Positions 1 to 64,000 of a DNA stretch of 64,000 nucleotides are shown here, piece by piece. Made by a program: the position numbers and the translations under genes. Positions within the stretch are counted from its first letter, which is position 1, and every line of letters begins with the position of its first letter. This DNA comes from Nanobdellota archaeon (GTDB lineage: Archaea > Nanobdellota > Nanobdellia > Pacearchaeales > GW2011-AR1): the NCBI GenBank assembly GCA_038045705.1, contig JBBSXO010000006.1:44506-108505 (forward strand). The letters are read 5' to 3'. The notes under the pieces are model-generated. The model was not told the origin of the DNA. It saw only the letters and a list, made by a program, of their open reading frames with translations, and searched no databases.

Positions 1-36
1 TGATAATATACGAAAACGGCAAAAAGGTAAACTAAC

Positions 37-1221
37 ATGAATATCAAACATAAAGTTTTTTGGAAGAATCCAGGTTACAGAGGATATTCTAAATTAAATA
101 AAGATATTGAATGTGATTATCTTATAGTTGGTGGAGGAATATCAGGAGTTTCACTAGCTTATTTTCTTTCAACTTTGGGTGCAAAGAATGTAATCTTAAT
201 CGAAAAGGATATTCTGGGTTCTGGAGCAACTTCGCATTCGGCAGGAATGCTGACATTAAGAGGAGAATTAGATTTAACTCAGATATTTAATATCCTGGGT
301 AAGAAAAAAGGATCTGAATATTGGGAAGCTAATAAGCACGGTTTAGATATAGTACGAAATATTATCTCTAGAGAGGGTATGAATTGTGATTATGAACCAA
401 ATAATACTCTGTTTGGAAATATTAAAGGAGATTCAACTCATTCGTATTTGAGCAAAGAATATCTACTAGAAAAAGAACTAGATCAAAAAGCAACATTTTT
501 AATAGGAGAAGAAATCAAAAAAGAACTCAATACTCCTCTGTTCGATCAGGCAGTTCTTTCATATGACCATGGGATTTCAGTAAATCCAGTAAAACATGTT
601 CAAGAATTAGCAAGGGTAACAGCAAGAAAAGGAGTAAGATTTTTTGAAAAAACAAGACTAAACAGTTATACGAAAAATATCGCAACAGCGAATCACCATA
701 AAATAAAATTCAAAAAAATAATTCTTGCAATTGACAAAGATTTTAATCATCCTCATGTAAAAAACAGAAAATCCACTATAGTAATTACGAAACCTCTTAC
801 TGATAAAGAAATAGAAAACATAGGTATGAAAACAAGAAAATTTATTTGGGATACAGAAGATGAATACCACTATCTAAAACTAACCAAAGAAAATCGTATG
901 ATGATAGGTTTTGGAGATTTATTTGTAAAAAAAAGACATAAGAAATTATCTCCTCATACTCACCATCTACATAAGATAATATCTTTTACAAAGAGATTAT
1001 TCCCTCAGATTAATCTTAAACCTGAATATGCATGGTCTGGTATTTTCTCAACTAGCTCAAATTTACTTCCTGTGATTCATGAAAAAGAAAACAGGATTTC
1101 TGTATCAGGTGCAGGCTCACAAGTTGTATGTGTTCTAGCATCACATTACATAGCTCATAAGTTGATGGGTGGAAAATCACCTCTAGACAAAATACTTAAG
1201 AACACCTGGATAATAAAGTAA
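37..1221 (+). CDS. FAD-dependent oxidoreductase (DAO/glycine-oxidase-like family)
   Basis: N-terminal Rossmann dinucleotide motif DYLIVGGGISGVSLAYFL...IEKD, followed by GSGATSHSAGML. This is typical of PF01266-type flavoproteins. Confidence 0.6.
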   Translation: MNIKHKVFWKNPGYRGYSKLNKDIECDYLIVGGGISGVSLAYFLSTLGAKNVILIEKDILGSGATSHSAGMLTLRGELDLTQIFNILGKKKGSEYWEANKHGLDIVRNIISREGMNCDYEPNNTLFGNIKGDSTHSYLSKEYLLEKELDQKATFLIGEEIKKELNTPLFDQAVLSYDHGISVNPVKHVQELARVTARKGVRFFEKTRLNSYTKNIATANHHKIKFKKIILAIDKDFNHPHVKNRKSTIVITKPLTDKEIENIGMKTRKFIWDTEDEYHYLKLTKENRMMIGFGDLFVKKRHKKLSPHTHHLHKIISFTKRLFPQINLKPEYAWSGIFSTSSNLLPVIHEKENRISVSGAGSQVVCVLASHYIAHKLMGGKSPLDKILKNTWIIK

Positions 1222-1222
1222 T

Positions 1223-1651
1223 ATGGGCTTCATAAAAGCTGGATTTACGGGTGGATTTCTAGGAATAGTAATTAGTATAGCAGACATTTTTATAAACTCA
1301 AAAATTTTAGAAAAATTATCTTCTTTAGGAGTATATGTGGCAAGTTCATTTGGAAAGGTTTGCATAAACACAATCACAAATGAATGTACATTTTCTGAAA
1401 AATTTACCACAATTCTTGCAACAATTGTAGGCAACACAGTGGCTTATTTTATAGCATTTTCTCTAATAAGCTTAACAGTAAGCATAATTGCAATGTGGCT
1501 TACACCATCTAAAAAAGAACAACAAATAATAGTTCAACAACCCCAAATGATCCAAACTCCTCAAGTTCAAGAAGTAAAACAAACAGAACAAAAGATGGCA
1601 TTAGAAAAAAGACCTATAAAGAGAGCCAAAATATCAAAAAAGAGAAAATAA
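1223..1651 (+). CDS. small membrane protein, hypothetical
   Basis: ORF abuts the preceding gene. It has three hydrophobic segments and a Q/K-rich C-terminus. No recognisable motif. Confidence 0.3.
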   Translation: MGFIKAGFTGGFLGIVISIADIFINSKILEKLSSLGVYVASSFGKVCINTITNECTFSEKFTTILATIVGNTVAYFIAFSLISLTVSIIAMWLTPSKKEQQIIVQQPQMIQTPQVQEVKQTEQKMALEKRPIKRAKISKKRK

Positions 1652-1663
1652 ATAGTTTAAAAA

Positions 1664-2068
1664 CTAAATTTCTTCTTCATCTTCAGAATCGTCAGAATTG
1701 CTAGGTTCTACAAATTCAGATTCTTCATCTACGTCCAGTTCTAACTCTTTCAAAATAGCAATTATCTTATCTAATTTGACATTAATTTGTTTTAAGTCTT
1801 CAGAATTTCCAGGACTCGAAAAGTTACTTCTTCTATCTCCTTGTTTCTCAAAGCATTGACTACAAAGAACAGGTTTAGTTCCTGTTGGTTTGAATGGAAC
1901 TTGACAAGCCTTTCCGCAAGTACTGCAAGTAGCATCAAACATTTCAGTATTCCTTCTCTCAGGTCTTCTATCGCGATTAAATCCTCCGCCAAAGCCCCCG
2001 CCATTAAAGTCTCTACCACGAGGTCTTCCACCGAATCCACCACGATTTCCTCCATCAAATCTACCCAT
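1664..2068 (-). CDS. Gly/Arg-rich zinc-ribbon protein with acidic C-terminal tail (putative nucleic-acid binding)
   Basis: N-terminal RGG/GGF repeats, a CxxC...CxxC ribbon (CSTCGKAC...LCSQCF) and a D/E/S-rich tail. The overlapping antisense ORFs 1792-2058 and 1841-2140 are judged spurious. Confidence 0.4.
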   Translation of the reverse strand: MGRFDGGNRGGFGGRPRGRDFNGGGFGGGFNRDRRPERRNTEMFDATCSTCGKACQVPFKPTGTKPVLCSQCFEKQGDRRSNFSSPGNSEDLKQINVKLDKIIAILKELELDVDEESEFVEPSNSDDSEDEEEI

Positions 2069-2111
2069 GATAAAACGTTAAAATCTGGCTATTTAAATGT
2101 GTCTAAGAGAA

Positions 2112-2594
2112 TTAATTTTTTTTCAAATCGTCTTTTTTAACATTGAGCATGACATTTTCCCCTATCTCTCTAATACAGTTTGAGGGAATTGTTATTTCTT
2201 CCTTGAATAAGAAAGAAAGAATATTGGGTCTGACAATTAAACTTACAATTTGATTTTTATTTTCATAAAGTTCTATAGAAGAAACTCTTCCAATTATTCT
2301 TCCATCTTTATCAAAAACAACTTTACCTTTAACTTCATAAGAAACTCTTATTTTCAGAAAGACAGCATGTTCTGTTATTTTATTGATATAATTTCTGCCA
2401 ACAGTCAATCCTTTTCTCAAAAACCCTTTATCTACAGATATCCCTACGAATTCCAATTCATTAGGGTCTATAAGCACTTTTTCTATAACTCCGATAAATG
2501 TTCCATCGAAATCAATTACTTCTTTACCTAATAGATCCTCAGACGTTAGAGCTTTGCTCAAGTCTCTTCCAGAGATAGACTTTTGTGGCATCAT
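2112..2594 (-). CDS. PRC-barrel domain protein
   Basis: Two repeats of the PRC-barrel pattern LLGKEVIDFDGTFIGVIEKVLID / DKDGRIIGRVSSIEL, as seen in archaeal PRC-barrel proteins. Confidence 0.45.
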   Translation of the reverse strand: MMPQKSISGRDLSKALTSEDLLGKEVIDFDGTFIGVIEKVLIDPNELEFVGISVDKGFLRKGLTVGRNYINKITEHAVFLKIRVSYEVKGKVVFDKDGRIIGRVSSIELYENKNQIVSLIVRPNILSFLFKEEITIPSNCIREIGENVMLNVKKDDLKKN

Positions 2595-3039
2595 ATTTTC
2601 TTTTTACAGTAACAGAAGAAGCTATTTGCTTAATCTCAGATTCGGGAATAAGATATTTTCTCCACCAGCTTCGTATAATTAAACTTTCTATTTCATTAGT
2701 TGTTCCTTTTCGGTTTACTTGTGTAACTCTTCCTAAGACCATGCCATCTAAAGTAATTACTTTTTTTCCTTTTAGCAAAATACTAAGCTCTGTATTAAGT
2801 ATTACTGACTGCATTGAAAGTGTAGAAAAGTAAGCTCTTCCAATGTAAATTGGTTTTTCAAATTCTCTTTTAACAACTATCCCCTCCAATTCTAAGTTTT
2901 CAAAGTTAACTCTTACTTCAGAAATCATACCAACAATAACTCCGCCACTAGATAAAACTCTTTTACCTATTAACTTTCTTATATTTACAGTTTGATCTAA
3001 ATTCACTTCTTTTTTTGTTACGTATTGATAATCTACCAC
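2539..3039 (-). CDS. PRC-barrel domain protein (paralog of downstream gene)
   Basis: Tandem PRC-like units (LIGKRVLSSGGVIVGMISEVRV, LDGMVLGRVTQV). It overlaps the next gene by about 56 nt, so the downstream start may be mis-set. Confidence 0.45.
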   Translation of the reverse strand: MVDYQYVTKKEVNLDQTVNIRKLIGKRVLSSGGVIVGMISEVRVNFENLELEGIVVKREFEKPIYIGRAYFSTLSMQSVILNTELSILLKGKKVITLDGMVLGRVTQVNRKGTTNEIESLIIRSWWRKYLIPESEIKQIASSVTVKRKYDATKVYLWKRLEQSSNV

Positions 3040-3067
3040 TAATTTAGATAGTTCTGTAGTATAAATA

Positions 3068-3688
3068 CTATGCGGAAATTAAATAGAAAATAAGAATCAA
3101 TGTAATATATTTGCATATTTTACCTAATAACGTCAAGGTGAATAAACGTGCGAAATTGTATCTTGCAATTCCTAATGCAAAAGTCAACAGCGGTCCAGGA
3201 AATGGTAAAAAGTTAAAAAGAAATATGCCAACTGAACCGTATTTATTAACAAATCTTCTTCCCTCATAAACTTTCTTCTTAGATATAATATGCATTATTA
3301 ATGGGCTTATTTTTTTCCCAGCATAATAGTTCAGAACTTGAGAGATCATATATCCGATAGTAGAAAAAATTAGAGCAAGAAAGTAATTATTTCCTTTCAA
3401 TAATCCATAATAAAATATTATCTCATCAGGTGACGGAACAAAAAATATTCCACCTATTAGATGGGCTAGAAACAAACCCCAGAGTGTAACGTTTTTAATA
3501 TTATCTGTTAAAAAAAGTACCAAATTTTCAAAATAAGGAAGAGAGTATAATAATTGATAGAAAAATGTCGAAAAAAAGATGCTTATAATTAAAATTATAA
3601 GTAATATTATTATTGAAGAAATAAGTGTCCAGATTTTATGGGTATGTGAATTCTCCTGAATAAAGTTATAATCTGTCATATCTACCAT
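3068..3688 (-). CDS. DedA/SNARE-associated (TVP38/TMEM64) family membrane protein
   Basis: Polytopic membrane protein with the DedA-type segment FFVPSPDEIIFYYGLL...GYMISQVLNYYAGKK. Confidence 0.5.
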   Translation of the reverse strand: MVDMTDYNFIQENSHTHKIWTLISSIIILLIILIISIFFSTFFYQLLYSLPYFENLVLFLTDNIKNVTLWGLFLAHLIGGIFFVPSPDEIIFYYGLLKGNNYFLALIFSTIGYMISQVLNYYAGKKISPLIMHIISKKKVYEGRRFVNKYGSVGIFLFNFLPFPGPLLTFALGIARYNFARLFTLTLLGKICKYITLILIFYLISA

Positions 3689-3942
3689 AATATACTTTAG
3701 TTATTATATTCTTTCCTAAGAATTATATTCAAAGTTGCCCATTCTGGGTGAATTTTCTCATTGCCTGCTCAAGAACAACTTGAGGAGCAAATCCCTTTCT
3801 ACTGCATGCCTTCATAAATTCATCAAATGTATTTTGGTCAACCATAAAGTCAAGTTTTCTTTTCTTTGCTCCTGGTGGTGTTGCTGCCATACTAAATCTA
3901 GATATTATATGTTTATAAACATTCAGAATGATTTTTTGATTG

Positions 3943-4356
3943 TCAATTCTTCCAATTTTTATTTGGTTGCATCATCCCAACTCTGTTGCCTTCCGTATCA
4001 AAAAATGAAACATAAGTTCCGAATCCTGGTATTTCCATTGGTTCTCCTGATATTTCACCACCTGCAACTCTAATATTCTTAATAGCTTCTTTGTAATCAT
4101 CAACACCTATAACAACAGAAGGATAGTTTGAAGTAGCATCATCCGTCTTTTTGTAAAAACCCCCATTAATTGCTCCAGGCTTTTTAGGAAAAGAAGTCTC
4201 TTCATCGATTTCAGTTGTAGTTGCAAGTACATAGTTTCCCATTTCATCCCCAAGCATATTAGTTTTCCATCCAAATACTTTAGAATAGAATTCCATCATT
4301 CGATTCATATCTTTTGCAGGCATTTCAAAATGTACTACAGAGTTCATTTTAACCAT
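3943..4356 (-). CDS. VOC/glyoxalase-bleomycin resistance family protein (PhnB-like)
   Basis: About 137 aa with HFEMPAKDMNRMMEFYSKVFGW and a C-terminal FFDTEGNRVGM, typical of the paired beta-alpha-beta-beta-beta VOC fold. Confidence 0.6.
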   Translation of the reverse strand: MVKMNSVVHFEMPAKDMNRMMEFYSKVFGWKTNMLGDEMGNYVLATTTEIDEETSFPKKPGAINGGFYKKTDDATSNYPSVVIGVDDYKEAIKNIRVAGGEISGEPMEIPGFGTYVSFFDTEGNRVGMMQPNKNWKN

Positions 4357-4410
4357 ACGGCAAAATTACCCCTAAGCATTAATAAATTTATGCAGTCTAG
4401 TCATCTCAAT

Positions 4411-4866
4411 TTATCTAATTAATTTTTTAGGAAATTCCTTTGCTATACGCGGATTTTCTTTTTTGAATCTTTTTATTATCCTATCAAGAAAAGCAATTTG
4501 ACCAAATTTAATGTAGAAATAACCGACTAAAGAAGAGAATAAAGCTCCGATGTTATTCACAATTAAGTCTCCCATTGTATCAACTAATCCAGATTTTTGC
4601 ATATTCAGTCCAAAAAATTGATCCATTCCAAATTCGAATATTTCCCAAATTCCTCCAATAGCTGCAGCAAGGGAAAATGAGAAAATAGCAATACTACCTG
4701 GAGCAGCTACAATATTTCTGTTTCTGTAGAGGATTAAAAGAATAAGAAAGCCAACCAATCCTATAATAACTCCTGTAATGGTATGTAAACCAAGATCCCA
4801 CCACCAAAATGAAGAATAATATCCTCTAAGTTCTCCAAGAAAAATAGAACAGTAGATTAAGAGCAC
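4411..4866 (-). CDS. integral membrane protein, hypothetical (GTG start; may extend upstream)
   Basis: Four predicted TM helices. Upstream in-frame sequence stays hydrophobic, so the true start may be further 5'. Confidence 0.35.
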   Translation of the reverse strand: MLLIYCSIFLGELRGYYSSFWWWDLGLHTITGVIIGLVGFLILLILYRNRNIVAAPGSIAIFSFSLAAAIGGIWEIFEFGMDQFFGLNMQKSGLVDTMGDLIVNNIGALFSSLVGYFYIKFGQIAFLDRIIKRFKKENPRIAKEFPKKLIR

Positions 4867-5134
4867 GATGAATATCTCAAATTCTATTGGAATGTCTATC
4901 CTATAACGTCTTTCAATAAAAAAAGCAAAAAATGTTAATAAAAGTGCGAAAATAACAATTCCTAAAACGTGCCAGTTTTCAGATAGTATAGACCTATATA
5001 AAGCAAGTATTAAAGTAATTCTAACAAACCAAATAAAAAAGAAGTGAAACTTACTCCAAGATGGTCTAACTCCAGAAAATAAAACATTAAGAGAAATATA
5101 TGATCTTCAAAATACTGAAAAAGTCTTTTTTGAA

Positions 5135-5620
5135 TTGTTTAATTCAAATGAAGAAATTACTCATGAATTTATAATTAATGTTCATGATTCTCTTTTAGAA
5201 AATATCGATCCAAGAAAAGGTTATAGAACAACGGACGTAAGAGTCATAAGAAGTAACTTTGATGCTACTCCTGCACCTTATGTTAAAACAGATATGAATT
5301 TATTAGTAAAATGGTATGAAGATCATAAAAATAAGTTGCATCCATTAACTTTAGCTACAATTTTTCACCATAAGTTTGAGAAAATCCATCCATTTATGGA
5401 TGGAAATGGAAGAACTGGAAGAATGATATTAAGTTATATTTTATTAAAAAACAACTATCCAGCGCTGATAATCCGTAAAAAAACTAAGTCTCTTTATCTT
5501 AATGCATTAAAAAAGGCAGATAAAAGTGATTTAACAAAGTTTCCAATGGAAGATTATTCAGAGATAGTTCAGTTTAACGTGCAAGAAATGATTGATACTT
5601 ATTGGAATATCTTTCTTTAA
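5135..5620 (+). CDS. Fic/Doc family protein (short, possibly N-terminally truncated)
   Basis: Canonical Fic active-site motif HPFMDGNGRTGR. Only about 85 aa precede the motif and the ORF starts at TTG, suggesting truncation. Confidence 0.65.
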   Translation: MFNSNEEITHEFIINVHDSLLENIDPRKGYRTTDVRVIRSNFDATPAPYVKTDMNLLVKWYEDHKNKLHPLTLATIFHHKFEKIHPFMDGNGRTGRMILSYILLKNNYPALIIRKKTKSLYLNALKKADKSDLTKFPMEDYSEIVQFNVQEMIDTYWNIFL

Positions 5621-5677
5621 AGCTAAGAGATTTTAAGGATTGTCGAATGTGGATACAATAGTACTATGATGGTATAA

Positions 5678-5761
5678 CGCCCGGACCAGGAATCGAACCT
5701 GGGCATCGCTTGCGCGAAACAAGTTCTCCAAACTTGCGCAATTCCATTATGCGATCCGGGC
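5678..5761 (-). tRNA. tRNA-Ser (anticodon GGA)
   Basis: Hand-folded on the minus strand. Acceptor stem GCCCGGA/TCCGGGC with discriminator G. D stem CGC/GCG of 3 bp. Anticodon stem CAAGT/ACTTG with loop TTGGAGA. Long variable arm TCGC-GCAA-GCGA. T arm CCAGG-TTCGATT-CCTGG. Length 84 nt, no encoded CCA. Confidence 0.75.
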
Positions 5762-5812
5762 AATTAGATATTTCCTAGAATAAAAGAAGTCTTTTAAATA
5801 TTAGTAATAAAC

Positions 5813-6490
5813 TTATTTTCCGTTTCTGGTCTTGTACAATGGTTCGAAATTTTCTAGTATCTGTCTAGCTACTTCTTCCTGTGAAAGGTTAGCATTAATC
5901 TTTACAACTCTCCCAAGTAGTTTATTTGTAATTGAATCTAATTCTAAGGAATTAGCATATATTAATTCGTGACAAGCCACTACCTTTCTTATAAAATCTG
6001 GTTGTTCAAATATTTCTTTTGTCTGACATCTCTTTGCAATTCTTCTTATGGCCTCTTCAGCATCTAAATCAAGATAGTATGTAACATCTGGAGCTTCTAT
6101 CTCAGCTATTTCATGAGCCCTTATTAATTCATCCATTGGTTGATTTTGGGCAGACTGATATGCTAAAGTTGACATAGAGAATCTATCTCCTAAGACAACT
6201 CTTTGTTTTGCAACGTCAGGTTTTATTTCGTTATGATAATGAGGTTTTCTATCTTCTCCTACAAAAAGTTCAGTCATTCTTCTAGCATTAGTCATAGGAT
6301 CATCTTGTTTTTCAAGCATCCCTATTAATTCCCTGGCTTTATGAGTTGGTTCTCGTGTAAGAACAATATTTTGATATTTATTCCAGCCTCTTATAGCTTT
6401 TTCCACATGCCCAATGGCAGTTCCTTTTCCAGACCCATCAACACCTTCAAAAACTACAAATAAACCGACAACCATTTTATTTCCTTTCAT
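5813..6490 (-). CDS. tmk: thymidylate kinase (dTMP kinase)
   Basis: P-loop FVVFEGVDGSGKGT at the N-terminus and a DRF (DRY-like) motif. Co-oriented with folA and thyA. Confidence 0.8.
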   Translation of the reverse strand: MKGNKMVVGLFVVFEGVDGSGKGTAIGHVEKAIRGWNKYQNIVLTREPTHKARELIGMLEKQDDPMTNARRMTELFVGEDRKPHYHNEIKPDVAKQRVVLGDRFSMSTLAYQSAQNQPMDELIRAHEIAEIEAPDVTYYLDLDAEEAIRRIAKRCQTKEIFEQPDFIRKVVACHELIYANSLELDSITNKLLGRVVKINANLSQEEVARQILENFEPLYKTRNGK

Positions 6491-6980
6491 AAGTCACAAA
6501 TTCGTACTCTGCTCTATGACCTTCTGCAACTTTTTGCCAAACATTTAAGTCTATTTTTGGAAAGAAAGAATCTCCAGTATAGTTTCTGTGGATGTGAGTT
6601 ATTTCAAGCCTATCTGCAATCTCTATAGATGATCTATAAATTTCTTCACCACCAATTACATAAACTTCTCCATCTTCTCTAAATTTTCTAGCTTCTTCAA
6701 TGGCTGTCTCAAGATTAAGTCTATAAATCACATCTGATTTATCAGAATGGTTAAGAGTTCTACTCACCACTACATTTAATCTATTTTTTAGTGGAGTTCC
6801 AATAGATTCATAGGTTTTACGACCCATAATCACTCCATGATTAGCAGTTAATCTTACAAATCTCTCCATATCTTCTCTAATTCTCATGCTAAACTCAGGA
6901 TCATCTACCCATGGCATCTTTCCTTGGTAACCAATAACATTATCATTTGCAACAGCAGCAATTAGAATTATTTTTCCCAT
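6477..6980 (-). CDS. folA: dihydrofolate reductase
   Basis: MGKIILIAAVANDNVIGYQGKMPW N-terminus and a VIGGEEIY motif, both classic DHFR. Overlaps tmk by 14 nt and abuts thyA. Confidence 0.8.
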   Translation of the reverse strand: MGKIILIAAVANDNVIGYQGKMPWVDDPEFSMRIREDMERFVRLTANHGVIMGRKTYESIGTPLKNRLNVVVSRTLNHSDKSDVIYRLNLETAIEEARKFREDGEVYVIGGEEIYRSSIEIADRLEITHIHRNYTGDSFFPKIDLNVWQKVAEGHRAEYEFVTYERK

Positions 6981-8042
6981 TTAAACCGCCATCATTCTTT
7001 TTATTGTTGGATGAGGATTATAACTCTTTAATTCAAAATCATCTACAGTCAAATCTTCTAGTTTTTTTGGGGTGATTCTCAATACAGGAAGATTTTTTGG
7101 TTTTCTAGCAAGTTGTTCTATTATTCCCGTAACATGATCTAACCCTTGTTCAAGATTTTCTTCAACAGGTGCATTTTGCTCAATATGTTCTTTTATCTGG
7201 AGAAAGTCTTCTGCAGTGGAAGCACCTCTAACTCTTGTTTTAAGATCTCTTAAACTGTCATTATACCATTTTCCTCTTTCTCCCCTCCCACAATAGAAAT
7301 GAGCATCTCCAAAACTGTGTACAAATCTTCCTGCTTTGAGTCCTACTTGTTCAGCAATTATATGAGTTAATAAAGCATAACCAGCAATATTAAATGGAAC
7401 TCCTAGAAACATATCAGCAGATCTCTGATACATATTACAGTCTAACTTATCTCCAGCAACATTAAATTGAAAAATTGAATGGCATGGAGGTAAAGCCATA
7501 TTATCTACTTCAGCTACATTCCAAGCACTAACCATCAGCCTTCTAGAATTAGGAGATTTCCTTAAAGTTTCGGCAACTTTTCTAATTTGATCAATCTCAG
7601 CACCTTCAATAGTCTTCCATTTTCTCCATTGTTTCCCATAAACATCTCCTAATGTTCCATGTTTAATTGCAAATTCATCATCATCTATAACTTTAGAAAT
7701 AAAAGCAGTTTTTTCGTCAACCCATTGTTGAGTGTAAGGTCTAACCTCCTCCTGTCTGCCTTGACTTCTGAGATAATGATGAAAAGCATTATCGTCCCAT
7801 ATATGAACTTCATTCTTTAATAGTTTCCTGATATTTGTGTCTCCACTTAGAAACCATAATAGTTCATGTACCACATGTTTGAAAGGTATTTTTTTTGTAG
7901 TAGCTAGCGGAAATCCTTCTGACAAGTCATATTCGGTTTGTCCTCCAAATCTTGATAGGCTATCAACTCCCGTCCTGTTTGGTTTGTATACTGTATATTT
8001 ATCAAATAAAACTCTGACTGCATGAGAAAGATATTGATCCAT
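6981..8042 (-). CDS. thyA: thymidylate synthase (ThyA, methylene-THF dependent), with two insertions
   Basis: Catalytic segment LPPCHSIFQFNV, plus DLGPVYG-like and GDAHFY motifs and a C-terminal HP.IK...AV. At 353 aa it is about 90 aa longer than typical ThyA, from two inserts. Confidence 0.9.
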   Translation of the reverse strand: MDQYLSHAVRVLFDKYTVYKPNRTGVDSLSRFGGQTEYDLSEGFPLATTKKIPFKHVVHELLWFLSGDTNIRKLLKNEVHIWDDNAFHHYLRSQGRQEEVRPYTQQWVDEKTAFISKVIDDDEFAIKHGTLGDVYGKQWRKWKTIEGAEIDQIRKVAETLRKSPNSRRLMVSAWNVAEVDNMALPPCHSIFQFNVAGDKLDCNMYQRSADMFLGVPFNIAGYALLTHIIAEQVGLKAGRFVHSFGDAHFYCGRGERGKWYNDSLRDLKTRVRGASTAEDFLQIKEHIEQNAPVEENLEQGLDHVTGIIEQLARKPKNLPVLRITPKKLEDLTVDDFELKSYNPHPTIKRMMAV

Positions 8043-8096
8043 AGCTAAAAAAAGTTATTTTGTTTTTAATAGATATGTATTCTGAAAAGCATACAA

Positions 8097-8717
8097 TCAC
8101 AACTTACTCAAATAATCTTTAATAAACGGCCATGAAATACGAGTCCAAGATTCTACTTCATTATTTGAACTAGAGAATATCTCCTCAATCTCGTTTATCG
8201 AGTAAAATTTACCATGAGTCATATCTTCAATAGGTTTAACTTCGTGATCTGTTTCAGCCAAAGCTACAATGCCAAAATGCACTTCACCCACAGTATCGCT
8301 ATCATCATTAACAAATCCAACAATTTTAGGGATAGGATATTCTTTAATAAATACTTCTTCTTTTAATTCTCTAATCATTGCATCAAGTATGGGGTTATCA
8401 GAATTTTCTTCAGTTTTTTTATCAATATGTCCTCCGACACCACCAGAAAATTTGTCTCGTAATCTACCCTCATTACCCGTTTTTGATCTTTTATATAAAA
8501 AAATTTTTTTCTCAGATGGGTTTAATATCCATACATAAGGAATTGGTTGTTTTATCGAAGAATCATTCTCAAGTCCATGAGTTCTAATTAAATAATTATA
8601 ATTTTCAAGTATTATATCTAAATAATTTTTTTCATCAATAGGATTAAATCCTTGAAAGTCACTTTCTTTAAACAAAACATCTCTCTTAACAACCAGAATC
8701 TCATCACCCATTCCCAT
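8097..8717 (-). CDS. hypothetical protein with degenerate Nudix-like box
   Basis: GGHIDKKTEENSDNPILDAMIRELKEEV resembles the Nudix REUxEE core, but the spacing is non-canonical. Sits just downstream of the dTMP operon. Confidence 0.3.
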   Translation of the reverse strand: MGMGDEILVVKRDVLFKESDFQGFNPIDEKNYLDIILENYNYLIRTHGLENDSSIKQPIPYVWILNPSEKKIFLYKRSKTGNEGRLRDKFSGGVGGHIDKKTEENSDNPILDAMIRELKEEVFIKEYPIPKIVGFVNDDSDTVGEVHFGIVALAETDHEVKPIEDMTHGKFYSINEIEEIFSSSNNEVESWTRISWPFIKDYLSKL

Positions 8718-8749
8718 AAATCAAAATAATAAAATACCTATTTAAAGAT

Positions 8750-9790
8750 TTATATGAATTTTTTTCTAAAACGAGACATAACCCTTTTTTCAATACAAGA
8801 CTTCAATATCGCAGGAATCCAGCCAGTCATAATAAATTTTTTATATTCAATTACTCCAGAATTCTTTCCTAAAGATATTACCATCAGTCTTTTCTTGGAG
8901 ATATATTTCTGCATCTTTCTCCCATTCATATGAGCAAGTAAATTTTGAGCTACAACTTTACCATGTTTCTCTGCATTTTGAGCAGTCTTTTCTTCAACTA
9001 TGTTTGAGACATCACCAGCTACAAATATGTTTTCCATTTGTGGAATTTGCAAATACTCATTTACCTCTATTCCTTTAGGTGCAAATTTTGAAAAATCTCC
9101 TTGCATAAATCCAATATTTGGTTTTATACCTACTGTAAAAAAAGCCATATCGTAATGGTATTTTTTCCCAGATTCTCCAATTATTTCTTTTTTAGTTTTA
9201 TCAACTATTTTTTCATTAAAGTTCATTTCAACCCCTCTTTTTTCTAGAAATTTTCTGGCGTATTCGCTAGTCTTTTCATTGTTTCTTTCAAGTAGTTTTG
9301 GACCTGCACTAATAATAGAAATTTTTTTGTCATTATAGTGGGTTGCTAGCTCCGTAGCAAGTTCAACCCCTACCAGACCACCTCCAACGATCACAATCCT
9401 ATTAGATTTCTGTATTTTTTTATTAGCTTCAAGTAAGTGTTTAACTCTTGTAGCAAAGAAAGTATCTTCTTCTTTTATGGGATTATTATAATTGCTTCCA
9501 GAGGCTATAACTAGGTAATCATAATTTATTTTCTCATTACTAGCAAGTATAACTTTATTATCTTCAATCTTCTTAACATGACCAACAACAACCTTAGTAT
9601 TTGATAAATAATCTTTATGTTTTACATGTAATTTCTTATAATGTTCAGGTTCTACAAGCACACGCAATATACCAGGAGTATATTCAAAGTAATCTTCAGT
9701 GTCAATTAAAGTTAAATTGCATTTACCATTAAGTTTTTTAGCAACAGTTGTCCCAGCAAAACCACCACCAATAATCACAACCTTTTTCAT
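8750..9790 (-). CDS. NAD(P)H/FAD-dependent pyridine nucleotide-disulfide oxidoreductase (NDH-2 / SQR-like)
   Basis: N-terminal MKKVVIIGGGFAGTTVAKKL and a second Rossmann motif IVIVGGGLVGVELA. Length 346 aa. Confidence 0.65.
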   Translation of the reverse strand: MKKVVIIGGGFAGTTVAKKLNGKCNLTLIDTEDYFEYTPGILRVLVEPEHYKKLHVKHKDYLSNTKVVVGHVKKIEDNKVILASNEKINYDYLVIASGSNYNNPIKEEDTFFATRVKHLLEANKKIQKSNRIVIVGGGLVGVELATELATHYNDKKISIISAGPKLLERNNEKTSEYARKFLEKRGVEMNFNEKIVDKTKKEIIGESGKKYHYDMAFFTVGIKPNIGFMQGDFSKFAPKGIEVNEYLQIPQMENIFVAGDVSNIVEEKTAQNAEKHGKVVAQNLLAHMNGRKMQKYISKKRLMVISLGKNSGVIEYKKFIMTGWIPAILKSCIEKRVMSRFRKKFI

Positions 9791-9980
9791 ATAACTAATA
9801 AAAATCTCAGAATTATAAGGTTATTCTTTTAGAATGTTTAAGATAGTAATACTTCCTACCATCAACAATTTTAGTAATTATTTTCATAAATCTATTATAC
9901 CTACAAACTACTTAAATTTTGCTATTTTAGCAAAATGTGGGTATAAAGTCTCGCTTTATTTTTACATGCGTTAGCAAATA

Positions 9981-10445
9981 TCAATAATCATAATATCCTT
10001 CATCTTCAAAACCTTCATTCCCAAAGCCCCTAAGTTTACCCACCAAACCAGCAACTTGAACCCTTTCAATATGTTTTAGAGAATTGAAGACTGAAGCAAG
10101 ATTATCCCATCCATAAGTATCAGGAAGCTGTTTTTTAAGAAAAAGTAATCTCGCTTCAACCTCTTCTATTCCTGGAAATGGTGTTGTCGCTTGTGCCACA
10201 CAAAACCCCACAGAAAATCCCCAATTAGTGTTAATAGGGTATAGAATTAAATCAACATTTTTTCGCACAATTTTCAAAAGTCGTTCTGCCTCCCATTCAT
10301 TTATTTTTTTATCAGGGTGATAACAATCAAACTCTACTTTCCCAGTAAGACGAATATCATATTCCCTAACATAATGAAGACGTTTGTCAAGTCTTTCTAA
10401 AAATTTCAAATCAGACTCTGAAGCAACTTCCACATGACCAACCAT
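9981..10445 (-). CDS. hypothetical protein
   Basis: 154-aa ORF with an acidic, aromatic C-terminus. No motif I can name. Confidence 0.3.
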   Translation of the reverse strand: MVGHVEVASESDLKFLERLDKRLHYVREYDIRLTGKVEFDCYHPDKKINEWEAERLLKIVRKNVDLILYPINTNWGFSVGFCVAQATTPFPGIEEVEARLLFLKKQLPDTYGWDNLASVFNSLKHIERVQVAGLVGKLRGFGNEGFEDEGYYDY

Positions 10446-10509
10446 AAATAATAATTACATTTAGAATTTATAAGTATTATCTAGAAACAAAACATCTATT
10501 GATAATTTA

Positions 10510-10818
10510 TTATTCCTTAATATCTATCTTAATCTGAACACTTCTTGGAATCTTAAGCATCATTAATGGGCGTAAAACTCTGTCTTGAGCAGGCATGTCA
10601 ATAATTCTTTTATGAACTCTCATTTCAAATCTGTCAAAAGTAGCGGTTCCATTTCCACAGGGGGACTTTCTTGTAGTAACCTTCATGTGTCTTGTTGGTA
10701 GTGGAATAGGACCCCTCATATTAATACCAGATTTATCAGAAAGGTCTTTAATCATTCCAATAACTGAGTTCAACTGACCTATATCTATACTTGATAGTTT
10801 TATTCTTACTACGCCCAT
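10510..10818 (-). CDS. rps10: 30S ribosomal protein S10 (uS10), archaeal type
   Basis: VRIKLSSID...RGPIPLPTRHMKVTTRKSPCGNGTATFDRFEMRVHKRIIDM matches the S10 signature. The start is most likely the internal Met (MGVVRIKL), giving about 102 aa. The ORF-track start at 10866 is probably too long. Confidence 0.8.
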   Translation of the reverse strand: MGVVRIKLSSIDIGQLNSVIGMIKDLSDKSGINMRGPIPLPTRHMKVTTRKSPCGNGTATFDRFEMRVHKRIIDMPAQDRVLRPLMMLKIPRSVQIKIDIKE

Positions 10819-11040
10819 GTTGTCCCAAAGCAAAAAACGGTTCTTAAACCTTGCGGTAGATGACAAGTTTTAAGCTCGAGAATATCAGTTTTTGTTATCA
10901 AAAAATCGATGCGATTGGTACTAGATTTTTGGATGCATGAAAATTCTTTAAATAGAGAATTTTCTGCACAGAAGTTTGTTTGTAAAGACAAACTTCTTGT
11001 GCTCATGATGTTAAGAGACATCGAGACATAAAATTACGTT

Positions 11041-13725
11041 TCATTCAAATCTTTTCTGAACTAATATCCCTACTAAACTCAAGAGAAACACAATAAAAGT
11101 AGTTATTGCTATACGAGACCAGTCCATAAAAGAAAGAGGAATAGTATCAAATAAATTACCAAGGGGTGTATAGAGAACCATTAACTGTAATATAAATGAG
11201 GCAAATACAGCAAGAAACAACCAGAAATTACTAAATGTAGGGATATTAGCTTCTTTCCTAACAATGTAAACTCTTGCAAGTTCAAGAACAACAATAGAAG
11301 TAAACGCAATAGTTTGTGCATGGGCTATATCATTAAAGCTACTCAAACTCCAAGTAAATAATGCAAGAACTCCAGCAACAATCAAAGAAGAGGTATAAAA
11401 CATACTAAACAATCTACCTCTAGTTAATATTGGTTCATCTTTTTTTCTAGGTGCTTTTTCCATTGAGCCCTTAGGGTATGGGTCAACACTCAATGCTAAA
11501 GCAGGCAATCCATCAGTAACCAGATTTATCCATAATAACATTAAAGCAGTGAATGGTAGAGGCAACCCAAATATTATTGCTAGGACAACTATCATAACTT
11601 CAGCTAAATTAGAAGAAAGTAAGTATTTTACAAAAGAAATGATATTGGAATAAATTCCCCTTCCTTCCTCAACAGCTGAAACGATAGTTGAAAAATTATC
11701 ATCTATTAAGATCATATCACTCGCTTCTTTAGAAACATCTGTTCCCTTGATACCCATTGCAATTCCCAAATTTGCAGATTTCAAAGCAGGAGCATCATTT
11801 ACTCCATCTCCAGTCATAGCTACAATGGCTCCCGATTCTTGCAACAATTTAACAATTTCTAGTTTGTGGGCAGGTTCAACCCTAGCAAATATATTTGTTG
11901 TCTTTATTATTTGTCTCTTCTCTATACTGCCTAACTGTGCAAAATGAACTCCTTCAATACTTTCCACAGTTAAACCAATATCTTTAGCGATAGCACTAGC
12001 AGTATTAATATTGTCTCCAGTAATCATTATTACTCTAATTCCAGCATTTTTTGTCCTGACAATATAATCTTTAATCTCTGGTTTAGGAGGGTCGATCATT
12101 CCTTGAAGACCTACAAATATCAAATCGCTTTCAGACATTTTTTCTTTTTTTCTAGCTATTTTATAAGCAAAGCCTAAAACTCGTAAAGCACTAGAAGCGT
12201 ATAATTTATTTTTATCTAAAATTTCTTTACGTATTTTATCTGTAAATCTAACAATTCTATTATCTATAAAGATATAATTACATTTTTCTATAATCCTTTC
12301 AGGAGCACCTTTAGTACAAAATAAAAACTTACTCCCATCTTTGTGAAGAGTACTCATCATTTTTCTCGAAGCATCAAAAGGCAATTCATCTACTCTAACA
12401 AATTTTTCTCGAAGCTCTCTATAATTTAACCCAGCTTTAAGAGCACTAACAAGTAAAGCAGCCTCAGTAGGGTCCCCAGTAATAGTCACCTCTTGAGTTT
12501 TATGCAAAACAGCATTATTGCACAAAGCTCCAATCTTCAAGATAAGTGAATCTTTTTCAGTAAATGTTTTTCCGTTTAAAGATATCAAACCTTTATCAAA
12601 GTAACCTTCTCCAGATACAACATAATCTTTTTTATTTGTAAAAATATTTCTTACAGTCATTTCATTTTTAGTTAAAGTTCCAGTCTTATCACAGCATATT
12701 ACATTAGTCTCACCTAAAGTTTCGACAGAAGGCAATCTTCTAATCAATGAATTTTTTTTAAGAAGCCTTTTAACACCTATCGCAAGAGATATAGTAACAA
12801 CAGCAGGTAGACCTTCAGGAACAGCAGCAACAGCAAGGGCAATAGCCGTTAGTAACCATGTTCTAACGTGCTTTCCAAAGTTAGAATAATCTCCTGCTAG
12901 TAATTCATAGATTAAACCTTCACGAAAGAAACCAATCAAAAATATAAGTAGTGAAACAAAGATAACCCCAAGACCAACATATTTTCCAAATTTATCTAAT
13001 TTAATCTGCAGGGGGGTAGCTTCTTTTTTAACATCATTTAAAAGATGAGCTATTTTTCCTAACTCAGTTTTCATACCTGTAGAAGTTACAATGCAAAGAC
13101 CACGACCATTAGTTATTAAAGTCCCAGAAAAAATCATATTCTTTTGGTCATTAATTACAAGATTCCCAATGAGTGCATCAGAAAGTTTAGAACTAGGAGA
13201 AGATTCTCCAGTTAAAGAAGATTCTAAACAAGAGAGTGAGTGACTTTCAATAACGCGAGCATCAGCAGGAACTTTATCTCCCTCTTCAACAACAATTATA
13301 TCTCCTGGTACAATTTCTTTAGAATCTATCTCGCGAAGTTCTTTGTTTCTTATTACTCTAGCTTTAAGTGAAGACAATTTCTTTAAAGATTCAATAGACT
13401 TCTCAGCCCTATATTCTTGAACAAATCCAAAAGTAGCGTTTAAGAGTAAAATAGCAAATATTACTACAGAATCAATATACTCTTTAAGAAGAACTGAAAT
13501 AAGTAGGGCAAATATAAGTAAATAAATAATAAAACTTCTAAACTGTCTAAAGAATATAATTAAACCAGAAACAGAACTTTCTTTTTTTATTTCATTAAAC
13601 CCAAAATCCGTTAGTCTTTGTTTAGCTATAACCTCTGTCAACCCAGTTTTACTACTAGATCCAAATTGAGAAATTACCTTATTAATTTCTAAAGAATAAT
13701 ATCTATCACCCATTTTAACAAACAA
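11041..13725 (-). CDS. P-type cation-transporting ATPase (P2-type, Ca2+/SERCA-PMCA-like)
   Basis: Phosphorylation motif CDKTGTLT, hinge MTGDGVNDAPALK, a TGES actuator motif and about 10 TM helices. Length 894 aa. Confidence 0.85.
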   Translation of the reverse strand: MFVKMGDRYYSLEINKVISQFGSSSKTGLTEVIAKQRLTDFGFNEIKKESSVSGLIIFFRQFRSFIIYLLIFALLISVLLKEYIDSVVIFAILLLNATFGFVQEYRAEKSIESLKKLSSLKARVIRNKELREIDSKEIVPGDIIVVEEGDKVPADARVIESHSLSCLESSLTGESSPSSKLSDALIGNLVINDQKNMIFSGTLITNGRGLCIVTSTGMKTELGKIAHLLNDVKKEATPLQIKLDKFGKYVGLGVIFVSLLIFLIGFFREGLIYELLAGDYSNFGKHVRTWLLTAIALAVAAVPEGLPAVVTISLAIGVKRLLKKNSLIRRLPSVETLGETNVICCDKTGTLTKNEMTVRNIFTNKKDYVVSGEGYFDKGLISLNGKTFTEKDSLILKIGALCNNAVLHKTQEVTITGDPTEAALLVSALKAGLNYRELREKFVRVDELPFDASRKMMSTLHKDGSKFLFCTKGAPERIIEKCNYIFIDNRIVRFTDKIRKEILDKNKLYASSALRVLGFAYKIARKKEKMSESDLIFVGLQGMIDPPKPEIKDYIVRTKNAGIRVIMITGDNINTASAIAKDIGLTVESIEGVHFAQLGSIEKRQIIKTTNIFARVEPAHKLEIVKLLQESGAIVAMTGDGVNDAPALKSANLGIAMGIKGTDVSKEASDMILIDDNFSTIVSAVEEGRGIYSNIISFVKYLLSSNLAEVMIVVLAIIFGLPLPFTALMLLWINLVTDGLPALALSVDPYPKGSMEKAPRKKDEPILTRGRLFSMFYTSSLIVAGVLALFTWSLSSFNDIAHAQTIAFTSIVVLELARVYIVRKEANIPTFSNFWLFLAVFASFILQLMVLYTPLGNLFDTIPLSFMDWSRIAITTFIVFLLSLVGILVQKRFE

Positions 13726-13758
13726 ACATTATTAAGTATAAAAATCCCCCTAAAGTAA

Positions 13759-14178
13759 ATGGGTAATATGTTTAAAAAAGTGAAAGCTAAAACGGTGGAA
13801 GAATACATTAATTCGATCACGGGAGAAAGAAAAGAACAAATTGTTTTTTTACATAATCTAATAAAAAAGACAGTTCCAAGTCTAAAACCTCACTTCGCTT
13901 ACAACATGCTTGGGTATGGCTCTTTCAAATATAAAAGTAACAAGAAAGAAATGCTTAACTGGCCAGTAATTGCTTTAGCAAACCAAAAGAATTACATCTC
14001 ATTATACATATGTGCAACAAATAATGGAAAATATATAGCAGAAGAAAATAAATCAAAATTAGGAAAGGTCAGTGTAGGAAGAAGTTGTATTAGATTCAAA
14101 AAACTAGAAGACTTAAATCTAGAGACTCTAAAGAAAGTAATAAAACTAGCCTCAAAAAACCCAGGACTTCGAAACTAA
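13759..14178 (+). CDS. DUF1801 (YdhG-like) domain protein
   Basis: 139 aa. Arrangement resembles the YdhG/DUF1801 fold. Weak call. Confidence 0.35.
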   Translation: MGNMFKKVKAKTVEEYINSITGERKEQIVFLHNLIKKTVPSLKPHFAYNMLGYGSFKYKSNKKEMLNWPVIALANQKNYISLYICATNNGKYIAEENKSKLGKVSVGRSCIRFKKLEDLNLETLKKVIKLASKNPGLRN

Positions 14179-14219
14179 AATATACAAAAATTTATATACT
14201 ATAGATATTCTATAGAATT

Positions 14220-14465
14220 ATGCAAAACCAAATAAGCACAATCCAATTAAGAGATAAAGTAAAGCAAGCACTAGACAGATTAAAACAAAAGTCTAACGAA
14301 AGCTATGAAGAAGTAATAGTTAAGTTAATTGAAGAAAAAGAAAAAAAGGATATCAAAAAATTGCTTAAAGAACAGTGCATTGAAATGTATGATCTAGATA
14401 GAGAAATAGCAAAAGAATGGGAAGGCACTTTAATGGATGGTTTAGACAAAAATGAAAAATGGTAA
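14220..14465 (+). CDS. putative antitoxin (partner of MazF/PemK-like toxin)
   Basis: 81-aa charged helical protein immediately upstream of the toxin gene, overlapping it by 7 nt (start of toxin at 14459 lies before the antitoxin stop). This is the classic TA arrangement. Confidence 0.45.
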   Translation: MQNQISTIQLRDKVKQALDRLKQKSNESYEEVIVKLIEEKEKKDIKKLLKEQCIEMYDLDREIAKEWEGTLMDGLDKNEKW

Positions 14466-14806
14466 ATATTAAGAGGGGAGAAATTTTTTTAGCAAACTTA
14501 GAACCAGTTAAGGGAAGCGAGCAAGGAGGGATTAGACCAGTACTAGTGATTCAAAATGACATCTCAAATGAATATAGCCCCATAACAATAGTTGCTGCAC
14601 TTACATCTAAGATCAAAATTACAAAGTTTATAACAAATATATTTATTCCAAAAAGTCAGACAGGTTTAGATAAAGACTCAATAATATTGTTAAATCAAAT
14701 AAAAACAATAGATAAATCAAGAATAATAAAGAGAATAGGAACAGTAGATAATGAATTAATGAATAAAGTAGATAATGCTATAAAAATAAGTCTTGCTCTT
14801 GACTAA
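14459..14806 (+). CDS. MazF/PemK-family endoribonuclease toxin
   Basis: RGEIFLANLEPVKGSEQGGIRPVLVIQND...ITIVAALTS matches the PemK/MazF N-terminal signature. Length 115 aa. Confidence 0.7.
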   Translation: MVNIKRGEIFLANLEPVKGSEQGGIRPVLVIQNDISNEYSPITIVAALTSKIKITKFITNIFIPKSQTGLDKDSIILLNQIKTIDKSRIIKRIGTVDNELMNKVDNAIKISLALD

Positions 14807-14967
14807 TCAAAAAATTTCTTAGTCAGCAAAATTCACAGACATTCTTTGCATTTTTCTTATCTTCTTTCTTCCCTTTCTCTTTTTTGTCTTTTTTCATATC
14901 TTTCCCTTTTTTATTCTCTACCATATAAAATAAAGTCTTAACTAATATATAAATTTTATTAAACCGT

Positions 14968-14997
14968 AAAGTGAGCCCGGCTCCGCCGCGAAGCCGA
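14968..14997. other. isolated GC-rich hairpin (9-bp stem, 1 mismatch) in AT-rich intergenic DNA
   Basis: GAGCCCGGCTC-CGCCGCGAA-GCCGAGCTC followed by TCTTTCATCTC. It is the only GC-rich island in the 400-bp gene-free interval 14807-15214. Confidence 0.3.
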
Positions 14998-15214
14998 GCT
15001 CTTTCATCTCAGTTTAGGAGATGAATATAAGAAAAACCTTGTAATGGGTTTTTAACATGCAAAAGTCTTTCTAAATGGTTATTTAAGACTTTTGAATATC
15101 TAACCCAAACAAACTTAAAATTTAATACTAGTTGAAATCTTTAGATTGGAGTTAAGTTATTATCTTGGAGACTATCAACTGTAATCCCAAAACACTAGCA
15201 AACTCATCAGAGTT

Positions 15215-15520
15215 TTATGATTTTAAACGTATCTTTTCCGAAGAAGATGCCTTTTTAACCTTTATCCAATAACGAATCGCAAATATTAAAAAACCAAACC
15301 CAACCACAAAATAGATTAGATGCATTTTCATGCCAAGAAACATAAAACAAAAAGTAAAGATAGAAAGAGAGGTAGCTAAAAAGAAATCGCTATCTTTCTC
15401 AGATGTGAACTGCATCATTGGGTGAATATCAATAGATTTAAAATCGTTTCCATTCTTTAAACCAAGAGGCGATGGATAGTTTACTTTCACAAATAGGAAT
15501 AATTGTAGGCATAGCTGCAA
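15215..15520 (-). CDS. small membrane protein, hypothetical (overlaps start of antiporter gene; may be spurious)
   Basis: 101-aa ORF with two hydrophobic helices. Overlaps the divergently oriented antiporter start by 49 nt. Confidence 0.2.
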   Translation of the reverse strand: MQLCLQLFLFVKVNYPSPLGLKNGNDFKSIDIHPMMQFTSEKDSDFFLATSLSIFTFCFMFLGMKMHLIYFVVGFGFLIFAIRYWIKVKKASSSEKIRLKS

Positions 15521-17148
15521 TAATAGCTCTTCTTGGCAGAGTTATCAAACAACCATCAATAATAGCTTATCTAATTACAGGGGTTTTAGTAGGTCCTTTA
15601 GTCTTCAATTTAATAGATCCTACAATTCATTTACAGTCTCTAGCAAGTATAGGAATAACACTTTTACTTTTTATCATAGGAACAAGTTTAGATTTCAGAA
15701 TTTTAAAAAGCGTAGGAGGAGCGTCAATTATAGGGGGTATTTCAACAGTAGTAATTGTATGTTCAGTAATATTCTTGATAGCTCAATTTCTTAACTTTAG
15801 TTTAGTTCCAGCTTTATATATAGCCATAGCATTTTCTTTCTCAAGCGCAGTTGTGGTTGTAAAAATCCTATCCGATAAAAAAGAGATAGAAACATTGCAT
15901 GGACAGATAGCTTTGGGGATACTAATCGTAGAAAGTTTCATTGCAGCCTTAGCATTAATGATAATTCCAGTAATTTCAAACGATGGATTTTCAGGAATTT
16001 TGTCACAAATATCTAAATTTGTTTTAATGATTGCTCTAGTTGTTTTTGTTGGACATTTTATATTTTCAAAGATGTTAAGTTTTGCAGCTAAAAATCAAGA
16101 AGTTCTTTTCCTTGTAAGCATAGCATGGGCACTAGCTGTTGGAGCAATATTCGAAATTTTAGGTTTATCTACTGAAATAGGAGCTCTAATTGCTGGAATG
16201 GTAATTGCATCTTCAAGATATAATCTGGAAATAAAATCAAAAGTAAAAGGAATAAGAGACTTTTTCGTAATTCTATTCTTCGTATATTTTGGAGCACAGC
16301 TTTCAGCACCAATAACAACAGAGTTAGTAAAACAAGCAGTAATATTCTCAGTTTTTGTTTTAATTGGAAAACCAGTAATTGTAATGGCTCTAACAAGATC
16401 ATTTGGATTCAAGAAAAGAACAAACTTTATGATTGGAACTAGCTTAACACAAGTAAGTGAATTCTCTTTAATAGTGATCTTACTTGGTTATAGTTTAGGA
16501 CATATTTCCCAATCAGTATTTTCATTAACAATTCTAGTTACATTAGTTACAGTGTCTTTAAGCAGTTATGCGATTTATTTTTCAACTCCGATCTATGAAT
16601 CTATTTCCAGATTTCTAGGATTGTTTGATGGAAAAAAGAGAAACATAGGAAATAACAATAAAAAAGAAAAGTATGACATAATACTATTAGGATATAGCAG
16701 ATTAGGTTTTAATCTTGTCAAAGCTTTTGATCTTGCAAAGAAAAAATACTTAGTAGTGGATTATAATCCATTAACTATAATGAATCTTTCTAAAAGAGGG
16801 ATAAATTGTGTATATGGAGATGTTAACGACTCTGAGTTTCTAAAAGGAATAAACATCAAATCAGTTAAAATGATAGTCTCAACTATACCAGATTATTCTG
16901 CAAATCTAAACATAATAAAATCAATAAACTATAAAGAAACAACATTTATAGCAACATCAAATCAAATACATAACGCAATAGAATTATACAAAAACGGCGC
17001 AGACTATGTTATAATGCCACATTATCTAGGTGGAGATCACATAGCAAGTATGCTCATAAGGGACAGCTTTAATAAAAAGACATTAAAAGAAGAAGGCAAA
17101 AATCATATAAAACAAATTCAAGAGAGACTAAAAGATAATTCTATCTAA
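15472..17148 (+). CDS. monovalent cation:proton antiporter (CPA2/Kef-type) with C-terminal RCK/TrkA-N domain
   Basis: About 12 TM helices, then a Rossmann-like IILLGYSRLGFNLVKAFD...VVDYN RCK domain. Confidence 0.7.
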   Translation: MDSLLSQIGIIVGIAAIIALLGRVIKQPSIIAYLITGVLVGPLVFNLIDPTIHLQSLASIGITLLLFIIGTSLDFRILKSVGGASIIGGISTVVIVCSVIFLIAQFLNFSLVPALYIAIAFSFSSAVVVVKILSDKKEIETLHGQIALGILIVESFIAALALMIIPVISNDGFSGILSQISKFVLMIALVVFVGHFIFSKMLSFAAKNQEVLFLVSIAWALAVGAIFEILGLSTEIGALIAGMVIASSRYNLEIKSKVKGIRDFFVILFFVYFGAQLSAPITTELVKQAVIFSVFVLIGKPVIVMALTRSFGFKKRTNFMIGTSLTQVSEFSLIVILLGYSLGHISQSVFSLTILVTLVTVSLSSYAIYFSTPIYESISRFLGLFDGKKRNIGNNNKKEKYDIILLGYSRLGFNLVKAFDLAKKKYLVVDYNPLTIMNLSKRGINCVYGDVNDSEFLKGINIKSVKMIVSTIPDYSANLNIIKSINYKETTFIATSNQIHNAIELYKNGADYVIMPHYLGGDHIASMLIRDSFNKKTLKEEGKNHIKQIQERLKDNSI

Positions 17149-17759
17149 TCATCTATAATTATTCTCTTAAATAAGTCAAGGAATCTTAATACTATCTCAA
17201 GACCAACTATAAATAAAAGAACATATCCAACAAAAATCATAAGCTGAGATATATTTTCAATAGCCTCACCAAACCTCACAAAGTCAAGTAATTTATGGCT
17301 CAATAACGTTATAGCAAGTATTGTGAATGGTAAAAGTTTAGCTACTTCGGCAGATATTTCAGAATTATAATATGCAAGCAATCTAATTGAACCCACAACT
17401 GCAGCAGATAAAACCAGAATTTGTTCTAGAGAGTTTACTTCAGAGAATAAAATTAAAACAAGTGCAAACAGCATATACCAGAATAAGACTAAAAAAGGCA
17501 AAATTACAATATATTCAATAAAGTAAAGAATCCCTGCAAACACCTTATTTAGAGTAGGATGGTCAAAAGAGTTATACTGTCCCAAATTAAGAGAGATTAT
17601 ATCCTTTCTAGAAATCACTTTATGAACTTTCCATATGAATATGGAATAAATAAAGATCAGCAATGTGTAAACTGCCACATTAAAAATATTCTGATAAATC
17701 TCTGGAAGAGAACCAATATAATTAATTAAATTACTAAAATAGTCTAATCCAATCACCAT
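17145..17759 (-). CDS. integral membrane protein, hypothetical
   Basis: 204 aa, five predicted TM helices, no motif. Confidence 0.35.
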   Translation of the reverse strand: MVIGLDYFSNLINYIGSLPEIYQNIFNVAVYTLLIFIYSIFIWKVHKVISRKDIISLNLGQYNSFDHPTLNKVFAGILYFIEYIVILPFLVLFWYMLFALVLILFSEVNSLEQILVLSAAVVGSIRLLAYYNSEISAEVAKLLPFTILAITLLSHKLLDFVRFGEAIENISQLMIFVGYVLLFIVGLEIVLRFLDLFKRIIIDD

Positions 17760-17822
17760 TTAAACTTTAAGAATCAAGGATATTTAAAATGAGTCATACA
17801 AAAACCATAAATACATCAAAAA

Positions 17823-18692
17823 TTGAAAATACCTATGACTATTCAGATAATTCTCTTTTACAAATTTGTAAGTCTTAATAATCTGGAATCTCTCAAAAAA
17901 AGACATTTAAATTTCTGCAACAATCTAAGTCTAAAAGGAAAAGTCTTGTTAGCAAAAGAGGGCATAAATGGTTCTATTTCAGGGACAAAAGAACAGATAG
18001 AACTGTATATACACGAGTTAAGAAAAGACTCTAGATTTTCGGATATTGAATTTAAAATAGAAGAGGGTATTATCAACCCCTTTGATAAAATGTTAGTAAG
18101 AGTAAGAAAAGAAATAATCAGGTTAGGAGAGGAAATTGACCTTACAAAAGTAGGCAAATATATTTCACCACAAGAATTTCTTGAATCTTACAAAGACACA
18201 AATGTAGTAATAATTGATGCAAGAAATGAATATGAATCTAAAGTTGGAAAGTTTAAAGGAGCAATTATACCAAAAATTGAAACCTTTAGAGAATTTCCAG
18301 AATTTGTAAAAAATCTAAATATACCAAAAGATACAAAGATACTAACTTACTGCACAGGTGGAATTCGCTGCGAAAAAGCAAGTGCATACATGGTAAAAGA
18401 AGGTTTTACTAATGTAAGCCAATTACACGGAGGAATAATTAAATTCTGTCAAACTATTCCAAACACAGATGTCTGGGAAGGACAATGCTTTGTGTTTGAC
18501 AATCGTCTTTCATCTCCAATAGGACAAGATAAAAAACAAATCAATAACTGTATACATTGTAACACACAATCAGACCTTTATAGAAACTGCAAAATAAAAG
18601 TATGCAACAAACTCATATTTATTTGTAATAATTGCCGAAAAGACTTTCATGCTTGTTGTTCAGAAGATTGTATGAAGAAATTATTGAGGTAA
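17823..18692 (+). CDS. trhO: rhodanese-domain tRNA U34 hydroxylase TrhO (YceA/UPF0176 family) with Cys-rich C-terminal extension
   Basis: Active-site loop YCTGGIRCEKAS and the overall YceA layout. The C-terminus carries nine extra Cys (CIHCN...CKIKVCN...CNNCRKDFHACCSEDC). Confidence 0.7.
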   Translation: MKIPMTIQIILFYKFVSLNNLESLKKRHLNFCNNLSLKGKVLLAKEGINGSISGTKEQIELYIHELRKDSRFSDIEFKIEEGIINPFDKMLVRVRKEIIRLGEEIDLTKVGKYISPQEFLESYKDTNVVIIDARNEYESKVGKFKGAIIPKIETFREFPEFVKNLNIPKDTKILTYCTGGIRCEKASAYMVKEGFTNVSQLHGGIIKFCQTIPNTDVWEGQCFVFDNRLSSPIGQDKKQINNCIHCNTQSDLYRNCKIKVCNKLIFICNNCRKDFHACCSEDCMKKLLR

Positions 18693-18799
18693 ATCAGATT
18701 ATTAGGAGATGCTGGATTTATCGATATTGTTAAGTTTAGAGGAATAAGATTAAATTAAAGATGTTACAAAAGTTAAAAGATATAATTGGAAAGTGGTCT

Positions 18800-19219
18800 C
18801 TAGGTTAATTCTTGATAAACCATCCATTCAGCATAACCAGGAAATTCTCTTTGATATCCAGCTTGTGCAGGATTAATTGATGGCCAGTTTATCCAAGGAT
18901 TCATCCAACCATTAGAAGTCTTAAGTAACCAATGCCCTTCAGGATACTTTCTGCTTCTTCTAGAAAATGCTATTGTGCCTTCTCTTCCTAATATTGCTTT
19001 ATCCCTAGCTGGAGCTACTCTCTTAAAAGTATAATTTATTCCATTCTTATTAAGTGCTTTAACTAAGTCTAGACAAGAATAACCAGAAGTATAGGATTTT
19101 TCCAATCTTCCAGATAATTTTCTTGCTTCTTGGTATGTTATTCCTAGCTCAGAAGCAACACAAGCTAAGCCACATCCCATGCCTTCTTCTTGAGCCACTA
19201 GTCTATGTTTTCTCATCAA
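18800..19219 (-). CDS. C39-like papain-fold cysteine peptidase domain protein
   Basis: QEEGMGCGLACVASELG resembles the catalytic Cys region of peptidase C39 and C39-like families. Length 139 aa. Confidence 0.35.
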   Translation of the reverse strand: MMRKHRLVAQEEGMGCGLACVASELGITYQEARKLSGRLEKSYTSGYSCLDLVKALNKNGINYTFKRVAPARDKAILGREGTIAFSRRSRKYPEGHWLLKTSNGWMNPWINWPSINPAQAGYQREFPGYAEWMVYQELT

Positions 19220-19352
19220 AACAATCTAATAAACTGGCTTAAAAACCTGTCGATATTTTTTTAATTTTATATTCGATAAAATAATAATTAAACCTTTGAC
19301 AGTATCCTTTGTAAAACATTCATTCTAAAAATAAAAATTCATTCCCTTAAAA

Positions 19353-19658
19353 TCAAACACCATTATAGAATCTAGCAAAAACCCATCCCATTACATAAAA
19401 CATAACATAACTCTGTAACAATCCAATTAATATAGTCCAATCATAAAATGAAAAACCTATCGGATACTTAGCAATTATAAATGCAGTCTCAAAATTACTA
19501 AACCAAACAAACAACCCGTAAAATACGAGAACAACCATTGCCATCATTCCCATAGCATGACCTAAAGCATAAGGCTTTAAGTCACCAGTTTTCAAATGTT
19601 CAATGTGTTCTGAATGCACATGAGATTTAGAATGTTGATGCATCGACCCTCTTTTCAT
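19353..19658 (-). CDS. small membrane protein with His-rich N-terminus
   Basis: N-terminal MHQHSKSHVHSEHIEHL (7 His in 20 aa) then two TM helices. Possible metal-binding. Confidence 0.3.
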   Translation of the reverse strand: MKRGSMHQHSKSHVHSEHIEHLKTGDLKPYALGHAMGMMAMVVLVFYGLFVWFSNFETAFIIAKYPIGFSFYDWTILIGLLQSYVMFYVMGWVFARFYNGV

Positions 19659-19743
19659 AAACAGTATAAATGAGGATTATATTTAAATCTTACTTTAGCA
19701 AGATTTAATGTATTAATTTGATTTACATAGATATAAACTTTAT

Positions 19744-20352
19744 TTAGAAGTGTTCAGAATAATCATCTCTAAATAGGTTTTGATTTAAATAACGAACATC
19801 AATATTTCCCAAGTAATTATCTGCTTGATCAGCTACCTCGTTAAGTTTTGCGAATTCCTCTAAATCTTTAGGAATTTTATTATCAAAAATACCAAGTAAT
19901 CCAAAAAAACCAATCGTAAATATTGGTAATCCAGTAGATATTGCTACCATACCAGCACAAGTCTCACCACTACCTCCAAAAAATCCTCCTCCAAGCATAG
20001 ACATAGTTCCTACAGTTGCTAAGATTTTATCGGATAATTTGACTACCGGTCTTTTTCTTTCTCTATCATACGCTTCTCTAACTGTGGAATATTCAAGCTT
20101 TCTTGAGTTGAAATTTCTACCACTAGCAAAAGTGAGAACATCTAATAGTTTTTCAGGCACACTTCCTACTTTTTCAGGATCTTCAGGATCTAATTCCGAT
20201 AGAGGCATTTGTCTAGTCTCTTGGGTATAAGGAGGAAAAGGTCTTTTTATATCATAAAATGAAGGAATCACTACACGCGCTAATTTAGCCTCACCTCTTA
20301 GTGTCTTTTGATAGAGATGTTTGGCATTTGTTGTTATTGGTACTTTTGTCAT
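19744..20352 (-). CDS. hypothetical protein with C-terminal Gly-rich membrane segment
   Basis: 202-aa ORF. C-terminal MLGGGFFGGSGETCAGMVAISTGLPIFTIGFFGLLGIF is hydrophobic. Confidence 0.3.
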   Translation of the reverse strand: MTKVPITTNAKHLYQKTLRGEAKLARVVIPSFYDIKRPFPPYTQETRQMPLSELDPEDPEKVGSVPEKLLDVLTFASGRNFNSRKLEYSTVREAYDRERKRPVVKLSDKILATVGTMSMLGGGFFGGSGETCAGMVAISTGLPIFTIGFFGLLGIFDNKIPKDLEEFAKLNEVADQADNYLGNIDVRYLNQNLFRDDYSEHF

Positions 20353-20409
20353 AATTGAAACTCTAAATTTCTGTTTATAAACCTTTGTAATGTAACTACT
20401 AAAGAGTTA

Positions 20410-20820
20410 TCACTTAACAATCAGATTCCCTTTCATTCCGTTAGCTCTATGCTTTCCAACGCTACAATAATACTCAAATGTACCTTTTTTATCCGCAATA
20501 AACTCAACAAAAGTAGAATCATCTGTTTCTCTAACTTGTTTAGTTGTCGCATTAAACTCATCTACTACCCAATCATGAAAACCCTTAGTGCTTGTAAATT
20601 CAATTCTTACTTTATCTCCACGATTAACCTCTATATCTGGATTATCAACACCATCAATCATAAATTTAAAATTCTCTCCAGTAATTACAAATTTTTTAAC
20701 TTCAGAGTTGCCTTCTGAAATTACATTACCAGTTACTCCAGAGTTAGAATTAATCGCAAGAAAAATGATAAGAGACCCAAGTGCTATCAGAATAATCGAT
20801 GCAATTAGTAACTTTTTCAT
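20410..20820 (-). CDS. cupredoxin (type-1 blue copper protein, plastocyanin/halocyanin-like), membrane-anchored
   Basis: N-terminal signal/anchor. Type-1 Cu ligand pattern GFHDW ... YYCSVGKHRANGM (His, Cys-x4-His-x4-Met). Confidence 0.55.
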   Translation of the reverse strand: MKKLLIASIILIALGSLIIFLAINSNSGVTGNVISEGNSEVKKFVITGENFKFMIDGVDNPDIEVNRGDKVRIEFTSTKGFHDWVVDEFNATTKQVRETDDSTFVEFIADKKGTFEYYCSVGKHRANGMKGNLIVK

Positions 20821-21006
20821 ACTTTATGTTATAAGTCATGTTTTATAAATTTAAGTCTTTTAGAAAATATATAAAAATAGTTCAAATAAGTAAGACTTAA
20901 GCCCACAAATATCAATTCGCAATGTTTGAAGCTTGTCCTCTACAAGTGAAAGCCAATGAATATAAATTCACAAGGTTTAAAAACAAATTCCATGTCAAAG
21001 TTTTAA

Positions 21007-21078
21007 GCTCGTCTAGTATATCGGTTAGTACATGGCCCTGTCGCGGCCAAGAGCCGGGTTCGATTCCCGGGACGGGCG
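21007..21078 (+). tRNA. tRNA-Asp (anticodon GTC)
   Basis: Hand-folded. Acceptor GCTCGTC/GACGGGC with discriminator G. D stem GTAT/GTAC. Anticodon stem TGGCC/GGCCA with loop CTGTCGC. T arm CCGGG-TTCGATT-CCCGG. Length 72 nt. Confidence 0.8.
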
Positions 21079-21079
21079 T
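21067..21079 (+). repeat. attL core: 13-bp direct repeat CCGGGACGGGCGT (3' end of tRNA-Asp)
   Basis: Exact 13-mer repeated at 50735-50747. A GC-rich 13-mer in ~30% GC DNA is unlikely to recur by chance. Confidence 0.6.
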
Positions 21080-21161
21080 TACCCCATCTTGCGATTTTAA
21101 TGAGATGGAATATACAAGTTTTATACAAGCCGTTTAAAAAAATGGTTTGAGGTAAAACAAC

Positions 21162-22334
21162 GTGAAACTTGATCCGTATAAACATAAAGAAAGATACATA
21201 GCTTGGAAGAATAAAATAGGTTCGGTTATTCCAGATATTACTATTCAAAATTCCCAGATAATTTTACAATATCTAAACGATATGGAAAGGGGTTTAAATG
21301 TCTCCATATTAAGCCAAAAAGGTCCGAGAAGTTATATTCGCCTTAATTCTTTAAGAGAAAAAATTATAGGATATGCAAAAAAGTTTAATGAATTATATAA
21401 TTTAGAAACAATTACAGATATCTCTGAAGACCAGTTACTTAATTTCTTTGCAGATATGAGAGATGGAGTTATTAAAAGAAAAGATGGTAAGGAGTATCAA
21501 TCTGTGGATACTTCTGCGCGTATATTCAAAGCATTCTGGCATTGGCATCAAAAAGTAAGCAGAAAAAAAGGGATTGAGATAAAAGATATTACCTTAGATC
21601 TAGATACAAAAGCAAAGAAACCTGATTGGGTTTACCTTACTGAAAAAGAGGTCAGGGTATTATGCGATAATGCTAAACCAGACTACAAGGCACTTATAAT
21701 GTTTCTTTTTGATACTGGAATTAGATCTCCTACAGAACTAATGAATGTTAAATTATCTGATTTATTTAATGATTGTAAAGAAGTTAATATTCGCGAAGAA
21801 ACGAGTAAAACATTTGGGAGAAGAGTAAAATTAATGCTATGCTCCGATGCTATACGGGATTATATTGAAAGAAATGGGCTAAAAACCGATGATTATTTAT
21901 TTCCTATAACGCCTGCAAGAGTTAATGAATACTTGAAGAGACTTGCTAAAAGAATTTTTGGAGAAAAAATAACCCCTGCAGGTGCAAAATATTCTGAAAT
22001 TACAATGTATGATTTTAGGCACATAGCATGTTGCTATTGGTTACCACGATATAAGTCAGAATCAGCCCTCAAATATAGATTTGGATGGAGAGATAGTGAG
22101 AAAATCCATTATTATTCAGAATTATTGGGTATGAGTGATACTATCTCTGAAGAAGACATGCTTTTAGATGTTACAAAGACTGAGATTGAAAAGAGTCTAA
22201 AAAAATCAGATCAAGAAAAAGAAATACTAAGTGACAGAGTAAGATCGCTAGAAAAAGAAATATCTGAGATGAAGAAAATATCTTTAGAACTTATAAGAGT
22301 CTCAACACCTAAGAATCAATATTTACTATCTTGA
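21162..22334 (+). CDS. int: tyrosine recombinase / integrase (divergent)
   Basis: Box I DTGIRSPTELMNV (TGLRxxEL-like). Box II YDFRHIACCYWL (LRH). C-terminal ...KIHYYSELLG carries the candidate catalytic Tyr. Lies directly 3' of tRNA-Asp. About 65% identical to the paralog at 50910. Confidence 0.7.
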   Translation: MKLDPYKHKERYIAWKNKIGSVIPDITIQNSQIILQYLNDMERGLNVSILSQKGPRSYIRLNSLREKIIGYAKKFNELYNLETITDISEDQLLNFFADMRDGVIKRKDGKEYQSVDTSARIFKAFWHWHQKVSRKKGIEIKDITLDLDTKAKKPDWVYLTEKEVRVLCDNAKPDYKALIMFLFDTGIRSPTELMNVKLSDLFNDCKEVNIREETSKTFGRRVKLMLCSDAIRDYIERNGLKTDDYLFPITPARVNEYLKRLAKRIFGEKITPAGAKYSEITMYDFRHIACCYWLPRYKSESALKYRFGWRDSEKIHYYSELLGMSDTISEEDMLLDVTKTEIEKSLKKSDQEKEILSDRVRSLEKEISEMKKISLELIRVSTPKNQYLLS

Positions 22335-22536
22335 CTTTTTGTTTTGTATTAAGAATAGTATCAATTTTTTTATCCATTTCTAAAATAGTTAATTCTATTT
22401 TATTTAATTGAGGTATCTCTTTTATCTTCCTCCTACAAATTTCTGAGACAGATACTTTATTTTCTTCAGCAATTTTCTTCAATTTATCCAGCAAATCAGT
22501 TTCAAGGTATAAATGAAGTTGAGAATTCTTTTTCAT
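22309..22536 (-). CDS. ribbon-helix-helix (CopG/Arc-like) DNA-binding protein
   Basis: LHLYLETDLLDKLKKIAEENKVSVSEICRRKI fits the beta-strand plus two-helix RHH pattern. Length 75 aa. Confidence 0.4.
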   Translation of the reverse strand: MKKNSQLHLYLETDLLDKLKKIAEENKVSVSEICRRKIKEIPQLNKIELTILEMDKKIDTILNTKQKVKIVNIDS

Positions 22537-22604
22537 TAGAATGTTTATCTATCTTTTTCTTTTCAAGATAAGCAATGAGATATTTCATCTTTAGAATAAT
22601 CTCT

Positions 22605-23180
22605 TCAGTGGTTAGTTCTTCCTCTAGAGTCATTATTAAATTTCTTGGTCTCATTGCCCCAGCAGTCCCAACCGCTAAAAGTTTCTCTTGCAAATAATTC
22701 TATTCTAGGTAAATCTCCAAGTAATTCTACAATATTATTTCTTATTTGATCTGGTTTTCTACTATGCTCTCTTAATGGAGAAAGAACAACTTGTCTAACT
22801 CTATTAGATTTTCTGATTAATTTTCCTTTTAATCCTAATAAACATATTTCTGTATTTGCTCGAGTCCAATTACCAAGACCCATAAATGGAAGCCCATCAC
22901 GTTTATTGGTTTTAACCCAAGTAAATGCTACTGTAACATATCTAAAACCCCATTTCTTCAAAGTTTCAATACATTCAGATAAAATTGGGTAAGTTGCCCA
23001 TAAGAAAAGAGCACAGTTTTCATCAGTGATCTGTTGAATTGGGAATTTCTGAATATCTTTAATTGGAACACAAGGATACTTTTTTGTCGCATTTGTTGTA
23101 CTGTATTTCCAGGGAGGATCTGCATAGATAATATTGTATTTTTTATTAATATCTAACTTCCATAAAAAATCTTTTTTCAT
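22605..23180 (-). CDS. orphan N6-adenine DNA methyltransferase, MT-A70 family
   Basis: YNIIYADPPWKY catalytic DPPW motif. Length 191 aa. No cognate endonuclease adjacent. Confidence 0.7.
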   Translation of the reverse strand: MKKDFLWKLDINKKYNIIYADPPWKYSTTNATKKYPCVPIKDIQKFPIQQITDENCALFLWATYPILSECIETLKKWGFRYVTVAFTWVKTNKRDGLPFMGLGNWTRANTEICLLGLKGKLIRKSNRVRQVVLSPLREHSRKPDQIRNNIVELLGDLPRIELFARETFSGWDCWGNETKKFNNDSRGRTNH

Positions 23181-23238
23181 GAAAAGAATCTGTAAAAAGT
23201 CATTATAAAAAATCGGGGACTAACTGGGCGTCTATCTG

Positions 23239-23275
23239 GTCGACTACTTAGATGTCCATTTAGTCGACTAAATGG
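23239..23275. promoter_or_regulatory. operator-like palindrome in divergent promoter region: 20-bp perfect palindrome CCATTTAGTCGACTAAATGG plus upstream GTCGACTA half-site
   Basis: The perfect inverted repeat 23256-23275 is centred on GTCGAC. The half-site GTCGACTA also occurs at 23239-23246. Located between the divergent MTase gene (start 23180) and ORF 23283. Confidence 0.4.
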
Positions 23276-23282
23276 TCTCCGA

Positions 23283-23498
23283 TTGCCTATAAACAATTTA
23301 GATCACAGCACAGACATGAAATTTTGCATTGTATGCGAAGCTGAAACTAAAGAAAGAGAGTTTTGCGAAAATTGTTTGACTTTCATAAAATGGAAGTACG
23401 AAAATAATTTTGAGGAACAGTTAGAAAGATTTCGTAAGCTGAAAGCCTACCTCGAAGATTGGCGTAACCAATCAACTGAAAAGGAGGTGGAAGAATGA
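23283..23498 (+). CDS. small zinc-ribbon protein
   Basis: CIVCEAETKEREFCENC (CxxC...CxxC) in a 71-aa ORF. First gene of a + strand operon with 4-nt overlaps. Confidence 0.3.
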   Translation: MPINNLDHSTDMKFCIVCEAETKEREFCENCLTFIKWKYENNFEEQLERFRKLKAYLEDWRNQSTEKEVEE

Positions 23499-23824
23499 AG
23501 GTACAAAAACTTGTTAGCCTTTTACTTGTTGCATATATTTTTGCTTTGCAGATTGTTAGTGCTCAGTTTAATGGGACAATAACTCAGGAAGAACAGGAGA
23601 CATTTGATACTATACTTGAACCAGTATTAAAAATATACAATTTAGTAAAGTATTCTGCGACTTTTATTGCAGTAATAATGCTTGTATTTGCTGGTATAAG
23701 CTACATAACTAGTGGATCAAATCCTACAAAACGTGAAAGTTCCAAGAATACTATAATGTATGTGTTTATTGGACTTGCAATAATTTGGGCAGCACCTTGG
23801 TTTGTGCAGTTTATAGTTAACTGA
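23495..23824 (+). CDS. candidate conjugative pilin (VirB2/TrbC-like topology)
   Basis: Signal peptide (MKVQKLVSLLLVAYIFALQIVSA), then two hydrophobic helices separated by a short polar loop (GSNPTKRESSKN). Mature size about 85 aa, as in VirB2/TrbC. Confidence 0.3.
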   Translation: MKVQKLVSLLLVAYIFALQIVSAQFNGTITQEEQETFDTILEPVLKIYNLVKYSATFIAVIMLVFAGISYITSGSNPTKRESSKNTIMYVFIGLAIIWAAPWFVQFIVN

Positions 23825-23826
23825 TT

Positions 23827-24228
23827 ATGAAAACTAAATTAACTAAAGCAGTAGGTACTCTTGCAATAGTATTTATGATTCTATTTTTGCTGTTGCAAGA
23901 GGCAACTGCCTGCCCATCGCGTTTGAGATGCTCTAATTTTACTAATATGGATAAAAGAAATGATTGCAACTATATTTGGTCTCAAACATCAGGTGCTGAA
24001 AGACAAGAGGCAGTATGTATTTTATGGGACCAAGAGTATGGATTTCCTGGATACAACCATTCCGTTTATCCTAATGCGGAATCCAATTTTACGTTTTCTC
24101 ATAAAGAAATAGAAACAAGTAGATTTATTTTGTTTTTCAAAATAATTATATTTCTGTTATTTAATTATATCTTGTTTTCCATTCTAACTAAGACTTCATT
24201 CGTTAGAAGATGCCTTCCTGCGGGTTAG
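23827..24228 (+). CDS. secreted Cys-containing protein with C-terminal membrane anchor
   Basis: N-terminal TM/signal, six Cys in the ectodomain, C-terminal hydrophobic helix. Confidence 0.3.
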   Translation: MKTKLTKAVGTLAIVFMILFLLLQEATACPSRLRCSNFTNMDKRNDCNYIWSQTSGAERQEAVCILWDQEYGFPGYNHSVYPNAESNFTFSHKEIETSRFILFFKIIIFLLFNYILFSILTKTSFVRRCLPAG

Positions 24229-25019
24229 TTAATCTTGGAGCTTGTCTCCCAGAGATGTTTTTTAATTTTATTTTTAATTTAATTAATGCTCCTGTTCAAC
24301 CCTTCTTACAAGTAGTTCTTAATTTGCTCTCTGCAGAAGCTCATTTTTCTATCTTCCTTAGTTTATGGGTAATCATTGTTTATATGTTATCAATGTTTTA
24401 CGCATTGCTTATCGTTGGAGTGGGTTTTAGTTTCCTTATCTCTGGCTATGACTTTGAGAAAAGAGAACAGACAAAGGAATGGTTGAGAAACATAATAATT
24501 ATGATAATCTTAATCCAATCCTCATTCTTTATCTACGGGTTAATTATGGATTTAGCTTCCACGATGACTTCTGCAGTTTTAAGTATTGTAAGCCCTAATT
24601 TCTTCAGTTTACAAGTTAGTAGCAGTCTTGGTTTGGGTTTAGCAATAACTTTACTCTTTGTTTATGTAATTACTTTAATTGTTACCATAATTGTCTTAAC
24701 TCTAAGATATGCAATAGTTGCAATAGGAGTAGTTTTATTGCCTATTGGAATTTTCTTCTACTTTCTTTCACCGCTAAGATCTTTTGGTTCATTAATCTTA
24801 AACATATTAGGAATGGCTATATTTATCACATTTTTTGATGCACTTTTACTCATAGGATTTTCTTCATTAATGAATGTTGAAATATTTGATCAGTTTCAAA
24901 TTGTAATTTTAATAACTGCATTTTTGCTAATTGACATCTTAATGGTTGTTCTGTTATTTTTCGCAATAACTAAAGCTGCATTTGGAATTTATGATAAATT
25001 TAGCAGGTGGAAGAAATAA
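24210..25019 (+). CDS. polytopic membrane protein (VirB6/TrbL-like candidate)
   Basis: 269 aa with about 6-7 TM helices. Lies in an operon with the pilin-like gene and the VirB4-like ATPase. Confidence 0.3.
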   Translation: MPSCGLVNLGACLPEMFFNFIFNLINAPVQPFLQVVLNLLSAEAHFSIFLSLWVIIVYMLSMFYALLIVGVGFSFLISGYDFEKREQTKEWLRNIIIMIILIQSSFFIYGLIMDLASTMTSAVLSIVSPNFFSLQVSSSLGLGLAITLLFVYVITLIVTIIVLTLRYAIVAIGVVLLPIGIFFYFLSPLRSFGSLILNILGMAIFITFFDALLLIGFSSLMNVEIFDQFQIVILITAFLLIDILMVVLLFFAITKAAFGIYDKFSRWKK

Positions 25020-25777
25020 TGGCTTATGAAATACCTCAACAACTAGAATACAAAGAGAAAATAATGTTTGGGTTAAATTTTAAGCAATTAGCTTATCTTT
25101 TTATTTTTGCACCAATTCTATTTGTTATTTTTTTTAAGACTGCCTGGCATAATGCAATAAAGATATTTTTTATGTCAATTTTTGGAGGTTTAGCTATAGG
25201 GTTTATCTTTCTTGATTTAGATAAACATCTTCAAAATTGGTTTTACTGGTATAAATCAAAGAAGTTAGAGTTAGATCATAAATTAGCCTTATTCATACCA
25301 ATAAAAGAAGTAAAAGATAGTTTGGTTATAACTAGGGATAATAGGAAACTAGCAATTATCAAGATTACTCCTATTAATTTCTCAATTAAACATGAAGAGT
25401 CTAAGAATGCAATATCAATAGCATTTCAGAAATTTCTCAATGGTTTAGATTTTCCTATACAGATTATAATGAATACTGAACACCTTGATCTACGAGATTA
25501 TTTTGCAGAAGTTGAAAGAAAGATAAAAGACTCCAAACAATTTAGATATTTGTTTGAAGGTTACAAGAGACATCTAGAGTCAATAACTAAAGAAAAAGAT
25601 GTGATGAATAGGGTTTTTTATCTAGTTCTTACAGAAAGAACTGATATTAATATACAATTACAGATTTGTCAGACAAAATTATCTAATATTGGTTTAAAGA
25701 GTTTGAGACTAAAAGATAATGAATTAAAAGAATTGCTTAGAAGATTTTTCTTAGCAAGGAGAAATCATGCTAAGTAA
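25007..25777 (+). CDS. membrane protein with two N-terminal TM helices (VirB3/VirB8-like candidate)
   Basis: Two N-terminal TMs, then a soluble domain. Immediately upstream of, and overlapping, the VirB4-like ATPase gene. Confidence 0.3.
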   Translation: MEEIMAYEIPQQLEYKEKIMFGLNFKQLAYLFIFAPILFVIFFKTAWHNAIKIFFMSIFGGLAIGFIFLDLDKHLQNWFYWYKSKKLELDHKLALFIPIKEVKDSLVITRDNRKLAIIKITPINFSIKHEESKNAISIAFQKFLNGLDFPIQIIMNTEHLDLRDYFAEVERKIKDSKQFRYLFEGYKRHLESITKEKDVMNRVFYLVLTERTDINIQLQICQTKLSNIGLKSLRLKDNELKELLRRFFLARRNHAK

Positions 25778-28076
25778 AAAAGAAAGACCTAAAGAAAATA
25801 CGGAATTTTTACCTTTAAAGATAGAAAACACCCCCAGTTATCTTAAAATAACAGACGGAATAAAAGAACCAATCTTTAGTAGAACAATTTATGCTCATGG
25901 ATATCCTAGAAGTGTAGAAACTGGATTTTTGGACAAAATAATTAGCACAATGGGTAACTTTGATCTTTCTATGCACATTGAACCTTTTGATATAGAAACA
26001 ATGATGATCTTTCTAAACAAAGAACTTCAAAAACAAGGCTCTGACCTCTATACAGCTAAGGCAAAAAACATTCTTAGCCCGAGTCTTGAGATAAAGTACA
26101 AAGACACAAAAGCAGTCTTAGAAAATCTCCAAAAAGGTAAGGATAAATTGTTTAACGTAAGTCTTTACATAAATTGTAGAGCTAAATCTAAAGAAGATCT
26201 GGATCTTTTAACTAAATTAATACAAGCCGAACTTAACTCGCTACTGATAATCCCTAAAGTACCAAATTTTAGGATGGCTCAGGGTTTCCAGTCATCTTCT
26301 CCTTTAGCCATGAATAAACTTAAGCAAATAAGAAGTGTGCCTACTGAAGCATTATCTGCATTCTTTCCGTTTACTTCTTCATTTCTTCAAGCAGATAAAA
26401 CAGGAGTATGGTTAGGGCAAAATAAGAATAATATTCCCATAATAAAGGATATTTTCAATCTAAGTAACCCAAATGGTTTGTGTTTAGCTAGTTCGGGATC
26501 TGGTAAAAGCTATATGGCTAAACTCCTTATTTCACGTTATTTGCTTAATGGAACTAATGTAATGATAATTGACCCGCAAGGTGAGTACAAAGCTCTTGTA
26601 AAGCGATTTAATGGCCAATTAATCGATTTAAGCACGCACTCTGAGACAATAATTAATCCTTTAGATTTGATGGGTCATGACTATCCCGAAAAGCGTTTAG
26701 CTTTAATCGATTTGATGCATCTAATGCTTGGAGATCTTAGCGATCCACAAAAAGCTATTCTAGAAAAGGCAATAACAACATCTTATGAAGAAAGAGGAAT
26801 TTATATGAATAAAGTAGTTTCTTGGAGCAGAAAGCCTCCAATCATTGAAGATGTTCTAAATGTATTGAAGAAAGATGAAAAGAAAGCTACTCAAATAGAA
26901 AAGACTACAATAAGAAGCCTCATAAATCGTCTAGATGGTTATGTAAATGGAGTATTTTCTTTTCTTAATCAGGAAACTAAGATTAACTTTGATAATCAAT
27001 TTGTATGTTTTGATATAGGAAATCTGCCAAAACAAATCAAACCCCTAATGATGTTTATGGTTTTAGATTATATTTACATGAAAATGAAGAAAGACTTGAA
27101 TAGAAAACTCTTGGTTATCGATGAAGCTTGGGCACTTCTAAGGCAAACTCATGAAGCATCTTATGTATTTGAGATAGTAAAAACATGTCGTAAGTTCAAT
27201 CTAGCTTTATTTTTGATTAATCAAGAAGTTGAAGGTATGCTTGATTCAGAAGCGGGTAAATCTGTGTTAGCAAATAGTTCTTACACTCTCTTAATGCGTC
27301 AAAAGCCAGCCGTAATAAGAAATATTCAGAAAACATTTTTTCTAAGTGACTCAGAAGTCAACCATTTACTTACGGCTGGCGTGGGAGAAGGAATTTTGGT
27401 AATGGAGGATGATCATTCTGAAATAAAAATCATAGCTTCTCCTGAAGAACATAATATTATAACTACGAAGCCGGATGAGTTATTAACCAATCAAAAGAAA
27501 GTAAGTGAAAAAGAGCGTCTTCAGCTATTACAAGAACAATATGATTTACGGAAAGAAAAAAGAGACGAAAGACAAAAAATAGAAATAAAGATAGACAAAG
27601 ATGTAGGATGTGTTAAACTAAAAGACATATTAAAAGATGAAGTAAACTACCTCAAAAATTTAGGGTATAAGATTTACAGAAGTAAGAGCATCCTAAGCAA
27701 TAAAACAGAAAGTTATTTGATAGAACAAAAGAAAACAGAAAGCCCGCAACATATTTTTATGGTAAAAGATATTTCAGACTATTTGAAAAAGTTTACAGAT
27801 AAGGTTAGAATATATGAAACTGTGCAACCAGATATAGTTTTCGAGATAAATGAAAAGAAATATGCTATTGAAGTGGAAACAGGTAGTTTATTAAAATCAA
27901 ATAAAAAAGCATTGAAAGATAAAATAGAATTACTAAATAAAAAATATAAAGATAGATGGTTTTTTGTCGTAACTAATAGAAATATTGCATCAAAATATTC
28001 AGAATTAGGTAAAACTTATGATAAAAGATATATTAATACATTATTAAAACGCTTAATTGTAGAAAATAGCCAGTGA
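25767..28076 (+). CDS. VirB4/TrbE-like conjugative transfer ATPase with C-terminal PD-(D/E)xK nuclease-like extension
   Basis: Walker A LASSGSGKSY. Walker B LLVIDEAWALL about 205 aa later. VirB4-type LFLINQ...SYTLLMRQ motif. A C-terminal ~200 aa carries PDIVFEINEKKYAIEVETGS (D...ExE/K pattern). Confidence 0.55.
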   Translation: MLSKKERPKENTEFLPLKIENTPSYLKITDGIKEPIFSRTIYAHGYPRSVETGFLDKIISTMGNFDLSMHIEPFDIETMMIFLNKELQKQGSDLYTAKAKNILSPSLEIKYKDTKAVLENLQKGKDKLFNVSLYINCRAKSKEDLDLLTKLIQAELNSLLIIPKVPNFRMAQGFQSSSPLAMNKLKQIRSVPTEALSAFFPFTSSFLQADKTGVWLGQNKNNIPIIKDIFNLSNPNGLCLASSGSGKSYMAKLLISRYLLNGTNVMIIDPQGEYKALVKRFNGQLIDLSTHSETIINPLDLMGHDYPEKRLALIDLMHLMLGDLSDPQKAILEKAITTSYEERGIYMNKVVSWSRKPPIIEDVLNVLKKDEKKATQIEKTTIRSLINRLDGYVNGVFSFLNQETKINFDNQFVCFDIGNLPKQIKPLMMFMVLDYIYMKMKKDLNRKLLVIDEAWALLRQTHEASYVFEIVKTCRKFNLALFLINQEVEGMLDSEAGKSVLANSSYTLLMRQKPAVIRNIQKTFFLSDSEVNHLLTAGVGEGILVMEDDHSEIKIIASPEEHNIITTKPDELLTNQKKVSEKERLQLLQEQYDLRKEKRDERQKIEIKIDKDVGCVKLKDILKDEVNYLKNLGYKIYRSKSILSNKTESYLIEQKKTESPQHIFMVKDISDYLKKFTDKVRIYETVQPDIVFEINEKKYAIEVETGSLLKSNKKALKDKIELLNKKYKDRWFFVVTNRNIASKYSELGKTYDKRYINTLLKRLIVENSQ

Positions 28077-28191
28077 CTGCATTGAGTCACCTAGATTTTC
28101 ATGAAAAAGGAGCATTTTTTAGCATTTTGTCGACTATTATATTTTATTGCTCTCTAAAAAAGTCACTAAAAGAATTAGCCCTTTCTTTAGT

Positions 28192-29760
28192 TTAAATTAC
28201 AGTAAATTCAAAAGCATCAGAAATAGAAACTACATTACCATTAGAGTCTAAAGTAACAAATGATGTATAAAAGGTAGAATTGCTTAGAGAAGGAATATTA
28301 GGTATTGCTAAGGTAACTTTAGATTGATTGATTCTCAATCTTCCAATAGAATTATATAAACCAATACTTTGGGGATTAGTTAAAGATGTTTGTAATAAAG
28401 GGGTGTTGTCTAAAGGAGTTATTCTTCCATCAGGCAGTGTAACTCCTTGGGAAATATTTGTAGACATTCCTAAAACATAATTTGCTTTAAGGTCGTAAGA
28501 TTCCTGTAATAAGAAGTTAACGCTTGATCCAACTCTTGGACTTCCAAGCATAACAATATTAGAAGGATTAAGAGATCTCTGGTATTTTACTCTTGCAGTT
28601 CTATATTGACCTTCATGCCATACTATATGTATATTTCCTTGTCTATCTGAAGCAAATTTTGGCGAATAAATTTGTCCTGCTCCCATAATAGTTGGACCAA
28701 TAATAATATTTCCAAGAGAATCTAATTGGCTAAATACTCTGCCTTGTCCAAATATACCTATACGCCCAAGAGAGTTAACTACGATTCCATCATTTCCAAC
28801 ATTTGGTAAAACTAATTTCTTATTTATTAAAAATGTACCATTGCTGTTTATTTTAGATAAATAGATACCAGAAGCATTATTATAATCAGAATTCCAAGAA
28901 AAGATAACATTATTTTGTTTATCGATTGCAATTGCTGGATAATCAGAGCCACCCATACCAATATCTAATTGAGAACCATTTATTAGTACATTTCCGAACT
29001 GATCTATGTAAGAATACTTAACATGAGCAACCCTGCTAGTAGAATTAGCAACAAACTCTTCCATCCACATCAAATAAGAAAAACCATTATTATCTGTAGC
29101 TAGCTTAATAACTAAAGGTTCGAAAATGCCTGCATTATAGACAGAATATATTGGAACTAAAAGATTACCTTGATTGTCGAACTTTCCATAGTAAACATCA
29201 TGATCTCCGCGCCAAGCGACATTTATGTTTCCGAGATTATCAACAGATAACTGCGGGTCTCCAGTTCCACTTCCAGGCAATAAAACTCCATTTACTGCAA
29301 TAGTACCATTAGCATAAAGCCGTGTATATCTAGTACCATGAAGAGTACTTCCAATCAAATCATACATCCATACAATATGAATATTATCAAATTTATCCAC
29401 AGCAATTGAAGAGAAGAATCCATAAGTGCTATTAAAATTGGTTAATTGTTGGTTACTAATAATTGTATTTCCAAATTTATCTAATTTGGTATAAAATACT
29501 TCTCCGATGATATTTGACAATTTTTGCATCCAAATAATATGCACGTTCCCTTGAGAATCTGTAGCTATAGATGGGTCTGCTGCAGTTAAAGTCAAATTAA
29601 GTAGAGAAATTAGAGATTCATTACTCCAATGTATTTGGGGTTCAATAGCTGAAGCTGGGGAAAGCAGAGGATAAGATGTAAAAAATCCTATTGCAACTAA
29701 AATAAAAATTAATGCTACCAGATTCTTATTTTTCTTCATAAAACTCCAGAAATTAATCAT
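28192..29760 (-). CDS. secreted beta-propeller-like repeat protein
   Basis: Signal/anchor, then at least six roughly 45-50-aa repeats with core D-x-x-G-N-[IV]-H-[IV]-x-W (DSQGNVHIIW, DKFDNIHIVW, DNLGNINVAW, DKQNNVIFSW, DRQGNIHIVW). Confidence 0.4.
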   Translation of the reverse strand: MINFWSFMKKNKNLVALIFILVAIGFFTSYPLLSPASAIEPQIHWSNESLISLLNLTLTAADPSIATDSQGNVHIIWMQKLSNIIGEVFYTKLDKFGNTIISNQQLTNFNSTYGFFSSIAVDKFDNIHIVWMYDLIGSTLHGTRYTRLYANGTIAVNGVLLPGSGTGDPQLSVDNLGNINVAWRGDHDVYYGKFDNQGNLLVPIYSVYNAGIFEPLVIKLATDNNGFSYLMWMEEFVANSTSRVAHVKYSYIDQFGNVLINGSQLDIGMGGSDYPAIAIDKQNNVIFSWNSDYNNASGIYLSKINSNGTFLINKKLVLPNVGNDGIVVNSLGRIGIFGQGRVFSQLDSLGNIIIGPTIMGAGQIYSPKFASDRQGNIHIVWHEGQYRTARVKYQRSLNPSNIVMLGSPRVGSSVNFLLQESYDLKANYVLGMSTNISQGVTLPDGRITPLDNTPLLQTSLTNPQSIGLYNSIGRLRINQSKVTLAIPNIPSLSNSTFYTSFVTLDSNGNVVSISDAFEFTVI

Positions 29761-29778
29761 ATTTAAAGCCTATTATCT

Positions 29779-30150
29779 TCAAGGTATTGTATAAAATCCT
29801 CTACCGTCTACATCTAAATCGCCAAAGGGATCAGGGTGGAAAGCTATTGTTCTTGTTTCCATTTCTGTGTTAATATCATCTCTTATTGCTACATCTAAGT
29901 CTGTAATTCGATTGACCGTTCCTCTAAATTGTCTTTCACACTTTCCCGCTTCTAAAATTGCTATGTAATTAGTATACCCATCTTCTGAATATATTTTATA
30001 AGCATAATCAACATCAATTATTCCATTAGCTTGGCATCTTGGGTTTATAGTTATATTAGCGCTTGGTTGTGCTTGAACTGCAATTATTGTCACTCCTATA
30101 AATAATATCATTCCTAAAAAATATAGTATTTGATTTTTCATAATGGACAA
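29779..30150 (-). CDS. small secreted protein
   Basis: Signal peptide MSIMKNQILYFLGMILFIGVTIIAVQA. Length 123 aa. Confidence 0.3.
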   Translation of the reverse strand: MSIMKNQILYFLGMILFIGVTIIAVQAQPSANITINPRCQANGIIDVDYAYKIYSEDGYTNYIAILEAGKCERQFRGTVNRITDLDVAIRDDINTEMETRTIAFHPDPFGDLDVDGRGFYTIP

Positions 30151-31826
30151 ACTCCTGCCGTGTTATCTATCCAAGACAGACCCCCGTTGTTGCAATAGAC
30201 TAACGCTTGATTAGTAGTAGGAGTTTTATTTAAAGGTACCCATGCAGTTGAGTTCCAATAAATTACACTTCGATTCACTCTAGTCCATTGGCTTTCAACA
30301 GTTAGAGATTTATTTAAGCAATTTCCACCAGTTACACAAATATCTTTTGTATTGTTTAGTGGATTCCTCAATGCAATTTTATAACTATCTAAGTATGTAG
30401 AAGCTACATTATCTTGAGCATTTAATTCTAATGTTTGTTGCGCAACATTATTTGTGAATACCCAATTACCTGTAAAAGAAGCATTACCTAAAGATAGTTG
30501 AGAATTTGCAGTATCAGTAGGTAATATGTATAATCCGTTTGCTATTCCTCCTACATTAAGAGTTCCATTTCCACCAGTCATTTTTATCAGCGGAATTCCA
30601 AATATTGATACAAGCGTTGTTGTTACATCAAATGTAGTTGCAGAAAGTGCTACACCAGCTTGTGAATCATCTAATCTTAATTTTTTTCCAAATATTCTAT
30701 CTAAAACTGTTAAATCTTGTGTAGAGAAGTTTAATCCAACGTAAGAAGAAGCATTTACAACTCCGTTAACTATAACTGATCCATTAACATGAAATTTTTC
30801 CTGAGGGTTAACAGTTCCAATGCCAACTTTTCCATCGCTTTTCCATGACATTATTCCGTTTAATTGACTTCCACTACGATTGTTGGATACATCTAGTTTC
30901 AAAAGACCAACCCCAGGATGATTAACAAATGCATAAGTCAATGGATTAAGCTCATTTATAGCTCCAGACAATAGTAAAGTTGCAGCACCATCTGCTATCT
31001 GTGAACCAGTAAATCCAGTATGGCCTCCCATTATATTAAGAGTTCCCCTTCCATTAGTGCCGTTTCCAGCAATTAATATCTGAGAACGAATATCAGTTCC
31101 CTCGTTAGTTGTAACCTTTATGCCCCCAGTAGCATTTCCATTCCATATAGTTAATATATGATCTGGAGTTGTAAGACCAATTCCTATTTTTGAACCACTT
31201 TGAAAAATAGCAGAACTATTCAAACCAGTAGTAGAATTCCATCTAGAAATATATCCAGAAATCCCTTGACCAGTTAAAGTTCCCGTAGAAGGAAGATTTG
31301 TTAATTGTGATCCGTCACCAATAAAGTATGGAGAGGTAACTCTTTCGGAAAAGTATCCTGATTTAGCGCTAACATTGTTAGTAATATTTATGTTCTTTCT
31401 ATTCTCTGAGAAAAGAAGGTTGTCGCTTTCATTAATTGCCCAAATAATATTACCTTTTATTACTCTTATAACTAAATCTCCCGTCTGAGCAATGGAAGAG
31501 TAATGCCCTGCAGCTAAAGCAAGCCCTAAGTTAGCAAGAATGCTCGTCTCGTTCTTAAAACCAAGAGCAGGAGAATTTGATTGTGCTTGCGCACCAGCTA
31601 TTGTAAGACCCTCACCAGGTCTTTGAACATTTATGCTATGATAATTTGAAGTCATATTTTCAGCTGTGAAGTTTCCGTTGCGGAAAATAATATTTCCAGC
31701 AGAAACAGATGTAATGAAGAAAGACAGAATAAGAAGAGAAATAATAGATTTTAATCCATTCCCCTTCATATACGGAAGTGTCTTCTCATATTTATATATG
31801 TTGTGTTTAAAATATGACATTTTCAT
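30138..31826 (-). CDS. secreted G/N/T-rich fibre-like protein
   Basis: N-terminal TM anchor. Low-complexity Gly/Asn/Thr/Ser-rich beta-rich sequence of 562 aa. Confidence 0.35.
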   Translation of the reverse strand: MKMSYFKHNIYKYEKTLPYMKGNGLKSIISLLILSFFITSVSAGNIIFRNGNFTAENMTSNYHSINVQRPGEGLTIAGAQAQSNSPALGFKNETSILANLGLALAAGHYSSIAQTGDLVIRVIKGNIIWAINESDNLLFSENRKNINITNNVSAKSGYFSERVTSPYFIGDGSQLTNLPSTGTLTGQGISGYISRWNSTTGLNSSAIFQSGSKIGIGLTTPDHILTIWNGNATGGIKVTTNEGTDIRSQILIAGNGTNGRGTLNIMGGHTGFTGSQIADGAATLLLSGAINELNPLTYAFVNHPGVGLLKLDVSNNRSGSQLNGIMSWKSDGKVGIGTVNPQEKFHVNGSVIVNGVVNASSYVGLNFSTQDLTVLDRIFGKKLRLDDSQAGVALSATTFDVTTTLVSIFGIPLIKMTGGNGTLNVGGIANGLYILPTDTANSQLSLGNASFTGNWVFTNNVAQQTLELNAQDNVASTYLDSYKIALRNPLNNTKDICVTGGNCLNKSLTVESQWTRVNRSVIYWNSTAWVPLNKTPTTNQALVYCNNGGLSWIDNTAGVCPL

Positions 31827-34800
31827 ATAATCCTCCAGTTAAGCAAAGATTTCCGTTAAAGTCAATGTAACTCATATTGTATCCAGTTAAATTCTGTATG
31901 AGAAAAGAATCTCTTATAGGATTACATGAACTTATCATATCTGAACAGGTTCCAGATTCTAAGCACATATTACCAGTAGTGTCAATGTAAGCTGTAGAGC
32001 TATCTGTAGAATTTCCGATAACCAAAGAACCGTTAGGTGCAACGCAGTTGCTTGATATCGAACAAGTACCTTTAAGAGCAATATTGCCCCAGTCTCCTAA
32101 CCATGCAACATTTGATGCAGTTGAGTCTTGTATTAGAAATTTATTAGTGTCATTTCTCATTGGATTAAGAGTTACAGAATTAGAGGGAGAGTAATAAGCC
32201 GAGTAAGTATTGCTTCCATTAACATCTATCGATCTGCATGAGAAAATAACTGGGTATTCTGGAGCGATGGAATTAAAGTTCCAATTTAACGTTTGACTAG
32301 CCGTATGATTTCCTATACTATGGAATGCTAAATCATAAAATGCATTTATATTATAAGTGATATTATCATTTTCAGCATCGGTAGACCCAGAACAGTTGAG
32401 ATTCATGCTATAATAAAAAGTATTTGTTGAACATGCAGCACCATTACAAAGAAGAGAAGTTGGAGTAGTTGGAGGAGTATTGTAAGTGCAGTTAAGACTA
32501 CAACTTCCAGTACCAGCAACAACACCATTACACTGACTGTCTGCTGTACATCCAGTAGCAAAACTTGAAGATCTACAAACATTGTCTCCCCTATCTTCTC
32601 CACTAGCACTAGAAGAACATTTATCTGCAAAATAAGTTAGAGCACTAGCACAGGTTGTTATATTACTGCCTGAAGAAAGTCCATCACATAATGGTTGTGC
32701 ACAAGAACATCCAGTTTCTCCACATTCAAAGACTGAAGTTACATCCTGATAACCACATACACTACTACATTCTTCTTCATAATAAGAAATTCCAGAACAC
32801 AAATTCAAATCATCTCCTGTTTGTCGTTCATCACAACTAGATATTCCTAAAGTAGTAGAAAATTCGCAATAATTTGTTTCCTGACTGTCAAAATAGCCAT
32901 TATACGGACTAAAACACCAACCATCATCACTTAAACCAACACCATCATTATCACAAAAGTTTGATTGACATTGAGCACTAGAAGTGCAAGATTGCCCATT
33001 GGATAAATCAGAAACACAACTCCAAGTATTCCAGCTACCAGATTTATTACAAAATTGATTTGAAGCACAGTCACTATTACTATAGCAATTCAAAACATAA
33101 ATGTAAGGGTTATTTGTATATGAAGGGTTAAATGGATCAAAACCAGTGGTACACCAATAAGATGAAGTGTCATCGTAACCTATAATCTCTTCAAAGTGTG
33201 CTGTTGCAGGAGCATTAGTTACATTTATCACGCCCTGATTGCCCGATAGTGGATTTCCACCACAGCCACCAGAACCACAACTACTTGGATTAATATCATA
33301 ATAAACATCTTGAGCATCAACTGCTTTCCAACCAACTTTATAATTTCCTATAGTATAGGGGTCACTATTATCAACTACTTGTCCCCAAGAAATGTTATTT
33401 ACATTACTATACACATTTATAGCAACAGTTACATCACAATTTCCAAAACTATTAGTTGTACAATATTCATAACCTGGCTCCGTACATGTAGAATTTCCAC
33501 CACCAGCGCCACTACAAGAAGCATCATTAACACATCTTGTCTGCGCATTACAACCTGAAGGAGTACAAGTTCTTGTTTCTAATCTTTGACCCTCTCCACA
33601 TCCCCCTCCACCACAAGAACCAGAAACCCAGTTACTACATTGACAACTTGAACTAAGAACACTAACCCATATAGGATTTGTATAAGTTCTATAAGTTCCC
33701 CCAGATCCAATGCATTCAGCCCTAAAATATGTATCTCCAGGATTTGCAAGAGCTAGATTGGGCAAAGTAATGGGGCTTGAACTGCCACTGATATTAACGG
33801 GTCCATAATGAGTCAATTCAAGATTACTCCCAATTGTTGATTTGTAAACTCTAAGAGTACATGAATGATCTAAATCATAAGTTATCCTCATATTCAAAAT
33901 ATCATTGGTATTTGCACTAACTTCTCCACCCATTTGAGTCCATGTTGATTGAGAATTCTTTTTTGCTTCTATTATAACATATCCATTATTAGACACAACA
34001 TTCGTTCCAGCAGCTAAAGCAGATTGAATATTAGAATGGGTGATGGTGGAAGCTGGAACATAGTTATAATTTATGTCAGAAACATGTCCATGTTCATCGG
34101 TGCCCCCATATGCATAAACGCGCTCATCTTGTTGCAAGAGATTATACCATGCATTAAAATTATCAGCATCATCATCAAGGCTATCAGAAGTGAAATTTCC
34201 ATTCCAAATTTCAACCCCATCATATCCCGAAACAGAATATATTGATTCAAAATCAAGAAAAGTAGTGGTGCTGGATGAAGGATGAGGGTGATTAAGAATG
34301 GAGATACCACCTTGGCTAGCAATAGAATTAACTCCGCTTTGAGCAGATGGGCCCGAAGGGCAATGAACTGCAGAAGGTGTTTGAGATATCAAACTGCTTA
34401 GCCCATATCCTCCAATATGAGCCTCTCCTGGACCAGTTGAACCAGTATAACAACTAAAAAGATTTTCATTATCCCCAGAAATATCCTGAGTGCTTAATTC
34501 TTCTCCCATAAGACAAGTAAATGTACTATTTCGGGCATTCACACAATCATTTCTTACTGTACCAAACTCACCAGCATCAATACAATAACTGTGATCTGAA
34601 AATCCAAGATAATCTAGTCCTAAATTTGCAGCTTCATCTGCTAATTCTTGAACTTCATAACCTATCAAATGTCCTTCAAGACCTATGGGGAGGCAGTTAT
34701 CTGAATTTGTAAATGGATTGCTATCATATCCACCCACTGTGCTAAATCCAGTATGTTGATGTAGACTCCCTTTATAAAAATTAATTGCCAAACCATCCTC

Positions 34801-34857
34801 AGAAAACAAGATCACTGTAAGAATAATAAAAATAAAGACGACATAATTTATCTTCAT
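31807..34857 (-). CDS. secreted PHP-domain phosphoesterase fused to a ~700-aa Cys-rich extracellular region
   Basis: Signal peptide. PHP motifs SLHQHTGFS, LGFSDHS, GEELS and ILNHPHP in the first ~200 aa. Over 60 Cys in CxxC/CxC arrays thereafter. Length 1016 aa. Confidence 0.45.
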   Translation of the reverse strand: MKINYVVFIFIILTVILFSEDGLAINFYKGSLHQHTGFSTVGGYDSNPFTNSDNCLPIGLEGHLIGYEVQELADEAANLGLDYLGFSDHSYCIDAGEFGTVRNDCVNARNSTFTCLMGEELSTQDISGDNENLFSCYTGSTGPGEAHIGGYGLSSLISQTPSAVHCPSGPSAQSGVNSIASQGGISILNHPHPSSSTTTFLDFESIYSVSGYDGVEIWNGNFTSDSLDDDADNFNAWYNLLQQDERVYAYGGTDEHGHVSDINYNYVPASTITHSNIQSALAAGTNVVSNNGYVIIEAKKNSQSTWTQMGGEVSANTNDILNMRITYDLDHSCTLRVYKSTIGSNLELTHYGPVNISGSSSPITLPNLALANPGDTYFRAECIGSGGTYRTYTNPIWVSVLSSSCQCSNWVSGSCGGGGCGEGQRLETRTCTPSGCNAQTRCVNDASCSGAGGGNSTCTEPGYEYCTTNSFGNCDVTVAINVYSNVNNISWGQVVDNSDPYTIGNYKVGWKAVDAQDVYYDINPSSCGSGGCGGNPLSGNQGVINVTNAPATAHFEEIIGYDDTSSYWCTTGFDPFNPSYTNNPYIYVLNCYSNSDCASNQFCNKSGSWNTWSCVSDLSNGQSCTSSAQCQSNFCDNDGVGLSDDGWCFSPYNGYFDSQETNYCEFSTTLGISSCDERQTGDDLNLCSGISYYEEECSSVCGYQDVTSVFECGETGCSCAQPLCDGLSSGSNITTCASALTYFADKCSSSASGEDRGDNVCRSSSFATGCTADSQCNGVVAGTGSCSLNCTYNTPPTTPTSLLCNGAACSTNTFYYSMNLNCSGSTDAENDNITYNINAFYDLAFHSIGNHTASQTLNWNFNSIAPEYPVIFSCRSIDVNGSNTYSAYYSPSNSVTLNPMRNDTNKFLIQDSTASNVAWLGDWGNIALKGTCSISSNCVAPNGSLVIGNSTDSSTAYIDTTGNMCLESGTCSDMISSCNPIRDSFLIQNLTGYNMSYIDFNGNLCLTGGLYENVIF

Positions 34858-35303
34858 TTCCTATCCTCATAAATCTTCCAAATTAAGGCTAGCGCCGAAA
34901 AAATTAATAAAGAAATCCCTACAAAATAAGCCATCCTGAGATTAGAACTTGCTTCAAGCAAAAATCTCGAAAAATTGGAATTCAAAGCAACTCCTATGGG
35001 CCAAAATGAAGTAGCAATTACACTGATTAAAATAAGTTCTTTACTTTCATCTTTAGCTCTTTTTAATAAAATTAAGAGTATCCATGGAAGAATCAACCAA
35101 AATATCAAATTTACTATTAATACTTCTGGAATAATAATTAAAGATTCACCACCTCTAGTTCCAAAAACTGTTTGAGAAATTAGAGTTGCAATTAATCCTG
35201 GAATGAATGTCACTAAAATCACTAAATCGCTCTTTGAAAATAAAAATCCTGCTAAAATAAAAATAAATGCACAGCACAAAACCAGATAAATTTTATTCTT
35301 CAT
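34854..35303 (-). CDS. membrane protein, hypothetical
   Basis: 149 aa, four TM helices, co-transcribed with the surface proteins. Confidence 0.3.
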   Translation of the reverse strand: MKNKIYLVLCCAFIFILAGFLFSKSDLVILVTFIPGLIATLISQTVFGTRGGESLIIIPEVLIVNLIFWLILPWILLILLKRAKDESKELILISVIATSFWPIGVALNSNFSRFLLEASSNLRMAYFVGISLLIFSALALIWKIYEDRK

Positions 35304-35306
35304 TTA

Positions 35307-36977
35307 TCAAATAACCTCCATTATGTGTTCTGTAGAGATTTGACGTTCCTCTCCCAAGTAGTTGTAATCTAAAGTTATATTTATCCACTCATCATTTCCA
35401 ACAGTGAAATCCCCATAGAATATTTCCTCATATCTTATCCTTATTTTTTCCACATAAACGTTTAGGGTAGGTTCAGTAAGATTAAACTCAAATCCTTGTT
35501 CGATAGATAAATCTTTATTGAAGTAGAGACTTCCGTTTGAAATGTAGATGCTTAAATTTCCTAGCTCAATAACATCATTAAGGTAAATGCTATGGCTAAC
35601 AACAATAGTTCTATTATGATCAACATGATTAACAGTGTAACTGGATATATCATGCTCTAAGGACACATTAATACCAACTGCAATTGTTCTATTTTCACTC
35701 CAAGTTCCTTGAGAACTATTGTCGTAAGCCAAGAAAGAGTATGTATAGTTTCCTTCCGAGATGTTAGCTAAAACAAATGTCGTAAAATTAGTTGCTCCAG
35801 TTAAAATTACAGTTTCTTCTAATTGCCAACTACCTCCAGTATTAGAATATAAAGAGATATTGGTCAAAACATAATCATCTGTAACATTCGGAGTCAAAAA
35901 TAAATAACCATCCCCATCTAAATAGTTATCTTCTGGAGAGAGAGTAATATATCTTGGAGCAGTGTCTCCTTGTTCTGTAACCGTTAATAGGATCTCACTA
36001 TCACCTACACCATTATCAGAGTCATATACATAGAATGTAATATATTCTGAACCGTACCAGTTAGTTTCCGAAGTTAAGGTTACTATTCCAGAGGTTTCAT
36101 CTACTTCTGCAGATATGTGGTCTGAAGAACTAGCATTATAAGTTAGCTCATCGCTGTCAGAATCTGAAGAGTACTCACTAAGATTAACTACTTTCAATGA
36201 ATCTTCGCCCCAAGTTTGTGAAGACAGTTCAGAAAATACAGGAAGAGGATTTTGAACTGCTATAGTTCTATTTACCGTAGACCATGCAGAGTTAGGAGAA
36301 GAAGCAAAATCATAGCAGATAATATTCCATTTAAATGTAAGATCATTAGGGACATTATTTAACTCAAAAGTCTGTGAAATATTTTTAATAACAAAATAAT
36401 TAGTCTGATTCGCAGCCCAAGTTCCACTCATATTGGTATAAAGACTACAATTTACTATCCACCCATCGTCATCAACACTATAATTTAATTGTAATGTTCT
36501 ATCAGTTGAATTAAATCCATTGGACGGACCTTCAATGTTCACCACAGGGGGAGTGGTGTCATTGAACACGTCAAAAACTCTTGCTTCAGACTGGCTAATA
36601 TTTCCATCCGACCAAGAACAATTAACACTCCAACTATATTCATCATTTTGAAGATTATTTAGATAAAAATAATTTGTTGAGGAACTACTAATATTAATTT
36701 CAGTTTGATTTATTATACCATCAAAAATAAAGCTACAATTATCCATAGTATAAGAAGAATTAGTAATTATATAAGAAAATGCTACATTTCCATCAAATTC
36801 TACAGATCCATTTTCAGGAGTTTGAAGTTCAACAATATAACCATAACCACCACTAGTACCTTGAGCACTAACAAAAAAGAAAAACAAAAAGACTAATACT
36901 AATAAAATAGAAAAAGTGGAAAAAATCATAAAATATTGATTAATTATATTGAACCTTTTAAGATTTCCTTTCACCAT
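35307..36977 (-). CDS. secreted N/S/T-rich surface protein (probable Ig/fibronectin-like repeats)
   Basis: N-terminal TM/signal FSTFSILLVLVFLFFFFVSAQG. 556 aa with many NxS/T sequons. Confidence 0.35.
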   Translation of the reverse strand: MVKGNLKRFNIINQYFMIFSTFSILLVLVFLFFFFVSAQGTSGGYGYIVELQTPENGSVEFDGNVAFSYIITNSSYTMDNCSFIFDGIINQTEINISSSSTNYFYLNNLQNDEYSWSVNCSWSDGNISQSEARVFDVFNDTTPPVVNIEGPSNGFNSTDRTLQLNYSVDDDGWIVNCSLYTNMSGTWAANQTNYFVIKNISQTFELNNVPNDLTFKWNIICYDFASSPNSAWSTVNRTIAVQNPLPVFSELSSQTWGEDSLKVVNLSEYSSDSDSDELTYNASSSDHISAEVDETSGIVTLTSETNWYGSEYITFYVYDSDNGVGDSEILLTVTEQGDTAPRYITLSPEDNYLDGDGYLFLTPNVTDDYVLTNISLYSNTGGSWQLEETVILTGATNFTTFVLANISEGNYTYSFLAYDNSSQGTWSENRTIAVGINVSLEHDISSYTVNHVDHNRTIVVSHSIYLNDVIELGNLSIYISNGSLYFNKDLSIEQGFEFNLTEPTLNVYVEKIRIRYEEIFYGDFTVGNDEWINITLDYNYLGEERQISTEHIMEVI

Positions 36978-37472
36978 TTATTTTATGATTGAGAATTCTG
37001 CCGAAGAAATAGAATCTGCATCAGCAGTTATACCCTTCAACTCAACTGTAATATCCTCCTTACCATCTTTATCTAGATCTATCTCATAAGTATTTCCTTC
37101 ATCTAAAATGAAAGAAAGAGCTATTTGCTCATCGTCAACATAATTGTTTAGACCATCTTCTAAGTCTAAAATTATGAAAGTTGGACCTTCTTTTCTCACT
37201 CCTTTATACTGAAGCCCATACCAATTACCATTAAATTCAAACTTTAACCTTCCAGGCTTCATATTGAAAGAATTGTCCTGTCCCAAAATAATCTCTGAAA
37301 CTGGAACGGCTGCACCACCAAACCCGGAATTAGATAATTCAGGCATAACAGCAACAATATCTAGTTCTTCACCTGAAGAGTTTACTGAATTCAGAAAGAT
37401 AAATATAACCAAGAAAAAGAGAAGACTGAAAAAAAGTACAAATGACTTAATTTTCATAAAACTCACTAGCAA
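36978..37472 (-). CDS. small secreted protein
   Basis: Signal peptide, 164 aa, first gene of the minus-strand surface-protein cluster. Confidence 0.3.
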   Translation of the reverse strand: MLVSFMKIKSFVLFFSLLFFLVIFIFLNSVNSSGEELDIVAVMPELSNSGFGGAAVPVSEIILGQDNSFNMKPGRLKFEFNGNWYGLQYKGVRKEGPTFIILDLEDGLNNYVDDEQIALSFILDEGNTYEIDLDKDGKEDITVELKGITADADSISSAEFSIIK

Positions 37473-37561
37473 AACCGCTTTATATATTTACCTAGAAATT
37501 TTTCTCTTTAGAATTAGAGCATTCTATGAATATATAAAAGATGCCGAATTATTCTAATTAG

Positions 37562-38485
37562 ATGAACTTAAGTAAATATCTCTTAATGCTATTTTTAGTA
37601 AGCATTATTTCAATTCTAGTTCTTACATTAAAGCAATCACCCATCATTCAAGAGTATGCAGATTCACCATTTTGTGGAAATAATATATGCGAAAGAAATG
37701 AAGAAATATACTGCCTTGATTGTAACTTAAGTTGTAAATCTGAATTATGTAACTCAAAAATTAACGTCTTATGTGATAATTGCAGTGTTGAAAGCGAGTT
37801 AATTCAGGAATTGTTTGATCATCAAATTATAATATATAATTGCCTTTCAAATTATTATGGTTATAACCCTTCTAGATTGGTTTACCACACTGTAAAGAAT
37901 GCTGATGAAACAGGAGAAGTATGTAATGGGGATGATGGGTGTTATGTTGGAGGAGGAAATTTTGGAGAGAAAGAAGGAATAATCCAAGAACAGATACCTG
38001 GATTGGTGAATTTTGGGAACTTCAGGGTAAAAAATAAAGAAGATGTAGGTTTTGAAGTTCATGAATTATCTCACGCATTTACTTATTATGGACTTGGAAG
38101 AATACCTTCATGGTTAAACGAAGGAATTGCCATTTACTCAGAAAGCAAATTAAGTTGCGATAGTGAGATTAGAGAAGATGAAATTATAGAAATCTACGAG
38201 TTATATAATAATCAAACTATTACAATACCAGCTAATGAATATGAAAGAACAAAAAATAGCCCTCATGTAGTTGGATCAAGATATTTAGGTTATCTTGAGG
38301 ATGTATATGGATGTGATAAAGAGTGTGTTTCTAAAATAATTCACTCATTATATTCATATAGACAAAACCATACTAAGTATGACTTAAGAAAGCAAGTAAT
38401 AACTAATAAAATAATAAAGGAAAAGTCAGAAGAAGTAATTGGTAGAGATTTAACTAAAATATTTGACATATTGGAAATAAATTGA
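37562..38485 (+). CDS. secreted zinc metalloprotease (HExxH; Peptidase_MA_2-like) with N-terminal Cys-rich module
   Basis: Signal/anchor. Cys-rich CGNNICERNEEIYCLDCNLSCKSELCNS...CDNCS. Then VHELSHAFTYYG...WLNEGIAIY (HExxH plus a downstream NEG/Glu). Confidence 0.5.
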   Translation: MNLSKYLLMLFLVSIISILVLTLKQSPIIQEYADSPFCGNNICERNEEIYCLDCNLSCKSELCNSKINVLCDNCSVESELIQELFDHQIIIYNCLSNYYGYNPSRLVYHTVKNADETGEVCNGDDGCYVGGGNFGEKEGIIQEQIPGLVNFGNFRVKNKEDVGFEVHELSHAFTYYGLGRIPSWLNEGIAIYSESKLSCDSEIREDEIIEIYELYNNQTITIPANEYERTKNSPHVVGSRYLGYLEDVYGCDKECVSKIIHSLYSYRQNHTKYDLRKQVITNKIIKEKSEEVIGRDLTKIFDILEIN

Positions 38486-38535
38486 TGATTTTGTTTTTTA
38501 GCAAGGTTTATAACTCAAAATAAGCGACCCTTATT

Positions 38536-38982
38536 ATGAAAATTAAAGTATTATTCTATATCTCTTTATTAGTGATAGCTTCTTTATTTTTGATCCAGAA
38601 TAGCTCAGCTAGCCCAGTGCCTAACGCTATTATGCCAGATTTAGTATTTACAAATATAACTTATAAGATCTCTTTTATTAATACAACTAATTCTGTAACC
38701 TATTGGGATGTAAGAGTTATAGGGACATTAACAAATAACGGGTCAATCTTCGCTACTTCTTCTACTAGCTCGAGTGGATTATCAAGAGTTGGAAGCACTT
38801 CTGGCTACGGGCAAGCTATTCCAACGCCTTCAATAATGCCTAGGGTAAGCACAAAAGTTAGATGGAATTTTGTAGGATATACTGGGCAATATTCTATGTG
38901 GTTTCATGCAGATGTTTTTAACAATGTAACTGAATTTGATGAAACTAATAATTTTATTGGCACAATTATAACTCTCCCTTAA
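38536..38982 (+). CDS. small secreted protein
   Basis: Signal peptide MKIKVLFYISLLVIASLFLIQNSSA. Length 148 aa. Confidence 0.3.
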   Translation: MKIKVLFYISLLVIASLFLIQNSSASPVPNAIMPDLVFTNITYKISFINTTNSVTYWDVRVIGTLTNNGSIFATSSTSSSGLSRVGSTSGYGQAIPTPSIMPRVSTKVRWNFVGYTGQYSMWFHADVFNNVTEFDETNNFIGTIITLP

Positions 38983-39505
38983 TAAATTTTGATGAATTCA
39001 TCATATTTTGTGCAGCTTTCAAGAAAGTTAAATCTCTATCTCTAATAAATTTACCTTCAACTTTAGTAGGCTTATCATTTTCAAAAGTTTCAATAGCTTC
39101 ATCTAAAGTCATCCAAACTAACTCAAACTCTTCAATCATTTCTTTCTCAGTAAATTGAGGTTTTCCTTTAGATAAAATCTTTCCAATATAACAATAAGAT
39201 ATCTGTTTCATATCAAAACCCCATTTGAAATTTTTATCAGAACGATATTCTACAATCTTACCAACTTCAGATTTTATCTCCATTTTAGCTCCGACTTCCT
39301 CAAGAGCCTCTCTTAGCAAAGCATTCTCTTTTGTTTCCCCTTCATCTATGCCTCCGCCTGGAAGCTTATGAAAATTTCCGCTTGCAACAAACAATATTGG
39401 AACTAAACCATTTTCATCAAAAAGAACAGCTCTTGAAGCCTCACGAAGTTTAATATTAGAATTCTCTTTAAAATCAGGATCTTTAAACTCTTTAAGAAGT
39501 CTCAT
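38966..39505 (-). CDS. NUDIX hydrolase
   Basis: Canonical Nudix box GGGIDEGETKENALLREALEEVGA (Gx5Ex7REUxEExGU). Confidence 0.7.
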   Translation of the reverse strand: MRLLKEFKDPDFKENSNIKLREASRAVLFDENGLVPILFVASGNFHKLPGGGIDEGETKENALLREALEEVGAKMEIKSEVGKIVEYRSDKNFKWGFDMKQISYCYIGKILSKGKPQFTEKEMIEEFELVWMTLDEAIETFENDKPTKVEGKFIRDRDLTFLKAAQNMMNSSKFIKGEL

Positions 39506-40305
39506 TTCAAATTTCCATATTTAGATAACAAATTACCTAGCTGTTCTTTTCTTTGACTAAGCCCAGCATATTTTTTCTCCTTAAAATAATGGCAATAATA
39601 AATATCCTGTAATAACCAGTTTAAGAAGATAAAATCTTGGTATTTTTCATCCCAAAATTGAGTTGAAGATATAGAAGAGTATCCTTTCCTAAACTGTTTT
39701 TGTTCTTTAGGTTTCTTAAACCACTTAAAGAATGCCTTACCAATAGCAAAAAGCTTTGGTCTTTCAGCAATACTATCTATATCTACAAGATAAACATTAC
39801 CATTTCTTAATCTAAGATTGCTACCATGAAGATCGTTTGCATCTAAAGTAAAAATGGGTTTTGTCTTCTTCAATAAAAACTGATATATTTTTTCTACTCT
39901 TTCAATTTCTTCTTTAGGCAAGAGTTTAGCCTTTCTTACTTCATTCAAATTCTTCTCAAATCTTCGCGTAACGCTGCCATTAACTTTTATTTTATTGATA
40001 TAAGCACAAATTTTACCAACCCGATAAATTACTGATTTTGACTCTTTCTTAATAAGGTCTCTTCCTTCAATATATTCATAAAGAACATCTTTTCCAACTC
40101 TTCCTAAAAATTTAGGTAAAAAGCCGTACTTTTCAAGTTTATGAGATATTTCTTCGAAATATTTAGCTCTTTTAAGAGTCTTATATTTTCTTAAAACATA
40201 TTTTCTTCCTTCGTAAGTAAGTAAATGAACTTCACCGCTCCAACCCTCTCCACCATCATCAGAAGTTAAAACAGATATTTTACCATTTTTTAATATATTT
40301 TTCAC
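39502..40305 (-). CDS. APH/choline-kinase-like (protein-kinase-like fold) small-molecule kinase
   Basis: Lys strand YVLRKYK, hinge YEYIEG, catalytic loop DLHGSNLRL (DLHxGN) and Mg site YLVDIDS. Confidence 0.5.
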   Translation of the reverse strand: MKNILKNGKISVLTSDDGGEGWSGEVHLLTYEGRKYVLRKYKTLKRAKYFEEISHKLEKYGFLPKFLGRVGKDVLYEYIEGRDLIKKESKSVIYRVGKICAYINKIKVNGSVTRRFEKNLNEVRKAKLLPKEEIERVEKIYQFLLKKTKPIFTLDANDLHGSNLRLRNGNVYLVDIDSIAERPKLFAIGKAFFKWFKKPKEQKQFRKGYSSISSTQFWDEKYQDFIFLNWLLQDIYYCHYFKEKKYAGLSQRKEQLGNLLSKYGNLK

Positions 40306-40898
40306 TTTAAATCTCCTAAGTGTTCATTATAATGTAATTTACTAATAAATAACTTTTTGTTCTTATCTAACTCTACAACAGTCACAGAAGCGTTAGGGCT
40401 ACCTTTCTCAATAATCTCAGAATTATCTTTATTTTTAACCAACAGCATTTTTAACAAAGAAACTTTTGTTCCACCATGAGTCATAATTAAAACTGTTTTG
40501 TCTTTCCATTTTTTACTATTCTCTGTTAAAAATGTCTCTGCCCTTTTATCAACATCTTCAGGAGTTTCTCCGCCAGGAGGAGCTTTGTTAGGATTATTCT
40601 TCCCCCATTCCTTTAACTCACCAGTAGGTTTACCTTCAAAAATACCCTTACCTCTTTCTCTCAAAAGATGAGAGTAATTAGCTTCCATTTTAATTATCTT
40701 TAATAATGGAGCAATAGATTCTCTACATCTTCCCAAATCTGAACAATAAACTAAATCTATTTTTTCATTTTTCAAATAATTAGCTAATTTTTCGACTTGC
40801 TTTAATCCAATCTCACTAAGTTTACCTTGATTTTGACCTTGAGTTATTCCTTCTTTATTTTCAACGGTTTCACCATGTCTTACAATAATTAATCTCAT
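40302..40898 (-). CDS. histidine phosphatase (phosphoglycerate-mutase-like) family protein
   Basis: N-terminal MRLIIVRHGETVEN (RHGE motif) and a later MTHGG. Confidence 0.7.
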   Translation of the reverse strand: MRLIIVRHGETVENKEGITQGQNQGKLSEIGLKQVEKLANYLKNEKIDLVYCSDLGRCRESIAPLLKIIKMEANYSHLLRERGKGIFEGKPTGELKEWGKNNPNKAPPGGETPEDVDKRAETFLTENSKKWKDKTVLIMTHGGTKVSLLKMLLVKNKDNSEIIEKGSPNASVTVVELDKNKKLFISKLHYNEHLGDLK

Positions 40899-41824
40899 TT
40901 TTCAGCCTCTAACCTTCTCTCTTTTTCCACGTTTAACATGGCTATATGGTTACCTATTGGAGTTAATGTTCTAAGCATCATAAGAAAATAATGGATTATT
41001 ATAGGATCTTCTTTTTTAATAAGCTCAAGGTTACTTTCAAAGTTTCCTTTTCTTGACTCAAAAAATTTCTGTACATTGTCCTTTTGATCATTAACTACCG
41101 CATTGTAAAGTTCTTGATAATGATCTCTTACTTCCTTAAGGAGTCTTAATTCAGACTCACTTAATTTTGGCTTCTTTTGAGCATTTAGATGATCATAAGA
41201 ATAATTGATAAGAAGAGAGATTTCAATAATTGCATTAAAAAAGTCGTAAGCATACTTTGAGTTTACTGAATCAAATATTTCTCTTTTGTTTATCAATCTC
41301 TTTGATAAATTACACAGCCTGCATAAAGTAGTGTGGAGTTCTTTTATCTCATAACTCATTTCAAAATTGCCTTTTTCACCTTCTTCTAACAAATAGTCTA
41401 ACTTTGAAAGCAAAATCCACATTATCTTTCTTACAATTTGGCCATACTCTGAATCATCTGTATGTACCATACACTTAAGTCTACATACATTATTATCACT
41501 CTTTACTAATTCAAGACCAGTTAATAATCTAAGATCTTCTCTGATTTGAGGCAATTGTTTAGGTGAAGTATATTTTATATTGATTTCATCAAATCCAGAA
41601 GTGTATAGGTGGCGGATAATTCTTCCAATATACCATTCACCTCCGTTTTCTAAAGGAATTGTTACTGGCTCAAAAGATTTGTCTTGTATTGATATAACAA
41701 GCTTTCCACGTGAAGGTTCTACATTAACTAATTGTCCTTGTTTGAGATTATTATTTTTTACCCAGTTAGATGGAAGCGAGACAGTGAGAGTACCTTCTCC
41801 GTGCTTTACAACTTTTCTCTTCAT
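40895..41824 (-). CDS. AbrB/SpoVT-N-terminal domain regulator with PhoU-like helical C-terminal region
   Basis: N-terminal swapped-hairpin KVVKHGEGTLTVSLPSNWVKNNNLKQGQLVNVE. The remainder is helical and PhoU-like. Divergent from the radical SAM gene. Confidence 0.4.
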   Translation of the reverse strand: MKRKVVKHGEGTLTVSLPSNWVKNNNLKQGQLVNVEPSRGKLVISIQDKSFEPVTIPLENGGEWYIGRIIRHLYTSGFDEINIKYTSPKQLPQIREDLRLLTGLELVKSDNNVCRLKCMVHTDDSEYGQIVRKIMWILLSKLDYLLEEGEKGNFEMSYEIKELHTTLCRLCNLSKRLINKREIFDSVNSKYAYDFFNAIIEISLLINYSYDHLNAQKKPKLSESELRLLKEVRDHYQELYNAVVNDQKDNVQKFFESRKGNFESNLELIKKEDPIIIHYFLMMLRTLTPIGNHIAMLNVEKERRLEAEK

Positions 41825-41849
41825 AGTTCGAGAAATATAAGTTCTTTAT

Positions 41850-41905
41850 TTAAATTTATGGTTATGTACACATATTTATACAATGTGTGTTTATACACAC
41901 AATAA
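41850..41905. promoter_or_regulatory. divergent promoter region with three TTTATACA repeats and TGTACACA palindrome
   Basis: atgtacacatatttatacaatgtgtgtttatacacacaataagtatata lies between the divergently transcribed regulator (40895-41824) and radical SAM gene (41936). Candidate BRE/TATA plus operator sites. Confidence 0.3.
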
Positions 41906-41935
41906 GTATATAATAAAACCTCAGATATATGAGTT

Positions 41936-42919
41936 ATGACTCAAACAATAGAGAATGTATTGGGAAGATTCCCTTTACGCGTTTCTATTACAGATAATTG
42001 TAATCTATCTTGTGTTTTCTGTTCAAATGAAGGTTTAGGAGCAGAACGTAACCAAGTTTCAATGCAACCAGAAGATTTTCGATATTTAGCAACCACATTA
42101 AGAGCTCATGGACTAAATCATATTTCTCTTTCGGGCGGAGACCCAACTGCTCATCCTGCTGCACGAGAAATGGTTGAAATTGCTAATGAATCAGAAATTC
42201 CTCAAAGATTCTACCATACCAATGGAATACTTCTTGGAAGAGATGGACTAGCAGATGCTCTTGAACAATTTAGTAAAATTGGAGTTTCACTACATACAAC
42301 TGATTCCGCAAGATATAGCCAAATAACTGGGGGGAGACCAGCACATTATGATAAAGTAATGGCTGGATTAAAATCTCTAGGGGAAAAAGGATTGGGACAA
42401 AAAGTAGAGGTAAAACACGTTACTGTAAAAGGAATGAATGATGACTCTGAATCTTTGAGTGGTACTCTAGATTTATGCGCACAGTACGGTTTCAAATTTA
42501 AATTTCTAAATTTTGAAGCAATTCATGCTGGACAGGTTGGTTTAGTGCAGAATGCAGAAGTAATTAGACAAAGAGTTAGAGATTTAGGAGCGGTTCATCT
42601 TCCTGACCAAGGAGGAGTTTTCAGAGGACAGGATTCTTACTTACCAATTCAATGGTTTAGTTACAAAGGAACTAAAGGCGTTGTTATAGATGTTGGTTGC
42701 GGAAGACCTGAGGTTTGCAGAAGCTGTCATGATTCTAATGAAATATATGTAACTCCCAAGCTCAGCATAAAGCCTTGCAAAATGAGCAGTCATGAAATTT
42801 CTCTTAAAGAAGCAATTGATCGTAGAGATGAAGGAGCACTTATAAGTTCAATAATGGAATCAAGAGCATTCTTACGCACACAACCAGGATTAGGTAAAAC
42901 CTATTGGGAGCAAAGATGA
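41936..42919 (+). CDS. radical SAM enzyme, MoaA-like (GTP 3',8-cyclase family)
   Basis: LRVSITDNCNLSCVFC (CxxxCxxC) aligns with MoaA LRISVTDRCNLRCxYC. Also LSGGDPT, TNG and a C-terminal CRSC...PC second-cluster-like motif. Visibly GC-richer than surrounding DNA. Confidence 0.65.
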   Translation: MTQTIENVLGRFPLRVSITDNCNLSCVFCSNEGLGAERNQVSMQPEDFRYLATTLRAHGLNHISLSGGDPTAHPAAREMVEIANESEIPQRFYHTNGILLGRDGLADALEQFSKIGVSLHTTDSARYSQITGGRPAHYDKVMAGLKSLGEKGLGQKVEVKHVTVKGMNDDSESLSGTLDLCAQYGFKFKFLNFEAIHAGQVGLVQNAEVIRQRVRDLGAVHLPDQGGVFRGQDSYLPIQWFSYKGTKGVVIDVGCGRPEVCRSCHDSNEIYVTPKLSIKPCKMSSHEISLKEAIDRRDEGALISSIMESRAFLRTQPGLGKTYWEQR

Positions 42920-43593
42920 ATAAAAAATTAGTAATGTTATATACAAAGTTCCCTGAAATTGGAAAATCAAAAACAAGAATAGCAAGAGAAAGCTCAGAAT
43001 TATTCGCGTATATTGTAAGTCTTTGCACACTTAAGGATACTATAAACAAAGTGAGCAATTCAAAAAGTTATGATTTTATTGCAGTAGTTAATAGTAAAGA
43101 AGAGTCTCAATTGTTCAGAGAGAAACTTGGAATTAATGTTTATGTTTTAAATGAATCTTTATTACAAAGCGACCAAAGTCAAAGATTTTCATTTCTATTT
43201 TCCAATTTTAAGAAAAGCTATGAAAAAATAATTTTAATCCCAAGTGATGTTCCCTCAATCGCCGAATCTAGCCTAATTAACGCATTTAATATTTTGGAAA
43301 ATAATGATTATGTATTTGGCCCAGAATACAATGGAGGAGTATACCTTATCGGAATGAATAAAAATCCAGACAATATTTTTGATAGAGTTAGATGGAGTAC
43401 TGAAAATTCTTTTAAAGATTTAGTAAATAATAGTAAAAACAAAAGTTATCTGTTAAAATTAAAGGGTGATCTCAATAAATTACAAGACTTAAATTTATTT
43501 AAAGAAGACATAGAAAAAAGATCCCCATTACTCTATGAGTTTCTTGCTAATAATTTCTACAAAGGGGTCAAAATTAATTATGCTTACAATTGA
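42904..43593 (+). CDS. DUF2064/TIGR04282 family (MobA/CofC-like nucleotidyltransferase fold)
   Basis: N-terminal LYTKFPEIGKSKTRIA (cf. AKxPxxGxVKTRL) and GPEYNGGVYLIGM (cf. GPAxDGGYYLLG). Confidence 0.5.
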   Translation: MGAKMNKKLVMLYTKFPEIGKSKTRIARESSELFAYIVSLCTLKDTINKVSNSKSYDFIAVVNSKEESQLFREKLGINVYVLNESLLQSDQSQRFSFLFSNFKKSYEKIILIPSDVPSIAESSLINAFNILENNDYVFGPEYNGGVYLIGMNKNPDNIFDRVRWSTENSFKDLVNNSKNKSYLLKLKGDLNKLQDLNLFKEDIEKRSPLLYEFLANNFYKGVKINYAYN

Positions 43594-44209
43594 ACTATTT
43601 GGTATTTCAAGAACAGGTAAAACTTCTACTTTGAGAAACCTTGCTTCACATTTCGAAGCAAATGGAGAAAGATGCGAAATTATTGGAAGAGCCCCAATAG
43701 ATTTCAAAAGTTGTAGAGATCTTGAAGACTTTCATCAAAAAATGCTATTATACTTAGAACAAAGAATTCCAGAGGCTCAAGAAAGAAAACCACATTATCT
43801 GTTGATGGACAGAGGACCTTATGATAGGCAAGTTATGCTAGAAGCAGACCATCAAGACGGAAAAGTAGGAGATCAAGTTTATAGAGATGCAACCCAAAGA
43901 CTGCTTAGTTTAGAACCAAAAATTGATATTCCTTTAATTTTTCTTGTAGATCCTACAACTTCTCTAGCTAGAATTGGTTCACAAAGAGACGAAGGCCTAG
44001 ACTATTCTCATATGTGTGTTGGGCTTAACACGAGAGACAATGTTGCTGAATTAGGTAGATTATTTGATCAGTATTCTGCTTTACAAAGGGCAAAGAAAGG
44101 CATTATAAGCGTTTATACTGGCGGAAGTGCAACAGATACATTACAATCAGCCTTAAGGGTAATAGCATCGACAAAAGTTAAAAACAATGGAGAACATACA
44201 CAATCATGA
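43583..44209 (+). CDS. P-loop deoxynucleoside/nucleotide kinase-like protein
   Basis: Walker A GISRTGKTS and LLMDRGPYDR (DR motif of the dNK/TMPK fold). The start is probably the Met at MLTIELFG rather than the ORF-track start at 43535. Confidence 0.5.
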   Translation, partial: LTIELFGISRTGKTSTLRNLASHFEANGERCEIIGRAPIDFKSCRDLEDFHQKMLLYLEQRIPEAQERKPHYLLMDRGPYDRQVMLEADHQDGKVGDQVYRDATQRLLSLEPKIDIPLIFLVDPTTSLARIGSQRDEGLDYSHMCVGLNTRDNVAELGRLFDQYSALQRAKKGIISVYTGGSATDTLQSALRVIASTKVKNNGEHTQS

Positions 44210-44718
44210 AAGAAATAGAGATTAAACTAAAATACAGCGATGAAAATGCGCTAAGAAAGAAAATAAAAAGTATTGGAAAACACACAGAGACCTATGAGAT
44301 TGTTGATTGTTATTATGGAAGAGATGGCGAAAACATGAAGACTGCTGAAAAATTGCTAAGGATAAGAACAAAGAAAGGAGTATCTGAGCTTACATTTAAA
44401 GGTAAAAAAGAGACAGAAGGAAATGTCTGGGAAAGAGTTGAGATAAATGTTCCAATTGGGGATTCTGAGAAGATGGAACTTGTTCTAAAAAACCTTGGAC
44501 TAAAAAGAATTCTAAAAAATCGAACAATTAGAGAATACTGGAACATTAATGGAACAGAATTAGGAATTATGAAAATTAAAGAACCAGCAGAAGTTGATTT
44601 TGTAGAGATCGAAGGTAAAACTAAAGAAGATGTTGAAAGAGTTACTGGCTTGTTTAAAGGAATTTTAGAGCCTATTGGTAAAGACCATTTCAAAAAATTA
44701 GATGAGGCTAACAAATAA
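44206..44718 (+). CDS. CYTH-domain (triphosphate tunnel metalloenzyme) protein
   Basis: N-terminal EIEIKLK (ExExK), RIRTKK, ERVEINV and EIEGKTKE glutamate pairs characteristic of CYTH/CyaB-ThTPase. Confidence 0.65.
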   Translation: MKEIEIKLKYSDENALRKKIKSIGKHTETYEIVDCYYGRDGENMKTAEKLLRIRTKKGVSELTFKGKKETEGNVWERVEINVPIGDSEKMELVLKNLGLKRILKNRTIREYWNINGTELGIMKIKEPAEVDFVEIEGKTKEDVERVTGLFKGILEPIGKDHFKKLDEANK

Positions 44719-45290
44719 TGTTGCCAGAGATATTTATCATAAGGCATCCAGAAACAATCAATAATAAAGAAAAGATCATTGAAGATCCTATGGGAGGAGA
44801 TTTATCTGAATATGGTAAATCTCAGATACCTGATGCAGTTAAGAGTTTATTATCTTTAGAAATTTCTAAAGTATACTCTAGCGATTCTGCACGATGTAAA
44901 GAACTTGCTGAAGCATTTTCTAATGAATCTGAGATAGATATCCATTATGATCCTATGCTTCGCGAAGTCAATAGTGGAGATTGGATCGGCATGAAAAAAA
45001 TAGAAGTTAAAAAGCTTATAGCACAGAATAAAAGACCAAGAAATGGAGAAAATTTAGATCAATTAATGCAAAGAGCTAAAGTTGTCCTTAACAAATTAAT
45101 TCAAGAAAAAGGTAGAATATTATTAATCACTCATGGTTGTCTAAGTAAAATGATTATAGGTGCAACAATGAATATGGGTGCTTATGAAGCAGATGAAAAA
45201 GTAAGCATAAAAAATTGTCAGATAATAAAATTGGATTTCAAAAATATAGGGTCAAAACAGATTCCACTTATTCAAAACAGAAAAAATTAG
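44718..45290 (+). CDS. histidine phosphatase family protein (second copy in cluster)
   Basis: N-terminal IFIIRHPETINN (RHxE) and a late LITHG. Overlaps the CYTH stop codon. Confidence 0.55.
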   Translation: MLPEIFIIRHPETINNKEKIIEDPMGGDLSEYGKSQIPDAVKSLLSLEISKVYSSDSARCKELAEAFSNESEIDIHYDPMLREVNSGDWIGMKKIEVKKLIAQNKRPRNGENLDQLMQRAKVVLNKLIQEKGRILLITHGCLSKMIIGATMNMGAYEADEKVSIKNCQIIKLDFKNIGSKQIPLIQNRKN

Positions 45291-45313
45291 AGGTATAGTG
45301 ATTGGATTAATTA

Positions 45314-45628
45314 ATGAGGAACACACTACAAAAAGAGAAAAGTAAAGAAAATCTTTTATCTGAGATGCTCTCATATCTCGAACCAAAGGAAACTATCCAA
45401 ATTAATGGGAAACTTTCTTATAAGGAAAGTTTAGGTTCTTGGAATGTAATTCAATTGCAAAAAGAGATTATTGATTTATTTCCTCAACTTAGAGAGAAAA
45501 GAAGTAATTTTGGTTATACTATGTTCTATAATCGCTCGTTTAAGGAATCGAGAAAAATAATTGATGAGCTAGAAAAAAACGGGGTTGTTCCTATTTTTCT
45601 GTTGTTAGGTAAGGTAAAAGAAAGATAG
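45314..45628 (+). CDS. conserved small protein, copy 1 (paralog at 61145-61459)
   Basis: 104 aa, about 80% identical to the inverted copy 16 kb away (LSYLEPKETI.I.GKLSYKE.LGSWNVIQLQKEIID.FPQLREKR..FGYTMFYNRS.KES.KI..ELEK.GVVPIFLLLGK). Confidence 0.4.
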   Translation: MRNTLQKEKSKENLLSEMLSYLEPKETIQINGKLSYKESLGSWNVIQLQKEIIDLFPQLREKRSNFGYTMFYNRSFKESRKIIDELEKNGVVPIFLLLGKVKER

Positions 45629-45675
45629 TAAACTAGAATCTGAAGTTTTTTATATCATCGATATCTAGAGATTTT

Positions 45676-46644
45676 ATGAAAAAAGAACCAATCTCAAAGA
45701 GACAGCATTATGTTAATCAAGCTTACTTAAAAAATTTTAGAATAGAAAGTACGGAAGATAGTTTATTTATGTATGATAAAGAGAAAATGTCTATTGCTAG
45801 GGTAAAAACTGCAAATGTAGCCAGCGAGAATTTCTTTTATGATAGGACAGAAGAGCGCATTATAGAGAAGACTTTAGCAGAATTTGAAGGTAAATGTAAT
45901 GTTATCTTAAAAAAGGTCATCGAAAAGGAAGATTTAGACCAATTAATTAGTGAAGAAAAGGAGCTTTTAGCGACGTTTTTAGCAGTTCAATTTTTAAGAT
46001 CAAAAGAATTAAGAATTGATTATAAACAGATTGCAGAGGCTGTTTTAGAAAGGGTTGCTGAGAAAATAGTTCCAGATTTTAAGAAAGGAGATATTAAAGT
46101 CGTAGAAGATTCTTTATCTGGACTTCATGTACATACGATTTTTAAAGAATCTGGACATTTTGCAAAATTATTTCTTGATAAATCATGGAAATTATGTATC
46201 AATAATTCCTCTATTCCTTTTTGGACTTCCGATAATCCTTGTGCAATACATAACGATCTTGAGCCAGAACCATTCAAAAGCAATCTAGGAATTGAATGTA
46301 AGGGCTTTCAGTTGCATTTTCCATTATCTTCAAGGTTACTCTTAATAATTATTGACAAAAACATTAAGGTAATTGATTTAAGTAATGCAAAAGAAATAAA
46401 ATATCCAAAAAAGAGAAGTTTTTACAGGAATATAGATAAGAAACTAGACGTTCCTTTATTTACTTTAATGCCTCCAAAGGAATTTGTTGGAGGGGACAGA
46501 GTTACTTTTGAGAATAATTTGCAGGTAATATCTGCGACAAGATTTATCTTTTCTTCAAATGAAGATTTTTCTCTTGCTGACAAATATTTAAAAGAACAAC
46601 CGATACATAGAAATGCAAATAGAGGAAGATTTAAAGTAATGTAA
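45676..46644 (+). CDS. DUF4238 family protein
   Basis: N-terminal KRQHYVNQAYLKNF matches the DUF4238 signature (H-x-h-P/N-Q-x-Y-L-K-x-F). Confidence 0.45.
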   Translation: MKKEPISKRQHYVNQAYLKNFRIESTEDSLFMYDKEKMSIARVKTANVASENFFYDRTEERIIEKTLAEFEGKCNVILKKVIEKEDLDQLISEEKELLATFLAVQFLRSKELRIDYKQIAEAVLERVAEKIVPDFKKGDIKVVEDSLSGLHVHTIFKESGHFAKLFLDKSWKLCINNSSIPFWTSDNPCAIHNDLEPEPFKSNLGIECKGFQLHFPLSSRLLLIIIDKNIKVIDLSNAKEIKYPKKRSFYRNIDKKLDVPLFTLMPPKEFVGGDRVTFENNLQVISATRFIFSSNEDFSLADKYLKEQPIHRNANRGRFKVM

Positions 46645-46700
46645 TTGACTATCAATTTAATATCTAAAATTTTAAAATCTCCTAATGATTTCGGAGAATT

Positions 46701-47270
46701 ATGAAAAAAGAATGCGTTGAACATTACAATAAGATTAAGATAAGTAATATCAGCATACTTAGTTCTAACAAAAAGTTAAGCGACTATGAGAGAAATTTAA
46801 AACTAGAATATGCCCGAGAAGAGCAATACGAGTCTGACTCATTTAATCTTAAACTTGCAGATAGTAGATGTAACTTGGGTGGTTGGCGTCTCTGGTTTAT
46901 GTGTCAAGGGTGCGAAAAGAAAGTTGGAACCCTATTCTACAAATATGACCCTCAAAATCTAAGATGTAGAAACTGTTTAAATCTTACTTATGAGGCAAGA
47001 CAGAATAAAAGAAAAGAGGCATTTCATCTTATTGGTAATGCAATAAGGCTTAAACAAAAATATGATTTAATAGGAGAAAGGCTGTTAAGGAAAGGAATAC
47101 ATGCAAAGACTCGCCTCAGACTTTGGTCAGAAAAAACAATATTAGGGGAAGAACTAATAGAAGTTCTAGCCTTACAAAAAGAAGTCTTATCCAATAATTC
47201 TGTTAAATATGGAAAAAGAATGCAAGAACTAATAGAAAATAAAAAATTAGATTTTACAACAAGACCATAA
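46701..47270 (+). CDS. zinc-ribbon protein, hypothetical
   Basis: CQGCEKKVGTLFYKYDPQNLRCRNC in a 189-aa basic protein. Confidence 0.3.
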   Translation: MKKECVEHYNKIKISNISILSSNKKLSDYERNLKLEYAREEQYESDSFNLKLADSRCNLGGWRLWFMCQGCEKKVGTLFYKYDPQNLRCRNCLNLTYEARQNKRKEAFHLIGNAIRLKQKYDLIGERLLRKGIHAKTRLRLWSEKTILGEELIEVLALQKEVLSNNSVKYGKRMQELIENKKLDFTTRP

Positions 47271-47499
47271 TTACAATTTTCTATTACCTTCTTTATCTAA
47301 AATTATTCTTTCCTTTTACATATTTTATAAGAACTAAGAAAATTCCTAAAATAACAGACACTACTCCTGAAGAAGAGTTGCTTAGTGGAAATGAAGGATA
47401 AAGAGCCTTTGCAATTAATAGAGCCATGTAGATTACCACTGCTGAAACAAAGAAGACTCTAAAAGCTCCTATAATATCCCCTACAACATTATCAGACCA

Positions 47500-48096
47500 G
47501 TGTTTAGCCATAGAAATTATGATTATCCTAAATATTTAAATTCTTTCAACCTTTATAAAAATATGGGAAATAGAGAGTATCAAGTATGGGATAAAAAAGG
47601 AGAAGGAGAAGAGTCTTGGATGCAATTTAGAAGATTTGCAGTATCTTATAGAAAGGCTTTTCAAACATGTATTAAAAAAGAAGTTGAAGATGCATCAAAC
47701 GGCTTAATATTTGATGATGAAGATATTTTTCCATCTTTGTTATTATTCAATCATTATGTAGAACTCTCTTTGAAAGCCTTACTTGAAAAATCTGGAAGCA
47801 ACTTTAAAAGTCATATTTTAAAAGATTTATTAGAAGAGGTTGAAAAGAACTATCCTGACTTTAAACTCAGCAACTTACCAAGAAAATTAATAACTGATAT
47901 TGATTTAATTAACCCAGCTAGACCTTTATTAGACCACGAAGGTTTTAGGTATCCTTTAGATAATAAAAGAAATAAGATCTGGGTTACTGAAAGAAATAAT
48001 CATGCTTTTATTGTTCTTGGTGGAGTTCATACTTCTTCAATAAATCTAATAAATGAGATAGAAGCTTACTTTAAAGATAAGATAATAAAAGCTTAG
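47500..48096 (+). CDS. hypothetical protein
   Basis: 198-aa ORF, no motif. Confidence 0.25.
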   Translation: MFSHRNYDYPKYLNSFNLYKNMGNREYQVWDKKGEGEESWMQFRRFAVSYRKAFQTCIKKEVEDASNGLIFDDEDIFPSLLLFNHYVELSLKALLEKSGSNFKSHILKDLLEEVEKNYPDFKLSNLPRKLITDIDLINPARPLLDHEGFRYPLDNKRNKIWVTERNNHAFIVLGGVHTSSINLINEIEAYFKDKIIKA

Positions 48097-48113
48097 TATT
48101 CTAATAATTTAAT

Positions 48114-48542
48114 ATGACTACAAAAAACACAATCCGTAATTCAGATAGATCAAAGTTAAATAAACATAAGAAGACCATTTTAGAGCATTATTTATCTAGC
48201 TTTAATTCAGAACATTTTTGCAATAGGTGTAAGAAAGTCTTGCCCTTGCCAGAACTTGAGATACATCATCTTAGCTATGAAACTGAAAGTTATCGCTATG
48301 GAGAAATAGTTTGCAGACCTTGTCATGAGGCTACCGAAAAAGGTATTATTTCTTCTTTTCATGAGCAAAAAAACACAGGTATTCAGAATGTCTTTGTATT
48401 TCAGAAATATTTATCTGGAATGGCAATTATCTCTAGATTAGAAGACGGAAGAATCTTGCAGAGGATGAGATTAAGACTTAGAGCTGGGGAAGAAGTAAAA
48501 CCATTAGTTTTAATGGGGATTTTTACAGATAGAAAGATATAA
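48114..48542 (+). CDS. HNH endonuclease domain protein
   Basis: CNRCKKVLP...EIHHLSYETESYRYGEIVCRPCHEA (Cys4 plus HH...N/H pattern of the HNH fold). Confidence 0.5.
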   Translation: MTTKNTIRNSDRSKLNKHKKTILEHYLSSFNSEHFCNRCKKVLPLPELEIHHLSYETESYRYGEIVCRPCHEATEKGIISSFHEQKNTGIQNVFVFQKYLSGMAIISRLEDGRILQRMRLRLRAGEEVKPLVLMGIFTDRKI

Positions 48543-48566
48543 ATTAGGTTTCTTGATAGAGTTTTC

Positions 48567-48872
48567 ATGGAAATTGTTAAACAAATATTGGCAACAGTTC
48601 TATTTTTAGCAATGGCTTATGTTGCCTTTGATGTAAGCTTATTATTTTTTATTTTCTTCATTTTAGGTGGAATATATTCTCTGATATTTCATGATGCTTG
48701 GGAAAGACCAGGGGTTCCAATTTTATGGTTTGCTGGAGGGCTTATTTGTAGAGTAGCTTTATCAGGAATATTGCTTCCAATCTTGAAATATGAAAATTTA
48801 ATAGATCTAGTTATAGGATTATTTGCTTTCGGAGTAGTTTATTTAATAGGTCACAGAGTTAGGAATGGATGA
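48567..48872 (+). CDS. small membrane protein
   Basis: 101 aa, three TM helices. Confidence 0.3.
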   Translation: MEIVKQILATVLFLAMAYVAFDVSLLFFIFFILGGIYSLIFHDAWERPGVPILWFAGGLICRVALSGILLPILKYENLIDLVIGLFAFGVVYLIGHRVRNG

Positions 48873-49457
48873 ATGATGCCTAAAACCTTTGAAAAACAAC
48901 AACTAACAATAAATTGGATTTTAGTAGGCATAGCTATAATTGGACTATATTTCACACACCTTCAAATTAATATAAATGATCAAAATACTAAGTTATATGA
49001 ACAGACTGTAAGACCAAATATAAAAATAAGTTCTTACAATCTTGACAGTAACCTTGAGGTTTATTATCGGAATAGAATTTCTGCTATAAATCTAGATAAT
49101 TCTTCTGGTACGGTTCTTAATTTTTTCATTACCAATATCGGAAAAATTGATGCTAAATGGGTTTCCATTATGATAAATAATTCATGGGCATCAAATATCC
49201 GTTTAAATTTTGATAACATATCTTCAGGAGAAACCGAATTTGGACAGATAATCATGACTACAAGAGAGTGCCAAGATTGGAACATATTTGGAAAATCTGA
49301 AGGAAAAAGTTTAGATTCTTGCAAAGCAAGTGAGAATAATATAAGTTTAGGAAAGGAAAATATAGAACTTAAAATAGAATGTATAAATTGCGACCCTCCA
49401 ACCCAATATCAAGATTTAGAAGTTTGCTTTGAAAGTATTAATAACAATATTTGCTAA
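48873..49457 (+). CDS. membrane-anchored secreted protein, hypothetical
   Basis: N-terminal TM, Asn-rich ectodomain with six Cys. Confidence 0.3.
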   Translation: MMPKTFEKQQLTINWILVGIAIIGLYFTHLQININDQNTKLYEQTVRPNIKISSYNLDSNLEVYYRNRISAINLDNSSGTVLNFFITNIGKIDAKWVSIMINNSWASNIRLNFDNISSGETEFGQIIMTTRECQDWNIFGKSEGKSLDSCKASENNISLGKENIELKIECINCDPPTQYQDLEVCFESINNNIC

Positions 49458-49568
49458 AATCAAAGGATTAGGTTTATACAAGTCGTTTAAAAAATATCAA
49501 AAATGCCACAAAACTAATAAATAAAATGAATGGACAAGACTTAATTACATCTAAATGTTAGAGAAAAT

Positions 49569-50600
49569 ATGCCTCAGAAAACTATGATCTATGAAATAAA
49601 AGAAATGAAACAACAAGAAAATAATAAATCTGTTAGTCATAAGTATAGACTTATAGGTGTAATTATAGGGGCAATTATTAGTGCTATATTTTTAGTTTCC
49701 ATCCTAATGAGTAATCCATTTAGTATCCAAAATCTTATGTTTGGAGCAATACCTTTTATTATTTGGATAATCTTAGGATTATATATTGGGCACTCTATAG
49801 AAAGAAAACATTATAGGACTTTGATGGTTTTCTCAATATTTTTTATTATTCCAATCATACTTAATCTTGCTGGTCCAGTAAATGAATTTATTTATCCTGA
49901 AAGCACTTTTAGTGAGAAGATTACTATAAGATTTGATTCTGTTAACTCAGACAATAAATCCTATGTTAATTATGATAATCCCCTTTTGGATAGTACTGCT
50001 GTTTGGAATTCAGTTTATAATGCAACAGTAATTAAAGATGGCTATGTCGATGGGGTTGGTGATAAAAAATACTTCTTAACCAAAGGTACTAAAATAACTC
50101 TAGAAAAGGGTGATGGAAATATTAGTAAAATTTATAATAATTACATTAAAACAGGCGTAGAGCCAAAATTGGCAGAGAATTATATCCAACAAAGCTATGG
50201 GAGTCGTACACCACCAATAATTGGAGAAAATTATGAAGTGATACTGTTTAGTGGGGATGGCAAATCATTTTCCTTCCAACATTATGTGGATGATAAAGGT
50301 CTAACTCTATCACAAGAGTATGGTAAAAAAACAGCCTTGTCTAATGGCTTATTTTCTCTTGTTATTCTATCAACTCCAATTTATGTTTTTACTTACGGCT
50401 TTTTTATATGGTATATGTTTTTAATAATGACTTATGGTTTAGGACTAATCTTTATTATTTTGGGGTTATTTATCACAAATTGGGCATCTAAAGATCACGT
50501 GGGAAATATAAGAAGAATTGATTTCTTAATAATTTTCTTACAATATCTAACTTGTTTGGGAACGATTATTACTTTAACGGGCATATTACCAACTTGGTAA
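49569..50600 (+). CDS. membrane protein, hypothetical
   Basis: N-terminal 3 TM and C-terminal 3 TM flanking a soluble domain. Last gene before the attR repeat. Confidence 0.3.
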   Translation: MPQKTMIYEIKEMKQQENNKSVSHKYRLIGVIIGAIISAIFLVSILMSNPFSIQNLMFGAIPFIIWIILGLYIGHSIERKHYRTLMVFSIFFIIPIILNLAGPVNEFIYPESTFSEKITIRFDSVNSDNKSYVNYDNPLLDSTAVWNSVYNATVIKDGYVDGVGDKKYFLTKGTKITLEKGDGNISKIYNNYIKTGVEPKLAENYIQQSYGSRTPPIIGENYEVILFSGDGKSFSFQHYVDDKGLTLSQEYGKKTALSNGLFSLVILSTPIYVFTYGFFIWYMFLIMTYGLGLIFIILGLFITNWASKDHVGNIRRIDFLIIFLQYLTCLGTIITLTGILPTW

Positions 50601-50734
50601 GACAGAGGCGACTTCTGACTTTTCTAATCAATCACTTTCATCTAGACAAAACTTATAAACTCTGCAAGTCTTTAGAATGTTGTATAAAACTTGTACATAA
50701 AACATTCCACTCTAATCGCAAAACGGGGAGTATG

Positions 50735-50747
50735 CCGGGACGGGCGT
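50735..50747 (+). repeat. attR core: 13-bp direct repeat CCGGGACGGGCGT
   Basis: Identical to tRNA-Asp positions 21067-21079. An imperfect inverted copy ACGCCCTGCCCGGGC lies at 50823-50837. Confidence 0.55.
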
Positions 50748-50909
50748 AAGCCTATTGTGGCATTTTCTAGAGACTGTAAAAACTATTTTGCGAGAGTCCC
50801 AGCAAAATACCAAGATGGTGGTACGCCCTGCCCGGGCTGAATCCCATTCTGGTATTTTCAAGAAACTCACAAGATAGCTCATTAGGTAGCAGTCGCTTTT
50901 TTAAGCGAT

Positions 50910-52082
50910 TTGATACGGAAGAGCATGAAAATAGACCCATACAACCACGAAGAAAAATACAAAGCTTGGAGAGAAAGAGTTACCAATGGTATTCCCGATA
51001 TTTCCAAACAAAATTCTGATTTAATACTGACTTATCTGAAAGATATGGAACTAGGAATAAATATTGGAAATGGTAGCACTAAAGGTGCTAGAGGCTATAA
51101 CAGATTAAATTCCTTAAGGGATAAACTATGTTTCTTCTCAAAACAATTTAAGTCGCATTTTGATATAGATAATATAACAACCATTTCTGAAGACCAGTTA
51201 GTTGGTTTCTTTGCAAAAATGACTTCAGGTGATATCAAACGTATAGATGGAAAAACTTACACATCAGTAGATACCTATTCCAAAATCTTTAGAGCATTTT
51301 GGCATTGGTGGCAAAAAGTAAATCGTAAAAAAGGAGTCGATATTAAGGATATAACTACAGACTTAGATACGAGACAAAAAAAGCCAAAATGGGTATACAT
51401 GACTGAAGAAGAAGTCAAGAAATTAACAGAAAACGCTCGTTTCGATTATAAGGTGCTAATCTATTTCTTGTTTGATTCTGGAATCAGATCTCCTACGGAG
51501 TTAGTTAATGTAAAAGTTTCAGATTTATTCAATAACTATAAAGAAATGAACATTAGAGAGGAAGCAAGTAAAACATTTGGTAGAAGAATAAAGCTTATGA
51601 TCTGTTCAGATCTTATAAAGGAATACATAAAATCTAAGAAACTTACTCCAGAGGATCAGTTATTTGATATACATCATGCTACTGTTAATCGTTACCTTAA
51701 ACGCTTAGCAACAAGAGTCTTTGGAGAAAGAGAAAGTCCTGCTGGTGAGAAATATTCAAACCTTACCATGTATGACTTTAGGCATATCTCATGCTGTTAT
51801 TGGCTTCCACGTTACAAATCTGAAAGTGCATTAAAGTATCGCTTTGGCTGGAAAGAATCAGATAAGATCCACTATTATTCTGAATTGTTAGGTATGAGCG
51901 ACACAATAGCGGAAGATGACATGCTTATAGATGTTACAAAAACCGAGATTGAGAAAGAACTGGAGAGATCTAAGAAGGAAAAAGAAATACTTCAAGAAAA
52001 GATGCAGACAATGGAATTACAGATGGTGAAGATAATGGAATTAGTAAAACAATTAACAGTGAATGCTATTCCTCAGACATGA
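50910..52082 (+). CDS. int: tyrosine recombinase / integrase (paralog of 21162-22334)
   Basis: Same boxes as the first integrase (DSGIRSPTELVNV, YDFRHISCCYWL, KIHYYSELLG). About 65% identical to it. Confidence 0.7.
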   Translation: MIRKSMKIDPYNHEEKYKAWRERVTNGIPDISKQNSDLILTYLKDMELGINIGNGSTKGARGYNRLNSLRDKLCFFSKQFKSHFDIDNITTISEDQLVGFFAKMTSGDIKRIDGKTYTSVDTYSKIFRAFWHWWQKVNRKKGVDIKDITTDLDTRQKKPKWVYMTEEEVKKLTENARFDYKVLIYFLFDSGIRSPTELVNVKVSDLFNNYKEMNIREEASKTFGRRIKLMICSDLIKEYIKSKKLTPEDQLFDIHHATVNRYLKRLATRVFGERESPAGEKYSNLTMYDFRHISCCYWLPRYKSESALKYRFGWKESDKIHYYSELLGMSDTIAEDDMLIDVTKTEIEKELERSKKEKEILQEKMQTMELQMVKIMELVKQLTVNAIPQT

Positions 52083-52316
52083 TTGTTTCTAATTAGATTG
52101 AAAAAATTAATAGTTTTTACTTTAATTTCTGCTTTGCTTTTTTTATTGCTTTATCTAGATGTTTTTCTGCTTTTGTAATAGCCTTTTTAGCTTTCTCAAG
52201 TTTTTTAATGTGCATTCTTATTTTAGCAATCTCTTTTTTATCCATTGAATTAGATGGTTTGTTTGTTTAAATAGCTTAACCCTAAAGAATATACCAACCA
52301 ACTTCGATGATTTGAA

Positions 52317-53813
52317 TTAAGAAACCTTATCTTTTAGTTCAAGTAATCCTTTCTTAATTTCATCAACTAAACCCAATGTTTCTTGAAGTATCTCTTTACT
52401 AGGTCTATAAACAATATTTTCTTCTTCATATTTCTTATATTTTGAGATACTTAAGTCAAATTCATTCTCTTTTATCTCGCTAATTGGAACAAAGAAATGT
52501 TTCTTCTTTCGATCTTCATTTGACTGTTCTTTTCTTTTTTTAAAACTCTCAATAATATTTGGAATATCATTTTTATCTGGCTGTTTGGTTCTTTTATCAT
52601 CTAAACTATATCCATCATATTCCATATCATAAAACCATACTCTCTGAGTTGGTTCTCCCTTTGTGAAGAATAAGACTGCAGTAGAAACCCCAGCATATGG
52701 CTTGAATACTCCTGAAGGCATTGAAATAACTGCATCTAACCTGCATTTCTCAAGAAGAAGATTTCTTACATCTTTATGGGACTTGGAATTACCAAATAAA
52801 ACTCCGTCTGGAACTATTACGGCACATCTTCCTCCATTAGCTAGAGAATTATACATTAATTCTAAGAATAGGAGCTCGGTTTTCTTTGTTTTTATTCTGA
52901 AATTATCACTCATTTCAGATTCATCAATAGACCCCTTAAATGGAGGATTTGCTAAAATTAAGTCGTAAGTGTTATCTTCATTGTATCTTTTTGATAATGT
53001 ATTAATTTGTTGTAGATTTGGTCTTGATATACCGTGCATCATTAAGTTCATTAAAGCTATTCTGACCATAGTTTGGTCTATATCATACCCATAAATTGAT
53101 TCTTCATCTAAAAGCTGTTTTTGTTTAGCGTTTAATTTATCCCCTTTGAAATTGTATTCATTTCCTTCTTCATCTTTTTTGATTAAATCTTTAGAGGTAT
53201 TTTGTCTAAGAATATGTTCATAAGCATTAACAAGAAATCCAGCAGTTCCACATGCAGGATCTAAGATTCTATCTCCATATTCAGGGTTTCCCAATTCAAT
53301 CATCATTTTGATTATATGTCTTGGAGTCCTAAACTGACCATTTTTTCCAGCTGTTTGAAGCTCTGATAAAAGAAATTCGTATATATCCCCTTGAGTATCT
53401 GTATTTTGTTCTTTGATATGCATATCATTAATTATCCTTACTGCCTCAATCAATAAAGAGGCAGTGGGTATCTCAAAGTTAGCATTTCGCATATACTTGG
53501 AGTAGTAAGAATCTCCTTTGTCAAGATTTCTTAAAAATGGAAATACTTTATCTCTCACATGGTCACTAATCTTATCTGCTGAATAGTTTGACCACTGAGA
53601 CCATTTGCAGTCTTCATGTCCTTTAAACATGGATTGATGTGGTTCGCCTGTAAGTGTTCCTTCTTGTTGTTTTCGTATGTCTTCATCTTCTAAACGCCTC
53701 ATAAAAATAAGATAGGATATTTGTTCGATTGCTTGGAGAGGATTGCTAATGCCTCCGCTCCAAAACTTATCCCATAATTTCTGGACTTTTGATTTTAGTT
53801 CATTGTGTAACAT
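52317..53813 (-). CDS. hsdM: Type I restriction-modification system methyltransferase subunit
   Basis: HsdM N-domain, motif I DPACGTAGFL and motif IV LANPPF. Confidence 0.8.
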   Translation of the reverse strand: MLHNELKSKVQKLWDKFWSGGISNPLQAIEQISYLIFMRRLEDEDIRKQQEGTLTGEPHQSMFKGHEDCKWSQWSNYSADKISDHVRDKVFPFLRNLDKGDSYYSKYMRNANFEIPTASLLIEAVRIINDMHIKEQNTDTQGDIYEFLLSELQTAGKNGQFRTPRHIIKMMIELGNPEYGDRILDPACGTAGFLVNAYEHILRQNTSKDLIKKDEEGNEYNFKGDKLNAKQKQLLDEESIYGYDIDQTMVRIALMNLMMHGISRPNLQQINTLSKRYNEDNTYDLILANPPFKGSIDESEMSDNFRIKTKKTELLFLELMYNSLANGGRCAVIVPDGVLFGNSKSHKDVRNLLLEKCRLDAVISMPSGVFKPYAGVSTAVLFFTKGEPTQRVWFYDMEYDGYSLDDKRTKQPDKNDIPNIIESFKKRKEQSNEDRKKKHFFVPISEIKENEFDLSISKYKKYEEENIVYRPSKEILQETLGLVDEIKKGLLELKDKVS

Positions 53814-54669
53814 TTGATTTATCCACCTCTTTTAAGAAAGTCTTTTCTATATTTAACTTGATTTCGTTGAAAGTTTTTATCAATACGGGAATTGCTTTTA
53901 CAATTGGAAGATTTTCATTATAATCAAAAAAGTTTAAATTAGAATCTTTGGTGTAAGGATAGCGCGGTGTATTGAAGTGTAAAAATGTTATAAGACTCAA
54001 ATAATGCAGTTTAAAACTAATCATCATGTCAATTACATATTCTTCTAATTTATAACTCTCTATGGAAGCCCTTACGTCTGAATCTCTAATTCTAAATGTC
54101 GTTATTCTAAATAACATATGCTTAATAAAACTAATAAAACTTTTTTCATGCACCCTTTCATTTAAGTTTTTCATAGTCTCTTCTGATTTAAGATTCTTCT
54201 CTGAATTTTTTAAGAATTCAAGAATAAAATTTATATGTGATTCTGATATATTTCTTAATTCATCTTCAGTTTTTTCTAGAGTTTCCAATCCCTTTTTTGA
54301 AACTTCCAAATCAATTTTAACATCATTAATAATATTGCTTACCTCTGTTATATCATTTATATCTTCTTCTTTAATTTCTTTCTTTAGTTTATCTAGAATA
54401 AATGAGTGTTTATAGGCTTCATGGGGGTCTATTCTCCCAATAAATATATAGTAACTCTTAGTTAGCTTCTCAAAAGCTTGTTGCAAGTGATATGCTGAAC
54501 CTGCATAATGCTTTAAATCATATAGTATTTTACATATCTCAATATCATTAGTAGCAATAGTAAGCCACTTTTTAGTAAACTCCATATTTTTTATTGAAGA
54601 CTGTACTCTTTCATCGCTCTTTCTTAGTATTTTTTCCATTAATAATGGGTCAACTTGATATTTTTTCAT
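53800..54669 (-). CDS. hypothetical protein embedded between hsdS and hsdM (helical; possible HEPN-like)
   Basis: 289 aa, all-helical composition. Overlaps both neighbours by 4-14 nt, so it is translationally coupled within the R-M operon. Confidence 0.3.
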   Translation of the reverse strand: MKKYQVDPLLMEKILRKSDERVQSSIKNMEFTKKWLTIATNDIEICKILYDLKHYAGSAYHLQQAFEKLTKSYYIFIGRIDPHEAYKHSFILDKLKKEIKEEDINDITEVSNIINDVKIDLEVSKKGLETLEKTEDELRNISESHINFILEFLKNSEKNLKSEETMKNLNERVHEKSFISFIKHMLFRITTFRIRDSDVRASIESYKLEEYVIDMMISFKLHYLSLITFLHFNTPRYPYTKDSNLNFFDYNENLPIVKAIPVLIKTFNEIKLNIEKTFLKEVDKSNVTQ

Positions 54670-55820
54670 TTTATCAGTTCTCCCCTAAATGCTTTTTGCA
54701 TGAGCGAATCAAATATTTGATTAAGCATTTTGTTTTTTTCTTTCTGTTTTTCTTTTAATCTTTCAACATGTTCAATAATAGAAGAAAATTTTCGTTGAAT
54801 ATTAATTGGAGGCAAACTAAAACTTAAATTTTCTATTATACTCATATTTAGTCCTGGCATAATTGCCCCTCTCATTCGAATATTCAACTGATGTAGCACT
54901 CCAGGGTCAGAATATATTAAATAAGAAATATAGAATGGATCAGCAATATCATTATTTAAAGTAATTGCGACTAAATGTTTTGTGTTGATTGCTAAAGGAA
55001 TGTTTTCTGGAACAACCACCGATCTTCCTACAGTACCCATAATTGTTACCAGCACATCTTTTGGGTGAACTGTATATCTTTTTAGTTTTTCATACTTCTC
55101 TTTAGTAATGTATCTTCTTTCGTCCCAAGAAAAATAATTATTAACAACATTATCAATCCCTAAAACTGCAATACCTTTACTAACAAACTCGGAGTGCAAT
55201 AAGTCGCTACCGAATGGTCCTGTTCTAATACTTCCTTTAGGCTTAGCTAAGACTTCTTTTAGCTTAACTTTTGACCATCTAGAATAATTCAAACTACCTT
55301 TACTAAGAAGCTCGTAAAAAACGCTTTTGAGGTATTCATCAAACAATTCAAGAACCCCTTTCCCATTAATGCTGGCCTTCTCAGATTTTTTTAATAAATT
55401 AATAATTTCTTGCTGAACCCGTATATTAATTGGATAAATAAATTTTATTTTTTCAATATAACTTTTAGATATGTGCTTTAGTCCTGCGCCTTTGAAACCC
55501 CTCTCTAAAATATGCATTTTTGATTTAAGATAATAATAAATATACTCTGTTAAGACTTTGTCTTTTATACTAACGACAAAACAATCGTTAGAAGCTGAGA
55601 ACCTTTCATTGCAGTAATGAACTCCAGCCTGGCCTCCGCTTGAAAAGATTAAATGTTCCCCATCAAAATCAAATTCATTGATTTTCTTACTTTGAACATT
55701 ACTTGAAGTAAAAAACTTATATTTTCCATCTTCTAAACCTTCTCCGGCTTTCCTTCCTGTTCTACTTTGAAAAGAAAGTATTACTCCTAACTCAATTTCT
55801 TGCCAATTAGTATTTTTCAT
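54666..55820 (-). CDS. hsdS: Type I restriction-modification system specificity subunit
   Basis: Two target-recognition-domain halves and a conserved C-terminal LPPINIQRKFSSIIEHVERLKEKQKE...LMQKAFRGEL. Confidence 0.7.
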   Translation of the reverse strand: MKNTNWQEIELGVILSFQSRTGRKAGEGLEDGKYKFFTSSNVQSKKINEFDFDGEHLIFSSGGQAGVHYCNERFSASNDCFVVSIKDKVLTEYIYYYLKSKMHILERGFKGAGLKHISKSYIEKIKFIYPINIRVQQEIINLLKKSEKASINGKGVLELFDEYLKSVFYELLSKGSLNYSRWSKVKLKEVLAKPKGSIRTGPFGSDLLHSEFVSKGIAVLGIDNVVNNYFSWDERRYITKEKYEKLKRYTVHPKDVLVTIMGTVGRSVVVPENIPLAINTKHLVAITLNNDIADPFYISYLIYSDPGVLHQLNIRMRGAIMPGLNMSIIENLSFSLPPINIQRKFSSIIEHVERLKEKQKEKNKMLNQIFDSLMQKAFRGELIK

Positions 55821-56404
55821 TTAAAGCTTTTTATTACCTCATTATTAATATAAACTAAGTTATTAATTAATATGAAATAGCGTTGAAGAACAACTATAAA
55901 TTCATTTTTTAGCGATAGATAAAGAGATGTTTTTTCTATACTGTCATGAATTTCCTTCTGTCCTTCCGTTCTATGAGAAAACTTTCCATAAAGAAATATT
56001 TCCAATATTTCTCTATTTGTATAATTCTTAATATTTATGCTGTAATTAGTCGAGACTTTTAGAAATTTATCTATATCAGACATTTCTTTTCCAAACATTT
56101 TTCTTTCTTTATCACATACAATAGTTGATTGATAGAAGAGATTTAACTTTTCAACCTTGAGAGAATCGTTCTTTTGTATAAACTTTCTAAGATCATTGCA
56201 AAACGCTTTAATAGACTCGTCATCTGGCCCTCTTAGCTCAGTTCTAAGTAATTTATCTAATGCATTCCATTTTATTGTTACTCCCGATCCATTTAATTTA
56301 TCTTTAAAGCTTAAATCAAATATTTCTTGAGCTTCTTTATTGAACTCTATAAATTTGGCGATTATTTCATCTTTTGTTTTAACTGGCTTTGTCATATTAC
56401 TCAC
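55817..56404 (-). CDS. hypothetical protein embedded in Type I R-M operon
   Basis: 195 aa, no motif. 4-nt overlaps with its neighbours. Confidence 0.3.
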   Translation of the reverse strand: MSNMTKPVKTKDEIIAKFIEFNKEAQEIFDLSFKDKLNGSGVTIKWNALDKLLRTELRGPDDESIKAFCNDLRKFIQKNDSLKVEKLNLFYQSTIVCDKERKMFGKEMSDIDKFLKVSTNYSINIKNYTNREILEIFLYGKFSHRTEGQKEIHDSIEKTSLYLSLKNEFIVVLQRYFILINNLVYINNEVIKSFK

Positions 56405-57383
56405 CCTTCGCTTTTAGTTTAACATATAAAGGAAATATTTTCTTTTCCTTTTTTATGAATAGAATAACTTCTTGAAGTATCTGTTTGTTCTGCTTTTTTG
56501 CTATTTTTTGATACTCTTCTATGAAGTATTTTGGTAGGGAAAAGAAACCCCAGTTTTGAGATCTTAAATTTAGACTTCTCTTCAGAGTTACTTGATTCTC
56601 ATTCTTTACATAAATAACTTCTTTTTGTTTCATTGTTGGATTTATTTTTACTTTTCCTTTAGTAAGAAAGTGAATTGGCCACAGATTGTCAAGTATTCCA
56701 AAATAAGAATTTATTGGTTTTATAAGCTTCTTTAGTTTCTCCATTGCAGTTTTATAATTATCTTTAGTAACGTTTGATGGTAGTTTATCAAAGTCGTCTA
56801 AGGTCTTTATATTCCAAACCTGTTGCTTCGTCAATTCTTTATAATTTATTTCCTTGGTTAAAGAGTTCATTCTTTTTCTTAAGTCCTCAATTATCTGAAA
56901 ATTTTCGTAAGAAACAAAATATATTCCGTGTGACCACATTAATGCTTGAGCGTTTTTTGCAAAGCCTGATGTCGAATAGAAAACTGGGATATAACTATAT
57001 CTTTTCTCATCAAATATCTGAGAGTATTTGGTTCTTGATCTGCTTTTTGTGTTAATCCTTGAATATTGGGATATATCGATGAAAGCTCCTAAAAACTCCC
57101 TTACTTGCTTTATCTGGATTGGTGTTGAATAATTCTTGGCCTCTCCAACCAAAAGGAAAGGGTATGAAAATGGAAGAGTTATCGGAAACTCTCCTATGAA
57201 GTCAGGATCATAAGTTCCACCCCTCCCATGAAGTCTCTTTTTTGTTTTTGATTGTGTCATTTGACCAACTTGGGCATTTAAATCAAAGCCTGCCTGCTCT
57301 ATCCAGTCTCTGAGAATAAACTCAAACAATTTACCTCTTACCGCATTCTGTTTGTAAGTAATTTGAGGATTACGCCTTACCAT
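56397..57383 (-). CDS. PD-(D/E)xK restriction-endonuclease-like protein embedded in R-M operon
   Basis: DPDFIGE...FLLVGEAKNY (D ... E-x-K) typical of the Mrr-cat/PD-(D/E)xK fold. Length 328 aa. Confidence 0.35.
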   Translation of the reverse strand: MVRRNPQITYKQNAVRGKLFEFILRDWIEQAGFDLNAQVGQMTQSKTKKRLHGRGGTYDPDFIGEFPITLPFSYPFLLVGEAKNYSTPIQIKQVREFLGAFIDISQYSRINTKSRSRTKYSQIFDEKRYSYIPVFYSTSGFAKNAQALMWSHGIYFVSYENFQIIEDLRKRMNSLTKEINYKELTKQQVWNIKTLDDFDKLPSNVTKDNYKTAMEKLKKLIKPINSYFGILDNLWPIHFLTKGKVKINPTMKQKEVIYVKNENQVTLKRSLNLRSQNWGFFSLPKYFIEEYQKIAKKQNKQILQEVILFIKKEKKIFPLYVKLKAKGE

Positions 57384-58026
57384 CTTTAACCTCCAAAACT
57401 AGAATTGAATCGGTGTCTAGGTACTTGATCTTGTTAACACTTCTTATAGTAATATCAACTTTGCCAATTTCTTTTGCAGGCTTAATTAGTATATCTAGCG
57501 TTCCATTGCCAAAGAGTTCTCTTTCCCAGATAATCGCATTCTTGCCGATTATTATTATTTTATTGTCTAAAACTTTCTCAGGAACAATAATTATTCTATT
57601 TCCGTAATCCAAGCGAGGTACTCTTTCCTCATAATCAATTCTGCGCATTAATTTTGTAAACACTTCAACATAAAACTTGTTAGAAAGAAGGATATAAGAA
57701 TTATTAGATTCAATATATTTTGGAAATTCTGTAATGTCCTCTTTAACTTCAATTTTTTTAATTTGTTTATTATCAATTATTGTCTGGATAAGAAAATCTC
57801 TCTCACCCATAGCAACCATCATACCTGCACTAGGCAATGACGGATGAAAACTAGGATCAATAAAAATATCATCTTCTATTACCGGTCTTATTCCTATTTG
57901 AATGAAAGAACCGTCTGTCTTTTCAGTTGTCCTCACTGTTGCAATATCTTCGATGACCAGGCTTCGACTATAATCTTCAGTTGTCAACCTGATAAATTCT
58001 GCTATTTTTTCCTGATTATAAATCAT
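57370..58026 (-). CDS. hypothetical protein embedded in R-M operon
   Basis: 218 aa, no motif. Overlaps its neighbours. Confidence 0.3.
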   Translation of the reverse strand: MIYNQEKIAEFIRLTTEDYSRSLVIEDIATVRTTEKTDGSFIQIGIRPVIEDDIFIDPSFHPSLPSAGMMVAMGERDFLIQTIIDNKQIKKIEVKEDITEFPKYIESNNSYILLSNKFYVEVFTKLMRRIDYEERVPRLDYGNRIIIVPEKVLDNKIIIIGKNAIIWERELFGNGTLDILIKPAKEIGKVDITIRSVNKIKYLDTDSILVLEVKDGKA

Positions 58027-58271
58027 TCTTTCACCTCAAAATTCCATTGCTTTTGCTTTATGTTGACTCTTTCGTATTCGCTTTCTATTCCTTTCTTTTG
58101 TTTTGTAAGAGGGTTACCTACTATTTCCTGCTGAACCAGCTCCCTTAGTTTTTGGTGAATGCTTTTGTTCTCGGCTTCACATATCTTCATAATATTAGCA
58201 AATTCAGAGCGGTAGAGCTTAGTTGAAACTACTCTTCTACCTTCACCTCTTGTAATGGAGTCATTTGACAT
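58023..58271 (-). CDS. small DNA-binding protein (RHH-like) downstream of hsdR
   Basis: 82 aa. VVSTKLYRSEFANIMKICEAENKSIHQKLRELV fits a beta-strand plus helix-helix pattern. Confidence 0.3.
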   Translation of the reverse strand: MSNDSITRGEGRRVVSTKLYRSEFANIMKICEAENKSIHQKLRELVQQEIVGNPLTKQKKGIESEYERVNIKQKQWNFEVKE

Positions 58272-58355
58272 GCTAATAATCTGATACCTAACTATTTAAA
58301 TTTTACGATAAATCGGTAGACCGATTTTCTAGATATAATATGAGTTATACCTCAA

Positions 58356-61100
58356 TTATCGCCATTTGAGTTTATTACATTTTTCAACGATTTTCTCCAG
58401 TTGCTCTCGGCTAAACTTGTCCAAAGGTCTCTCTTCAGTAAGAGGATGTTTTGCAAGGTCTTTGAGGGTTATGTGTTTTGTACGGACAAAAACCTCTCTT
58501 AGAAGCCTTAGGAACTTTATTTGGTCTGAGTTATAATGTTGGTTTCTGTCTAAAATATATTTATCAAACTCATTCTTTATCATCTGCTCTGGGTCAGGCA
58601 AGTCTCGTATCCCAATTACTTGACGAATAAATAAAATAAAGTCAATCTTTATGATATTCTGGATATTTTCTATTGTCCATGCTGGGTTAAGGCTAGAAAG
58701 CTTCTTTTCTATTTCTAGAATTTCCTGCGCCGTTACTCCTTCCCCATTCCTTATTTTTTTAATGAGATGATCGTGCTCAATAAACTCTGTCAAATCTTTA
58801 TTCTCTTTTATTTCATGTTTCAACTGTTCAACTTTAAGCACTACATCAGGGGCGTCTACTCGCAACATTTTCTTTCGTTCTGAATCATAGTAAATCATAA
58901 GGGGAGATATCTCGCGTATAAGAAAATCAACATCCTCAAAGCTTAAGTCTTCCCAAAAAGTCTCTTGCATGACCCTCTTCATATCATTGCTCTTTGCTTG
59001 AATAACTTCAAGTCCTTTTTCCCATACATTTTGGACTCGTTCTTCAACAAATTCACGAATATTCCAGATTTTGTCTTTGTTATTATCTTGAATTGCTCTA
59101 AATAGTTTTACGCATTGCGAAACAAAGGCATAAACTTTTGAGTTTTCAGATTGAGAATACATCAGAAGCGGAGCAATATCATTTCTTAACTCTTTGATAT
59201 GATCTTTAAGATCGAATCTTTCCGAGACTACCTTTCTTATTATTGGTAACTTTTCTATAACTGCTGGAGATTCCATATCTATTAACCTTACAGTATCGCG
59301 TATTTCTTTTTCTATAATCTTTACTTGCTTCTGCTCTAGTTTCTTTTCAAGAAGATCAACTTGTTCTAGGAAAATTCTTGTTTTTGAGTCTATGACATCT
59401 GCTTTATTTTTAGTTCTGTCAAGTTGGTGAAATACTACATTGGAATGGTCTCCAAATTTAAAGTCTAAAATCAAAAAACTTTCTTTAATGGCTTGCCCAT
59501 CTTTTGAGGGTAACCAATCTTTATGTTTACACGCTTCTAAGTTTCTCGTTCCTCTTCCCAACATCTGCCAAAATCTTATGGGTGAAAAGACTGGTTTAAC
59601 AAATACTAGGTTGCAAATTTCTGGAATGTCTACTCCTGTATCTAGAACTCCAACAGATAAAACTATTCTTGGTTCAGAATCTTTTTCAAATCGCTTCACT
59701 TCATCCATATATCTCGTCCTATCTGAAGTTATCACTCTGACCTCTTTTGCAAGAGTAGGATAGAGCCTATCAAAAATAGTCTTTAATGACTCCGCATGTT
59801 TAACACTTGCACAGAAAAATATTGTTTTGCATGGTTGCCCGTCATCAGACTTATAACATCTATCAATAAACTCATTAATAATTAGTTCGTTTGTTTTAGC
59901 ATCAGTAAAATATTTTTCAAATCTCCCTCCTGGTAGCTCTATTTTTTCTGGGTCTTCTTCTTGTTCTTTTAAGATTTGTTTTAATTCTTTGGTTAATTTT
60001 GAACCTTCTATACCTAAGGATAAAACTCTAGTCTCTATTATATCTGCTACATATGGGGCAAGAACTCCTTCATTAACTGCGGTATCATAATCATATTTTA
60101 CCGTAGGTTTCTTATCTTCACAGTCAAATAGTTTGAACGTGTCTCGACTATCTTCTTTTGAAGGGGTAGCAGTAAGACCTAACCTGATACAATCAAAATA
60201 ACTAAAGAGAATATTGTTCGAATCATAAAAAGACCTATGTGCTTCATCAAATACAATTAAGTCAAAGAAACCTACGCCAAATTTCTCGTACATTGGTCTT
60301 TTCTTTTTATTATCGCTATTGGTCAAAGTTTGCACTGTGGAAACGTAGAGTCTCGCGCTGTCTGAGAATCCTTCAAAGTTTAATTCACACACTGGCTCAT
60401 TAAAAAAACTTTTGAACCCTTTCTCTTTGGCTTGATTTGCAAGTGAAATTCTATCAACTACAAATAAAACATTTTGAACATGGTCTGATTTTATCAAAGC
60501 ATCAATTACTGCCATAGCCACTCTTGTTTTACCAGTTCCTGTTGCCATATTAACTAGAGCAGAACGATGATTTTTTGAAAAGTGCTCTAAAATCTGCTTA
60601 ACTATCTCAACATTTCTTGGGCGGTCAACTATTTTAGTATTAATTTTAACTTTTACTGGGTCTTTTTCATGTTCATATAAATGTTGTCTTCTTTGAAGAT
60701 CTTTTTGAGTAAACGGTAAAAGAACTTTTCTTTTACATTCCTTTTGGTCTACGAAGTACCACGAATCCCCATTAGTAAGAAATATTGCTATCTTTTTACC
60801 AGTCTGTTTTTCAATGTCTTTTTGATATGATCTCGCTTGGATCTCACCTTTTTCAATACTAACAGACGTCTTCTTAGCTTCAATTACTGCTAGAGGAGAA
60901 TAATCTTCATCTAATAGTAAGTAGTCTATGAATTTATCAACTCCCCTCTCAATATTACTTTTGTCATTTGTATATTCTTTAGTCTTAAAATTAGACTTCA
61001 CACAGTTAACTTCTTCTTTTATGTATTCTTTTACCCAACCAGTTCTTTTCAAGAGTGGGTCTATCTTTTCTTTTCTAGTTTCTGCTTCTGATAATTGCAT
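58356..61100 (-). CDS. hsdR: Type I restriction enzyme endonuclease/helicase subunit
   Basis: N-terminal TRKEKIDPLLKRTGW and PD-(D/E)xK (DYLLLDEDYSPLAVIEAKK). Helicase motif I MATGTGKT and motif II VFDEAHRS. Length 914 aa. Confidence 0.75.
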   Translation of the reverse strand: MQLSEAETRKEKIDPLLKRTGWVKEYIKEEVNCVKSNFKTKEYTNDKSNIERGVDKFIDYLLLDEDYSPLAVIEAKKTSVSIEKGEIQARSYQKDIEKQTGKKIAIFLTNGDSWYFVDQKECKRKVLLPFTQKDLQRRQHLYEHEKDPVKVKINTKIVDRPRNVEIVKQILEHFSKNHRSALVNMATGTGKTRVAMAVIDALIKSDHVQNVLFVVDRISLANQAKEKGFKSFFNEPVCELNFEGFSDSARLYVSTVQTLTNSDNKKKRPMYEKFGVGFFDLIVFDEAHRSFYDSNNILFSYFDCIRLGLTATPSKEDSRDTFKLFDCEDKKPTVKYDYDTAVNEGVLAPYVADIIETRVLSLGIEGSKLTKELKQILKEQEEDPEKIELPGGRFEKYFTDAKTNELIINEFIDRCYKSDDGQPCKTIFFCASVKHAESLKTIFDRLYPTLAKEVRVITSDRTRYMDEVKRFEKDSEPRIVLSVGVLDTGVDIPEICNLVFVKPVFSPIRFWQMLGRGTRNLEACKHKDWLPSKDGQAIKESFLILDFKFGDHSNVVFHQLDRTKNKADVIDSKTRIFLEQVDLLEKKLEQKQVKIIEKEIRDTVRLIDMESPAVIEKLPIIRKVVSERFDLKDHIKELRNDIAPLLMYSQSENSKVYAFVSQCVKLFRAIQDNNKDKIWNIREFVEERVQNVWEKGLEVIQAKSNDMKRVMQETFWEDLSFEDVDFLIREISPLMIYYDSERKKMLRVDAPDVVLKVEQLKHEIKENKDLTEFIEHDHLIKKIRNGEGVTAQEILEIEKKLSSLNPAWTIENIQNIIKIDFILFIRQVIGIRDLPDPEQMIKNEFDKYILDRNQHYNSDQIKFLRLLREVFVRTKHITLKDLAKHPLTEERPLDKFSREQLEKIVEKCNKLKWR

Positions 61101-61144
61101 AAACTTATTAACAAACCATTATATAAAAAACTATCAGCAAGAAC

Positions 61145-61459
61145 TTAAGAATCCGAATTATCCTTTATCTTTCCCAACAACAGAAAAATGGGCACAACAC
61201 CTCTCTTTTCTAACTCTTCCATTATTTTCTTAGATTCCTTTGAAGAACGGTTGTAAAACATAGTGTAGCCAAAGCTACCTCTTTTTTCTCTTAATTGAGG
61301 GAATATATCTATAATTTCTTTTTGTAATTGAATAACATTCCAAGACCCTAGACCTTCCTTATAAGAAAGTTTACCACTTATTTTGATTGTTTCTTTTGGT
61401 TCTAAATAGGATAAATTTTCAGGCAACAGTTCTTTTGAGTCTGATAATATCCTTTTCAT
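61145..61459 (-). CDS. conserved small protein, copy 2 (paralog of 45314-45628)
   Basis: 104 aa, about 80% identical to copy 1, in inverted orientation. Confidence 0.4.
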   Translation of the reverse strand: MKRILSDSKELLPENLSYLEPKETIKISGKLSYKEGLGSWNVIQLQKEIIDIFPQLREKRGSFGYTMFYNRSSKESKKIMEELEKRGVVPIFLLLGKIKDNSDS

Positions 61460-61514
61460 AAACAGACTAACCCTTTAGTTTATATTAAGGCTGGCTTCAC
61501 GAATTCATCAAAAA

Positions 61515-61922
61515 CTATTTCTTAAGAATTTTGGCTAGTTTTTCTTTGAATTCTTGCACGTCCTTAAAATCAAAAGTTTCATCAGCCATGCCTTTAAGCA
61601 TAAACCCTCTTCCGTCTGGACCTGATGCTACAATGACTTTCTTACCTAATCCTTTCATCATCCCACTTTCTATTAACAAACCTTCTCCCTTTTCCTGAGT
61701 TTCTATTATTGAGATAATCGCATCACACTTTTTCATTTGTTCAAATGCCTTTTTCATTATTTCTTTAGGTTCCATTCCCCCTGGCTTCCACTGTTGCATA
61801 TCTCTTACAAAAATAAATGTTTTATGTCCTAAATCTTCAATAACTTTAGAAACCTCTTCTAAGCGTTTCTTTAAGATTGTGAAATCTACTCCGCTCAACT
61901 TATAGGCTATGTATATTTTCAT
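61515..61922 (-). CDS. nucleoside 2-deoxyribosyltransferase-like (flavodoxin-like fold) protein
   Basis: 135 aa. Hydrophobic MKIYIAYKLSG N-terminus, DAIISI...EKGEGLLIESGMMKGLGKKVIV. The pattern resembles the PF05014/PF15891 nucleoside N-glycosidase/transferase family. Confidence 0.4.
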   Translation of the reverse strand: MKIYIAYKLSGVDFTILKKRLEEVSKVIEDLGHKTFIFVRDMQQWKPGGMEPKEIMKKAFEQMKKCDAIISIIETQEKGEGLLIESGMMKGLGKKVIVASGPDGRGFMLKGMADETFDFKDVQEFKEKLAKILKK

Positions 61923-63175
61923 TTTATTGCTCCTCTTCTTTGAAGATTGAACTGTTCATATGCTTTTCGGACGTAATCATCCAGTTCTTCCATAGGCATT
62001 CCATTCAGAGAATGGATATTCATAACATGATATTTAACATGTTCTCCACCTGTCTTAAATTGATGATATGTATCTAAGGTTTCTGGAGTAAATCCTTTTG
62101 TTAACATATCTGAATATAATCTAGTGCCAGGAAATGCTCTAACTACCATGAATCTTGCATCAGAAGCTTCAAGATCTAAGGCAAATCTTATTGTATCTTC
62201 TATTTCATCTTTTGTTTCAGTAGGATATCCAATAGTAAAGAATCCCTTGCTTTCAATTCCTAATTCTCTACATTTTCTAAAAACTGCTTTAGTATGCTCT
62301 GTGTCTTGGCTTTTTCCTATATACTTTAGTATACGAGGAGTTGCAGACTCTACTCCAAATGCTAGCTTGTAGCACCCTGCTGCTTTCATTTCTTCAAGTA
62401 ACTTTTCATCTAAGTTATCTGTTCTGCATAAAGCTCTCCAACCTACTCTAACTTCTCTTCTTGCAAGACCATCTGCAAGCTCTCTTACTCTATCTTTAGA
62501 ATAATTAAACAAATCATCAATAAAGTGTATTCTTCTTACTCCGCTTTGTTGTAGGGCTTCAATTTCATCAATAACGTTTTCCACAGATCTTGCCCTCATT
62601 TTTCTTCCGTTAATTGTTGGAACAGAACAATAAGCACAACTAAACTTGCATCCTCTAGCAGTACTCATAGAAGCTTCTTTTCCATACTTTGTGGGATAGG
62701 GATCATTTGAGAATAAACTTCTGTCTACAAATGGAAGACTATCAAGATCATGTGCAACTCCTCCGTGAACTATCCCCCTTGGAGCGTTTCTAAGTATACT
62801 AGGTAAAACATCTTCGGCTTCTCCAGTAACTATGGTATAATCTCCTCTAATTCTTTCAGGTTGTAATGTAGCTTGAGGTCCTCCAACTAATTTAACTGGA
62901 GCTTCAATTTGATCTATTATTCCAAGAGATAATTGATGATTTGTTGAGAAGACATTGATACCTACTCTTTTTGGATTCATTGCAGAAACTCTTTCGACTA
63001 TTTCTGCTGGGCTAAGTTTTTCAGCTTCTGCGTCAACTATTGTTGAGTCATAACCCAATCTTCTAGCAATTGTAGCTAAATAACCTAAACCTATTGGAGC
63101 AGTTGTGAAATAATAAGGTTTATTCTCTCTTTCATATTCTTGTAATGGACTGTTAATTAATACTAAATCTGTCAT
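61919..63175 (-). CDS. B12-binding-domain radical SAM enzyme (class B-like)
   Basis: N-terminal B12-binding-like domain (LVLINSP...APIGLGYLATIARRLGYDSTIVDAE), then ARGCKFSCAYCSVP (CxxxCxxC). Confidence 0.7.
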   Translation of the reverse strand: MTDLVLINSPLQEYERENKPYYFTTAPIGLGYLATIARRLGYDSTIVDAEAEKLSPAEIVERVSAMNPKRVGINVFSTNHQLSLGIIDQIEAPVKLVGGPQATLQPERIRGDYTIVTGEAEDVLPSILRNAPRGIVHGGVAHDLDSLPFVDRSLFSNDPYPTKYGKEASMSTARGCKFSCAYCSVPTINGRKMRARSVENVIDEIEALQQSGVRRIHFIDDLFNYSKDRVRELADGLARREVRVGWRALCRTDNLDEKLLEEMKAAGCYKLAFGVESATPRILKYIGKSQDTEHTKAVFRKCRELGIESKGFFTIGYPTETKDEIEDTIRFALDLEASDARFMVVRAFPGTRLYSDMLTKGFTPETLDTYHQFKTGGEHVKYHVMNIHSLNGMPMEELDDYVRKAYEQFNLQRRGAIK

Positions 63176-63763
63176 TTAATCTCCCATTAACTCCAAATTT
63201 ATTACAATATTATCTACTGTTCTCTTAGGTTTCTTTCCTTCATTTAACAGACCTTTATTTTTTAGATGAGTCAAATAGGTTGAAACTGTGCTTAATTTTA
63301 TGCCACTTTTATTAGCAATATCAAGACTTGTATTTTCCCCATCGCATAATTTTAATATTTGTAGTTTGATTTTATTAAGTGGTTTAATCTGTTTACTAAA
63401 TTCTTCATGTCTTGAGACAAACATACTTTTCTTCTGATTCTTTATCTCTATTTTTGTTGCAAGATCGTTAATCCTATCGAAATAAGAATAAAATTCATTC
63501 GCTAAAAATTCTATGAACTGCTTATAATTTAATTTCTCATTTAACTCAATTTTACTATTGACTTTAGAGAGTACTTCTACTAAATCTTCAATTTCTTTTC
63601 TTTCTGGTAACTTTCCACCATAGTTTGAATCTATTATCTGCTTAATTGTTTCAACAGACATACCCATAGAAGGAATAATCTTTTGTTTTTGATGCATGAT
63701 TACAGGAACATTTGTAACAAATAAAGGAGCAGGTGGAGAATAGAATGAATTTAATTTAAGCAC
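63176..63763 (-). CDS. winged-helix transcriptional regulator
   Basis: C-terminal LCDGENTSLDIANKSGIKLSTVSTYLTHLKNKGLL HTH. The preceding region is helical. Confidence 0.4.
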   Translation of the reverse strand: MLKLNSFYSPPAPLFVTNVPVIMHQKQKIIPSMGMSVETIKQIIDSNYGGKLPERKEIEDLVEVLSKVNSKIELNEKLNYKQFIEFLANEFYSYFDRINDLATKIEIKNQKKSMFVSRHEEFSKQIKPLNKIKLQILKLCDGENTSLDIANKSGIKLSTVSTYLTHLKNKGLLNEGKKPKRTVDNIVINLELMGD

Positions 63764-64000
63764 GTGATCTATATCTCTTTTGAAAACCTTGAACCTTTCA
63801 GAAGTAAGATAATGTGTTGGCTGACTATTGCATATCTCTGGAGCTATTTCTTGTAAGTAAATAGAGATTAGATAGTCAATAATAATATAATTTAATTTTG
63901 AAAGGCTTATTTCCCCAAATGGGGTATAATTAATAGAGAAACCCTTACTAATTTGTTCTAAATTGATTAAAGATAAAATCTTTTGATAAATCTTAGAAGT

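Follow-up and report, generated by a model that had tools for sequence, protein, structure and literature searches.

Probable tandem occupation of one tRNA-Asp gene by two mobile elements of a single integrase family in a DPANN archaeon

Introduction

Insertion of mobile DNA at tRNA genes is well known, and the tandem tRNA-Asp locus described here is a clean fresh instance in a DPANN archaeon. The window analyzed is a stretch of 64,000 nucleotides from a Nanobdellota archaeon (GCA_038045705.1 JBBSXO010000006.1:44506-108505); the host would be a DPANN archaeon of the Woesearchaeota/Nanoarchaeota group in Hainich groundwater. An initial annotation had reported a tRNA-Asp, an exact 13-bp repeat of its 3’ end and two integrases, all of which were confirmed by ARAGORN, repeat search and integrase matches. 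The locus raises the question of whether two elements entered the same tRNA gene and, if so, what they carry and how they might move. The explanation that we consider probable, taken as a whole and with its individual steps, is that two mobile elements with unrelated cargo and integrases of one family (E1 and E2) lie in tandem in tRNA-Asp(GTC).

Results and discussion

The tRNA-Asp target and its 13-bp core

The target gene and the two copies of the core are as follows.

21007..21078, plus strand: tRNA-Asp(GTC), the integration target (ARAGORN), intact after insertion
21067..21079, plus strand: attL core CCGGGACGGGCGT, the 13-bp identity block corresponding to the tRNA 3’ end
50735..50747, plus strand: core shared by E1 (as attR) and E2 (as attL)

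The tRNA-Asp gene lies in equivalent synteny in the relatives L012-L016 and L076. The 13-mer takes in the final 4 nt of the T-stem, continues through the 3’ acceptor strand and the discriminator, and ends 1 nt further on. CCGGGACGGGCGT has exactly two exact copies, 21067-21079 and 50735-50747, both on the plus strand, and identity between them ends precisely at the edges of the 13-mer. Shuffled sequences gave a chance expectation of 0.02 matches, even with 2 mismatches tolerated. The initial annotation had proposed looking past the window for a third copy; none was found as a direct copy, and with up to 3 mismatches the window plus the next 8.5 kb (as far as window-equivalent 72491) yielded only two extra matches, among them an inverted copy at 50823-50835. 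The attL junction was seen in the independent contigs L001, L002 and L004, and the attR junction in L005, L008 and L118-L121, in each case from several samples.

E1 is a precise insertion

E1 occupies 21080-50747 (29,668 bp; 29.7 kb). L076, a contig that comes from a different Hainich well, has an empty site, with tRNA-Asp followed by the DNA of 50748 onward. Its left-flank gene order matches the window at 76–81% nucleotide identity, and its tRNA-Asp core is joined directly to window 50735-52273 at 97.7% identity; the core corresponding to 50735-50747 is there part of an intact tRNA-Asp. In L076, then, tRNA-Asp runs straight into what is window sequence from 50748 on, and the two meet exactly at the repeat; this shows E1 to be a precise insertion in tRNA-Asp. 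A suggested plot of GC and k-mer composition displayed no step at either E1 boundary.

The ends of E1 carry the following arms.

21080..21128, plus strand: left arm (P’), TACCCCATCTTGCGATTTTAATGAG...ACAAGTTTTATACAA
50680..50734, plus strand: right arm (P), TTGTATAAAACTTGT...AATCGCAAAACGGGGAGTATG

These arms form imperfect terminal inverted repeats of ~50 bp that adjoin both cores internally and had been missed in the initial annotation. Local alignment of the left end with the reverse complement of the right end scored 37, as compared to 14.5 +/- 2.3 (maximum 27) for shuffles, 0 of 2000 of which attained 37. Judged from these sequences, the repeats would rebuild a symmetric, near-palindromic attP. 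In L015 a different element, which has no integrase, occupies tRNA-Asp and has the right end of E1 in common: identity is 97% over the final 68 bp, within an alignment of ~110 bp. A second site in L015 resembles P-core-P’ but is chromosomal. Among the fetched contigs there was no attP junction or excised circle.

From this anatomy we infer that E1 would have entered when tyrosine integrase recombined the tRNA 3’ end with an attP on the element, made up of the right arm, the 13-bp core and the left arm. E1 would thereby supply a replacement 3’ end, leaving the tRNA intact at attL, and the displaced copy would mark attR.

The integrases and their family

21162..22334, plus strand: int1, tyrosine integrase (Pfam PF00589, PHROG integrase), starting 82 bp past the core
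50925..52082, plus strand: int2, tyrosine integrase of E2, 62% identical to int1 and 97.7% identical in nucleotides to L076

int1 matched PF00589 with an E value of 2e-9 (37.8 bits, cutoff 27.1) and the PHROG integrase with 8e-18. Residues R188, K216/K223, R286, H287, W309 and Y317/Y318 are invariant in an alignment of 12 sequences (A2), and the R, K, R-H, W and Y residues, assigned by eye, are candidate catalytic residues. A second integrase is indeed present after the repeat, as reported, with an identity to int1 of 62% over 384 aa rather than about 65%. Its reported start at 50910 (TTG) is open, but the ATG at 50925, used by gene calls and lying 177 bp after the repeat, is likelier.

There are 2343 homologues of int1 at E<=1e-5. 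In the 69 family loci with enough upstream sequence, a same-strand tRNA was located 75–330 bp upstream of the integrase in 31, and in 18 of these 31 it was tRNA-Asp. Many loci of the family show arm-like sequences after the tRNA or core, and p104-family genes stand alongside the integrase in at least 17 of 80 metagenome loci. The family is archaeal and had no match in a phage collection of 50,697 records.

E1 encodes a reduced type IV secretion system

Behind int1 lies a methyltransferase gene and a type IV secretion system (T4SS) module.

22605..23180, minus strand: MT-A70 family DNA/RNA methyltransferase (Pfam PF05063, E 2e-32), syntenic in L034
23495..23824, plus strand: VirB2/TrbC-type T4SS pilin (Pfam T4SS_pilin PF18895, E 5e-13; TrbC, E 2e-8)
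24210..25019, plus strand: polytopic membrane protein in the VirB6/TrbL position (weak precomputed Pfam TrbL_3 match on an identical gene)
25007..25777, plus strand: VirB3/PrgI-like protein (Pfam PrgI, 27.6 bits, cutoff 27)
25767..28076, plus strand: VirB4-like ATPase in which aa 600-769 form a C-terminal PD-(D/E)xK-like nuclease-fold domain

A fresh Pfam scan of the 24210..25019 product gave no match; position and predicted membrane topology suggest that it is VirB6/TrbL-like. VirB4 scored 293 bits against NCBIfam CD1110, under the cutoff of 325; the E1 VirB4 and PrgI scores are at or beneath curated cutoffs. In most homologues VirB3/PrgI is fused to VirB4, and homologues of ~990 aa combine PF12666 and PF26593 with the VirB4 domains. 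The nuclease-fold domain is kept in all sampled homologues. More than 1,300 VirB4 homologues were found in these archaea, the named ones all being Nanoarchaeota or Pacearchaeota. The best plasmid matches were conjugative VirB4 proteins of Firmicutes/Actinobacteria (CD1110 family, monoderm) at 28–31% identity. Pfam, NCBIfam and PHROG scans detected no relaxase or VirD4/TraG among E1 ORFs of at least 100 aa, and TFIIB, ParB and the replication genes typical of archaeal integrative and conjugative elements (ICEs) were absent from the Pfam scans of E1. The sole DNA-processing candidate is the nuclease-fold domain on VirB4.

In L034 the genes for integrase, MT-A70, VirB2, p133, VirB6, PrgI and VirB4 are ordered as in E1, but at tRNA-Ser(GCT). 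L113-L116 have the same T4SS and cargo genes; their T4SS genes are neighbors of thermosome, hydrolase and GGDEF genes, and no integrase, tRNA target or att-like arm was present within ~10 kb. The initial annotation had held that the same genes in syntenic relatives lacking repeats and integrases would speak against integration. L113-L116 show such an arrangement in part; the cargo is thus not exclusively element-borne, which is no argument against the insertion of E1 at this site.

The remaining cargo of E1 is as follows.

28192..38982: large secreted/surface protein cluster (522, 123, 562, 1016, 149, 556, 164, 307 and 148 aa)
38966..45628: cassette of NUDIX, p309, MoaA-like radical SAM, DUF2064, p224, CYTH, His-phosphatase and p104 (Pfam/NCBIfam)
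45676..50600, plus strand: distal cargo of DUF4238, a HEPN-like protein and small/membrane proteins

By eye, the proteins of the surface cluster have signal or transmembrane N-termini. The cluster contains a CehA/McbA metallohydrolase domain (84.7 bits, cutoff 80) and weak Big_9, cadherin, CARDB and peptidase-MA matches, and homologues of its proteins (35–53%) come after VirB4 in L115. The NUDIX-to-p104 cassette, in which two genes are interposed at 39502-40898, is also carried by L113, with no integrase nearby. It is 89–98% identical in amino acids to that of L113, as compared to 70–84% for the T4SS genes, and these identities point to recent exchange of the cassette. The distal cargo matched Pfam DUF4238 (E 2e-39) and PADLOC DUF4238-Pers (E 2e-7), with a weak HEPN match.

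Comparison of E1 with known systems

Integrated mobile elements and putative ICEs have been described for Thaumarchaeota, as have pNOB8-type integrative elements for other archaea (Krupovic et al. 2019, PMC6563490). The locus of E1 and E2 shares with them a tyrosine integrase that stays intact and insertion at the tRNA 3’ end with short direct repeats; in both cases sister genomes have empty sites, and tandem arrays arise by site re-use. E1 further shares VirB4, VirB6 and VirB3 homologues and the lack of a relaxase. E1 differs in its DPANN host, in a size of 29.7 kb (about half their 64 kb median), in having a VirB2/TrbC-type pilin (PF18895) and a VirB4 C-terminal nuclease-fold domain, and in lacking the VirD4/TraG partner ATPase, TFIIB and ParB. 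Of the set that defines a thaumarchaeal-type ICE (VirB4 with VirD4, TFIIB and a ParB-like protein; PMC6563490), VirB4 alone was found.

Patescibacteria/CPR have a relaxase-less T4SS derived from MPF-FATA (PMC12102498). E1 has the same clustered gene set, consisting of a VirB2-like pilin (PF18895 or PF04956), PrgI/VirB3, VirB4 and VirB6 with no relaxase; this is a match of gene content. For both, the curated model that fits VirB4 best is the one for the monoderm CD1110 type, and both systems are common in a lineage that is ultrasmall and probably episymbiotic. E1 differs in being archaeal, in lying inside an integrase-bounded tRNA island and in its extra nuclease-fold domain, and VirB3 and VirB4 are fused in most DPANN homologues, whereas for Patescibacteria no such fusion is reported (PMC12102498).

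Ced and Ted are DNA-import systems of Crenarchaeota (cited in PMC12102498). Like the E1 system they are archaeal machines of reduced make-up, built around VirB4, with a VirB2-like pilin and no relaxase, and they move DNA. They are chromosomal and not integrase-linked, whereas the T4SS of E1 is in an integrase-bounded island. The CedD/TedC-type ATPase of such importers found no counterpart in E1, the CedD model scoring a weak 45 bits against a cutoff of 600.

What might the E1 apparatus do?

The most likely role of the apparatus is that it may serve lineage-wide cell-cell contact or DNA exchange, a function also proposed for its Patescibacteria counterpart. A role as conjugation machinery dedicated to E1 is less likely, though a serious contender. 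Somewhat more doubtful is the specific proposal that E1 is a self-transmissible ICE whose own T4SS would transfer the excised element between DPANN cells, with the VirB4-fused nuclease replacing a relaxase. The joint movement of integrase and T4SS to different tRNAs in the window and L034 fits this proposal, as does the presence of the nuclease-fold domain in every VirB4 homologue sampled. The best plasmid matches of VirB4, conjugative proteins of the CD1110 family, point the same way, and so does the 89–98% identity across species of the cassette next to the T4SS. Relaxases are likewise missing from archaeal conjugative plasmids and ICEs (PMC6563490). However, E1 has the mating-pore T4SS genes of an ICE (VirB4, membrane and pilin parts) but not the coupling ATPase (VirD4) or a relaxase/DNA-processing enzyme, and the TFIIB, ParB and replication genes of typical archaeal ICEs (PMC6563490) are missing as well. 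The same T4SS also occurs integrase-free in the conserved chromosomal context of L113-L116, and its >1,300 VirB4 homologues suggest a lineage-wide apparatus. A parallel exists in Patescibacteria, in which most genomes carry the apparatus and conjugation is doubted (PMC12102498).

E2 and the inverted site B

50748..50822, plus strand: E2 left end, consisting of arm AAGCCTATTGTGGCATTTTCTAGAGAC, a 21-bp spacer and an inverted arm (by eye)
50823..50835, minus strand: site B, an inverted tRNA-Asp-like core CCGGGCAGGGCGT with inverted arms (11/13 match), 89 bp upstream of int2
52317..61100, minus strand: variable cargo, a type I restriction-modification (R-M) system of hsdM, a HEPN protein, hsdS, three unknown genes and hsdR (Pfam)
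61145..63175, minus strand: conserved distal block of p104b, a nucleoside deoxyribosyltransferase-like protein and a B12/radical-SAM protein (Pfam)

E2 is 93–98% identical between two species whose chromosomes are only 76–81% identical. Its left end differs from that in L076 at 5 of 88 bp (94% identity), although host intergenic DNA there is barely alignable, and its distal block is 92.8% identical in nucleotides over 61158-62767. In L076 the R-M slot is taken up instead by an AlwI-type R-M system together with a PD-(D/E)xK nuclease. E2 has three left neighbors: tRNA-Asp alone (L076), E1 (the window) and a different 6.6-kb element of the L015 type (L119). Since E2 is found in all three settings, the earlier proposal of tandem occupation of one tRNA site holds, and int2 is supported as belonging to a separate, independently mobile unit with the shared core as its start. 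As far as 72,491, the limit of all assemblies, there is no distal copy of the core even with 3 mismatches tolerated; E2 is thus bounded at >21.7 kb, which does not refute it, and its end may lie beyond.

E2 resembles bacterial tRNA-linked genomic/defense islands in tandem arrays, with a tRNA-proximal tyrosine integrase, conserved ends and a slot in which type I and type II R-M systems interchange. It differs from them in its archaeal integrase family and in the extra inverted att-like site upstream of the integrase. This site B, which the initial annotation had missed, is att-like, looks intact and sits between the shared core and int2. An inverted core lies ~90 bp upstream of the integrase in about 10 of the 69 family loci.

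Site B could be read as the attR of a flipped E2 inserted in a second, minus-strand tRNA beyond 72.5 kb. That tRNA would end in CCCGGGCAGGGCG, and two converging arrays would flank a 75-bp piece of host DNA, 50748-50822. The recurrence of inverted cores in the family fits such a head-on layout. Moreover, L035 and L036 keep the integrase-proximal arm and differ on the far side, which indicates that the inverted cores there are true junctions, and a direct-repeat end of E2 was not found up to 72,491. We nevertheless consider this layout improbable. Over the 75-bp stretch the window and L076 agree at 94%, which resembles the 97.7% of E2 and not the 76–81% of the host. The order of tRNA, ~75 bp, inverted core and integrase recurs in L073 with unrelated sequence, which would demand independent origins of convergent tRNA pairs, and there is no minus-strand tRNA up to 72,491.

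Remaining alternatives

An integrated provirus is a very improbable identity for E1: the integrase targets a tRNA and many ORFs are without assigned function, but Pfam and PHROGs yield no capsid, portal, terminase or other viral hallmark, int1 has no match among the 50,697 phage records, and the recognizable genes are T4SS, surface and metabolic. A chance repeat or assembly artefact is hardly credible, for although several assemblies stop within the tRNA or at the start of int1, the chance expectation is only 0.02, independent contigs from several samples span both junctions, L076 has the empty site, and in L015 the element at tRNA-Asp is likewise bracketed by the same 13-mer.

Conclusions

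The preferred reading is two tandem elements. E2 would run from the shared core through int2, a slot in which restriction-modification systems are exchanged and a distal block that is conserved, and on past 62.8 kb to an end that no assembly reaches. Several observations sit less easily with this reading: the absence of an excised circle or attP junction, the absence of a distal att of E2 to 72,491, the presence of site B, the lack of a composition step, the T4SS without an integrase in L113-L116, and the marginal VirB4 and PrgI scores.

A bolder reading, which we regard as unlikely, is that E1 is a self-transmissible DPANN island free of relaxase and coupling protein, in which the PD-(D/E)xK nuclease of VirB4 would process DNA, and that its integrase family builds arrays and shuttles genes. 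If this were true, the att cores of the family would face either way, building tRNA-linked arrays; the family would leave behind miniature elements of ~75 bp; and it would shuttle defense and host-interaction cassettes among co-resident DPANN species.

Insertion of E1 at tRNA-Asp

A 29,668-bp element, E1, lies between two copies of a 13-bp core, the first of which is the 3' end of a tRNA-Asp(GTC) gene identified by ARAGORN. A second element, E2, starts at the right-hand copy. The main features are listed in window coordinates.

21007-21078, forward strand: tRNA-Asp(GTC)
21067-21079 and 50735-50747: exact copies of the core, CCGGGACGGGCGT
21080-50747: E1
21162-22334: int1, integrase ORF of E1
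25007-25777: VirB3/PrgI
25767-28076: VirB4-like ATPase (C-terminal domain, 27564-28073)
38966-45628: eight-gene cassette, NUDIX to p104
45314-45628, forward strand, and 61145-61459, reverse strand: p104-family paralogues
50823-50835: site B, an inverted copy of the core
50925-52082: int2, integrase ORF of E2
61158-62767: distal block of E2

The initial annotation had reported the repeat of the tRNA 3' end at 50735-50747, and the match is indeed exact. Sequence identity between the two copies stops precisely at the edges of the 13-mer, and 0.02 matches are expected by chance with two mismatches allowed (dinucleotide-preserving shuffles). A search for a third copy, also proposed earlier, covered the window and the 8.5 kb that follow and found none.

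Metagenome contigs were scanned with the integrase alignment for a locus lacking the insertion. One contig from a different well, L076, has the left flank of the window with gene order preserved (76-81% nucleotide identity), followed by tRNA-Asp. The core of this tRNA is joined directly to sequence matching window 50735-52273 at 97.7% identity. L076 is thus the empty site that the initial annotation had suggested looking for, with tRNA-Asp followed at once by the DNA now beyond E1. This empty site shows E1 to be a discrete insertion with the 13-bp repeat at its boundaries. GC content, GC skew and tetranucleotide distance showed no step at 21079 or 50747, and deviated solely at 28-35 kb, in large surface-protein genes. 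This result is uninformative on insertion, not contradictory.

Imperfect inverted repeats (arms) of approximately 50 bp, which had escaped earlier notice, lie just inside both ends of E1. Their alignment score is 37, compared to 14.5 +/- 2.3 for shuffled sequences, and none of 2000 shuffles reached 37. Joining the right end of E1, the core and the left end produces a near-palindromic site. An attP would typically look like this, its crossover region lying between two integrase-binding half-sites. The reconstructed junctions are as follows.

attP: ...AATCGCAAAACGGGGAGTATG-CCGGGACGGGCGT-TACCCCATCTTGCGATTTT...
attB: ...GGTTCGATTC-CCGGGACGGGCGT-AAGCCTATTGTGGCATTTT...

Inversion between attL and attR, the left and right E1 junctions, through the palindromic CCCGGG was rejected by reasoning alone, as the hybrid cores it predicts differ from those present.

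A tRNA-linked integrase family

int1 encodes a tyrosine recombinase (PF00589, E 2e-9; PHROG integrase, E 8e-18). The second integrase, int2, is a related enzyme as described in the initial annotation, with 62% identity over 384 residues rather than approximately 65%; the overall description was correct, and small numbers alone change. int1 has 2,343 homologues at E<=1e-5, many of them 60-76% identical. From the 80 metagenome loci fetched, 69 had upstream sequence long enough to judge. A same-strand tRNA was located 75-330 bp upstream of the integrase in 31 of the 69, and was tRNA-Asp(GTC) in 18 of the 31 and Glu, Ser, Gln, Arg or Gly in the others. Many of the remaining loci display partial tRNA 3' halves or arm-core-arm sites at the tRNA's position, as would be expected for second positions in arrays. 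The integrase family is large and clearly favours tRNA-Asp.

An uncharacterised protein of about 100 residues, p104, accompanies the family. The two paralogues in the window are 76% identical, and the p104 family comprises 140 cluster representatives at E<=1e-3. A p104 gene was present in at least 17 of the 80 loci, often immediately downstream of the integrase and convergent with it. The structure model is poor (pLDDT 52). p104 is a candidate accessory or directionality factor.

The relatives compared share the same synteny around tRNA-Asp, and the DNA after the tRNA differs among them. Host genes begin within 0.6 kb in L014, 3.2 kb of extra DNA is present in L016, and L012 has an E1-like left arm with no integrase. 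In L015, from a co-occurring species, the tRNA is followed by a 6.6-kb element (13715-20379) with the same 13-mer on both sides; it carries a type III R-M system and no integrase. Approximately 110 bp of its right end align with that of E1, the last 68 bp at 97% identity, and an int1-type integrase could act in trans to mobilise this element. In an H41 contig (L119, 1-112), the right end of an L015-type element is joined via the core to E2. tRNA-Asp is a hot spot for the integrase family.

Several observations concern the host and its DNA nearby. Exact protein matches place the window in Hainich groundwater metagenomes, and the closest genomes bear Woesearchaeota, Pacearchaeota or Nanoarchaeota labels. 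The host uS10 ribosomal protein gave an above-cutoff match to the archaeal/eukaryotic model. The host is therefore a DPANN archaeon. To the right of the tRNA-Asp array in L015 (20380-20749) is a Fic-family gene 83% identical to a window gene at 5135-5762, beside tRNA-Ser(GGA); relative orientation is opposite and the trailers are similar. This placement suggests inversion or rearrangement between tRNA-linked sites in one lineage. Just upstream of tRNA-Asp, a 1.36-kb stretch (19603-20960) consists of a 202-aa ORF and a cupredoxin-like gene. Because it is missing in all six syntenic relatives, it is a lineage-specific indel on the tRNA's non-integration side.

E2 and inverted cores

The tandem arrangement proposed in the initial annotation holds, with E2 beginning at the core shared with E1. 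The integrase end of E2 and its distal block are 97.7% and 92.8% identical to L076, respectively, and the chromosomes are much less similar. The middle slot holds a type I R-M system in the window, and an AlwI-type R-M system with a PD-(D/E)xK nuclease in L076. The left neighbour is tRNA-Asp alone in L076, E1 in the window and an L015-type element in L119 (99.5% identical). E2 is therefore mobile, since its ends are more alike than the chromosomes, its cargo slot has been swapped and it has three different left neighbours. The right end of E2 was sought as a core copy with three or fewer mismatches, and none occurs before 72,491, the point at which every assembly stops. Look-ups of identical flanking proteins placed these breaks inside a diversity-generating retroelement (DGR); contig 7 of GCA_964357645.1, for example, begins inside tRNA-Asp and ends at window-equivalent 72,491.

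The DGR lies just right of the window (L009 46-7438, window-equivalent 65,054-72,446). Its reverse transcriptase ORF (RVT_1) runs past the contig end. The template repeat is at L009 640-721, with variable repeats at the 3' ends of three genes (3347-3423, 5762-5844 and 7362-7438). The template and variable repeats differ by 27 mismatches, each at an adenine of the template.

Site B, absent from the initial annotation, matches the core at 11 of 13 positions in inverted orientation. From the shared core, the order is an arm, a 21-bp spacer, an inverted arm, site B, a further arm, 65 bp and int2. An inverted core is found approximately 90 bp upstream of the integrase in about 10 of the 69 family loci, and the entire layout is repeated in unrelated sequence after the tRNA-Asp of L073. 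Comparison of L035 and L036 shows conservation on the integrase-proximal side and not on the far side, so an inverted core can mark a genuine junction of an element with its attP core turned the other way. E2 might accordingly be read as a flipped element, with site B as its attR and, as its target, a second tRNA on the minus strand beyond 72.5 kb. Such a head-on arrangement would fit a minus-strand tRNA ending ...CCCGGGCAGGGCG; the tRNA 3' ends of GCA_964357645.1 are to be compared with CCGGGCAGGGCG. This arrangement appears unlikely. The 75 bp left of site B are 94% identical between the window and the L076 species, which favours the tandem model, in which E2 would carry site B internally. 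tRNA-Ser was rejected as a target of site B because its 3' end mismatches the site B core at 3 of the 13 positions. A reading of site B as a piece of a different tRNA was also rejected: by eye, its likeness to the tRNA-Asp 3' end extends over only about 20 nt, and neither a T-loop nor any other tRNA structure is present.

Direct-core versions of the approximately 75-bp arm-spacer-arm unit occur in L042, L050 and L052, and these units between cores look like miniature elements or deletion remnants. Family att sites with the core facing either way, such units, or both were found at window 50748-50860 and in L035, L036, L042, L050, L052, L062, L073, L087, L098 and L110.

Cargo of E1

int1 is followed, in order, by genes for an MT-A70 methyltransferase, a VirB2/TrbC-type pilin, a 133-aa protein (p133), a polytopic membrane protein in the VirB6 position, a PrgI/VirB3-like protein and a VirB4-like ATPase. 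The best curated model for the ATPase is the CD1110 type (293 bits vs a cutoff of 325). Among plasmid proteins, the ATPase is best matched by conjugative VirB4 proteins of monoderms, 28-31% identical across residues 16-580 only. Searches of the E1 cargo detected no relaxase, VirD4, replication gene or viral hallmark. Conjugative transfer of E1 is putative.

The C-terminal 170 residues of VirB4 resemble a PD-(D/E)xK nuclease in fold comparison, the one informative method, as a PDB sequence search and Pfam returned nothing significant. This domain is kept in all sampled DPANN homologues and missing from the plasmid VirB4 matches. It might possibly serve as a DNA-processing stand-in for a relaxase. 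In the window and in the closest relatives, two overlapping ORFs encode VirB3/PrgI and VirB4, whereas most DPANN homologues have them fused in a protein of approximately 990 aa.

In L034, the integrase, MT-A70, VirB2, p133, VirB6, PrgI and VirB4 genes occur in the order of E1 at 58-79% identity, adjoining tRNA-Ser(GCT). This shared order shows that the integrase and the T4SS block have travelled as one between tRNA sites. At 64-84% amino acid identity, these T4SS genes also occur in two other genomes (L113/L114 and L115/L116), next to thermosome, hydrolase and GGDEF genes, with the methyltransferase and T4SS cluster at 6753-12304 of L113 and 6753-12325 of L115. No integrase, usable tRNA or att-like arm was present within approximately 10 kb of these genes, and a search for att-like arms in L113 and L115 found none. 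Given these integrase-free copies and more than 1,300 VirB4 homologues among the candidates scored, the T4SS apparatus looks like a lineage-wide feature, sometimes carried on an integrase-bounded island and not private to E1. It is island-borne in some genomes and chromosomally resident in others.

E1 also carries a 10.8-kb cluster of secreted and surface proteins, together with DUF4238, HEPN-like and small membrane proteins. PADLOC, run on ten cargo proteins, returned a weak DUF4238 match as its sole result. The cassette encodes NUDIX, p309, a MoaA-like radical SAM protein, DUF2064, p224, CYTH, a His-phosphatase and p104. All eight genes recur in another species (L113 12628-17891) at 89-98% amino acid identity. 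In comparison, T4SS genes of E1 and L113 are 70-84% identical, and host-flank proteins are mostly 72-84% identical to those of L016, probably from the same genome as L113. These differences indicate that the cassette was recently exchanged horizontally and that E1 is a mosaic. The cassette's function may be nucleotide or cofactor chemistry.

Relation to known systems and significance

DPANN archaea are uncultured and ultrasmall, and their routes of gene exchange are poorly known. Tandem tRNA-linked integrative elements are well established in bacteria and other archaea. Literature searches turned up neither tRNA-integrating elements nor ICE-like islands described in DPANN. Among known systems, the nearest are tRNA-integrated elements and putative ICEs found in Thaumarchaeota, which have intact integrases, empty sites, tandem arrays and relaxase-less VirB4/VirB6/VirB3 modules (PMC6563490). 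The VirD4, TFIIB and ParB genes reported for them are missing from E1 (PMC6563490). In gene content, the T4SS of E1 matches the relaxase-less set of Patescibacteria (PMC12102498).

The observation and its interpretation as tandem integration hold. The unusual details are the nuclease-fused VirB4, the flipped cores and a T4SS that is both resident and mobile. The locus supplies a precisely bounded island together with its empty site, and shows a T4SS-like machine that travels on a mobile island in some genomes and sits in the chromosome in others. The E2 ends and the NUDIX-to-p104 cassette provide direct evidence for recent transfer between co-occurring species. To our knowledge, this lineage of DPANN archaea has no genetic tool. 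int1 with the reconstructed attP and attB is a compact, testable recombination system that could become one.

Follow-up and report, generated by a model that had tools for sequence, protein, structure and literature searches.

What kind of element carries the operon at positions 23283-28076 of this stretch of archaeal DNA (64 000 nt in all, hereafter the window), and what does the operon do? Read from sequence alone, it had been called a conjugation-like module. The source host is described as a tiny groundwater DPANN archaeon.

A six-gene type IV secretion operon

The six co-directional + strand ORFs (o1 to o6) proposed for this interval are all present, with their coordinates unchanged:

23283..23498, + strand: o1, small zinc-ribbon protein (CxxC-x9-CxxC; weak Pfam DZR match)
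23495..23824, + strand: o2, VirB2/TrbC-type pilin (Pfam T4SS_pilin, TrbC; signal peptide and two TM helices)
23827..24228, + strand: o3, secreted Cys-rich protein with C-terminal TM anchor (topology)
24210..25019, + strand: o4, VirB6-like polytopic membrane protein
25007..25777, + strand: o5, VirB3 (PrgI) TM hairpin and first part of the VirB4 N-terminal domain (Pfam PrgI, NCBIfam VirB4_plasma)
25767..27500, + strand: o6, VirB4 ATPase, rest of the N-terminal domain and P-loop motor (NCBIfam, Pfam and PDB matches)
27534..28076, + strand: o6, C-terminal PD-(D/E)xK (restriction-endonuclease-fold) domain of VirB4

The 4-nt overlaps claimed for this operon are real at the o1/o2 junction (ATGA) and at no other: o2 and o3 are separated by a 2-nt gap, and the remaining overlaps are 19 nt (o3/o4), 13 nt (o4/o5; 1 nt if o5 begins at ATG 25019) and 11 nt (o5/o6). 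Shine-Dalgarno-like GGAG/GGTG motifs lie upstream of the o2, o5 and o6 starts. Hydropathy agrees with the membrane topologies proposed earlier, and gives o6 no TM segments.

For gene-order counts we used 66 informative loci from related DPANN genomes, those extending 3.5 kb or more upstream from VirB4. The first gene does encode a CxxC...CxxC zinc-ribbon protein, probably starting at ATG 23316 rather than TTG 23283; it is found in 50 of these loci, and its Cys motif is kept in clusters 6 and 14. The pilin candidate was borne out by profile search of 23495-23824, which matched Pfam T4SS_pilin (5.4e-13) and TrbC/VirB2 (2.3e-8), both above the gathering score. The secreted protein, o3, has the expected signal peptide, with a C-terminal TM segment by hydropathy, and no family match in Pfam, NCBIfam and PHROG profile searches; its slot and architecture are kept in relatives while its length varies (131-151 aa; in other elements about 440-466 aa), and it is a candidate adhesin or exclusion factor. 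The protein of roughly seven TM segments is o4 (about 6-7 by hydropathy), with a VirB6 fold and an N-terminus resembling the VirB2 pilin. The 2-TM call for o5 was right as far as it went, but it missed both VirB3 and the beginning of VirB4: aa 9-81 match Pfam PrgI (4e-6), the protein matches NCBIfam VirB4_plasma positions 3-276 (8e-14), and its homologues bear a precomputed PF26593 TraC-like match.

In most relatives VirB3-VirB4 is a single ORF of 976-1040 aa, whereas here there are two. We found the clean split only in the window's clade (the window, L001, L002, L003, L025, L028, L044 and L129-L131). The o5 product aligns colinearly with residues 2-241 of a 1028-aa homologue in which the two are fused, and the split falls in the same linker (fused residues about 242-248), followed by an SD-ATG restart. 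A split gene might mark a decaying remnant, a pseudogenised and immobile island, and none of 124 loci yielded a circular or excised copy. Yet both halves are intact, the split persists in a clade already diverged to 69-75% nucleotide identity, and every motif and every neighbouring gene is intact; we consider decay very improbable.

The ATPase is a VirB4 with an added nuclease-fold domain

Is o6 a VirB4/TrbE-like ATPase, as claimed, or one of HerA or packaging type? The motifs on which the claim rested are all there. The Walker A motif GSGKS lies at aa 244, and 208 aa beyond it, at aa 452, comes the Walker B motif DEAW (the estimate had been about 205 aa); LFLINQ follows at aa 481 and then TLLMRQ, at aa 507. 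The best profile for 25767-28076 is NCBIfam conju_CD1110 VirB4 (4e-87, 293 bits), followed by the Mycoplasma-ICE VirB4 model VirB4_plasma (3e-75, 253 bits) and NCBIfam TraC (2e-44, 152 bits); Pfam P-loop_TraG is also matched (1e-24), and in the PDB the VirB4 C-terminal domain 4AG5 matches best (1.4e-33). Among annotated plasmid relatives, the nearest are VirB4 proteins of the monoderm CD1110 family; of the 5000 plasmids matching best, 4082 are conjugative.

It might be objected that the element is a prophage and its ATPase an enzyme of the viral genome-packaging or HerA/FtsK type, given matches to a PHROG family labelled terminase large subunit (8e-28, 98 bits) and to Pfam DUF87, the HerA central domain (3e-15, 57 bits), and given 53 matching unannotated records labelled 'Bacteriophage sp.'. 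The VirB4-specific models, however, score 3-5 times higher and cover the VirB4 N-terminal domain too, the best PDB match is VirB4, and genes for VirB2, VirB3 and a VirB6-fold protein adjoin the ATPase gene. The neighbouring capsid gene that had been named as a sign of a provirus was not found among the 20 element proteins searched, nor were portal, tail or terminase genes, and IMG/VR yielded no relatives. We give the provirus next to no credence.

The sequence-only reading missed the nuclease-fold domain that ends this VirB4. The domain is conserved, with invariant acidic, His and Lys residues, and is absent from 72,556 plasmids.

An integrative element at tRNA-Asp, with a second in tandem

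The surroundings of the operon contain the following features:

21007..21078, + strand: tRNA-Asp(GTC), integration target (ARAGORN, Rfam)
21067..21079, + strand: attL core CCGGGACGGGCGT (tRNA-Asp 3' end), exact 13-nt repeat of 50735-50747
21162..22334, + strand: tyrosine integrase int1 (Pfam Phage_integrase 2e-9, above threshold; NCBIfam XerA_Arch 5e-13)
22309..22536, - strand: ribbon-helix-helix (RHH, CopG-like) DNA-binding protein (weak Pfam RHH_1, RHH_7, DUF6364)
22605..23180, - strand: orphan DNA methyltransferase, MT-A70 (Pfam MT-A70 2e-32; PADLOC MTase_II 1e-62)
23205..23295: divergent TATA-like boxes around a nested inverted repeat (AATCGGGGAC...GTCTCCGATT) (conservation, fold)
28129..28136, + strand: fourth GTCGACTA copy, just past the VirB4 stop (motif count in window)
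28192..38982: cargo, large secreted/surface proteins (522, 562, 1016, 556 aa, others) (ORFs)
38966..45290: cluster of NUDIX, 267-aa protein, His-phosphatase, 309-aa protein, radical SAM, DUF2064, AAA_28, CYTH and His-phosphatase (Pfam)
45314..45628, + strand: c4, conserved 90-115 aa protein near the right end (recurrence across loci)
45676..50600, + strand: right-end cargo (DUF4238, HEPN-like, unknown proteins)
50735..50747, + strand: attR of element 1 and attL of element 2, exact repeat of 21067-21079; int2 follows
50910..64000: tandem element 2, running off the window end (int2, HEPN, type I R-M, then a gene cluster with wHTH)

The integrated, integrase-linked element proposed earlier gains its borders here, since att repeats were found at tRNA-Asp: 13 nt of the tRNA-Asp 3' end recur as a direct repeat bounding 29.7 kb (21067-50747), where chance would give 0.02 matches. 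Across the family, the att motif matches 34 times in 1.59 Mb, versus about 0.5 expected, always at tRNA-Asp genes or element borders. The int1 gene adjoins tRNA-Asp, as do homologues 58-63% identical to it in related loci; tRNA-Asp lies directly upstream of the integrase in L014, L016, L017, L018, L021 and L022 (L101 and L107 are the same contigs, fetched again from the metagenome collection), while in L051, L076 and L087 it adjoins the module with no integrase in between. The same host flank occurs in four independent assemblies, all of which break at 21057-21201. The best explanation of 21067-50747 is that an integrative element has lodged in the tRNA-Asp 3' end of a Woesearchaeota-like DPANN archaeon.

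To the left of the operon, the RHH gene keeps its position in 43/66 loci, and other elements have an N6_N4-type methyltransferase (cluster c2; N6_N4_Mtase 1e-36) at the methyltransferase position. The inverted repeat consists of two GTCGAC-centred palindromes in a region more conserved than its flanking genes, and its motif is found also in the distant loci L015, L017 and L022. Its ssDNA fold z-scores are -4.2 to -9.2, and 0/200 shuffles fold as well. GTCGACTA occurs in the window only at 23239, 23261 (- strand), 23263 and 28129 (4 versus 0.44 expected). The nested inverted repeat is a candidate operator and/or oriT.

To the right, the large cargo proteins have weak repeat or Ig-like matches only; their block is partly common to L003, L028, L010 and L026 and missing from L001. 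The following cluster also lies between VirB4 and c4 in L001 (92% nucleotide identity) and L044. Present in 28 of the 124 loci, c4 is always 3' of VirB4 in the same orientation, with an att copy 0.1-2.2 kb beyond it in six loci; it had no family match in profile searches and is a candidate recombination directionality factor.

The earlier reading overlooked that two elements lie in tandem. The second integrase, int2, is 62% identical to int1, its type I R-M system has identifiable hsdM, hsdS and hsdR, and its end cluster holds nucleoside deoxyribosyltransferase, B12 radical SAM and wHTH genes. Positions 61515-64000 are homologous to clusters c12, c15 and c20, which lie before c4 in L009 and L017. 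No T4SS was found in the part of element 2 within the window.

Recurrence in DPANN relatives

We found the same kit in more than 100 related archaeal contigs. VirB2 is present in 62 of the 66 informative loci and o4 and o5 in 63 each, and the order VirB2, o4, o5, VirB4, for which related genomes were to be searched, is kept in 60; the arrangement is therefore not due to chance. The DPANN-type host proposed earlier agrees with the 43 genome loci, nearly all in Woese-, Pace- or Nanoarchaeota MAGs. We found no published description of a minimal T4SS kit with a VirB4-nuclease fusion.

The conserved backbone comprises the tyrosine integrase, a leftward methyltransferase-RHH operon, the rightward T4SS operon (Zn-ribbon, VirB2, variable secreted protein, VirB6-like, VirB3-VirB4N, VirB4-PD-(D/E)xK) and c4 near the right end, with cargo slots between backbone genes. 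L008 is a full 16-kb element, att to att, with the T4SS inside, and c4-att-int tandem junctions occur in the window, L038, L094 and L110. Defence cargo across elements includes type I R-M, pAgo+TIR, OLD+UvrD and RT.

What does the module do?

Of the conjugation-like, ICE-like call, the components, att sites and gene order stand; transfer itself is what we infer from them, and conjugative self-transfer is, on balance, the best-supported function. Several observations count against it. Profile searches found no VirD4-type coupling protein, relaxase or replication protein in the element or the conserved gene set (the earlier reading missed that VirD4 and relaxase are lacking), and we saw neither an excised copy nor an empty tRNA-Asp site. 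Relative to att the module can point either way, sometimes with no integrase nearby, and relaxase-less, VirB2-containing Patescibacteria T4SSs are thought not to conjugate (PMC12102498).

For those essential Patescibacteria systems a host-interaction role has been proposed (PMC12102498), and by analogy the T4SS might serve an ultrasmall archaeon's contact, effector delivery or uptake (of DNA, nucleotides or other molecules) toward its host cell, the integrase-bounded island being merely a carrier. The parts match: T4SS_pilin PF18895, PrgI-type VirB3, MPF-FATA-like VirB4 and no relaxase (PMC12102498, PMC12857230). In the window, L003, L028, L010 and L026 the genes after the module encode large secreted proteins; for nanohaloarchaea, host interaction has been proposed as a VirB4-linked role (PMC10266531); and a nuclease tethered at the channel would fit DNA scavenging. 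Against this, a tyrosine integrase, att sites, tandem accretion and defence cargo systematically accompany the module, which can be present twice per contig (L017 and L019). It also diverges faster than the genes beside it (75% nucleotide identity to L001 in the module, 92% in the adjacent cluster, a mosaic divergence), and identical o4 proteins occur with different flanks. These ties, fast divergence and variable contexts point to a selfish element rather than a core symbiosis locus, and we hold a symbiosis apparatus to be a rather unlikely alternative.

The pilus, VirB6 and VirB4 might instead bring DNA into the encoding cell, as in archaeal Ced/Ted, with the nuclease domain degrading one strand or processing incoming DNA. 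Ced/Ted likewise has a minimal VirB2, VirB6, VirB4 set without VirD4 or relaxase (PMC9905601), and VirB4 weakly matches NCBIfam CedD (4.6e-12). That match (45 bits) is nevertheless far below those to CD1110-family and Mycoplasma-ICE VirB4 (293 and 253 bits). Ced/Ted loci are chromosomal, domesticated and repair-linked, while this module is on an integrase-bounded mobile element, for whose spread an import machine offers no obvious gain. We judge import improbable.

Under self-transfer, the integrase, perhaps with c4, would excise a circle, and the RHH and/or Zn-ribbon protein would control the divergent promoters via the conserved inverted repeat. VirB4, held by VirB3, would pull signal-peptide-processed VirB2 out of the membrane and assemble it into a pilus on a VirB6 platform; the variable secreted protein may act in contact or exclusion. 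The nuclease-fold domain on the VirB4 hexamer could process element DNA at the channel, standing in for the missing relaxase and coupling protein as the DNA passes into a recipient cell. There the orphan methyltransferase would protect the DNA and the integrase insert it at tRNA-Asp. The neighbouring T4SS-less element 2 could be co-mobilised.

Comparison with known systems

In streptococci, ICEs and mobilisable elements accrete in tandem at one att site. The window resembles this in having two related integrase-bearing elements head-to-tail at one tRNA att site, only one of which encodes the transfer machine; the host here is archaeal, and co-mobilisation is putative.

Monoderm MPF-FATA T4SSs (CD1110/Tn916/ICEBs1-type, Mycoplasma ICE) give the best VirB4 profile matches, and the Mycoplasma-ICE VirB4_plasma model also spans the VirB3-like N-terminus. 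They share a PrgI-type VirB3, a VirB6-like channel and an integrase-bearing element. The module differs in its archaeal host and nuclease-fold domain, in the VirD4/TcpA, relaxase, VirB8/PrgL and cell-wall hydrolase that were not found in it, and in having a VirB2 pilin, which classical monoderm systems lack (PMC12857230).

Patescibacteria (CPR) T4SSs (PMC12102498) likewise belong to ultrasmall, probably symbiotic hosts and combine MPF-FATA-like VirB4, PrgI, VirB6 and PF18895/PF04956 VirB2-like pilins with no relaxase. They are, however, chromosomal and not described as integrase-bounded; VirD4 and VirB8 are reported for them and a nuclease fusion is not, and that study has zero VirB3-VirB4 fusions, which are the rule among the relatives here.

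Archaeal Ced/Ted (PMC9905601) shares the minimal core of VirB2-like pilin, VirB6-like membrane protein and VirB4-like ATPase, and a pilin-like VirB6 N-terminus. Those systems are chromosomal, domesticated and DNA-importing, whereas the module lies on a tRNA-integrating mobile element, its VirB3 can be recognised, and its VirB4 is much more like those of bacteria and carries the nuclease fusion.

Archaeal conjugative plasmids and ICEs (Sulfolobus pNOB8/pING, Thermococcus pT33-3, thaumarchaeal ICEs; PMC6563490, PMC12857230) share archaeal hosts, VirB4, VirB6 and VirB3 homologues with no recognisable relaxase, and tRNA-targeted integration at short att sites, whose median length in Thaumarchaeota is 17 bp. 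With a median of 64 kb, the thaumarchaeal ICEs far exceed the 29.7 kb of this element. These plasmids and ICEs have a VirB4 and VirD4 pair and no recognised VirB2 pilin, whereas the module, without VirD4, has a clear VirB2 and a VirB4 fused to a nuclease-fold domain.

A VirB-type secretion operon

The conjugation-like (T4SS) module that the sequence-only reading placed on an integrated element is real, and that interpretation is supported. The window is AT-rich (GC ~31%), and the six co-directional ORFs of the module appear in the ORF list exactly as had been claimed.

Features of element 1 and its left border
21007-21078: tRNA-Asp, upstream of the T4SS operon
21162-22334: tyrosine integrase int1, 83 nt from the tRNA-Asp 3' end
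Upstream of the T4SS operon, leftward operon: RHH (ribbon-helix-helix) protein and MT-A70 DNA methyltransferase
23283-28076, + strand: T4SS operon, ORFs o1 (Zn-ribbon), o2 (VirB2), o3 (secreted), o4 (VirB6-like), o5 (VirB3 and VirB4 N-terminal part) and o6 (VirB4)
28192-38982: 10.8-kb block of large secreted proteins
38966-45290: NUDIX to His-phosphatase cluster
45314-45628: c4, a small conserved gene near the right end (90-115 aa)

The 4-nt overlaps described for this operon hold at the first junction only (ATGA); the next junction has a 2-nt gap, and at the last three the genes overlap by 19, 13 (or 1) and 11 nt. Shine-Dalgarno-like GGAG/GGTG motifs lie upstream of the o2, o5 and o6 starts. 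The Zn-ribbon gene, listed from TTG 23283, probably starts at ATG 23316, leaderless and ~25 nt past a TATA-like box; o5, listed from GTG 25007, probably starts at ATG 25019, in a TAATG overlap with the o4 stop and with a Shine-Dalgarno motif 8 nt upstream.

Hydropathy agrees with the membrane topologies claimed, and the zinc ribbon of o1 is visible as a conserved CxxC-x9-CxxC motif. The pilin candidate o2, with a signal peptide and two TM segments, proved to be a VirB2/TrbC pilin, scoring above the Pfam gathering cut-offs for T4SS_pilin (49.3 bits, cut-off 26.6) and TrbC (34.6 bits, cut-off 27.9). The secreted protein o3 combines a signal peptide, a Cys-rich domain and a C-terminal anchor; the same slot in relatives holds proteins of this architecture of either 131-151 aa or ~440-466 aa. 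Fold comparison makes o4 a polytopic channel protein of the VirB6/TrbL kind, with no match by Pfam or by an o4 profile against PDB sequences. The description of o5 as a 2-TM protein was right as to its two TM segments but fell short, since o5 is also VirB3 plus the N-terminal part of VirB4: residues 9-81 match PrgI (VirB3; Pfam 27.6 bits, cut-off 27), and the entire protein aligns to positions 3-276 of the NCBIfam Mycoplasma-ICE VirB4 model.

The ATPase motifs cited for o6 were all located, GSGKS and DEAW at aa 244 and 452 and LFLINQ and TLLMRQ at aa 481 and 507, and profile searches identify the protein as VirB4. Its best profile is the NCBIfam CD1110-family conjugative VirB4 (4e-87, positions 209-728 of 752); it also matches the Mycoplasma-ICE model (3e-75, positions 299-893 of 894), and among PDB sequences it matches just one entry, 4AG5 (VirB4 C-terminal domain; 1.4e-33). 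Pfam DUF87/HerA and a PHROG annotated as 'terminase large subunit' scored far lower. The nearest VirB4 proteins in the plasmid collection, at 26-31% identity, carry the annotation VirB4-like ATPase and come from Firmicutes and Actinobacteria; conjugative plasmids make up 4082 of the best-matching 5000 plasmids for the VirB4 query.

The VirB3 hairpin is associated with VirB4: in most relatives the two are fused in a single ORF of 976-1040 aa, and in the clade of the window (the window and the related loci L001, L002, L003, L025, L028, L044 and L129-L131) they occupy two ORFs. The split halves correspond colinearly to residues 2-241 and 249-1023 of the fused form, with an SD-ATG restart after the break, and the split is a conserved fission. 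Sequencing error was rejected as its cause. That the module is a decaying remnant, a pseudogene, was weighed as well, and rejected as quite improbable.

A neighbouring capsid gene would have pointed to a provirus, with the ATPase serving packaging. PHROGs scans of 20 element proteins found no capsid, portal or terminase; the sole matches were VirB4 to phrog_2666 and one protein to a family of unknown function. IMG/VR held no relative either, and we reject the provirus as extremely improbable.

Borders of the element and a tandem neighbor

The sequence CCGGGACGGGCGT, comprising the last 12 nt of the tRNA and one further base, occurs at 21067 and again, with all 13 nt identical, at 50735-50747 (0.02 expected by chance), and a second integrase gene, int2 (62% identical to int1), directly follows the distal copy. 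Because of this exact att repeat followed by int2, we define element 1 as 21067-50747 (29.7 kb), with a second element in tandem. The integrase behind the ICE-like suggestion is a tyrosine integrase by tRNA-Asp at one end of the element, with direct att repeats at the element borders. A search with the 22-nt tRNA 3' end gave no repeat; repetition is limited to the 13-nt core.

The 10-kb flanks of six related loci contain no exact tRNA-end repeat of at least 11 nt, and where exact repeats failed we detected att sites across loci with a degenerate 12-nt motif. This motif, [CT]CGG...GGGCG, has 34 copies in 1.59 Mb (124 related loci) against ~0.5 expected by our own estimate, and every copy sits at tRNA-Asp, just 5' of an integrase, after c4, or by the RHH gene. 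Pairs equivalent to that of the window occur in L008, which is a complete 16-kb element with the T4SS inside, and in L038; further tandem junctions of the form c4-att-int are found in L038, L094 and L110. The T4SS module is also found in the opposite orientation relative to att. No att copy was found 3' of c4 in L044, and none of the contigs of the 124 loci has the terminal overlap of a circular form.

The tRNA-Asp site gathers elements of widely differing sizes. One unit of ~1.8 kb (L045, 4529-6352) is an att-integrase-att arrangement carrying the integrase only, beside an inverted T4SS module. Element 2 (50735-64000, running off the window) encodes int2, HEPN and a type I R-M system (hsdM, hsdS, hsdR) and has no T4SS; it could be a mobilisable partner. 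Its segment 61515-64000 carries a nucleoside-deoxyribosyltransferase, B12 radical SAM and wHTH cluster, and the same cluster precedes c4 at the element right end in L009 and L017.

Distribution among DPANN archaea

Full-length VirB4 relatives at 52-80% identity were found at 43 genome loci and 80 metagenome loci. The genome loci are almost all in Woese-, Pace- or Nanoarchaeota MAGs, which bears out the DPANN-type host suspected from the sequence. Gene order in relatives was another check proposed at that stage, and the order VirB2, o4, o5, VirB4 is kept in 60 of the 66 loci with enough upstream sequence. Seven loci (L006, L007, L011, L027, L030, L034 and L035; VirB4 55-62% identical) come from MAGs labelled Bacteroides, Bdellovibrionales, Babeliales, 'bacterium' or Methanosarcinales; these are most likely mis-binned small DPANN contigs.

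Nucleotide identity to L001 is 75% in the T4SS module and 92% in the adjacent NUDIX-to-c4 cluster, and flanks differ among contigs with an identical o4 protein. The host flank of the window is 100% identical to Hainich aquifer contigs (Hain_H41_*). Four independent Hainich aquifer assemblies and one SRA run (L125-L128) match this flank at 99.9-100%, and all stop at 21057-21201, inside tRNA-Asp or no more than 40 nt into int1, at the left edge of the element. This suggests strain-level heterogeneity at the tRNA-Asp/int1 site.

A conserved intergenic repeat

Where the leftward methyltransferase/RHH operon and the rightward T4SS operon diverge, 23205-23295 holds a pattern conserved above the flanking genes: a TATA-like box, AATCGG(A/G)GA(C), a variable self-complementary center, (G)TCTCCGATT and a second TATA-like box.

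The same pattern in related loci
L001: 7421-7493
L002: 7420-7492
L003: 7435-7507
L015: 6435-6483
L017: 7317-7365
L022: 7338-7395

The arms are spaced 40-64 nt apart, and the inner arms vary by locus with complementarity kept; the ssDNA folds have z-scores of -4.2 to -9.2. The conserved inverted repeat, 23212-23284, may function as an operator or as an oriT-like hairpin. The 8-mer GTCGACTA occurs at 23239, 23261(-), 23263 and 28129, four copies in 64 kb against 0.44 expected, confined to the two ends of the T4SS operon; in L001-L003 the downstream copy is not exactly conserved.

Cargo and the c4 gene

Found in 28 of the 124 loci, c4 has no family match; it is downstream of and co-oriented with VirB4 every time and is often the final gene before att. 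Possibly it is an excision factor; the circular form would place it just upstream of attP-int.

Cargo is variable among the elements and includes surface proteins, type I R-M, pAgo+TIR, OLD+UvrD and reverse transcriptase. The cluster ahead of c4 in the window encodes NUDIX, a 309-aa protein, radical SAM, DUF2064 (nucleotidyltransferase-like), AAA_28, CYTH and His-phosphatase. In the window clade it always lies between VirB4 and c4 (L001 12634-17535, L044 5060-9979), and it resembles a nucleotide-modifying pathway. At this position other elements have a deoxyribosyltransferase, B12 radical SAM and HAD cluster.

The secreted-protein block, immediately 3' of VirB4, includes a 1016-aa Cys-rich protein and proteins of 522, 562 and 556 aa with weak beta-propeller or Ig-like matches. 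It is partly common to L003, L028, L010 and L026 and missing in the close relative L001. About 100-130 nt past VirB4, relatives carry GTCACTAAAAGAA and then a long CT-rich tract (CTCTCTTCTCTC...), at ~12390-12425 in L001, ~12405-12430 in both L002 and L003, and ~3175-3215 in L028. The window lacks the tract, and its secreted-protein block begins at that point, which may be a site of recombination or cargo insertion.

Sister elements carry defense genes: a Piwi (pAgo) and TIR protein (L044 13209-16110), an OLD-like ATPase with a UvrD-like helicase, Gabija-like (L017 3069-6342), and a reverse transcriptase (L129 14068-15207). The hotspots for such genes are the integrase-to-methyltransferase slot and the post-c4 slot.

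A putative nuclease-fold domain on VirB4 and a possible mechanism

Among the element ORFs and the conserved neighboring clusters we found no VirD4/TraG/TcpA coupling protein and no match to a relaxase family; replication protein, VirB8 and VirB1 were likewise not found in the element and the conserved gene set. A coupling protein may be encoded elsewhere in the genome. The C-terminal ~180 residues of VirB4, kept family-wide with invariant ESxxH, PD, ExE and K, probably form a PD-(D/E)xK-fold domain, which is a candidate relaxase substitute. The domain matched nothing in Pfam or PHROGs, nor by tblastn across 72,556 plasmids. A profile of it against PDB sequences gave mL59 matches only, which we rejected as spurious. 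Some homologues stand alone, after a TM anchor and coiled coil. The fusion to VirB4 was traced to representatives at ~30% identity, Ca. Burarchaeum included; a Diapherotrites relative is without the domain.

The component list, the borders and the signatures of mobility are observed directly, and we think it fairly probable that element 1 is an integrative, conjugative element. The integrase would excise it, perhaps with c4; the RHH and/or Zn-ribbon protein may regulate through the conserved inverted repeat between the divergent promoters; VirB4, VirB3 and VirB6 would assemble a pilus; and the VirB4-tethered nuclease might process DNA, replacing relaxase and coupling protein. More tentatively, the VirB4-PD-(D/E)xK fusion could be one motor that both cuts and pumps DNA, for transfer or uptake without relaxase or coupling protein. 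It is conceivable on this proposal that DPANN elements conjugate, or take DNA out of neighboring or host cells, and the processing site might, just as speculatively, be the conserved repeat, able to form a hairpin, that lies between the two divergent promoters. If true, this would be a mechanistically distinct, minimal T4SS-mediated DNA transfer, and the fusion might account for relaxase-less archaeal conjugation.

Comparison with known systems

Archaeal conjugation is poorly understood. A literature search found no description of a DPANN ICE or T4SS, nor of this DPANN family, and a December 2025 T4SS review names no DPANN system. The family is compact, clearly bounded and abundant (at least 124 loci). 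Its genuine VirB2 pilin comes together with VirB3, VirB6, VirB4 and a putative nuclease-fold domain tethered to the motor, and this combination is a concrete candidate, open to testing, for the DNA-processing step that is missing. The family also illustrates a possible route by which ultrasmall symbiotic archaea exchange defense systems (type I R-M, pAgo+TIR, Gabija-like genes, RTs), and surface proteins may likewise travel on these elements.

First, the known archaeal conjugative elements differ from this family: Sulfolobus plasmids, pT33-3 and thaumarchaeal ICEs have VirB4 and VirD4, with no recognisable relaxase or pilin (PMC6563490, PMC12857230). Second, the module might serve DNA import as Ced and Ted do (PMC9905601). 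Those importers are chromosomal, non-mobile loci with a CedB/TedB-type ATPase, whereas this module lies on an att-bounded element and its VirB4 scores 45 bits against CedD and 293 bits against conjugative VirB4; we consider import of that kind improbable. Third, the monoderm bacterial MPF-FATA systems are alike in working and share VirB4, VirB3 and VirB6 ancestry.

Finally, the module could be a host-interaction T4SS like that of Patescibacteria (PMC12102498), borne on an island. The two are alike in their VirB2 pilins and in the absence of a relaxase. The DPANN family differs in its putative VirB4 nuclease domain, its lack of VirD4 and its integrase-bounded module; moreover, VirB3-VirB4 fusion is the rule in the DPANN family, whereas none was found in Patescibacteria. 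We regard this alternative as unlikely, though less so than import, and prefer the integrative, probably conjugative element. The DPANN family nonetheless has a parallel in the essential T4SS of Patescibacteria.

Follow-up and report, generated by a model that had tools for sequence, protein, structure and literature searches.

A predicted PD-(D/E)xK-fold nuclease-like domain fused to a VirB4-like ATPase on candidate integrated elements of DPANN archaea

The question raised by this locus is why a VirB4-like ATPase, encoded in a 64,000-nt stretch of Nanobdellota DNA (the window), carries a long C-terminal extension, and whether that extension is a nuclease that handles DNA for transfer. To our knowledge, archaeal conjugation systems so far seem to be without a DNA-cutting enzyme, and gene exchange among the Woese-, Pace- and Nanoarchaeota is poorly understood.

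The VirB4-like gene and the fold of its extension

The complete gene at 25767..28076 (+ strand) encodes a 769-aa protein that is 100% identical to a public protein (P0170) named 'DUF87 domain-containing protein [Nanoarchaeota archaeon]'. Residues 1-565 (25767..27461, +) form a VirB4/TraC-type P-loop ATPase region, as defined by Pfam, NCBIfam and motifs, with Walker A (ASSGSGKS) starting at residue 241 (nt 26487-26510) and Walker B (LLVIDE) starting at residue 448 (nt 27108-27125). This region scores 87.4 bits against Pfam P-loop_TraG (cutoff 25.8), also matches DUF87, and matches NCBIfam conju_CD1110 at E=4e-87. The latter score of 293 bits falls below the equivalog cutoff of 325 bits, and we therefore describe the protein as VirB4-like and not as a CD1110 equivalog. 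Both Walker motifs and a VirB4-family profile match, as expected of a VirB4/TraC-type T4SS ATPase, are thus found in a gene that is encoded with T4SS partners recognized by Pfam (T4SS_pilin/TrbC and PrgI). Weak matches to PADLOC mad8 (E=3e-20) and HerA models are also observed in the ATPase region. A MADS-type defence system was rejected, as the mad8 match is confined to the ATPase and falls far short of the VirB4 matches.

An earlier note on this DNA had claimed that ~200 aa extend past the ATPase core and form a PD-(D/E)xK nuclease-like domain. The extension is real, given that curated VirB4/TraC profiles end at residues 547-571 and leave ~200 aa (nt 27459-28073) for which searches of Pfam, NCBIfam, PHROG, PADLOC and PDB sequences returned only noise. 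Specifically, a long charged helix (residues 581-603, 27507..27575, +; AF2 secondary structure and alignment) joins the ATPase to the nuclease-like module, which we refer to as NUC, and a similar charged stretch aligns between the TM segment and the NUC domain of stand-alone relatives. This helix is followed in AF2 models by a small beta-alpha-beta-beta subdomain (residues 615-653, 27609..27725, +) that precedes the core in every case, contains the conserved residues L621, L629 and Y634, and may have a role in DNA binding or in determining specificity. The restriction-endonuclease-like (PD-(D/E)xK-fold) core predicted by AF2 at residues 656-766 (27732..28064, +) runs in the order alpha1, beta1-3, alpha2 and beta4, followed by two further helices and a short strand. 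DSSP analysis of two AF2 models returned the nuclease-type alpha-beta-beta-beta-alpha-beta topology (H96-109, E116-118, E126-130, E133-140, H149-163 and E167-171 in extension numbering). Solved members of the PD-(D/E)xK superfamily are structurally similar to the predicted model, with Hjc/Hje and VRR-NUC among the best matches and with type II REases or CRISPR-ancillary nucleases making up many of the top ones. Because structure prediction and residue conservation both support this fold, the nuclease-like reading holds up, and assignment of the VirB4 C-terminal domain to the PD-(D/E)xK fold is supported by the predicted models.

Conserved residues, putative active site and family placement

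Conservation was scored over 170 sequences. These are the window protein, 22 close homologues and, drawn from a library with 50% identity clustering, 147 further representatives. D689, E702, E704, H662 and G706 are invariant over this set, and F692, A700, T705, W731, F733 and Y744 are each kept in at least 93% of it. This conservation rules out a chance origin of the pattern in YETVQPDIVFEINEKKYAIEVETGSLLKSN (residues 683-712, nt 27813-27902). E658 and H662, which lie in the motif E-S-x-x-H at the start of helix alpha1 (27738..27752, +), are kept in 158 of 166 sequences and in all 167 that cover the column, respectively. The 'PD' of the motif, P688-D689, is located directly ahead of strand beta2 (27828..27833, +), with D689 present in 170/170 sequences and P688 in 147/170. 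Strand beta3 ends with E702-V-E704-T-G (27870..27884, +), and the sole near-invariant Lys, K719, is on helix alpha2, 15 residues past E704 (27921..27923, +), where it is Lys in 166/170 sequences and Arg in 3. Two superfamily hallmarks are therefore present, namely an Asp that opens strand 2 (D689) and an acidic residue on strand 3 (E702).

The earlier note had read the motif as a hydrophobic-D followed by ExE/K, as in Hjc- or Mrr-type nucleases. The acidic residues of this signature stand, and the E-x-K part does not, as the motif is E-V-E and the position of the canonical (D/E)-x-K Lys is occupied by Glu704 in 170/170 sequences. An hhalign register places D689 at Hjc D42, E702 at E55 and E704 at the canonical Lys, K57, in an alignment with the 1hh1 sequence that is non-significant by itself (E=0.075). 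With the Lys of the Hjc E-D-E-K tetrad replaced by Glu, we do not assign the domain to the Hjc type. Relative to Hjc/Hje (PDB 1hh1, 1ob8, 1gef), NUC has Glu704 in place of the catalytic Lys57, gains an invariant His662 and Lys719, and is extended by a subdomain at its N-terminus and by helices at its C-terminus. It also occurs joined to an ATPase or alongside an integrase. The Mrr-type suggestion also falls away, since Pfam gave no Mrr family for the window protein (E<=1), nor is one among the 25 families that 34 NUC members match most often (E<=0.5).

Active-site variants of this kind are known in the superfamily, as BamHI has E-x-E while Cfr10I and NgoMIV have relocated active-site residues. 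The rearranged site of NgoMIV, Cfr10I and Bse634I has S-x-K on the strand with a Glu on the helix, whereas NUC has E-x-E on the strand with a Lys on the helix, a presumed equivalence under which K719 may be a relocated catalytic Lys that substitutes for the canonical one.

Among the same 34 members, four match CoiA_nuc (Pfam; best E=2e-4, all below the gathering score) and four match AHJR-like (Pfam; best E=6e-3, at or below cutoffs); the window's own sequence matches neither family. A tblastn search of the NUC domain against 72,556 plasmids gave no match at E<=1, and homology to MOB_C relaxases was rejected. Viral origin was likewise rejected, as a search of IMG/VR returned no relatives. The NUC family comprises 685 clusters at 50% identity and was previously unannotated. 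We regard it as an even call, joined to the overall explanation given below, that residues ~609-766 constitute a new DPANN-specific family inside the restriction-endonuclease (PD-(D/E)xK) fold.

A candidate integrated element and its relatives

The VirB4-like gene is located inside a candidate integrated element. The 3' end of a tRNA-Asp gene (21007..21079, +) is a candidate left attachment site, with a candidate core formed by the 13-nt CCGGGACGGGCGT (21067-21079, +) that comprises the last 12 nt of the tRNA plus 1. A second CCGGGACGGGCGT copy in direct orientation (50735..50747, +) is the candidate right end of the element and is also just upstream of a second integrase that heads a type I R-M island. 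These repeats delimit ~29.7 kb (about 21.07-50.75 kb), with boundaries that are provisional because the 13-nt repeat is short. Repeats in the same register are also observed in three related loci (L057, L074 and L076). The arrangement of an integrase beside a tRNA, with a tRNA 3'-end repeat at the far end, is that of an ICE. When the longer ORFs from 21 to 50.7 kb were scanned with Pfam, no relaxase or type IV coupling protein was recognized.

The tyrosine integrase next to the tRNA (21162..22334, +; Pfam Phage_integrase) is 57-59% identical to the integrases of locus L005, and the same integrase family directly precedes stand-alone NUC genes in other loci. The second integrase (50910-52082) is of this family and has no NUC gene, and an obligatory integrase-NUC pairing was consequently rejected. 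An accessory DNA adenine methyltransferase of the MT-A70 family (22605..23180, - strand) is encoded near the VirB4 operon; such a gene accompanies only 7 of the 49 fused-type loci and no stand-alone locus, which excludes R-M pairing with MT-A70 as a general explanation. A 70-nt conserved element (23213..23282, unstranded), in which inverted flanks TCGGGGAC/GTCTCCGA enclose ~12-nt repeats and a 20-bp perfect palindrome, occurs in 7 loci, each time upstream of the pilin operon. This element is, speculatively, a candidate operator or transfer-origin-like site; no shared cis element was found in the small islands described below.

The operon itself starts with a 60-aa CxxC...CxxC (zinc-ribbon-like) ORF (23316..23498, +) that is matched in 23 related loci (E<=3.4e-4) and is upstream of the pilin gene wherever a pilin is detected. 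It continues with a VirB2/TrbC-type T4SS pilin (23495..23824, +; Pfam T4SS_pilin E=5e-13, TrbC E=2e-8), a 133-aa Cys-containing membrane or secreted protein that is kept in the closest relatives (23827..24228, +), and a hydrophobic, probably polytopic membrane protein (24210..25019, +) that is assigned to the VirB6 position by location and hydrophobicity only, has no family match and is kept in T4SS-type relatives. A PrgI/VirB3-like membrane protein (25007..25777, +; Pfam PrgI) then overlaps the VirB4 start by 11 nt.

Related loci were collected via an alignment (A1) and are biased toward carriers of the motif WFFV[VLI]T[ND][RK][NK]. For 31 of 49 fused-type loci the range covered includes the pilin region, and all of these keep the T4SS gene order. 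Most relatives encode the PrgI/VirB3-like protein and VirB4-NUC as a single polypeptide of about 970-1030 aa. This survey of homologues revealed that the extension domain occurs both fused to VirB4 and as a stand-alone protein. In T4SS-bearing elements NUC sits at the C-terminal end of the VirB4 motor, joined to it by a helical stalk, while in small islands of 7-10 kb it is a separate, often membrane-anchored protein (1-2 N-terminal TM segments in 13 of 24 stand-alone forms) encoded directly after the integrase gene, which it often overlaps. By a rough nearest-neighbour comparison, fused and stand-alone NUC domains mostly group by type. Several genomes have more than one copy of the elements' genes. 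The NUC domain is a backbone gene of a tRNA-integrating mobile-element family with hundreds of related elements, and it defines an unannotated protein family together with a previously undescribed family of such elements, integrated and T4SS-bearing, in Woese-, Pace- and Nanoarchaeota.

Proposed role and competing explanations

The fold and its conserved residues, together with the architectures, the synteny and the taxonomic range, are what the analysis shows, and a catalytic activity, a substrate and a role in transfer are inferred. E658 and H662 on helix 1, D689 where strand 2 begins and E702-x-E704 on strand 3 would form a putative metal-binding site, with K719 on the next helix. NUC would then be a metal-dependent DNase kept where the T4SS opens into the cytoplasm; by nicking or cleaving the element after excision, it would yield a DNA substrate that can be transferred. 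Being fused to VirB4, the domain should be physically coupled to the translocation machinery, and since the elements additionally carry no recognizable relaxase or coupling protein, a transfer-substrate DNase appears to be the most likely mechanism and VirB4-fused NUC a concrete, testable candidate for preparing DNA for archaeal transfer. Taking fold, site and element context as one reading, we consider the chances that it is correct to be evenly balanced. A more tentative extension, which we regard as possible but doubtful, is that NUC is a relaxase analogue in the VirB4 motor, that these are the first recognized family of self-transmissible elements in DPANN, and that the small islands are mobilizable 'hitchers' on a helper T4SS, each with its own nuclease.

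In such a role NUC would be a functional analogue of the restriction-endonuclease-type MOB_C relaxases or of HerA-NurA. MOB_C relaxases (TraX of pAD1, MobC of CloDF13) are PD-(D/E)XK-type nucleases that prepare DNA for conjugation, apparently without a covalent protein-DNA intermediate, and are found in conjugative and mobilizable elements (PMC12857230), a distribution paralleled by the fused (T4SS-type) and stand-alone (small-island) forms of NUC. However, MOB_C relaxases come from bacteria, are not joined to VirB4, act together with a coupling protein and have no detectable sequence similarity to NUC, so that the resemblance would be one of function only. HerA-NurA, which has been proposed to make ssDNA for archaeal DNA transfer (PMC9905601), similarly pairs a motor of the FtsK/HerA/VirB4 superfamily with a nuclease, although NurA adopts an RNase H fold and is not part of the motor polypeptide.

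Several other explanations have to be weighed against a transfer-substrate DNase. One that we think unlikely, but not negligible, is a nuclease for recombination intermediates, either a Holliday-junction/D-loop resolvase or an accessory of the tyrosine integrase, acting at excision, integration or post-entry and paired with an ATPase as CoiA is with RadA or YraN with ComM. CoiA and YraN are PD-(D/E)XK endonucleases that work with helicase motor ATPases on incoming, horizontally transferred DNA, and the catalytic sequence of CoiA is atypical (bioRxiv 10.1101/2024.02.06.579203). CoiA_nuc is also the best, if borderline, Pfam match of the NUC family, and AHJR-like is the other; CoiA differs, however, in being restricted to Bacillota, in having a zinc finger and in being unfused to its helicase. 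The rank of Hjc/Hje and VRR-NUC among the structural matches and the position of small-island NUC genes behind the integrase also favour this reading. Yet the Hjc tetrad is not kept (K to E), the window's second integrase has no NUC partner, and the constant fusion to a T4SS motor is left unexplained. Furthermore, tyrosine recombinases resolve their own Holliday junctions, making a nuclease unnecessary. An exclusion or defence nuclease that degrades foreign or competing-element DNA at the membrane or T4SS, or that is the restriction partner of MT-A70, is improbable. It would account for the restriction-enzyme fold, the REase and CRISPR-ancillary structural matches, the nearby methylase, the TM segments of stand-alone forms and the weak mad8 and HerA matches, but the methylase is rare in fused loci and missing from small islands, the PADLOC match involves the ATPase and not NUC, and high conservation with a fixed backbone place beside the integrase is unusual for defence cargo.

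More improbable still is a Ced/Ted-like importer in which the nuclease processes or degrades imported DNA, possibly for nucleotide salvage in nucleotide-auxotrophic symbionts. The DPANN hosts and the minimal set of VirB2 pilin, VirB6-like, VirB3 and VirB4 proteins without a T4CP or relaxase do fit this idea, as Ced/Ted has the same minimal VirB2, VirB6 and VirB4 composition (PMC9905601). Ced/Ted systems are, however, chromosomal importers of Crenarchaeota without a fused nuclease or integrase, whereas the genes described here are on integrase-bearing, tRNA-inserted elements with att-type flanking repeats and in several genomes have more than one copy. A selfish element of this kind needs export, and the small integrase-NUC islands have no import machinery. 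Least probable, to a degree that we give it very little weight, is that the restriction-endonuclease fold has lost catalysis and serves solely to bind DNA or dock proteins, given that four acidic/His residues are invariant at canonical catalytic positions over 170 sequences, as expected of a catalytic site.

The split and fused forms of NUC constitute a natural experiment on the coupling of a nuclease to a DNA pump. Finally, a VirB4/TraG-like ATPase domain is also present in SPEARE/giant proteins of the DPANN Nanohaloarchaeota. An earlier claim of a restriction-endonuclease domain in these proteins was re-examined and rejected by later authors (PMC10266531); they are giant surface proteins and differ from VirB4-NUC in lineage and architecture.

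The VirB4-like ATPase and its C-terminal extension

The ORF at 25767-28076 (+) codes for a 769-aa protein in a single uninterrupted frame. Pfam and NCBIfam profiles identify residues 1 to ~565 as a VirB4/TraC-type ATPase, with P-loop_TraG matched at 87.4 bits (cutoff 25.8) and DUF87 and AAA_10 also matched. The ATPase is best described as VirB4-like, and the NCBIfam conju_CD1110 match (E=4e-87) scores under the equivalog cutoff. The motifs Walker A (ASSGSGKS, from residue 241) and Walker B (LLVIDE, from residue 448) are both preserved. The Mbov_0397, TraC and VirB4 models end at residues 547-571, leaving an extension of ~205 aa (nt 27459-28073), which the earlier note put at ~200 aa. This extension has no match in Pfam, NCBIfam, PHROGs, PADLOC or PDB sequences, and a public protein 100% identical to the window protein (P0170) is named only 'DUF87 domain-containing protein [Nanoarchaeota archaeon]'.

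In the window, as in its nearest relatives (L006-L010), the VirB3-like gene (25007-25777) is separate from the VirB4-NUC gene, NUC being the nuclease-like domain of the extension, and the two overlap by 11 nt; most relatives encode VirB3-VirB4-NUC as one ~1000-aa polypeptide and a subclade (L034, L035, L045) is split at another point than in the window. One 338-aa protein (P0004, L011:9596-10612) has an unrelated N-terminus, followed by the final ~90 residues of the VirB4 ATPase and an intact NUC, as if a VirB4-NUC gene had decayed or been rearranged but had retained its nuclease part.

Conservation and predicted fold of NUC

A search with the extension alone gave 22 homologues, and a profile search of 1.84 billion representatives gave 685 clusters at E<=1e-3, including 251 at E<=1e-30. 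Conservation was scored in 170 sequences: the window protein, these 22 homologues and another 147 sequences, each representing a cluster of a library built at 50% identity. In this set H662, D689, E702, E704 and G706 are invariant, K719 is present in 166/170 and E658 in 158/166, and F692, A700, T705, W731, F733 and Y744 each occur in 93% or more. The family signature reads E-S-x-x-H ... P-D-h-h-F ... A-h-E-h-E-T-G ... K ... W-F-F-V-V-T ... Y. The PD-(D/E)xK-like string quoted in the earlier note corresponds to residues 683-712 and holds the invariant D689, E702 and E704. The catalytic signature is complete in 45/49 proteins with NUC fused to VirB4 and in 22/24 stand-alone NUC proteins, the misses being conservative variants. 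NUC is present in 114 of the 120 nearest VirB4 homologues, which share 64% identity or more, and at least three of the six that do not stop mid-ATPase or mid-domain.

AF2 models of the 205-aa extension (pLDDT 87.3) and of the domain only (34-sequence alignment; pLDDT 92.5, pTM 0.87) share one anatomy. A long charged helix (residues 581-603) precedes a small beta-alpha-beta-beta subdomain (615-653) and an alpha1-beta1-beta2-beta3-alpha2-beta4 core (656-735), and the domain closes with two helices and a short strand. The core has restriction-endonuclease-like topology in both models. In it, alpha1 opens with E658 and H662, P688-D689 directly precede beta2, beta3 ends with E702-V-E704 and alpha2 carries K719, and we infer that these active-site-like residues are spatially clustered. 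Regarding the hhhExE/K arrangement proposed earlier, the E-x-E is found at strand 3 but the Lys is absent there, its position being held by E704.

Independent of structure, 34 NUC members were scanned singly against Pfam. The only families matched by more than two of them were CoiA_nuc (four members, best E=2e-4) and AHJR-like (four members, best E=6e-3), both of the PD-(D/E)xK fold, and one stand-alone member reached 20.2 bits for CoiA_nuc versus a cutoff of 20.3. Alignment of the NUC family by hhalign with Sulfolobus Hjc (sequence identical to 1hh1_A) was not significant (E=0.075); its register places PD689 on PD42, E702 on E55, E704 on K57 and WFFVV on strand 4. By sequence NUC is not a member of Hjc, Mrr, CoiA or MOB_C. 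Nor does NUC have a clear place in any curated PD-(D/E)xK family, the CoiA_nuc and AHJR-like matches lying at or below the cutoffs, and the canonical (D/E)xK fails at the Lys position. Together these results indicate, with structural scores that are modest, that NUC is a new PD-(D/E)xK-fold family in which the strand-3 motif takes the variant form E-x-E. BamHI has E-x-E, and in Cfr10I and NgoMIV a catalytic residue is relocated onto the following helix. By analogy, K719, 15 residues past E704, is a candidate relocated Lys.

Integrated elements carrying NUC and their proposed function

The NUC-bearing loci are integrated mobile elements. Screening a single genome for each GTDB species gave 74 loci; the survey's seed was one peptide pattern, WFFV[VLI]T[ND][RK][NK], which favours closer relatives. 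Nearly all of the loci are from Woesearchaeota, Pacearchaeota and Nanoarchaeota MAGs; the few labelled Methanosarcinales, Gammaproteobacteria or Babeliales are probably mis-binned contigs. No NUC relatives were found among IMG/VR viral contigs or 72,556 plasmids. After tRNA-Asp (21007-21078) the window carries an integrase gene (21162-22334). A string made up of the tRNA's final 12 nt and one additional base (CCGGGACGGGCGT) has one further copy in the window, at 50735. The repeat provisionally delimits ~29.7 kb containing the T4SS operon, large secreted proteins and accessory genes (NUDIX, histidine phosphatases, radical SAM, CYTH, DUF4238, HEPN). The order tRNA-Asp, integrase, T4SS, VirB4-NUC recurs in L041, L042, L045, L049 and L074, and small islands follow tRNA-Ser (L037), tRNA-Gly (L057) and tRNA-Ala (L076). 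Same-register repeats at the acceptor-stem end give element sizes of ~6.9 kb (L057), 10.5 kb (L076) and 14.7 kb (L074), boundaries that are provisional because the repeats are short (12-15 nt). Among ICE features the window element has the integrase, tRNA, att and T4SS, and Pfam scans of its longer ORFs recognised no relaxase and no type IV coupling protein.

ORF calling at every locus, with searches by the domain HMM and by the proteins that neighbour VirB4-NUC in the window, showed two recurrent layouts. In the T4SS-type layout (49 loci) the order, where the flank suffices, is integrase, sometimes an opposite-strand MT-A70 methylase, a small Zn-ribbon ORF, a VirB2-type pilin, a membrane protein of 130 aa or larger, a polytopic protein at the VirB6 position and VirB3-VirB4-NUC. 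The pilin gene is within range in 31/49 and the integrase in 13/49, and VirB3 is mostly fused too (970-1030 aa). The small islands contribute 24 complete genes for NUC proteins of 160-360 aa, 13 with one or two N-terminal TM segments and 11 with none. Fourteen of the 24 genes lie directly after, often overlapping, an integrase of the window integrase's family (57-59% identical in L005), and that of L001 follows a different integrase. Several genomes have more than one copy, and CAZETU01 and CAZKON01 have both types; the MAGs are incomplete, so a missing T4SS-type element in small-island genomes carries little meaning. Clustering of the neighbouring ORFs gave no recognised backbone genes common to both types except integrase and NUC, and the sole other shared cluster is a reverse-transcriptase-like ORF.

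VirB4-NUC is a T4SS motor with a built-in nuclease-fold domain of a new family. A literature search of partial coverage, with prior description elsewhere possible, found neither a VirB4-nuclease fusion nor such elements in DPANN archaea. The nearest mention is a disputed 'restriction endonuclease' claim for nanohaloarchaeal SPEARE proteins (PMC10266531), which differ in architecture from VirB4-NUC.

A VirB4-type motor with intact NTPase motifs carries NUC C-terminally on a helical stalk, with invariant or nearly invariant acidic, His and Lys residues at canonical positions. The fusion is constant in one element type and NUC is a separate integrase-adjacent gene in the other; being fused in some elements and separate in others suggests that NUC works physically with VirB4. 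We infer its function throughout, and give about an even chance to NUC acting as a metal-dependent DNase on the cytoplasmic side of the T4SS, where it would nick or cut element DNA for transfer. This reading is the most economical because the excised circle must become a transferable substrate and there is no recognisable relaxase. MOB_C relaxases, PD-(D/E)XK enzymes for which a covalent intermediate was not observed (PMC12857230), are a precedent for such nuclease-type processing, and Beltran et al. suggested HerA-NurA as a surrogate (PMC9905601).

The nearest relatives of NUC, Hjc, AHJR and CoiA, would also fit a role in resolving junctions or D-loops, or in assisting the integrase, and the pairing of such nucleases with motors is exemplified by CoiA/RadA and YraN/ComM (bioRxiv 10.1101/2024.02.06.579203); we regard this role as rather unlikely. 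The defence role raised in the earlier note, here as an exclusion or defence nuclease, seems improbable, and processing of imported DNA in a Ced/Ted-like importer slightly more so. Least probable, given the invariant residues at canonical positions, is an inactive DNA-binding module.

Additional features of the elements

A 70-nt conserved non-coding element (23213-23282) lies between MT-A70 and the T4SS operon. It has invariant inverted flanks (TCGGGGAC / GTCTCCGA) around ~12-nt repeats and a perfect 20-bp palindrome (CCATTTAGTCGACTAAATGG), and occupies the same position in seven T4SS-type loci, whose inner stems show some compensatory changes; none of the small islands has it. A possible role is that of an operator or transfer-origin-like site. 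Directly 5' of the pilin gene, with slight overlap, a 60-aa CxxC...CxxC zinc-ribbon-like ORF (23316-23498, +) with matches in 23 related loci may code for a regulator or DNA-binding accessory protein of the transfer operon.

The reverse-transcriptase-like ORF (~360 aa; RVT_1 in L001, L001:10989-12068, -) is convergent, a median of 119 nt past NUC, in 13 loci (five T4SS-type and eight small islands); the window lacks it. The ORF could belong to a diversity-generating retroelement, or encode a retron-type or group II intron RT. In L005, two integrase+NUC modules (654-2700 and 8671-10714) lie 8 kb apart on one contig with ordinary-looking genes between them and integrases 97.7% identical, which may reflect tandem islands or a composite arrangement.

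Within the putative window element, a run of large secreted or surface proteins (28192-37472, -; 522, 123, 562, 1016, 149, 556 and 164 aa) converges on VirB4-NUC. They match beta-propeller, Ig-like and cadherin-like families weakly, below threshold, and could be adhesins for cell-cell contact. Finally, the window has another integrase (50910-52082) from the family of the first, and the second copy of the tRNA-Asp 3' end lies before it. This integrase heads a separate island (50735-61100) with a type I R-M system (hsdM 52317-53813, hsdS 54666-55820, hsdR 58356-61100) and a HEPN protein, which suggests that two elements are integrated in tandem at one tRNA.
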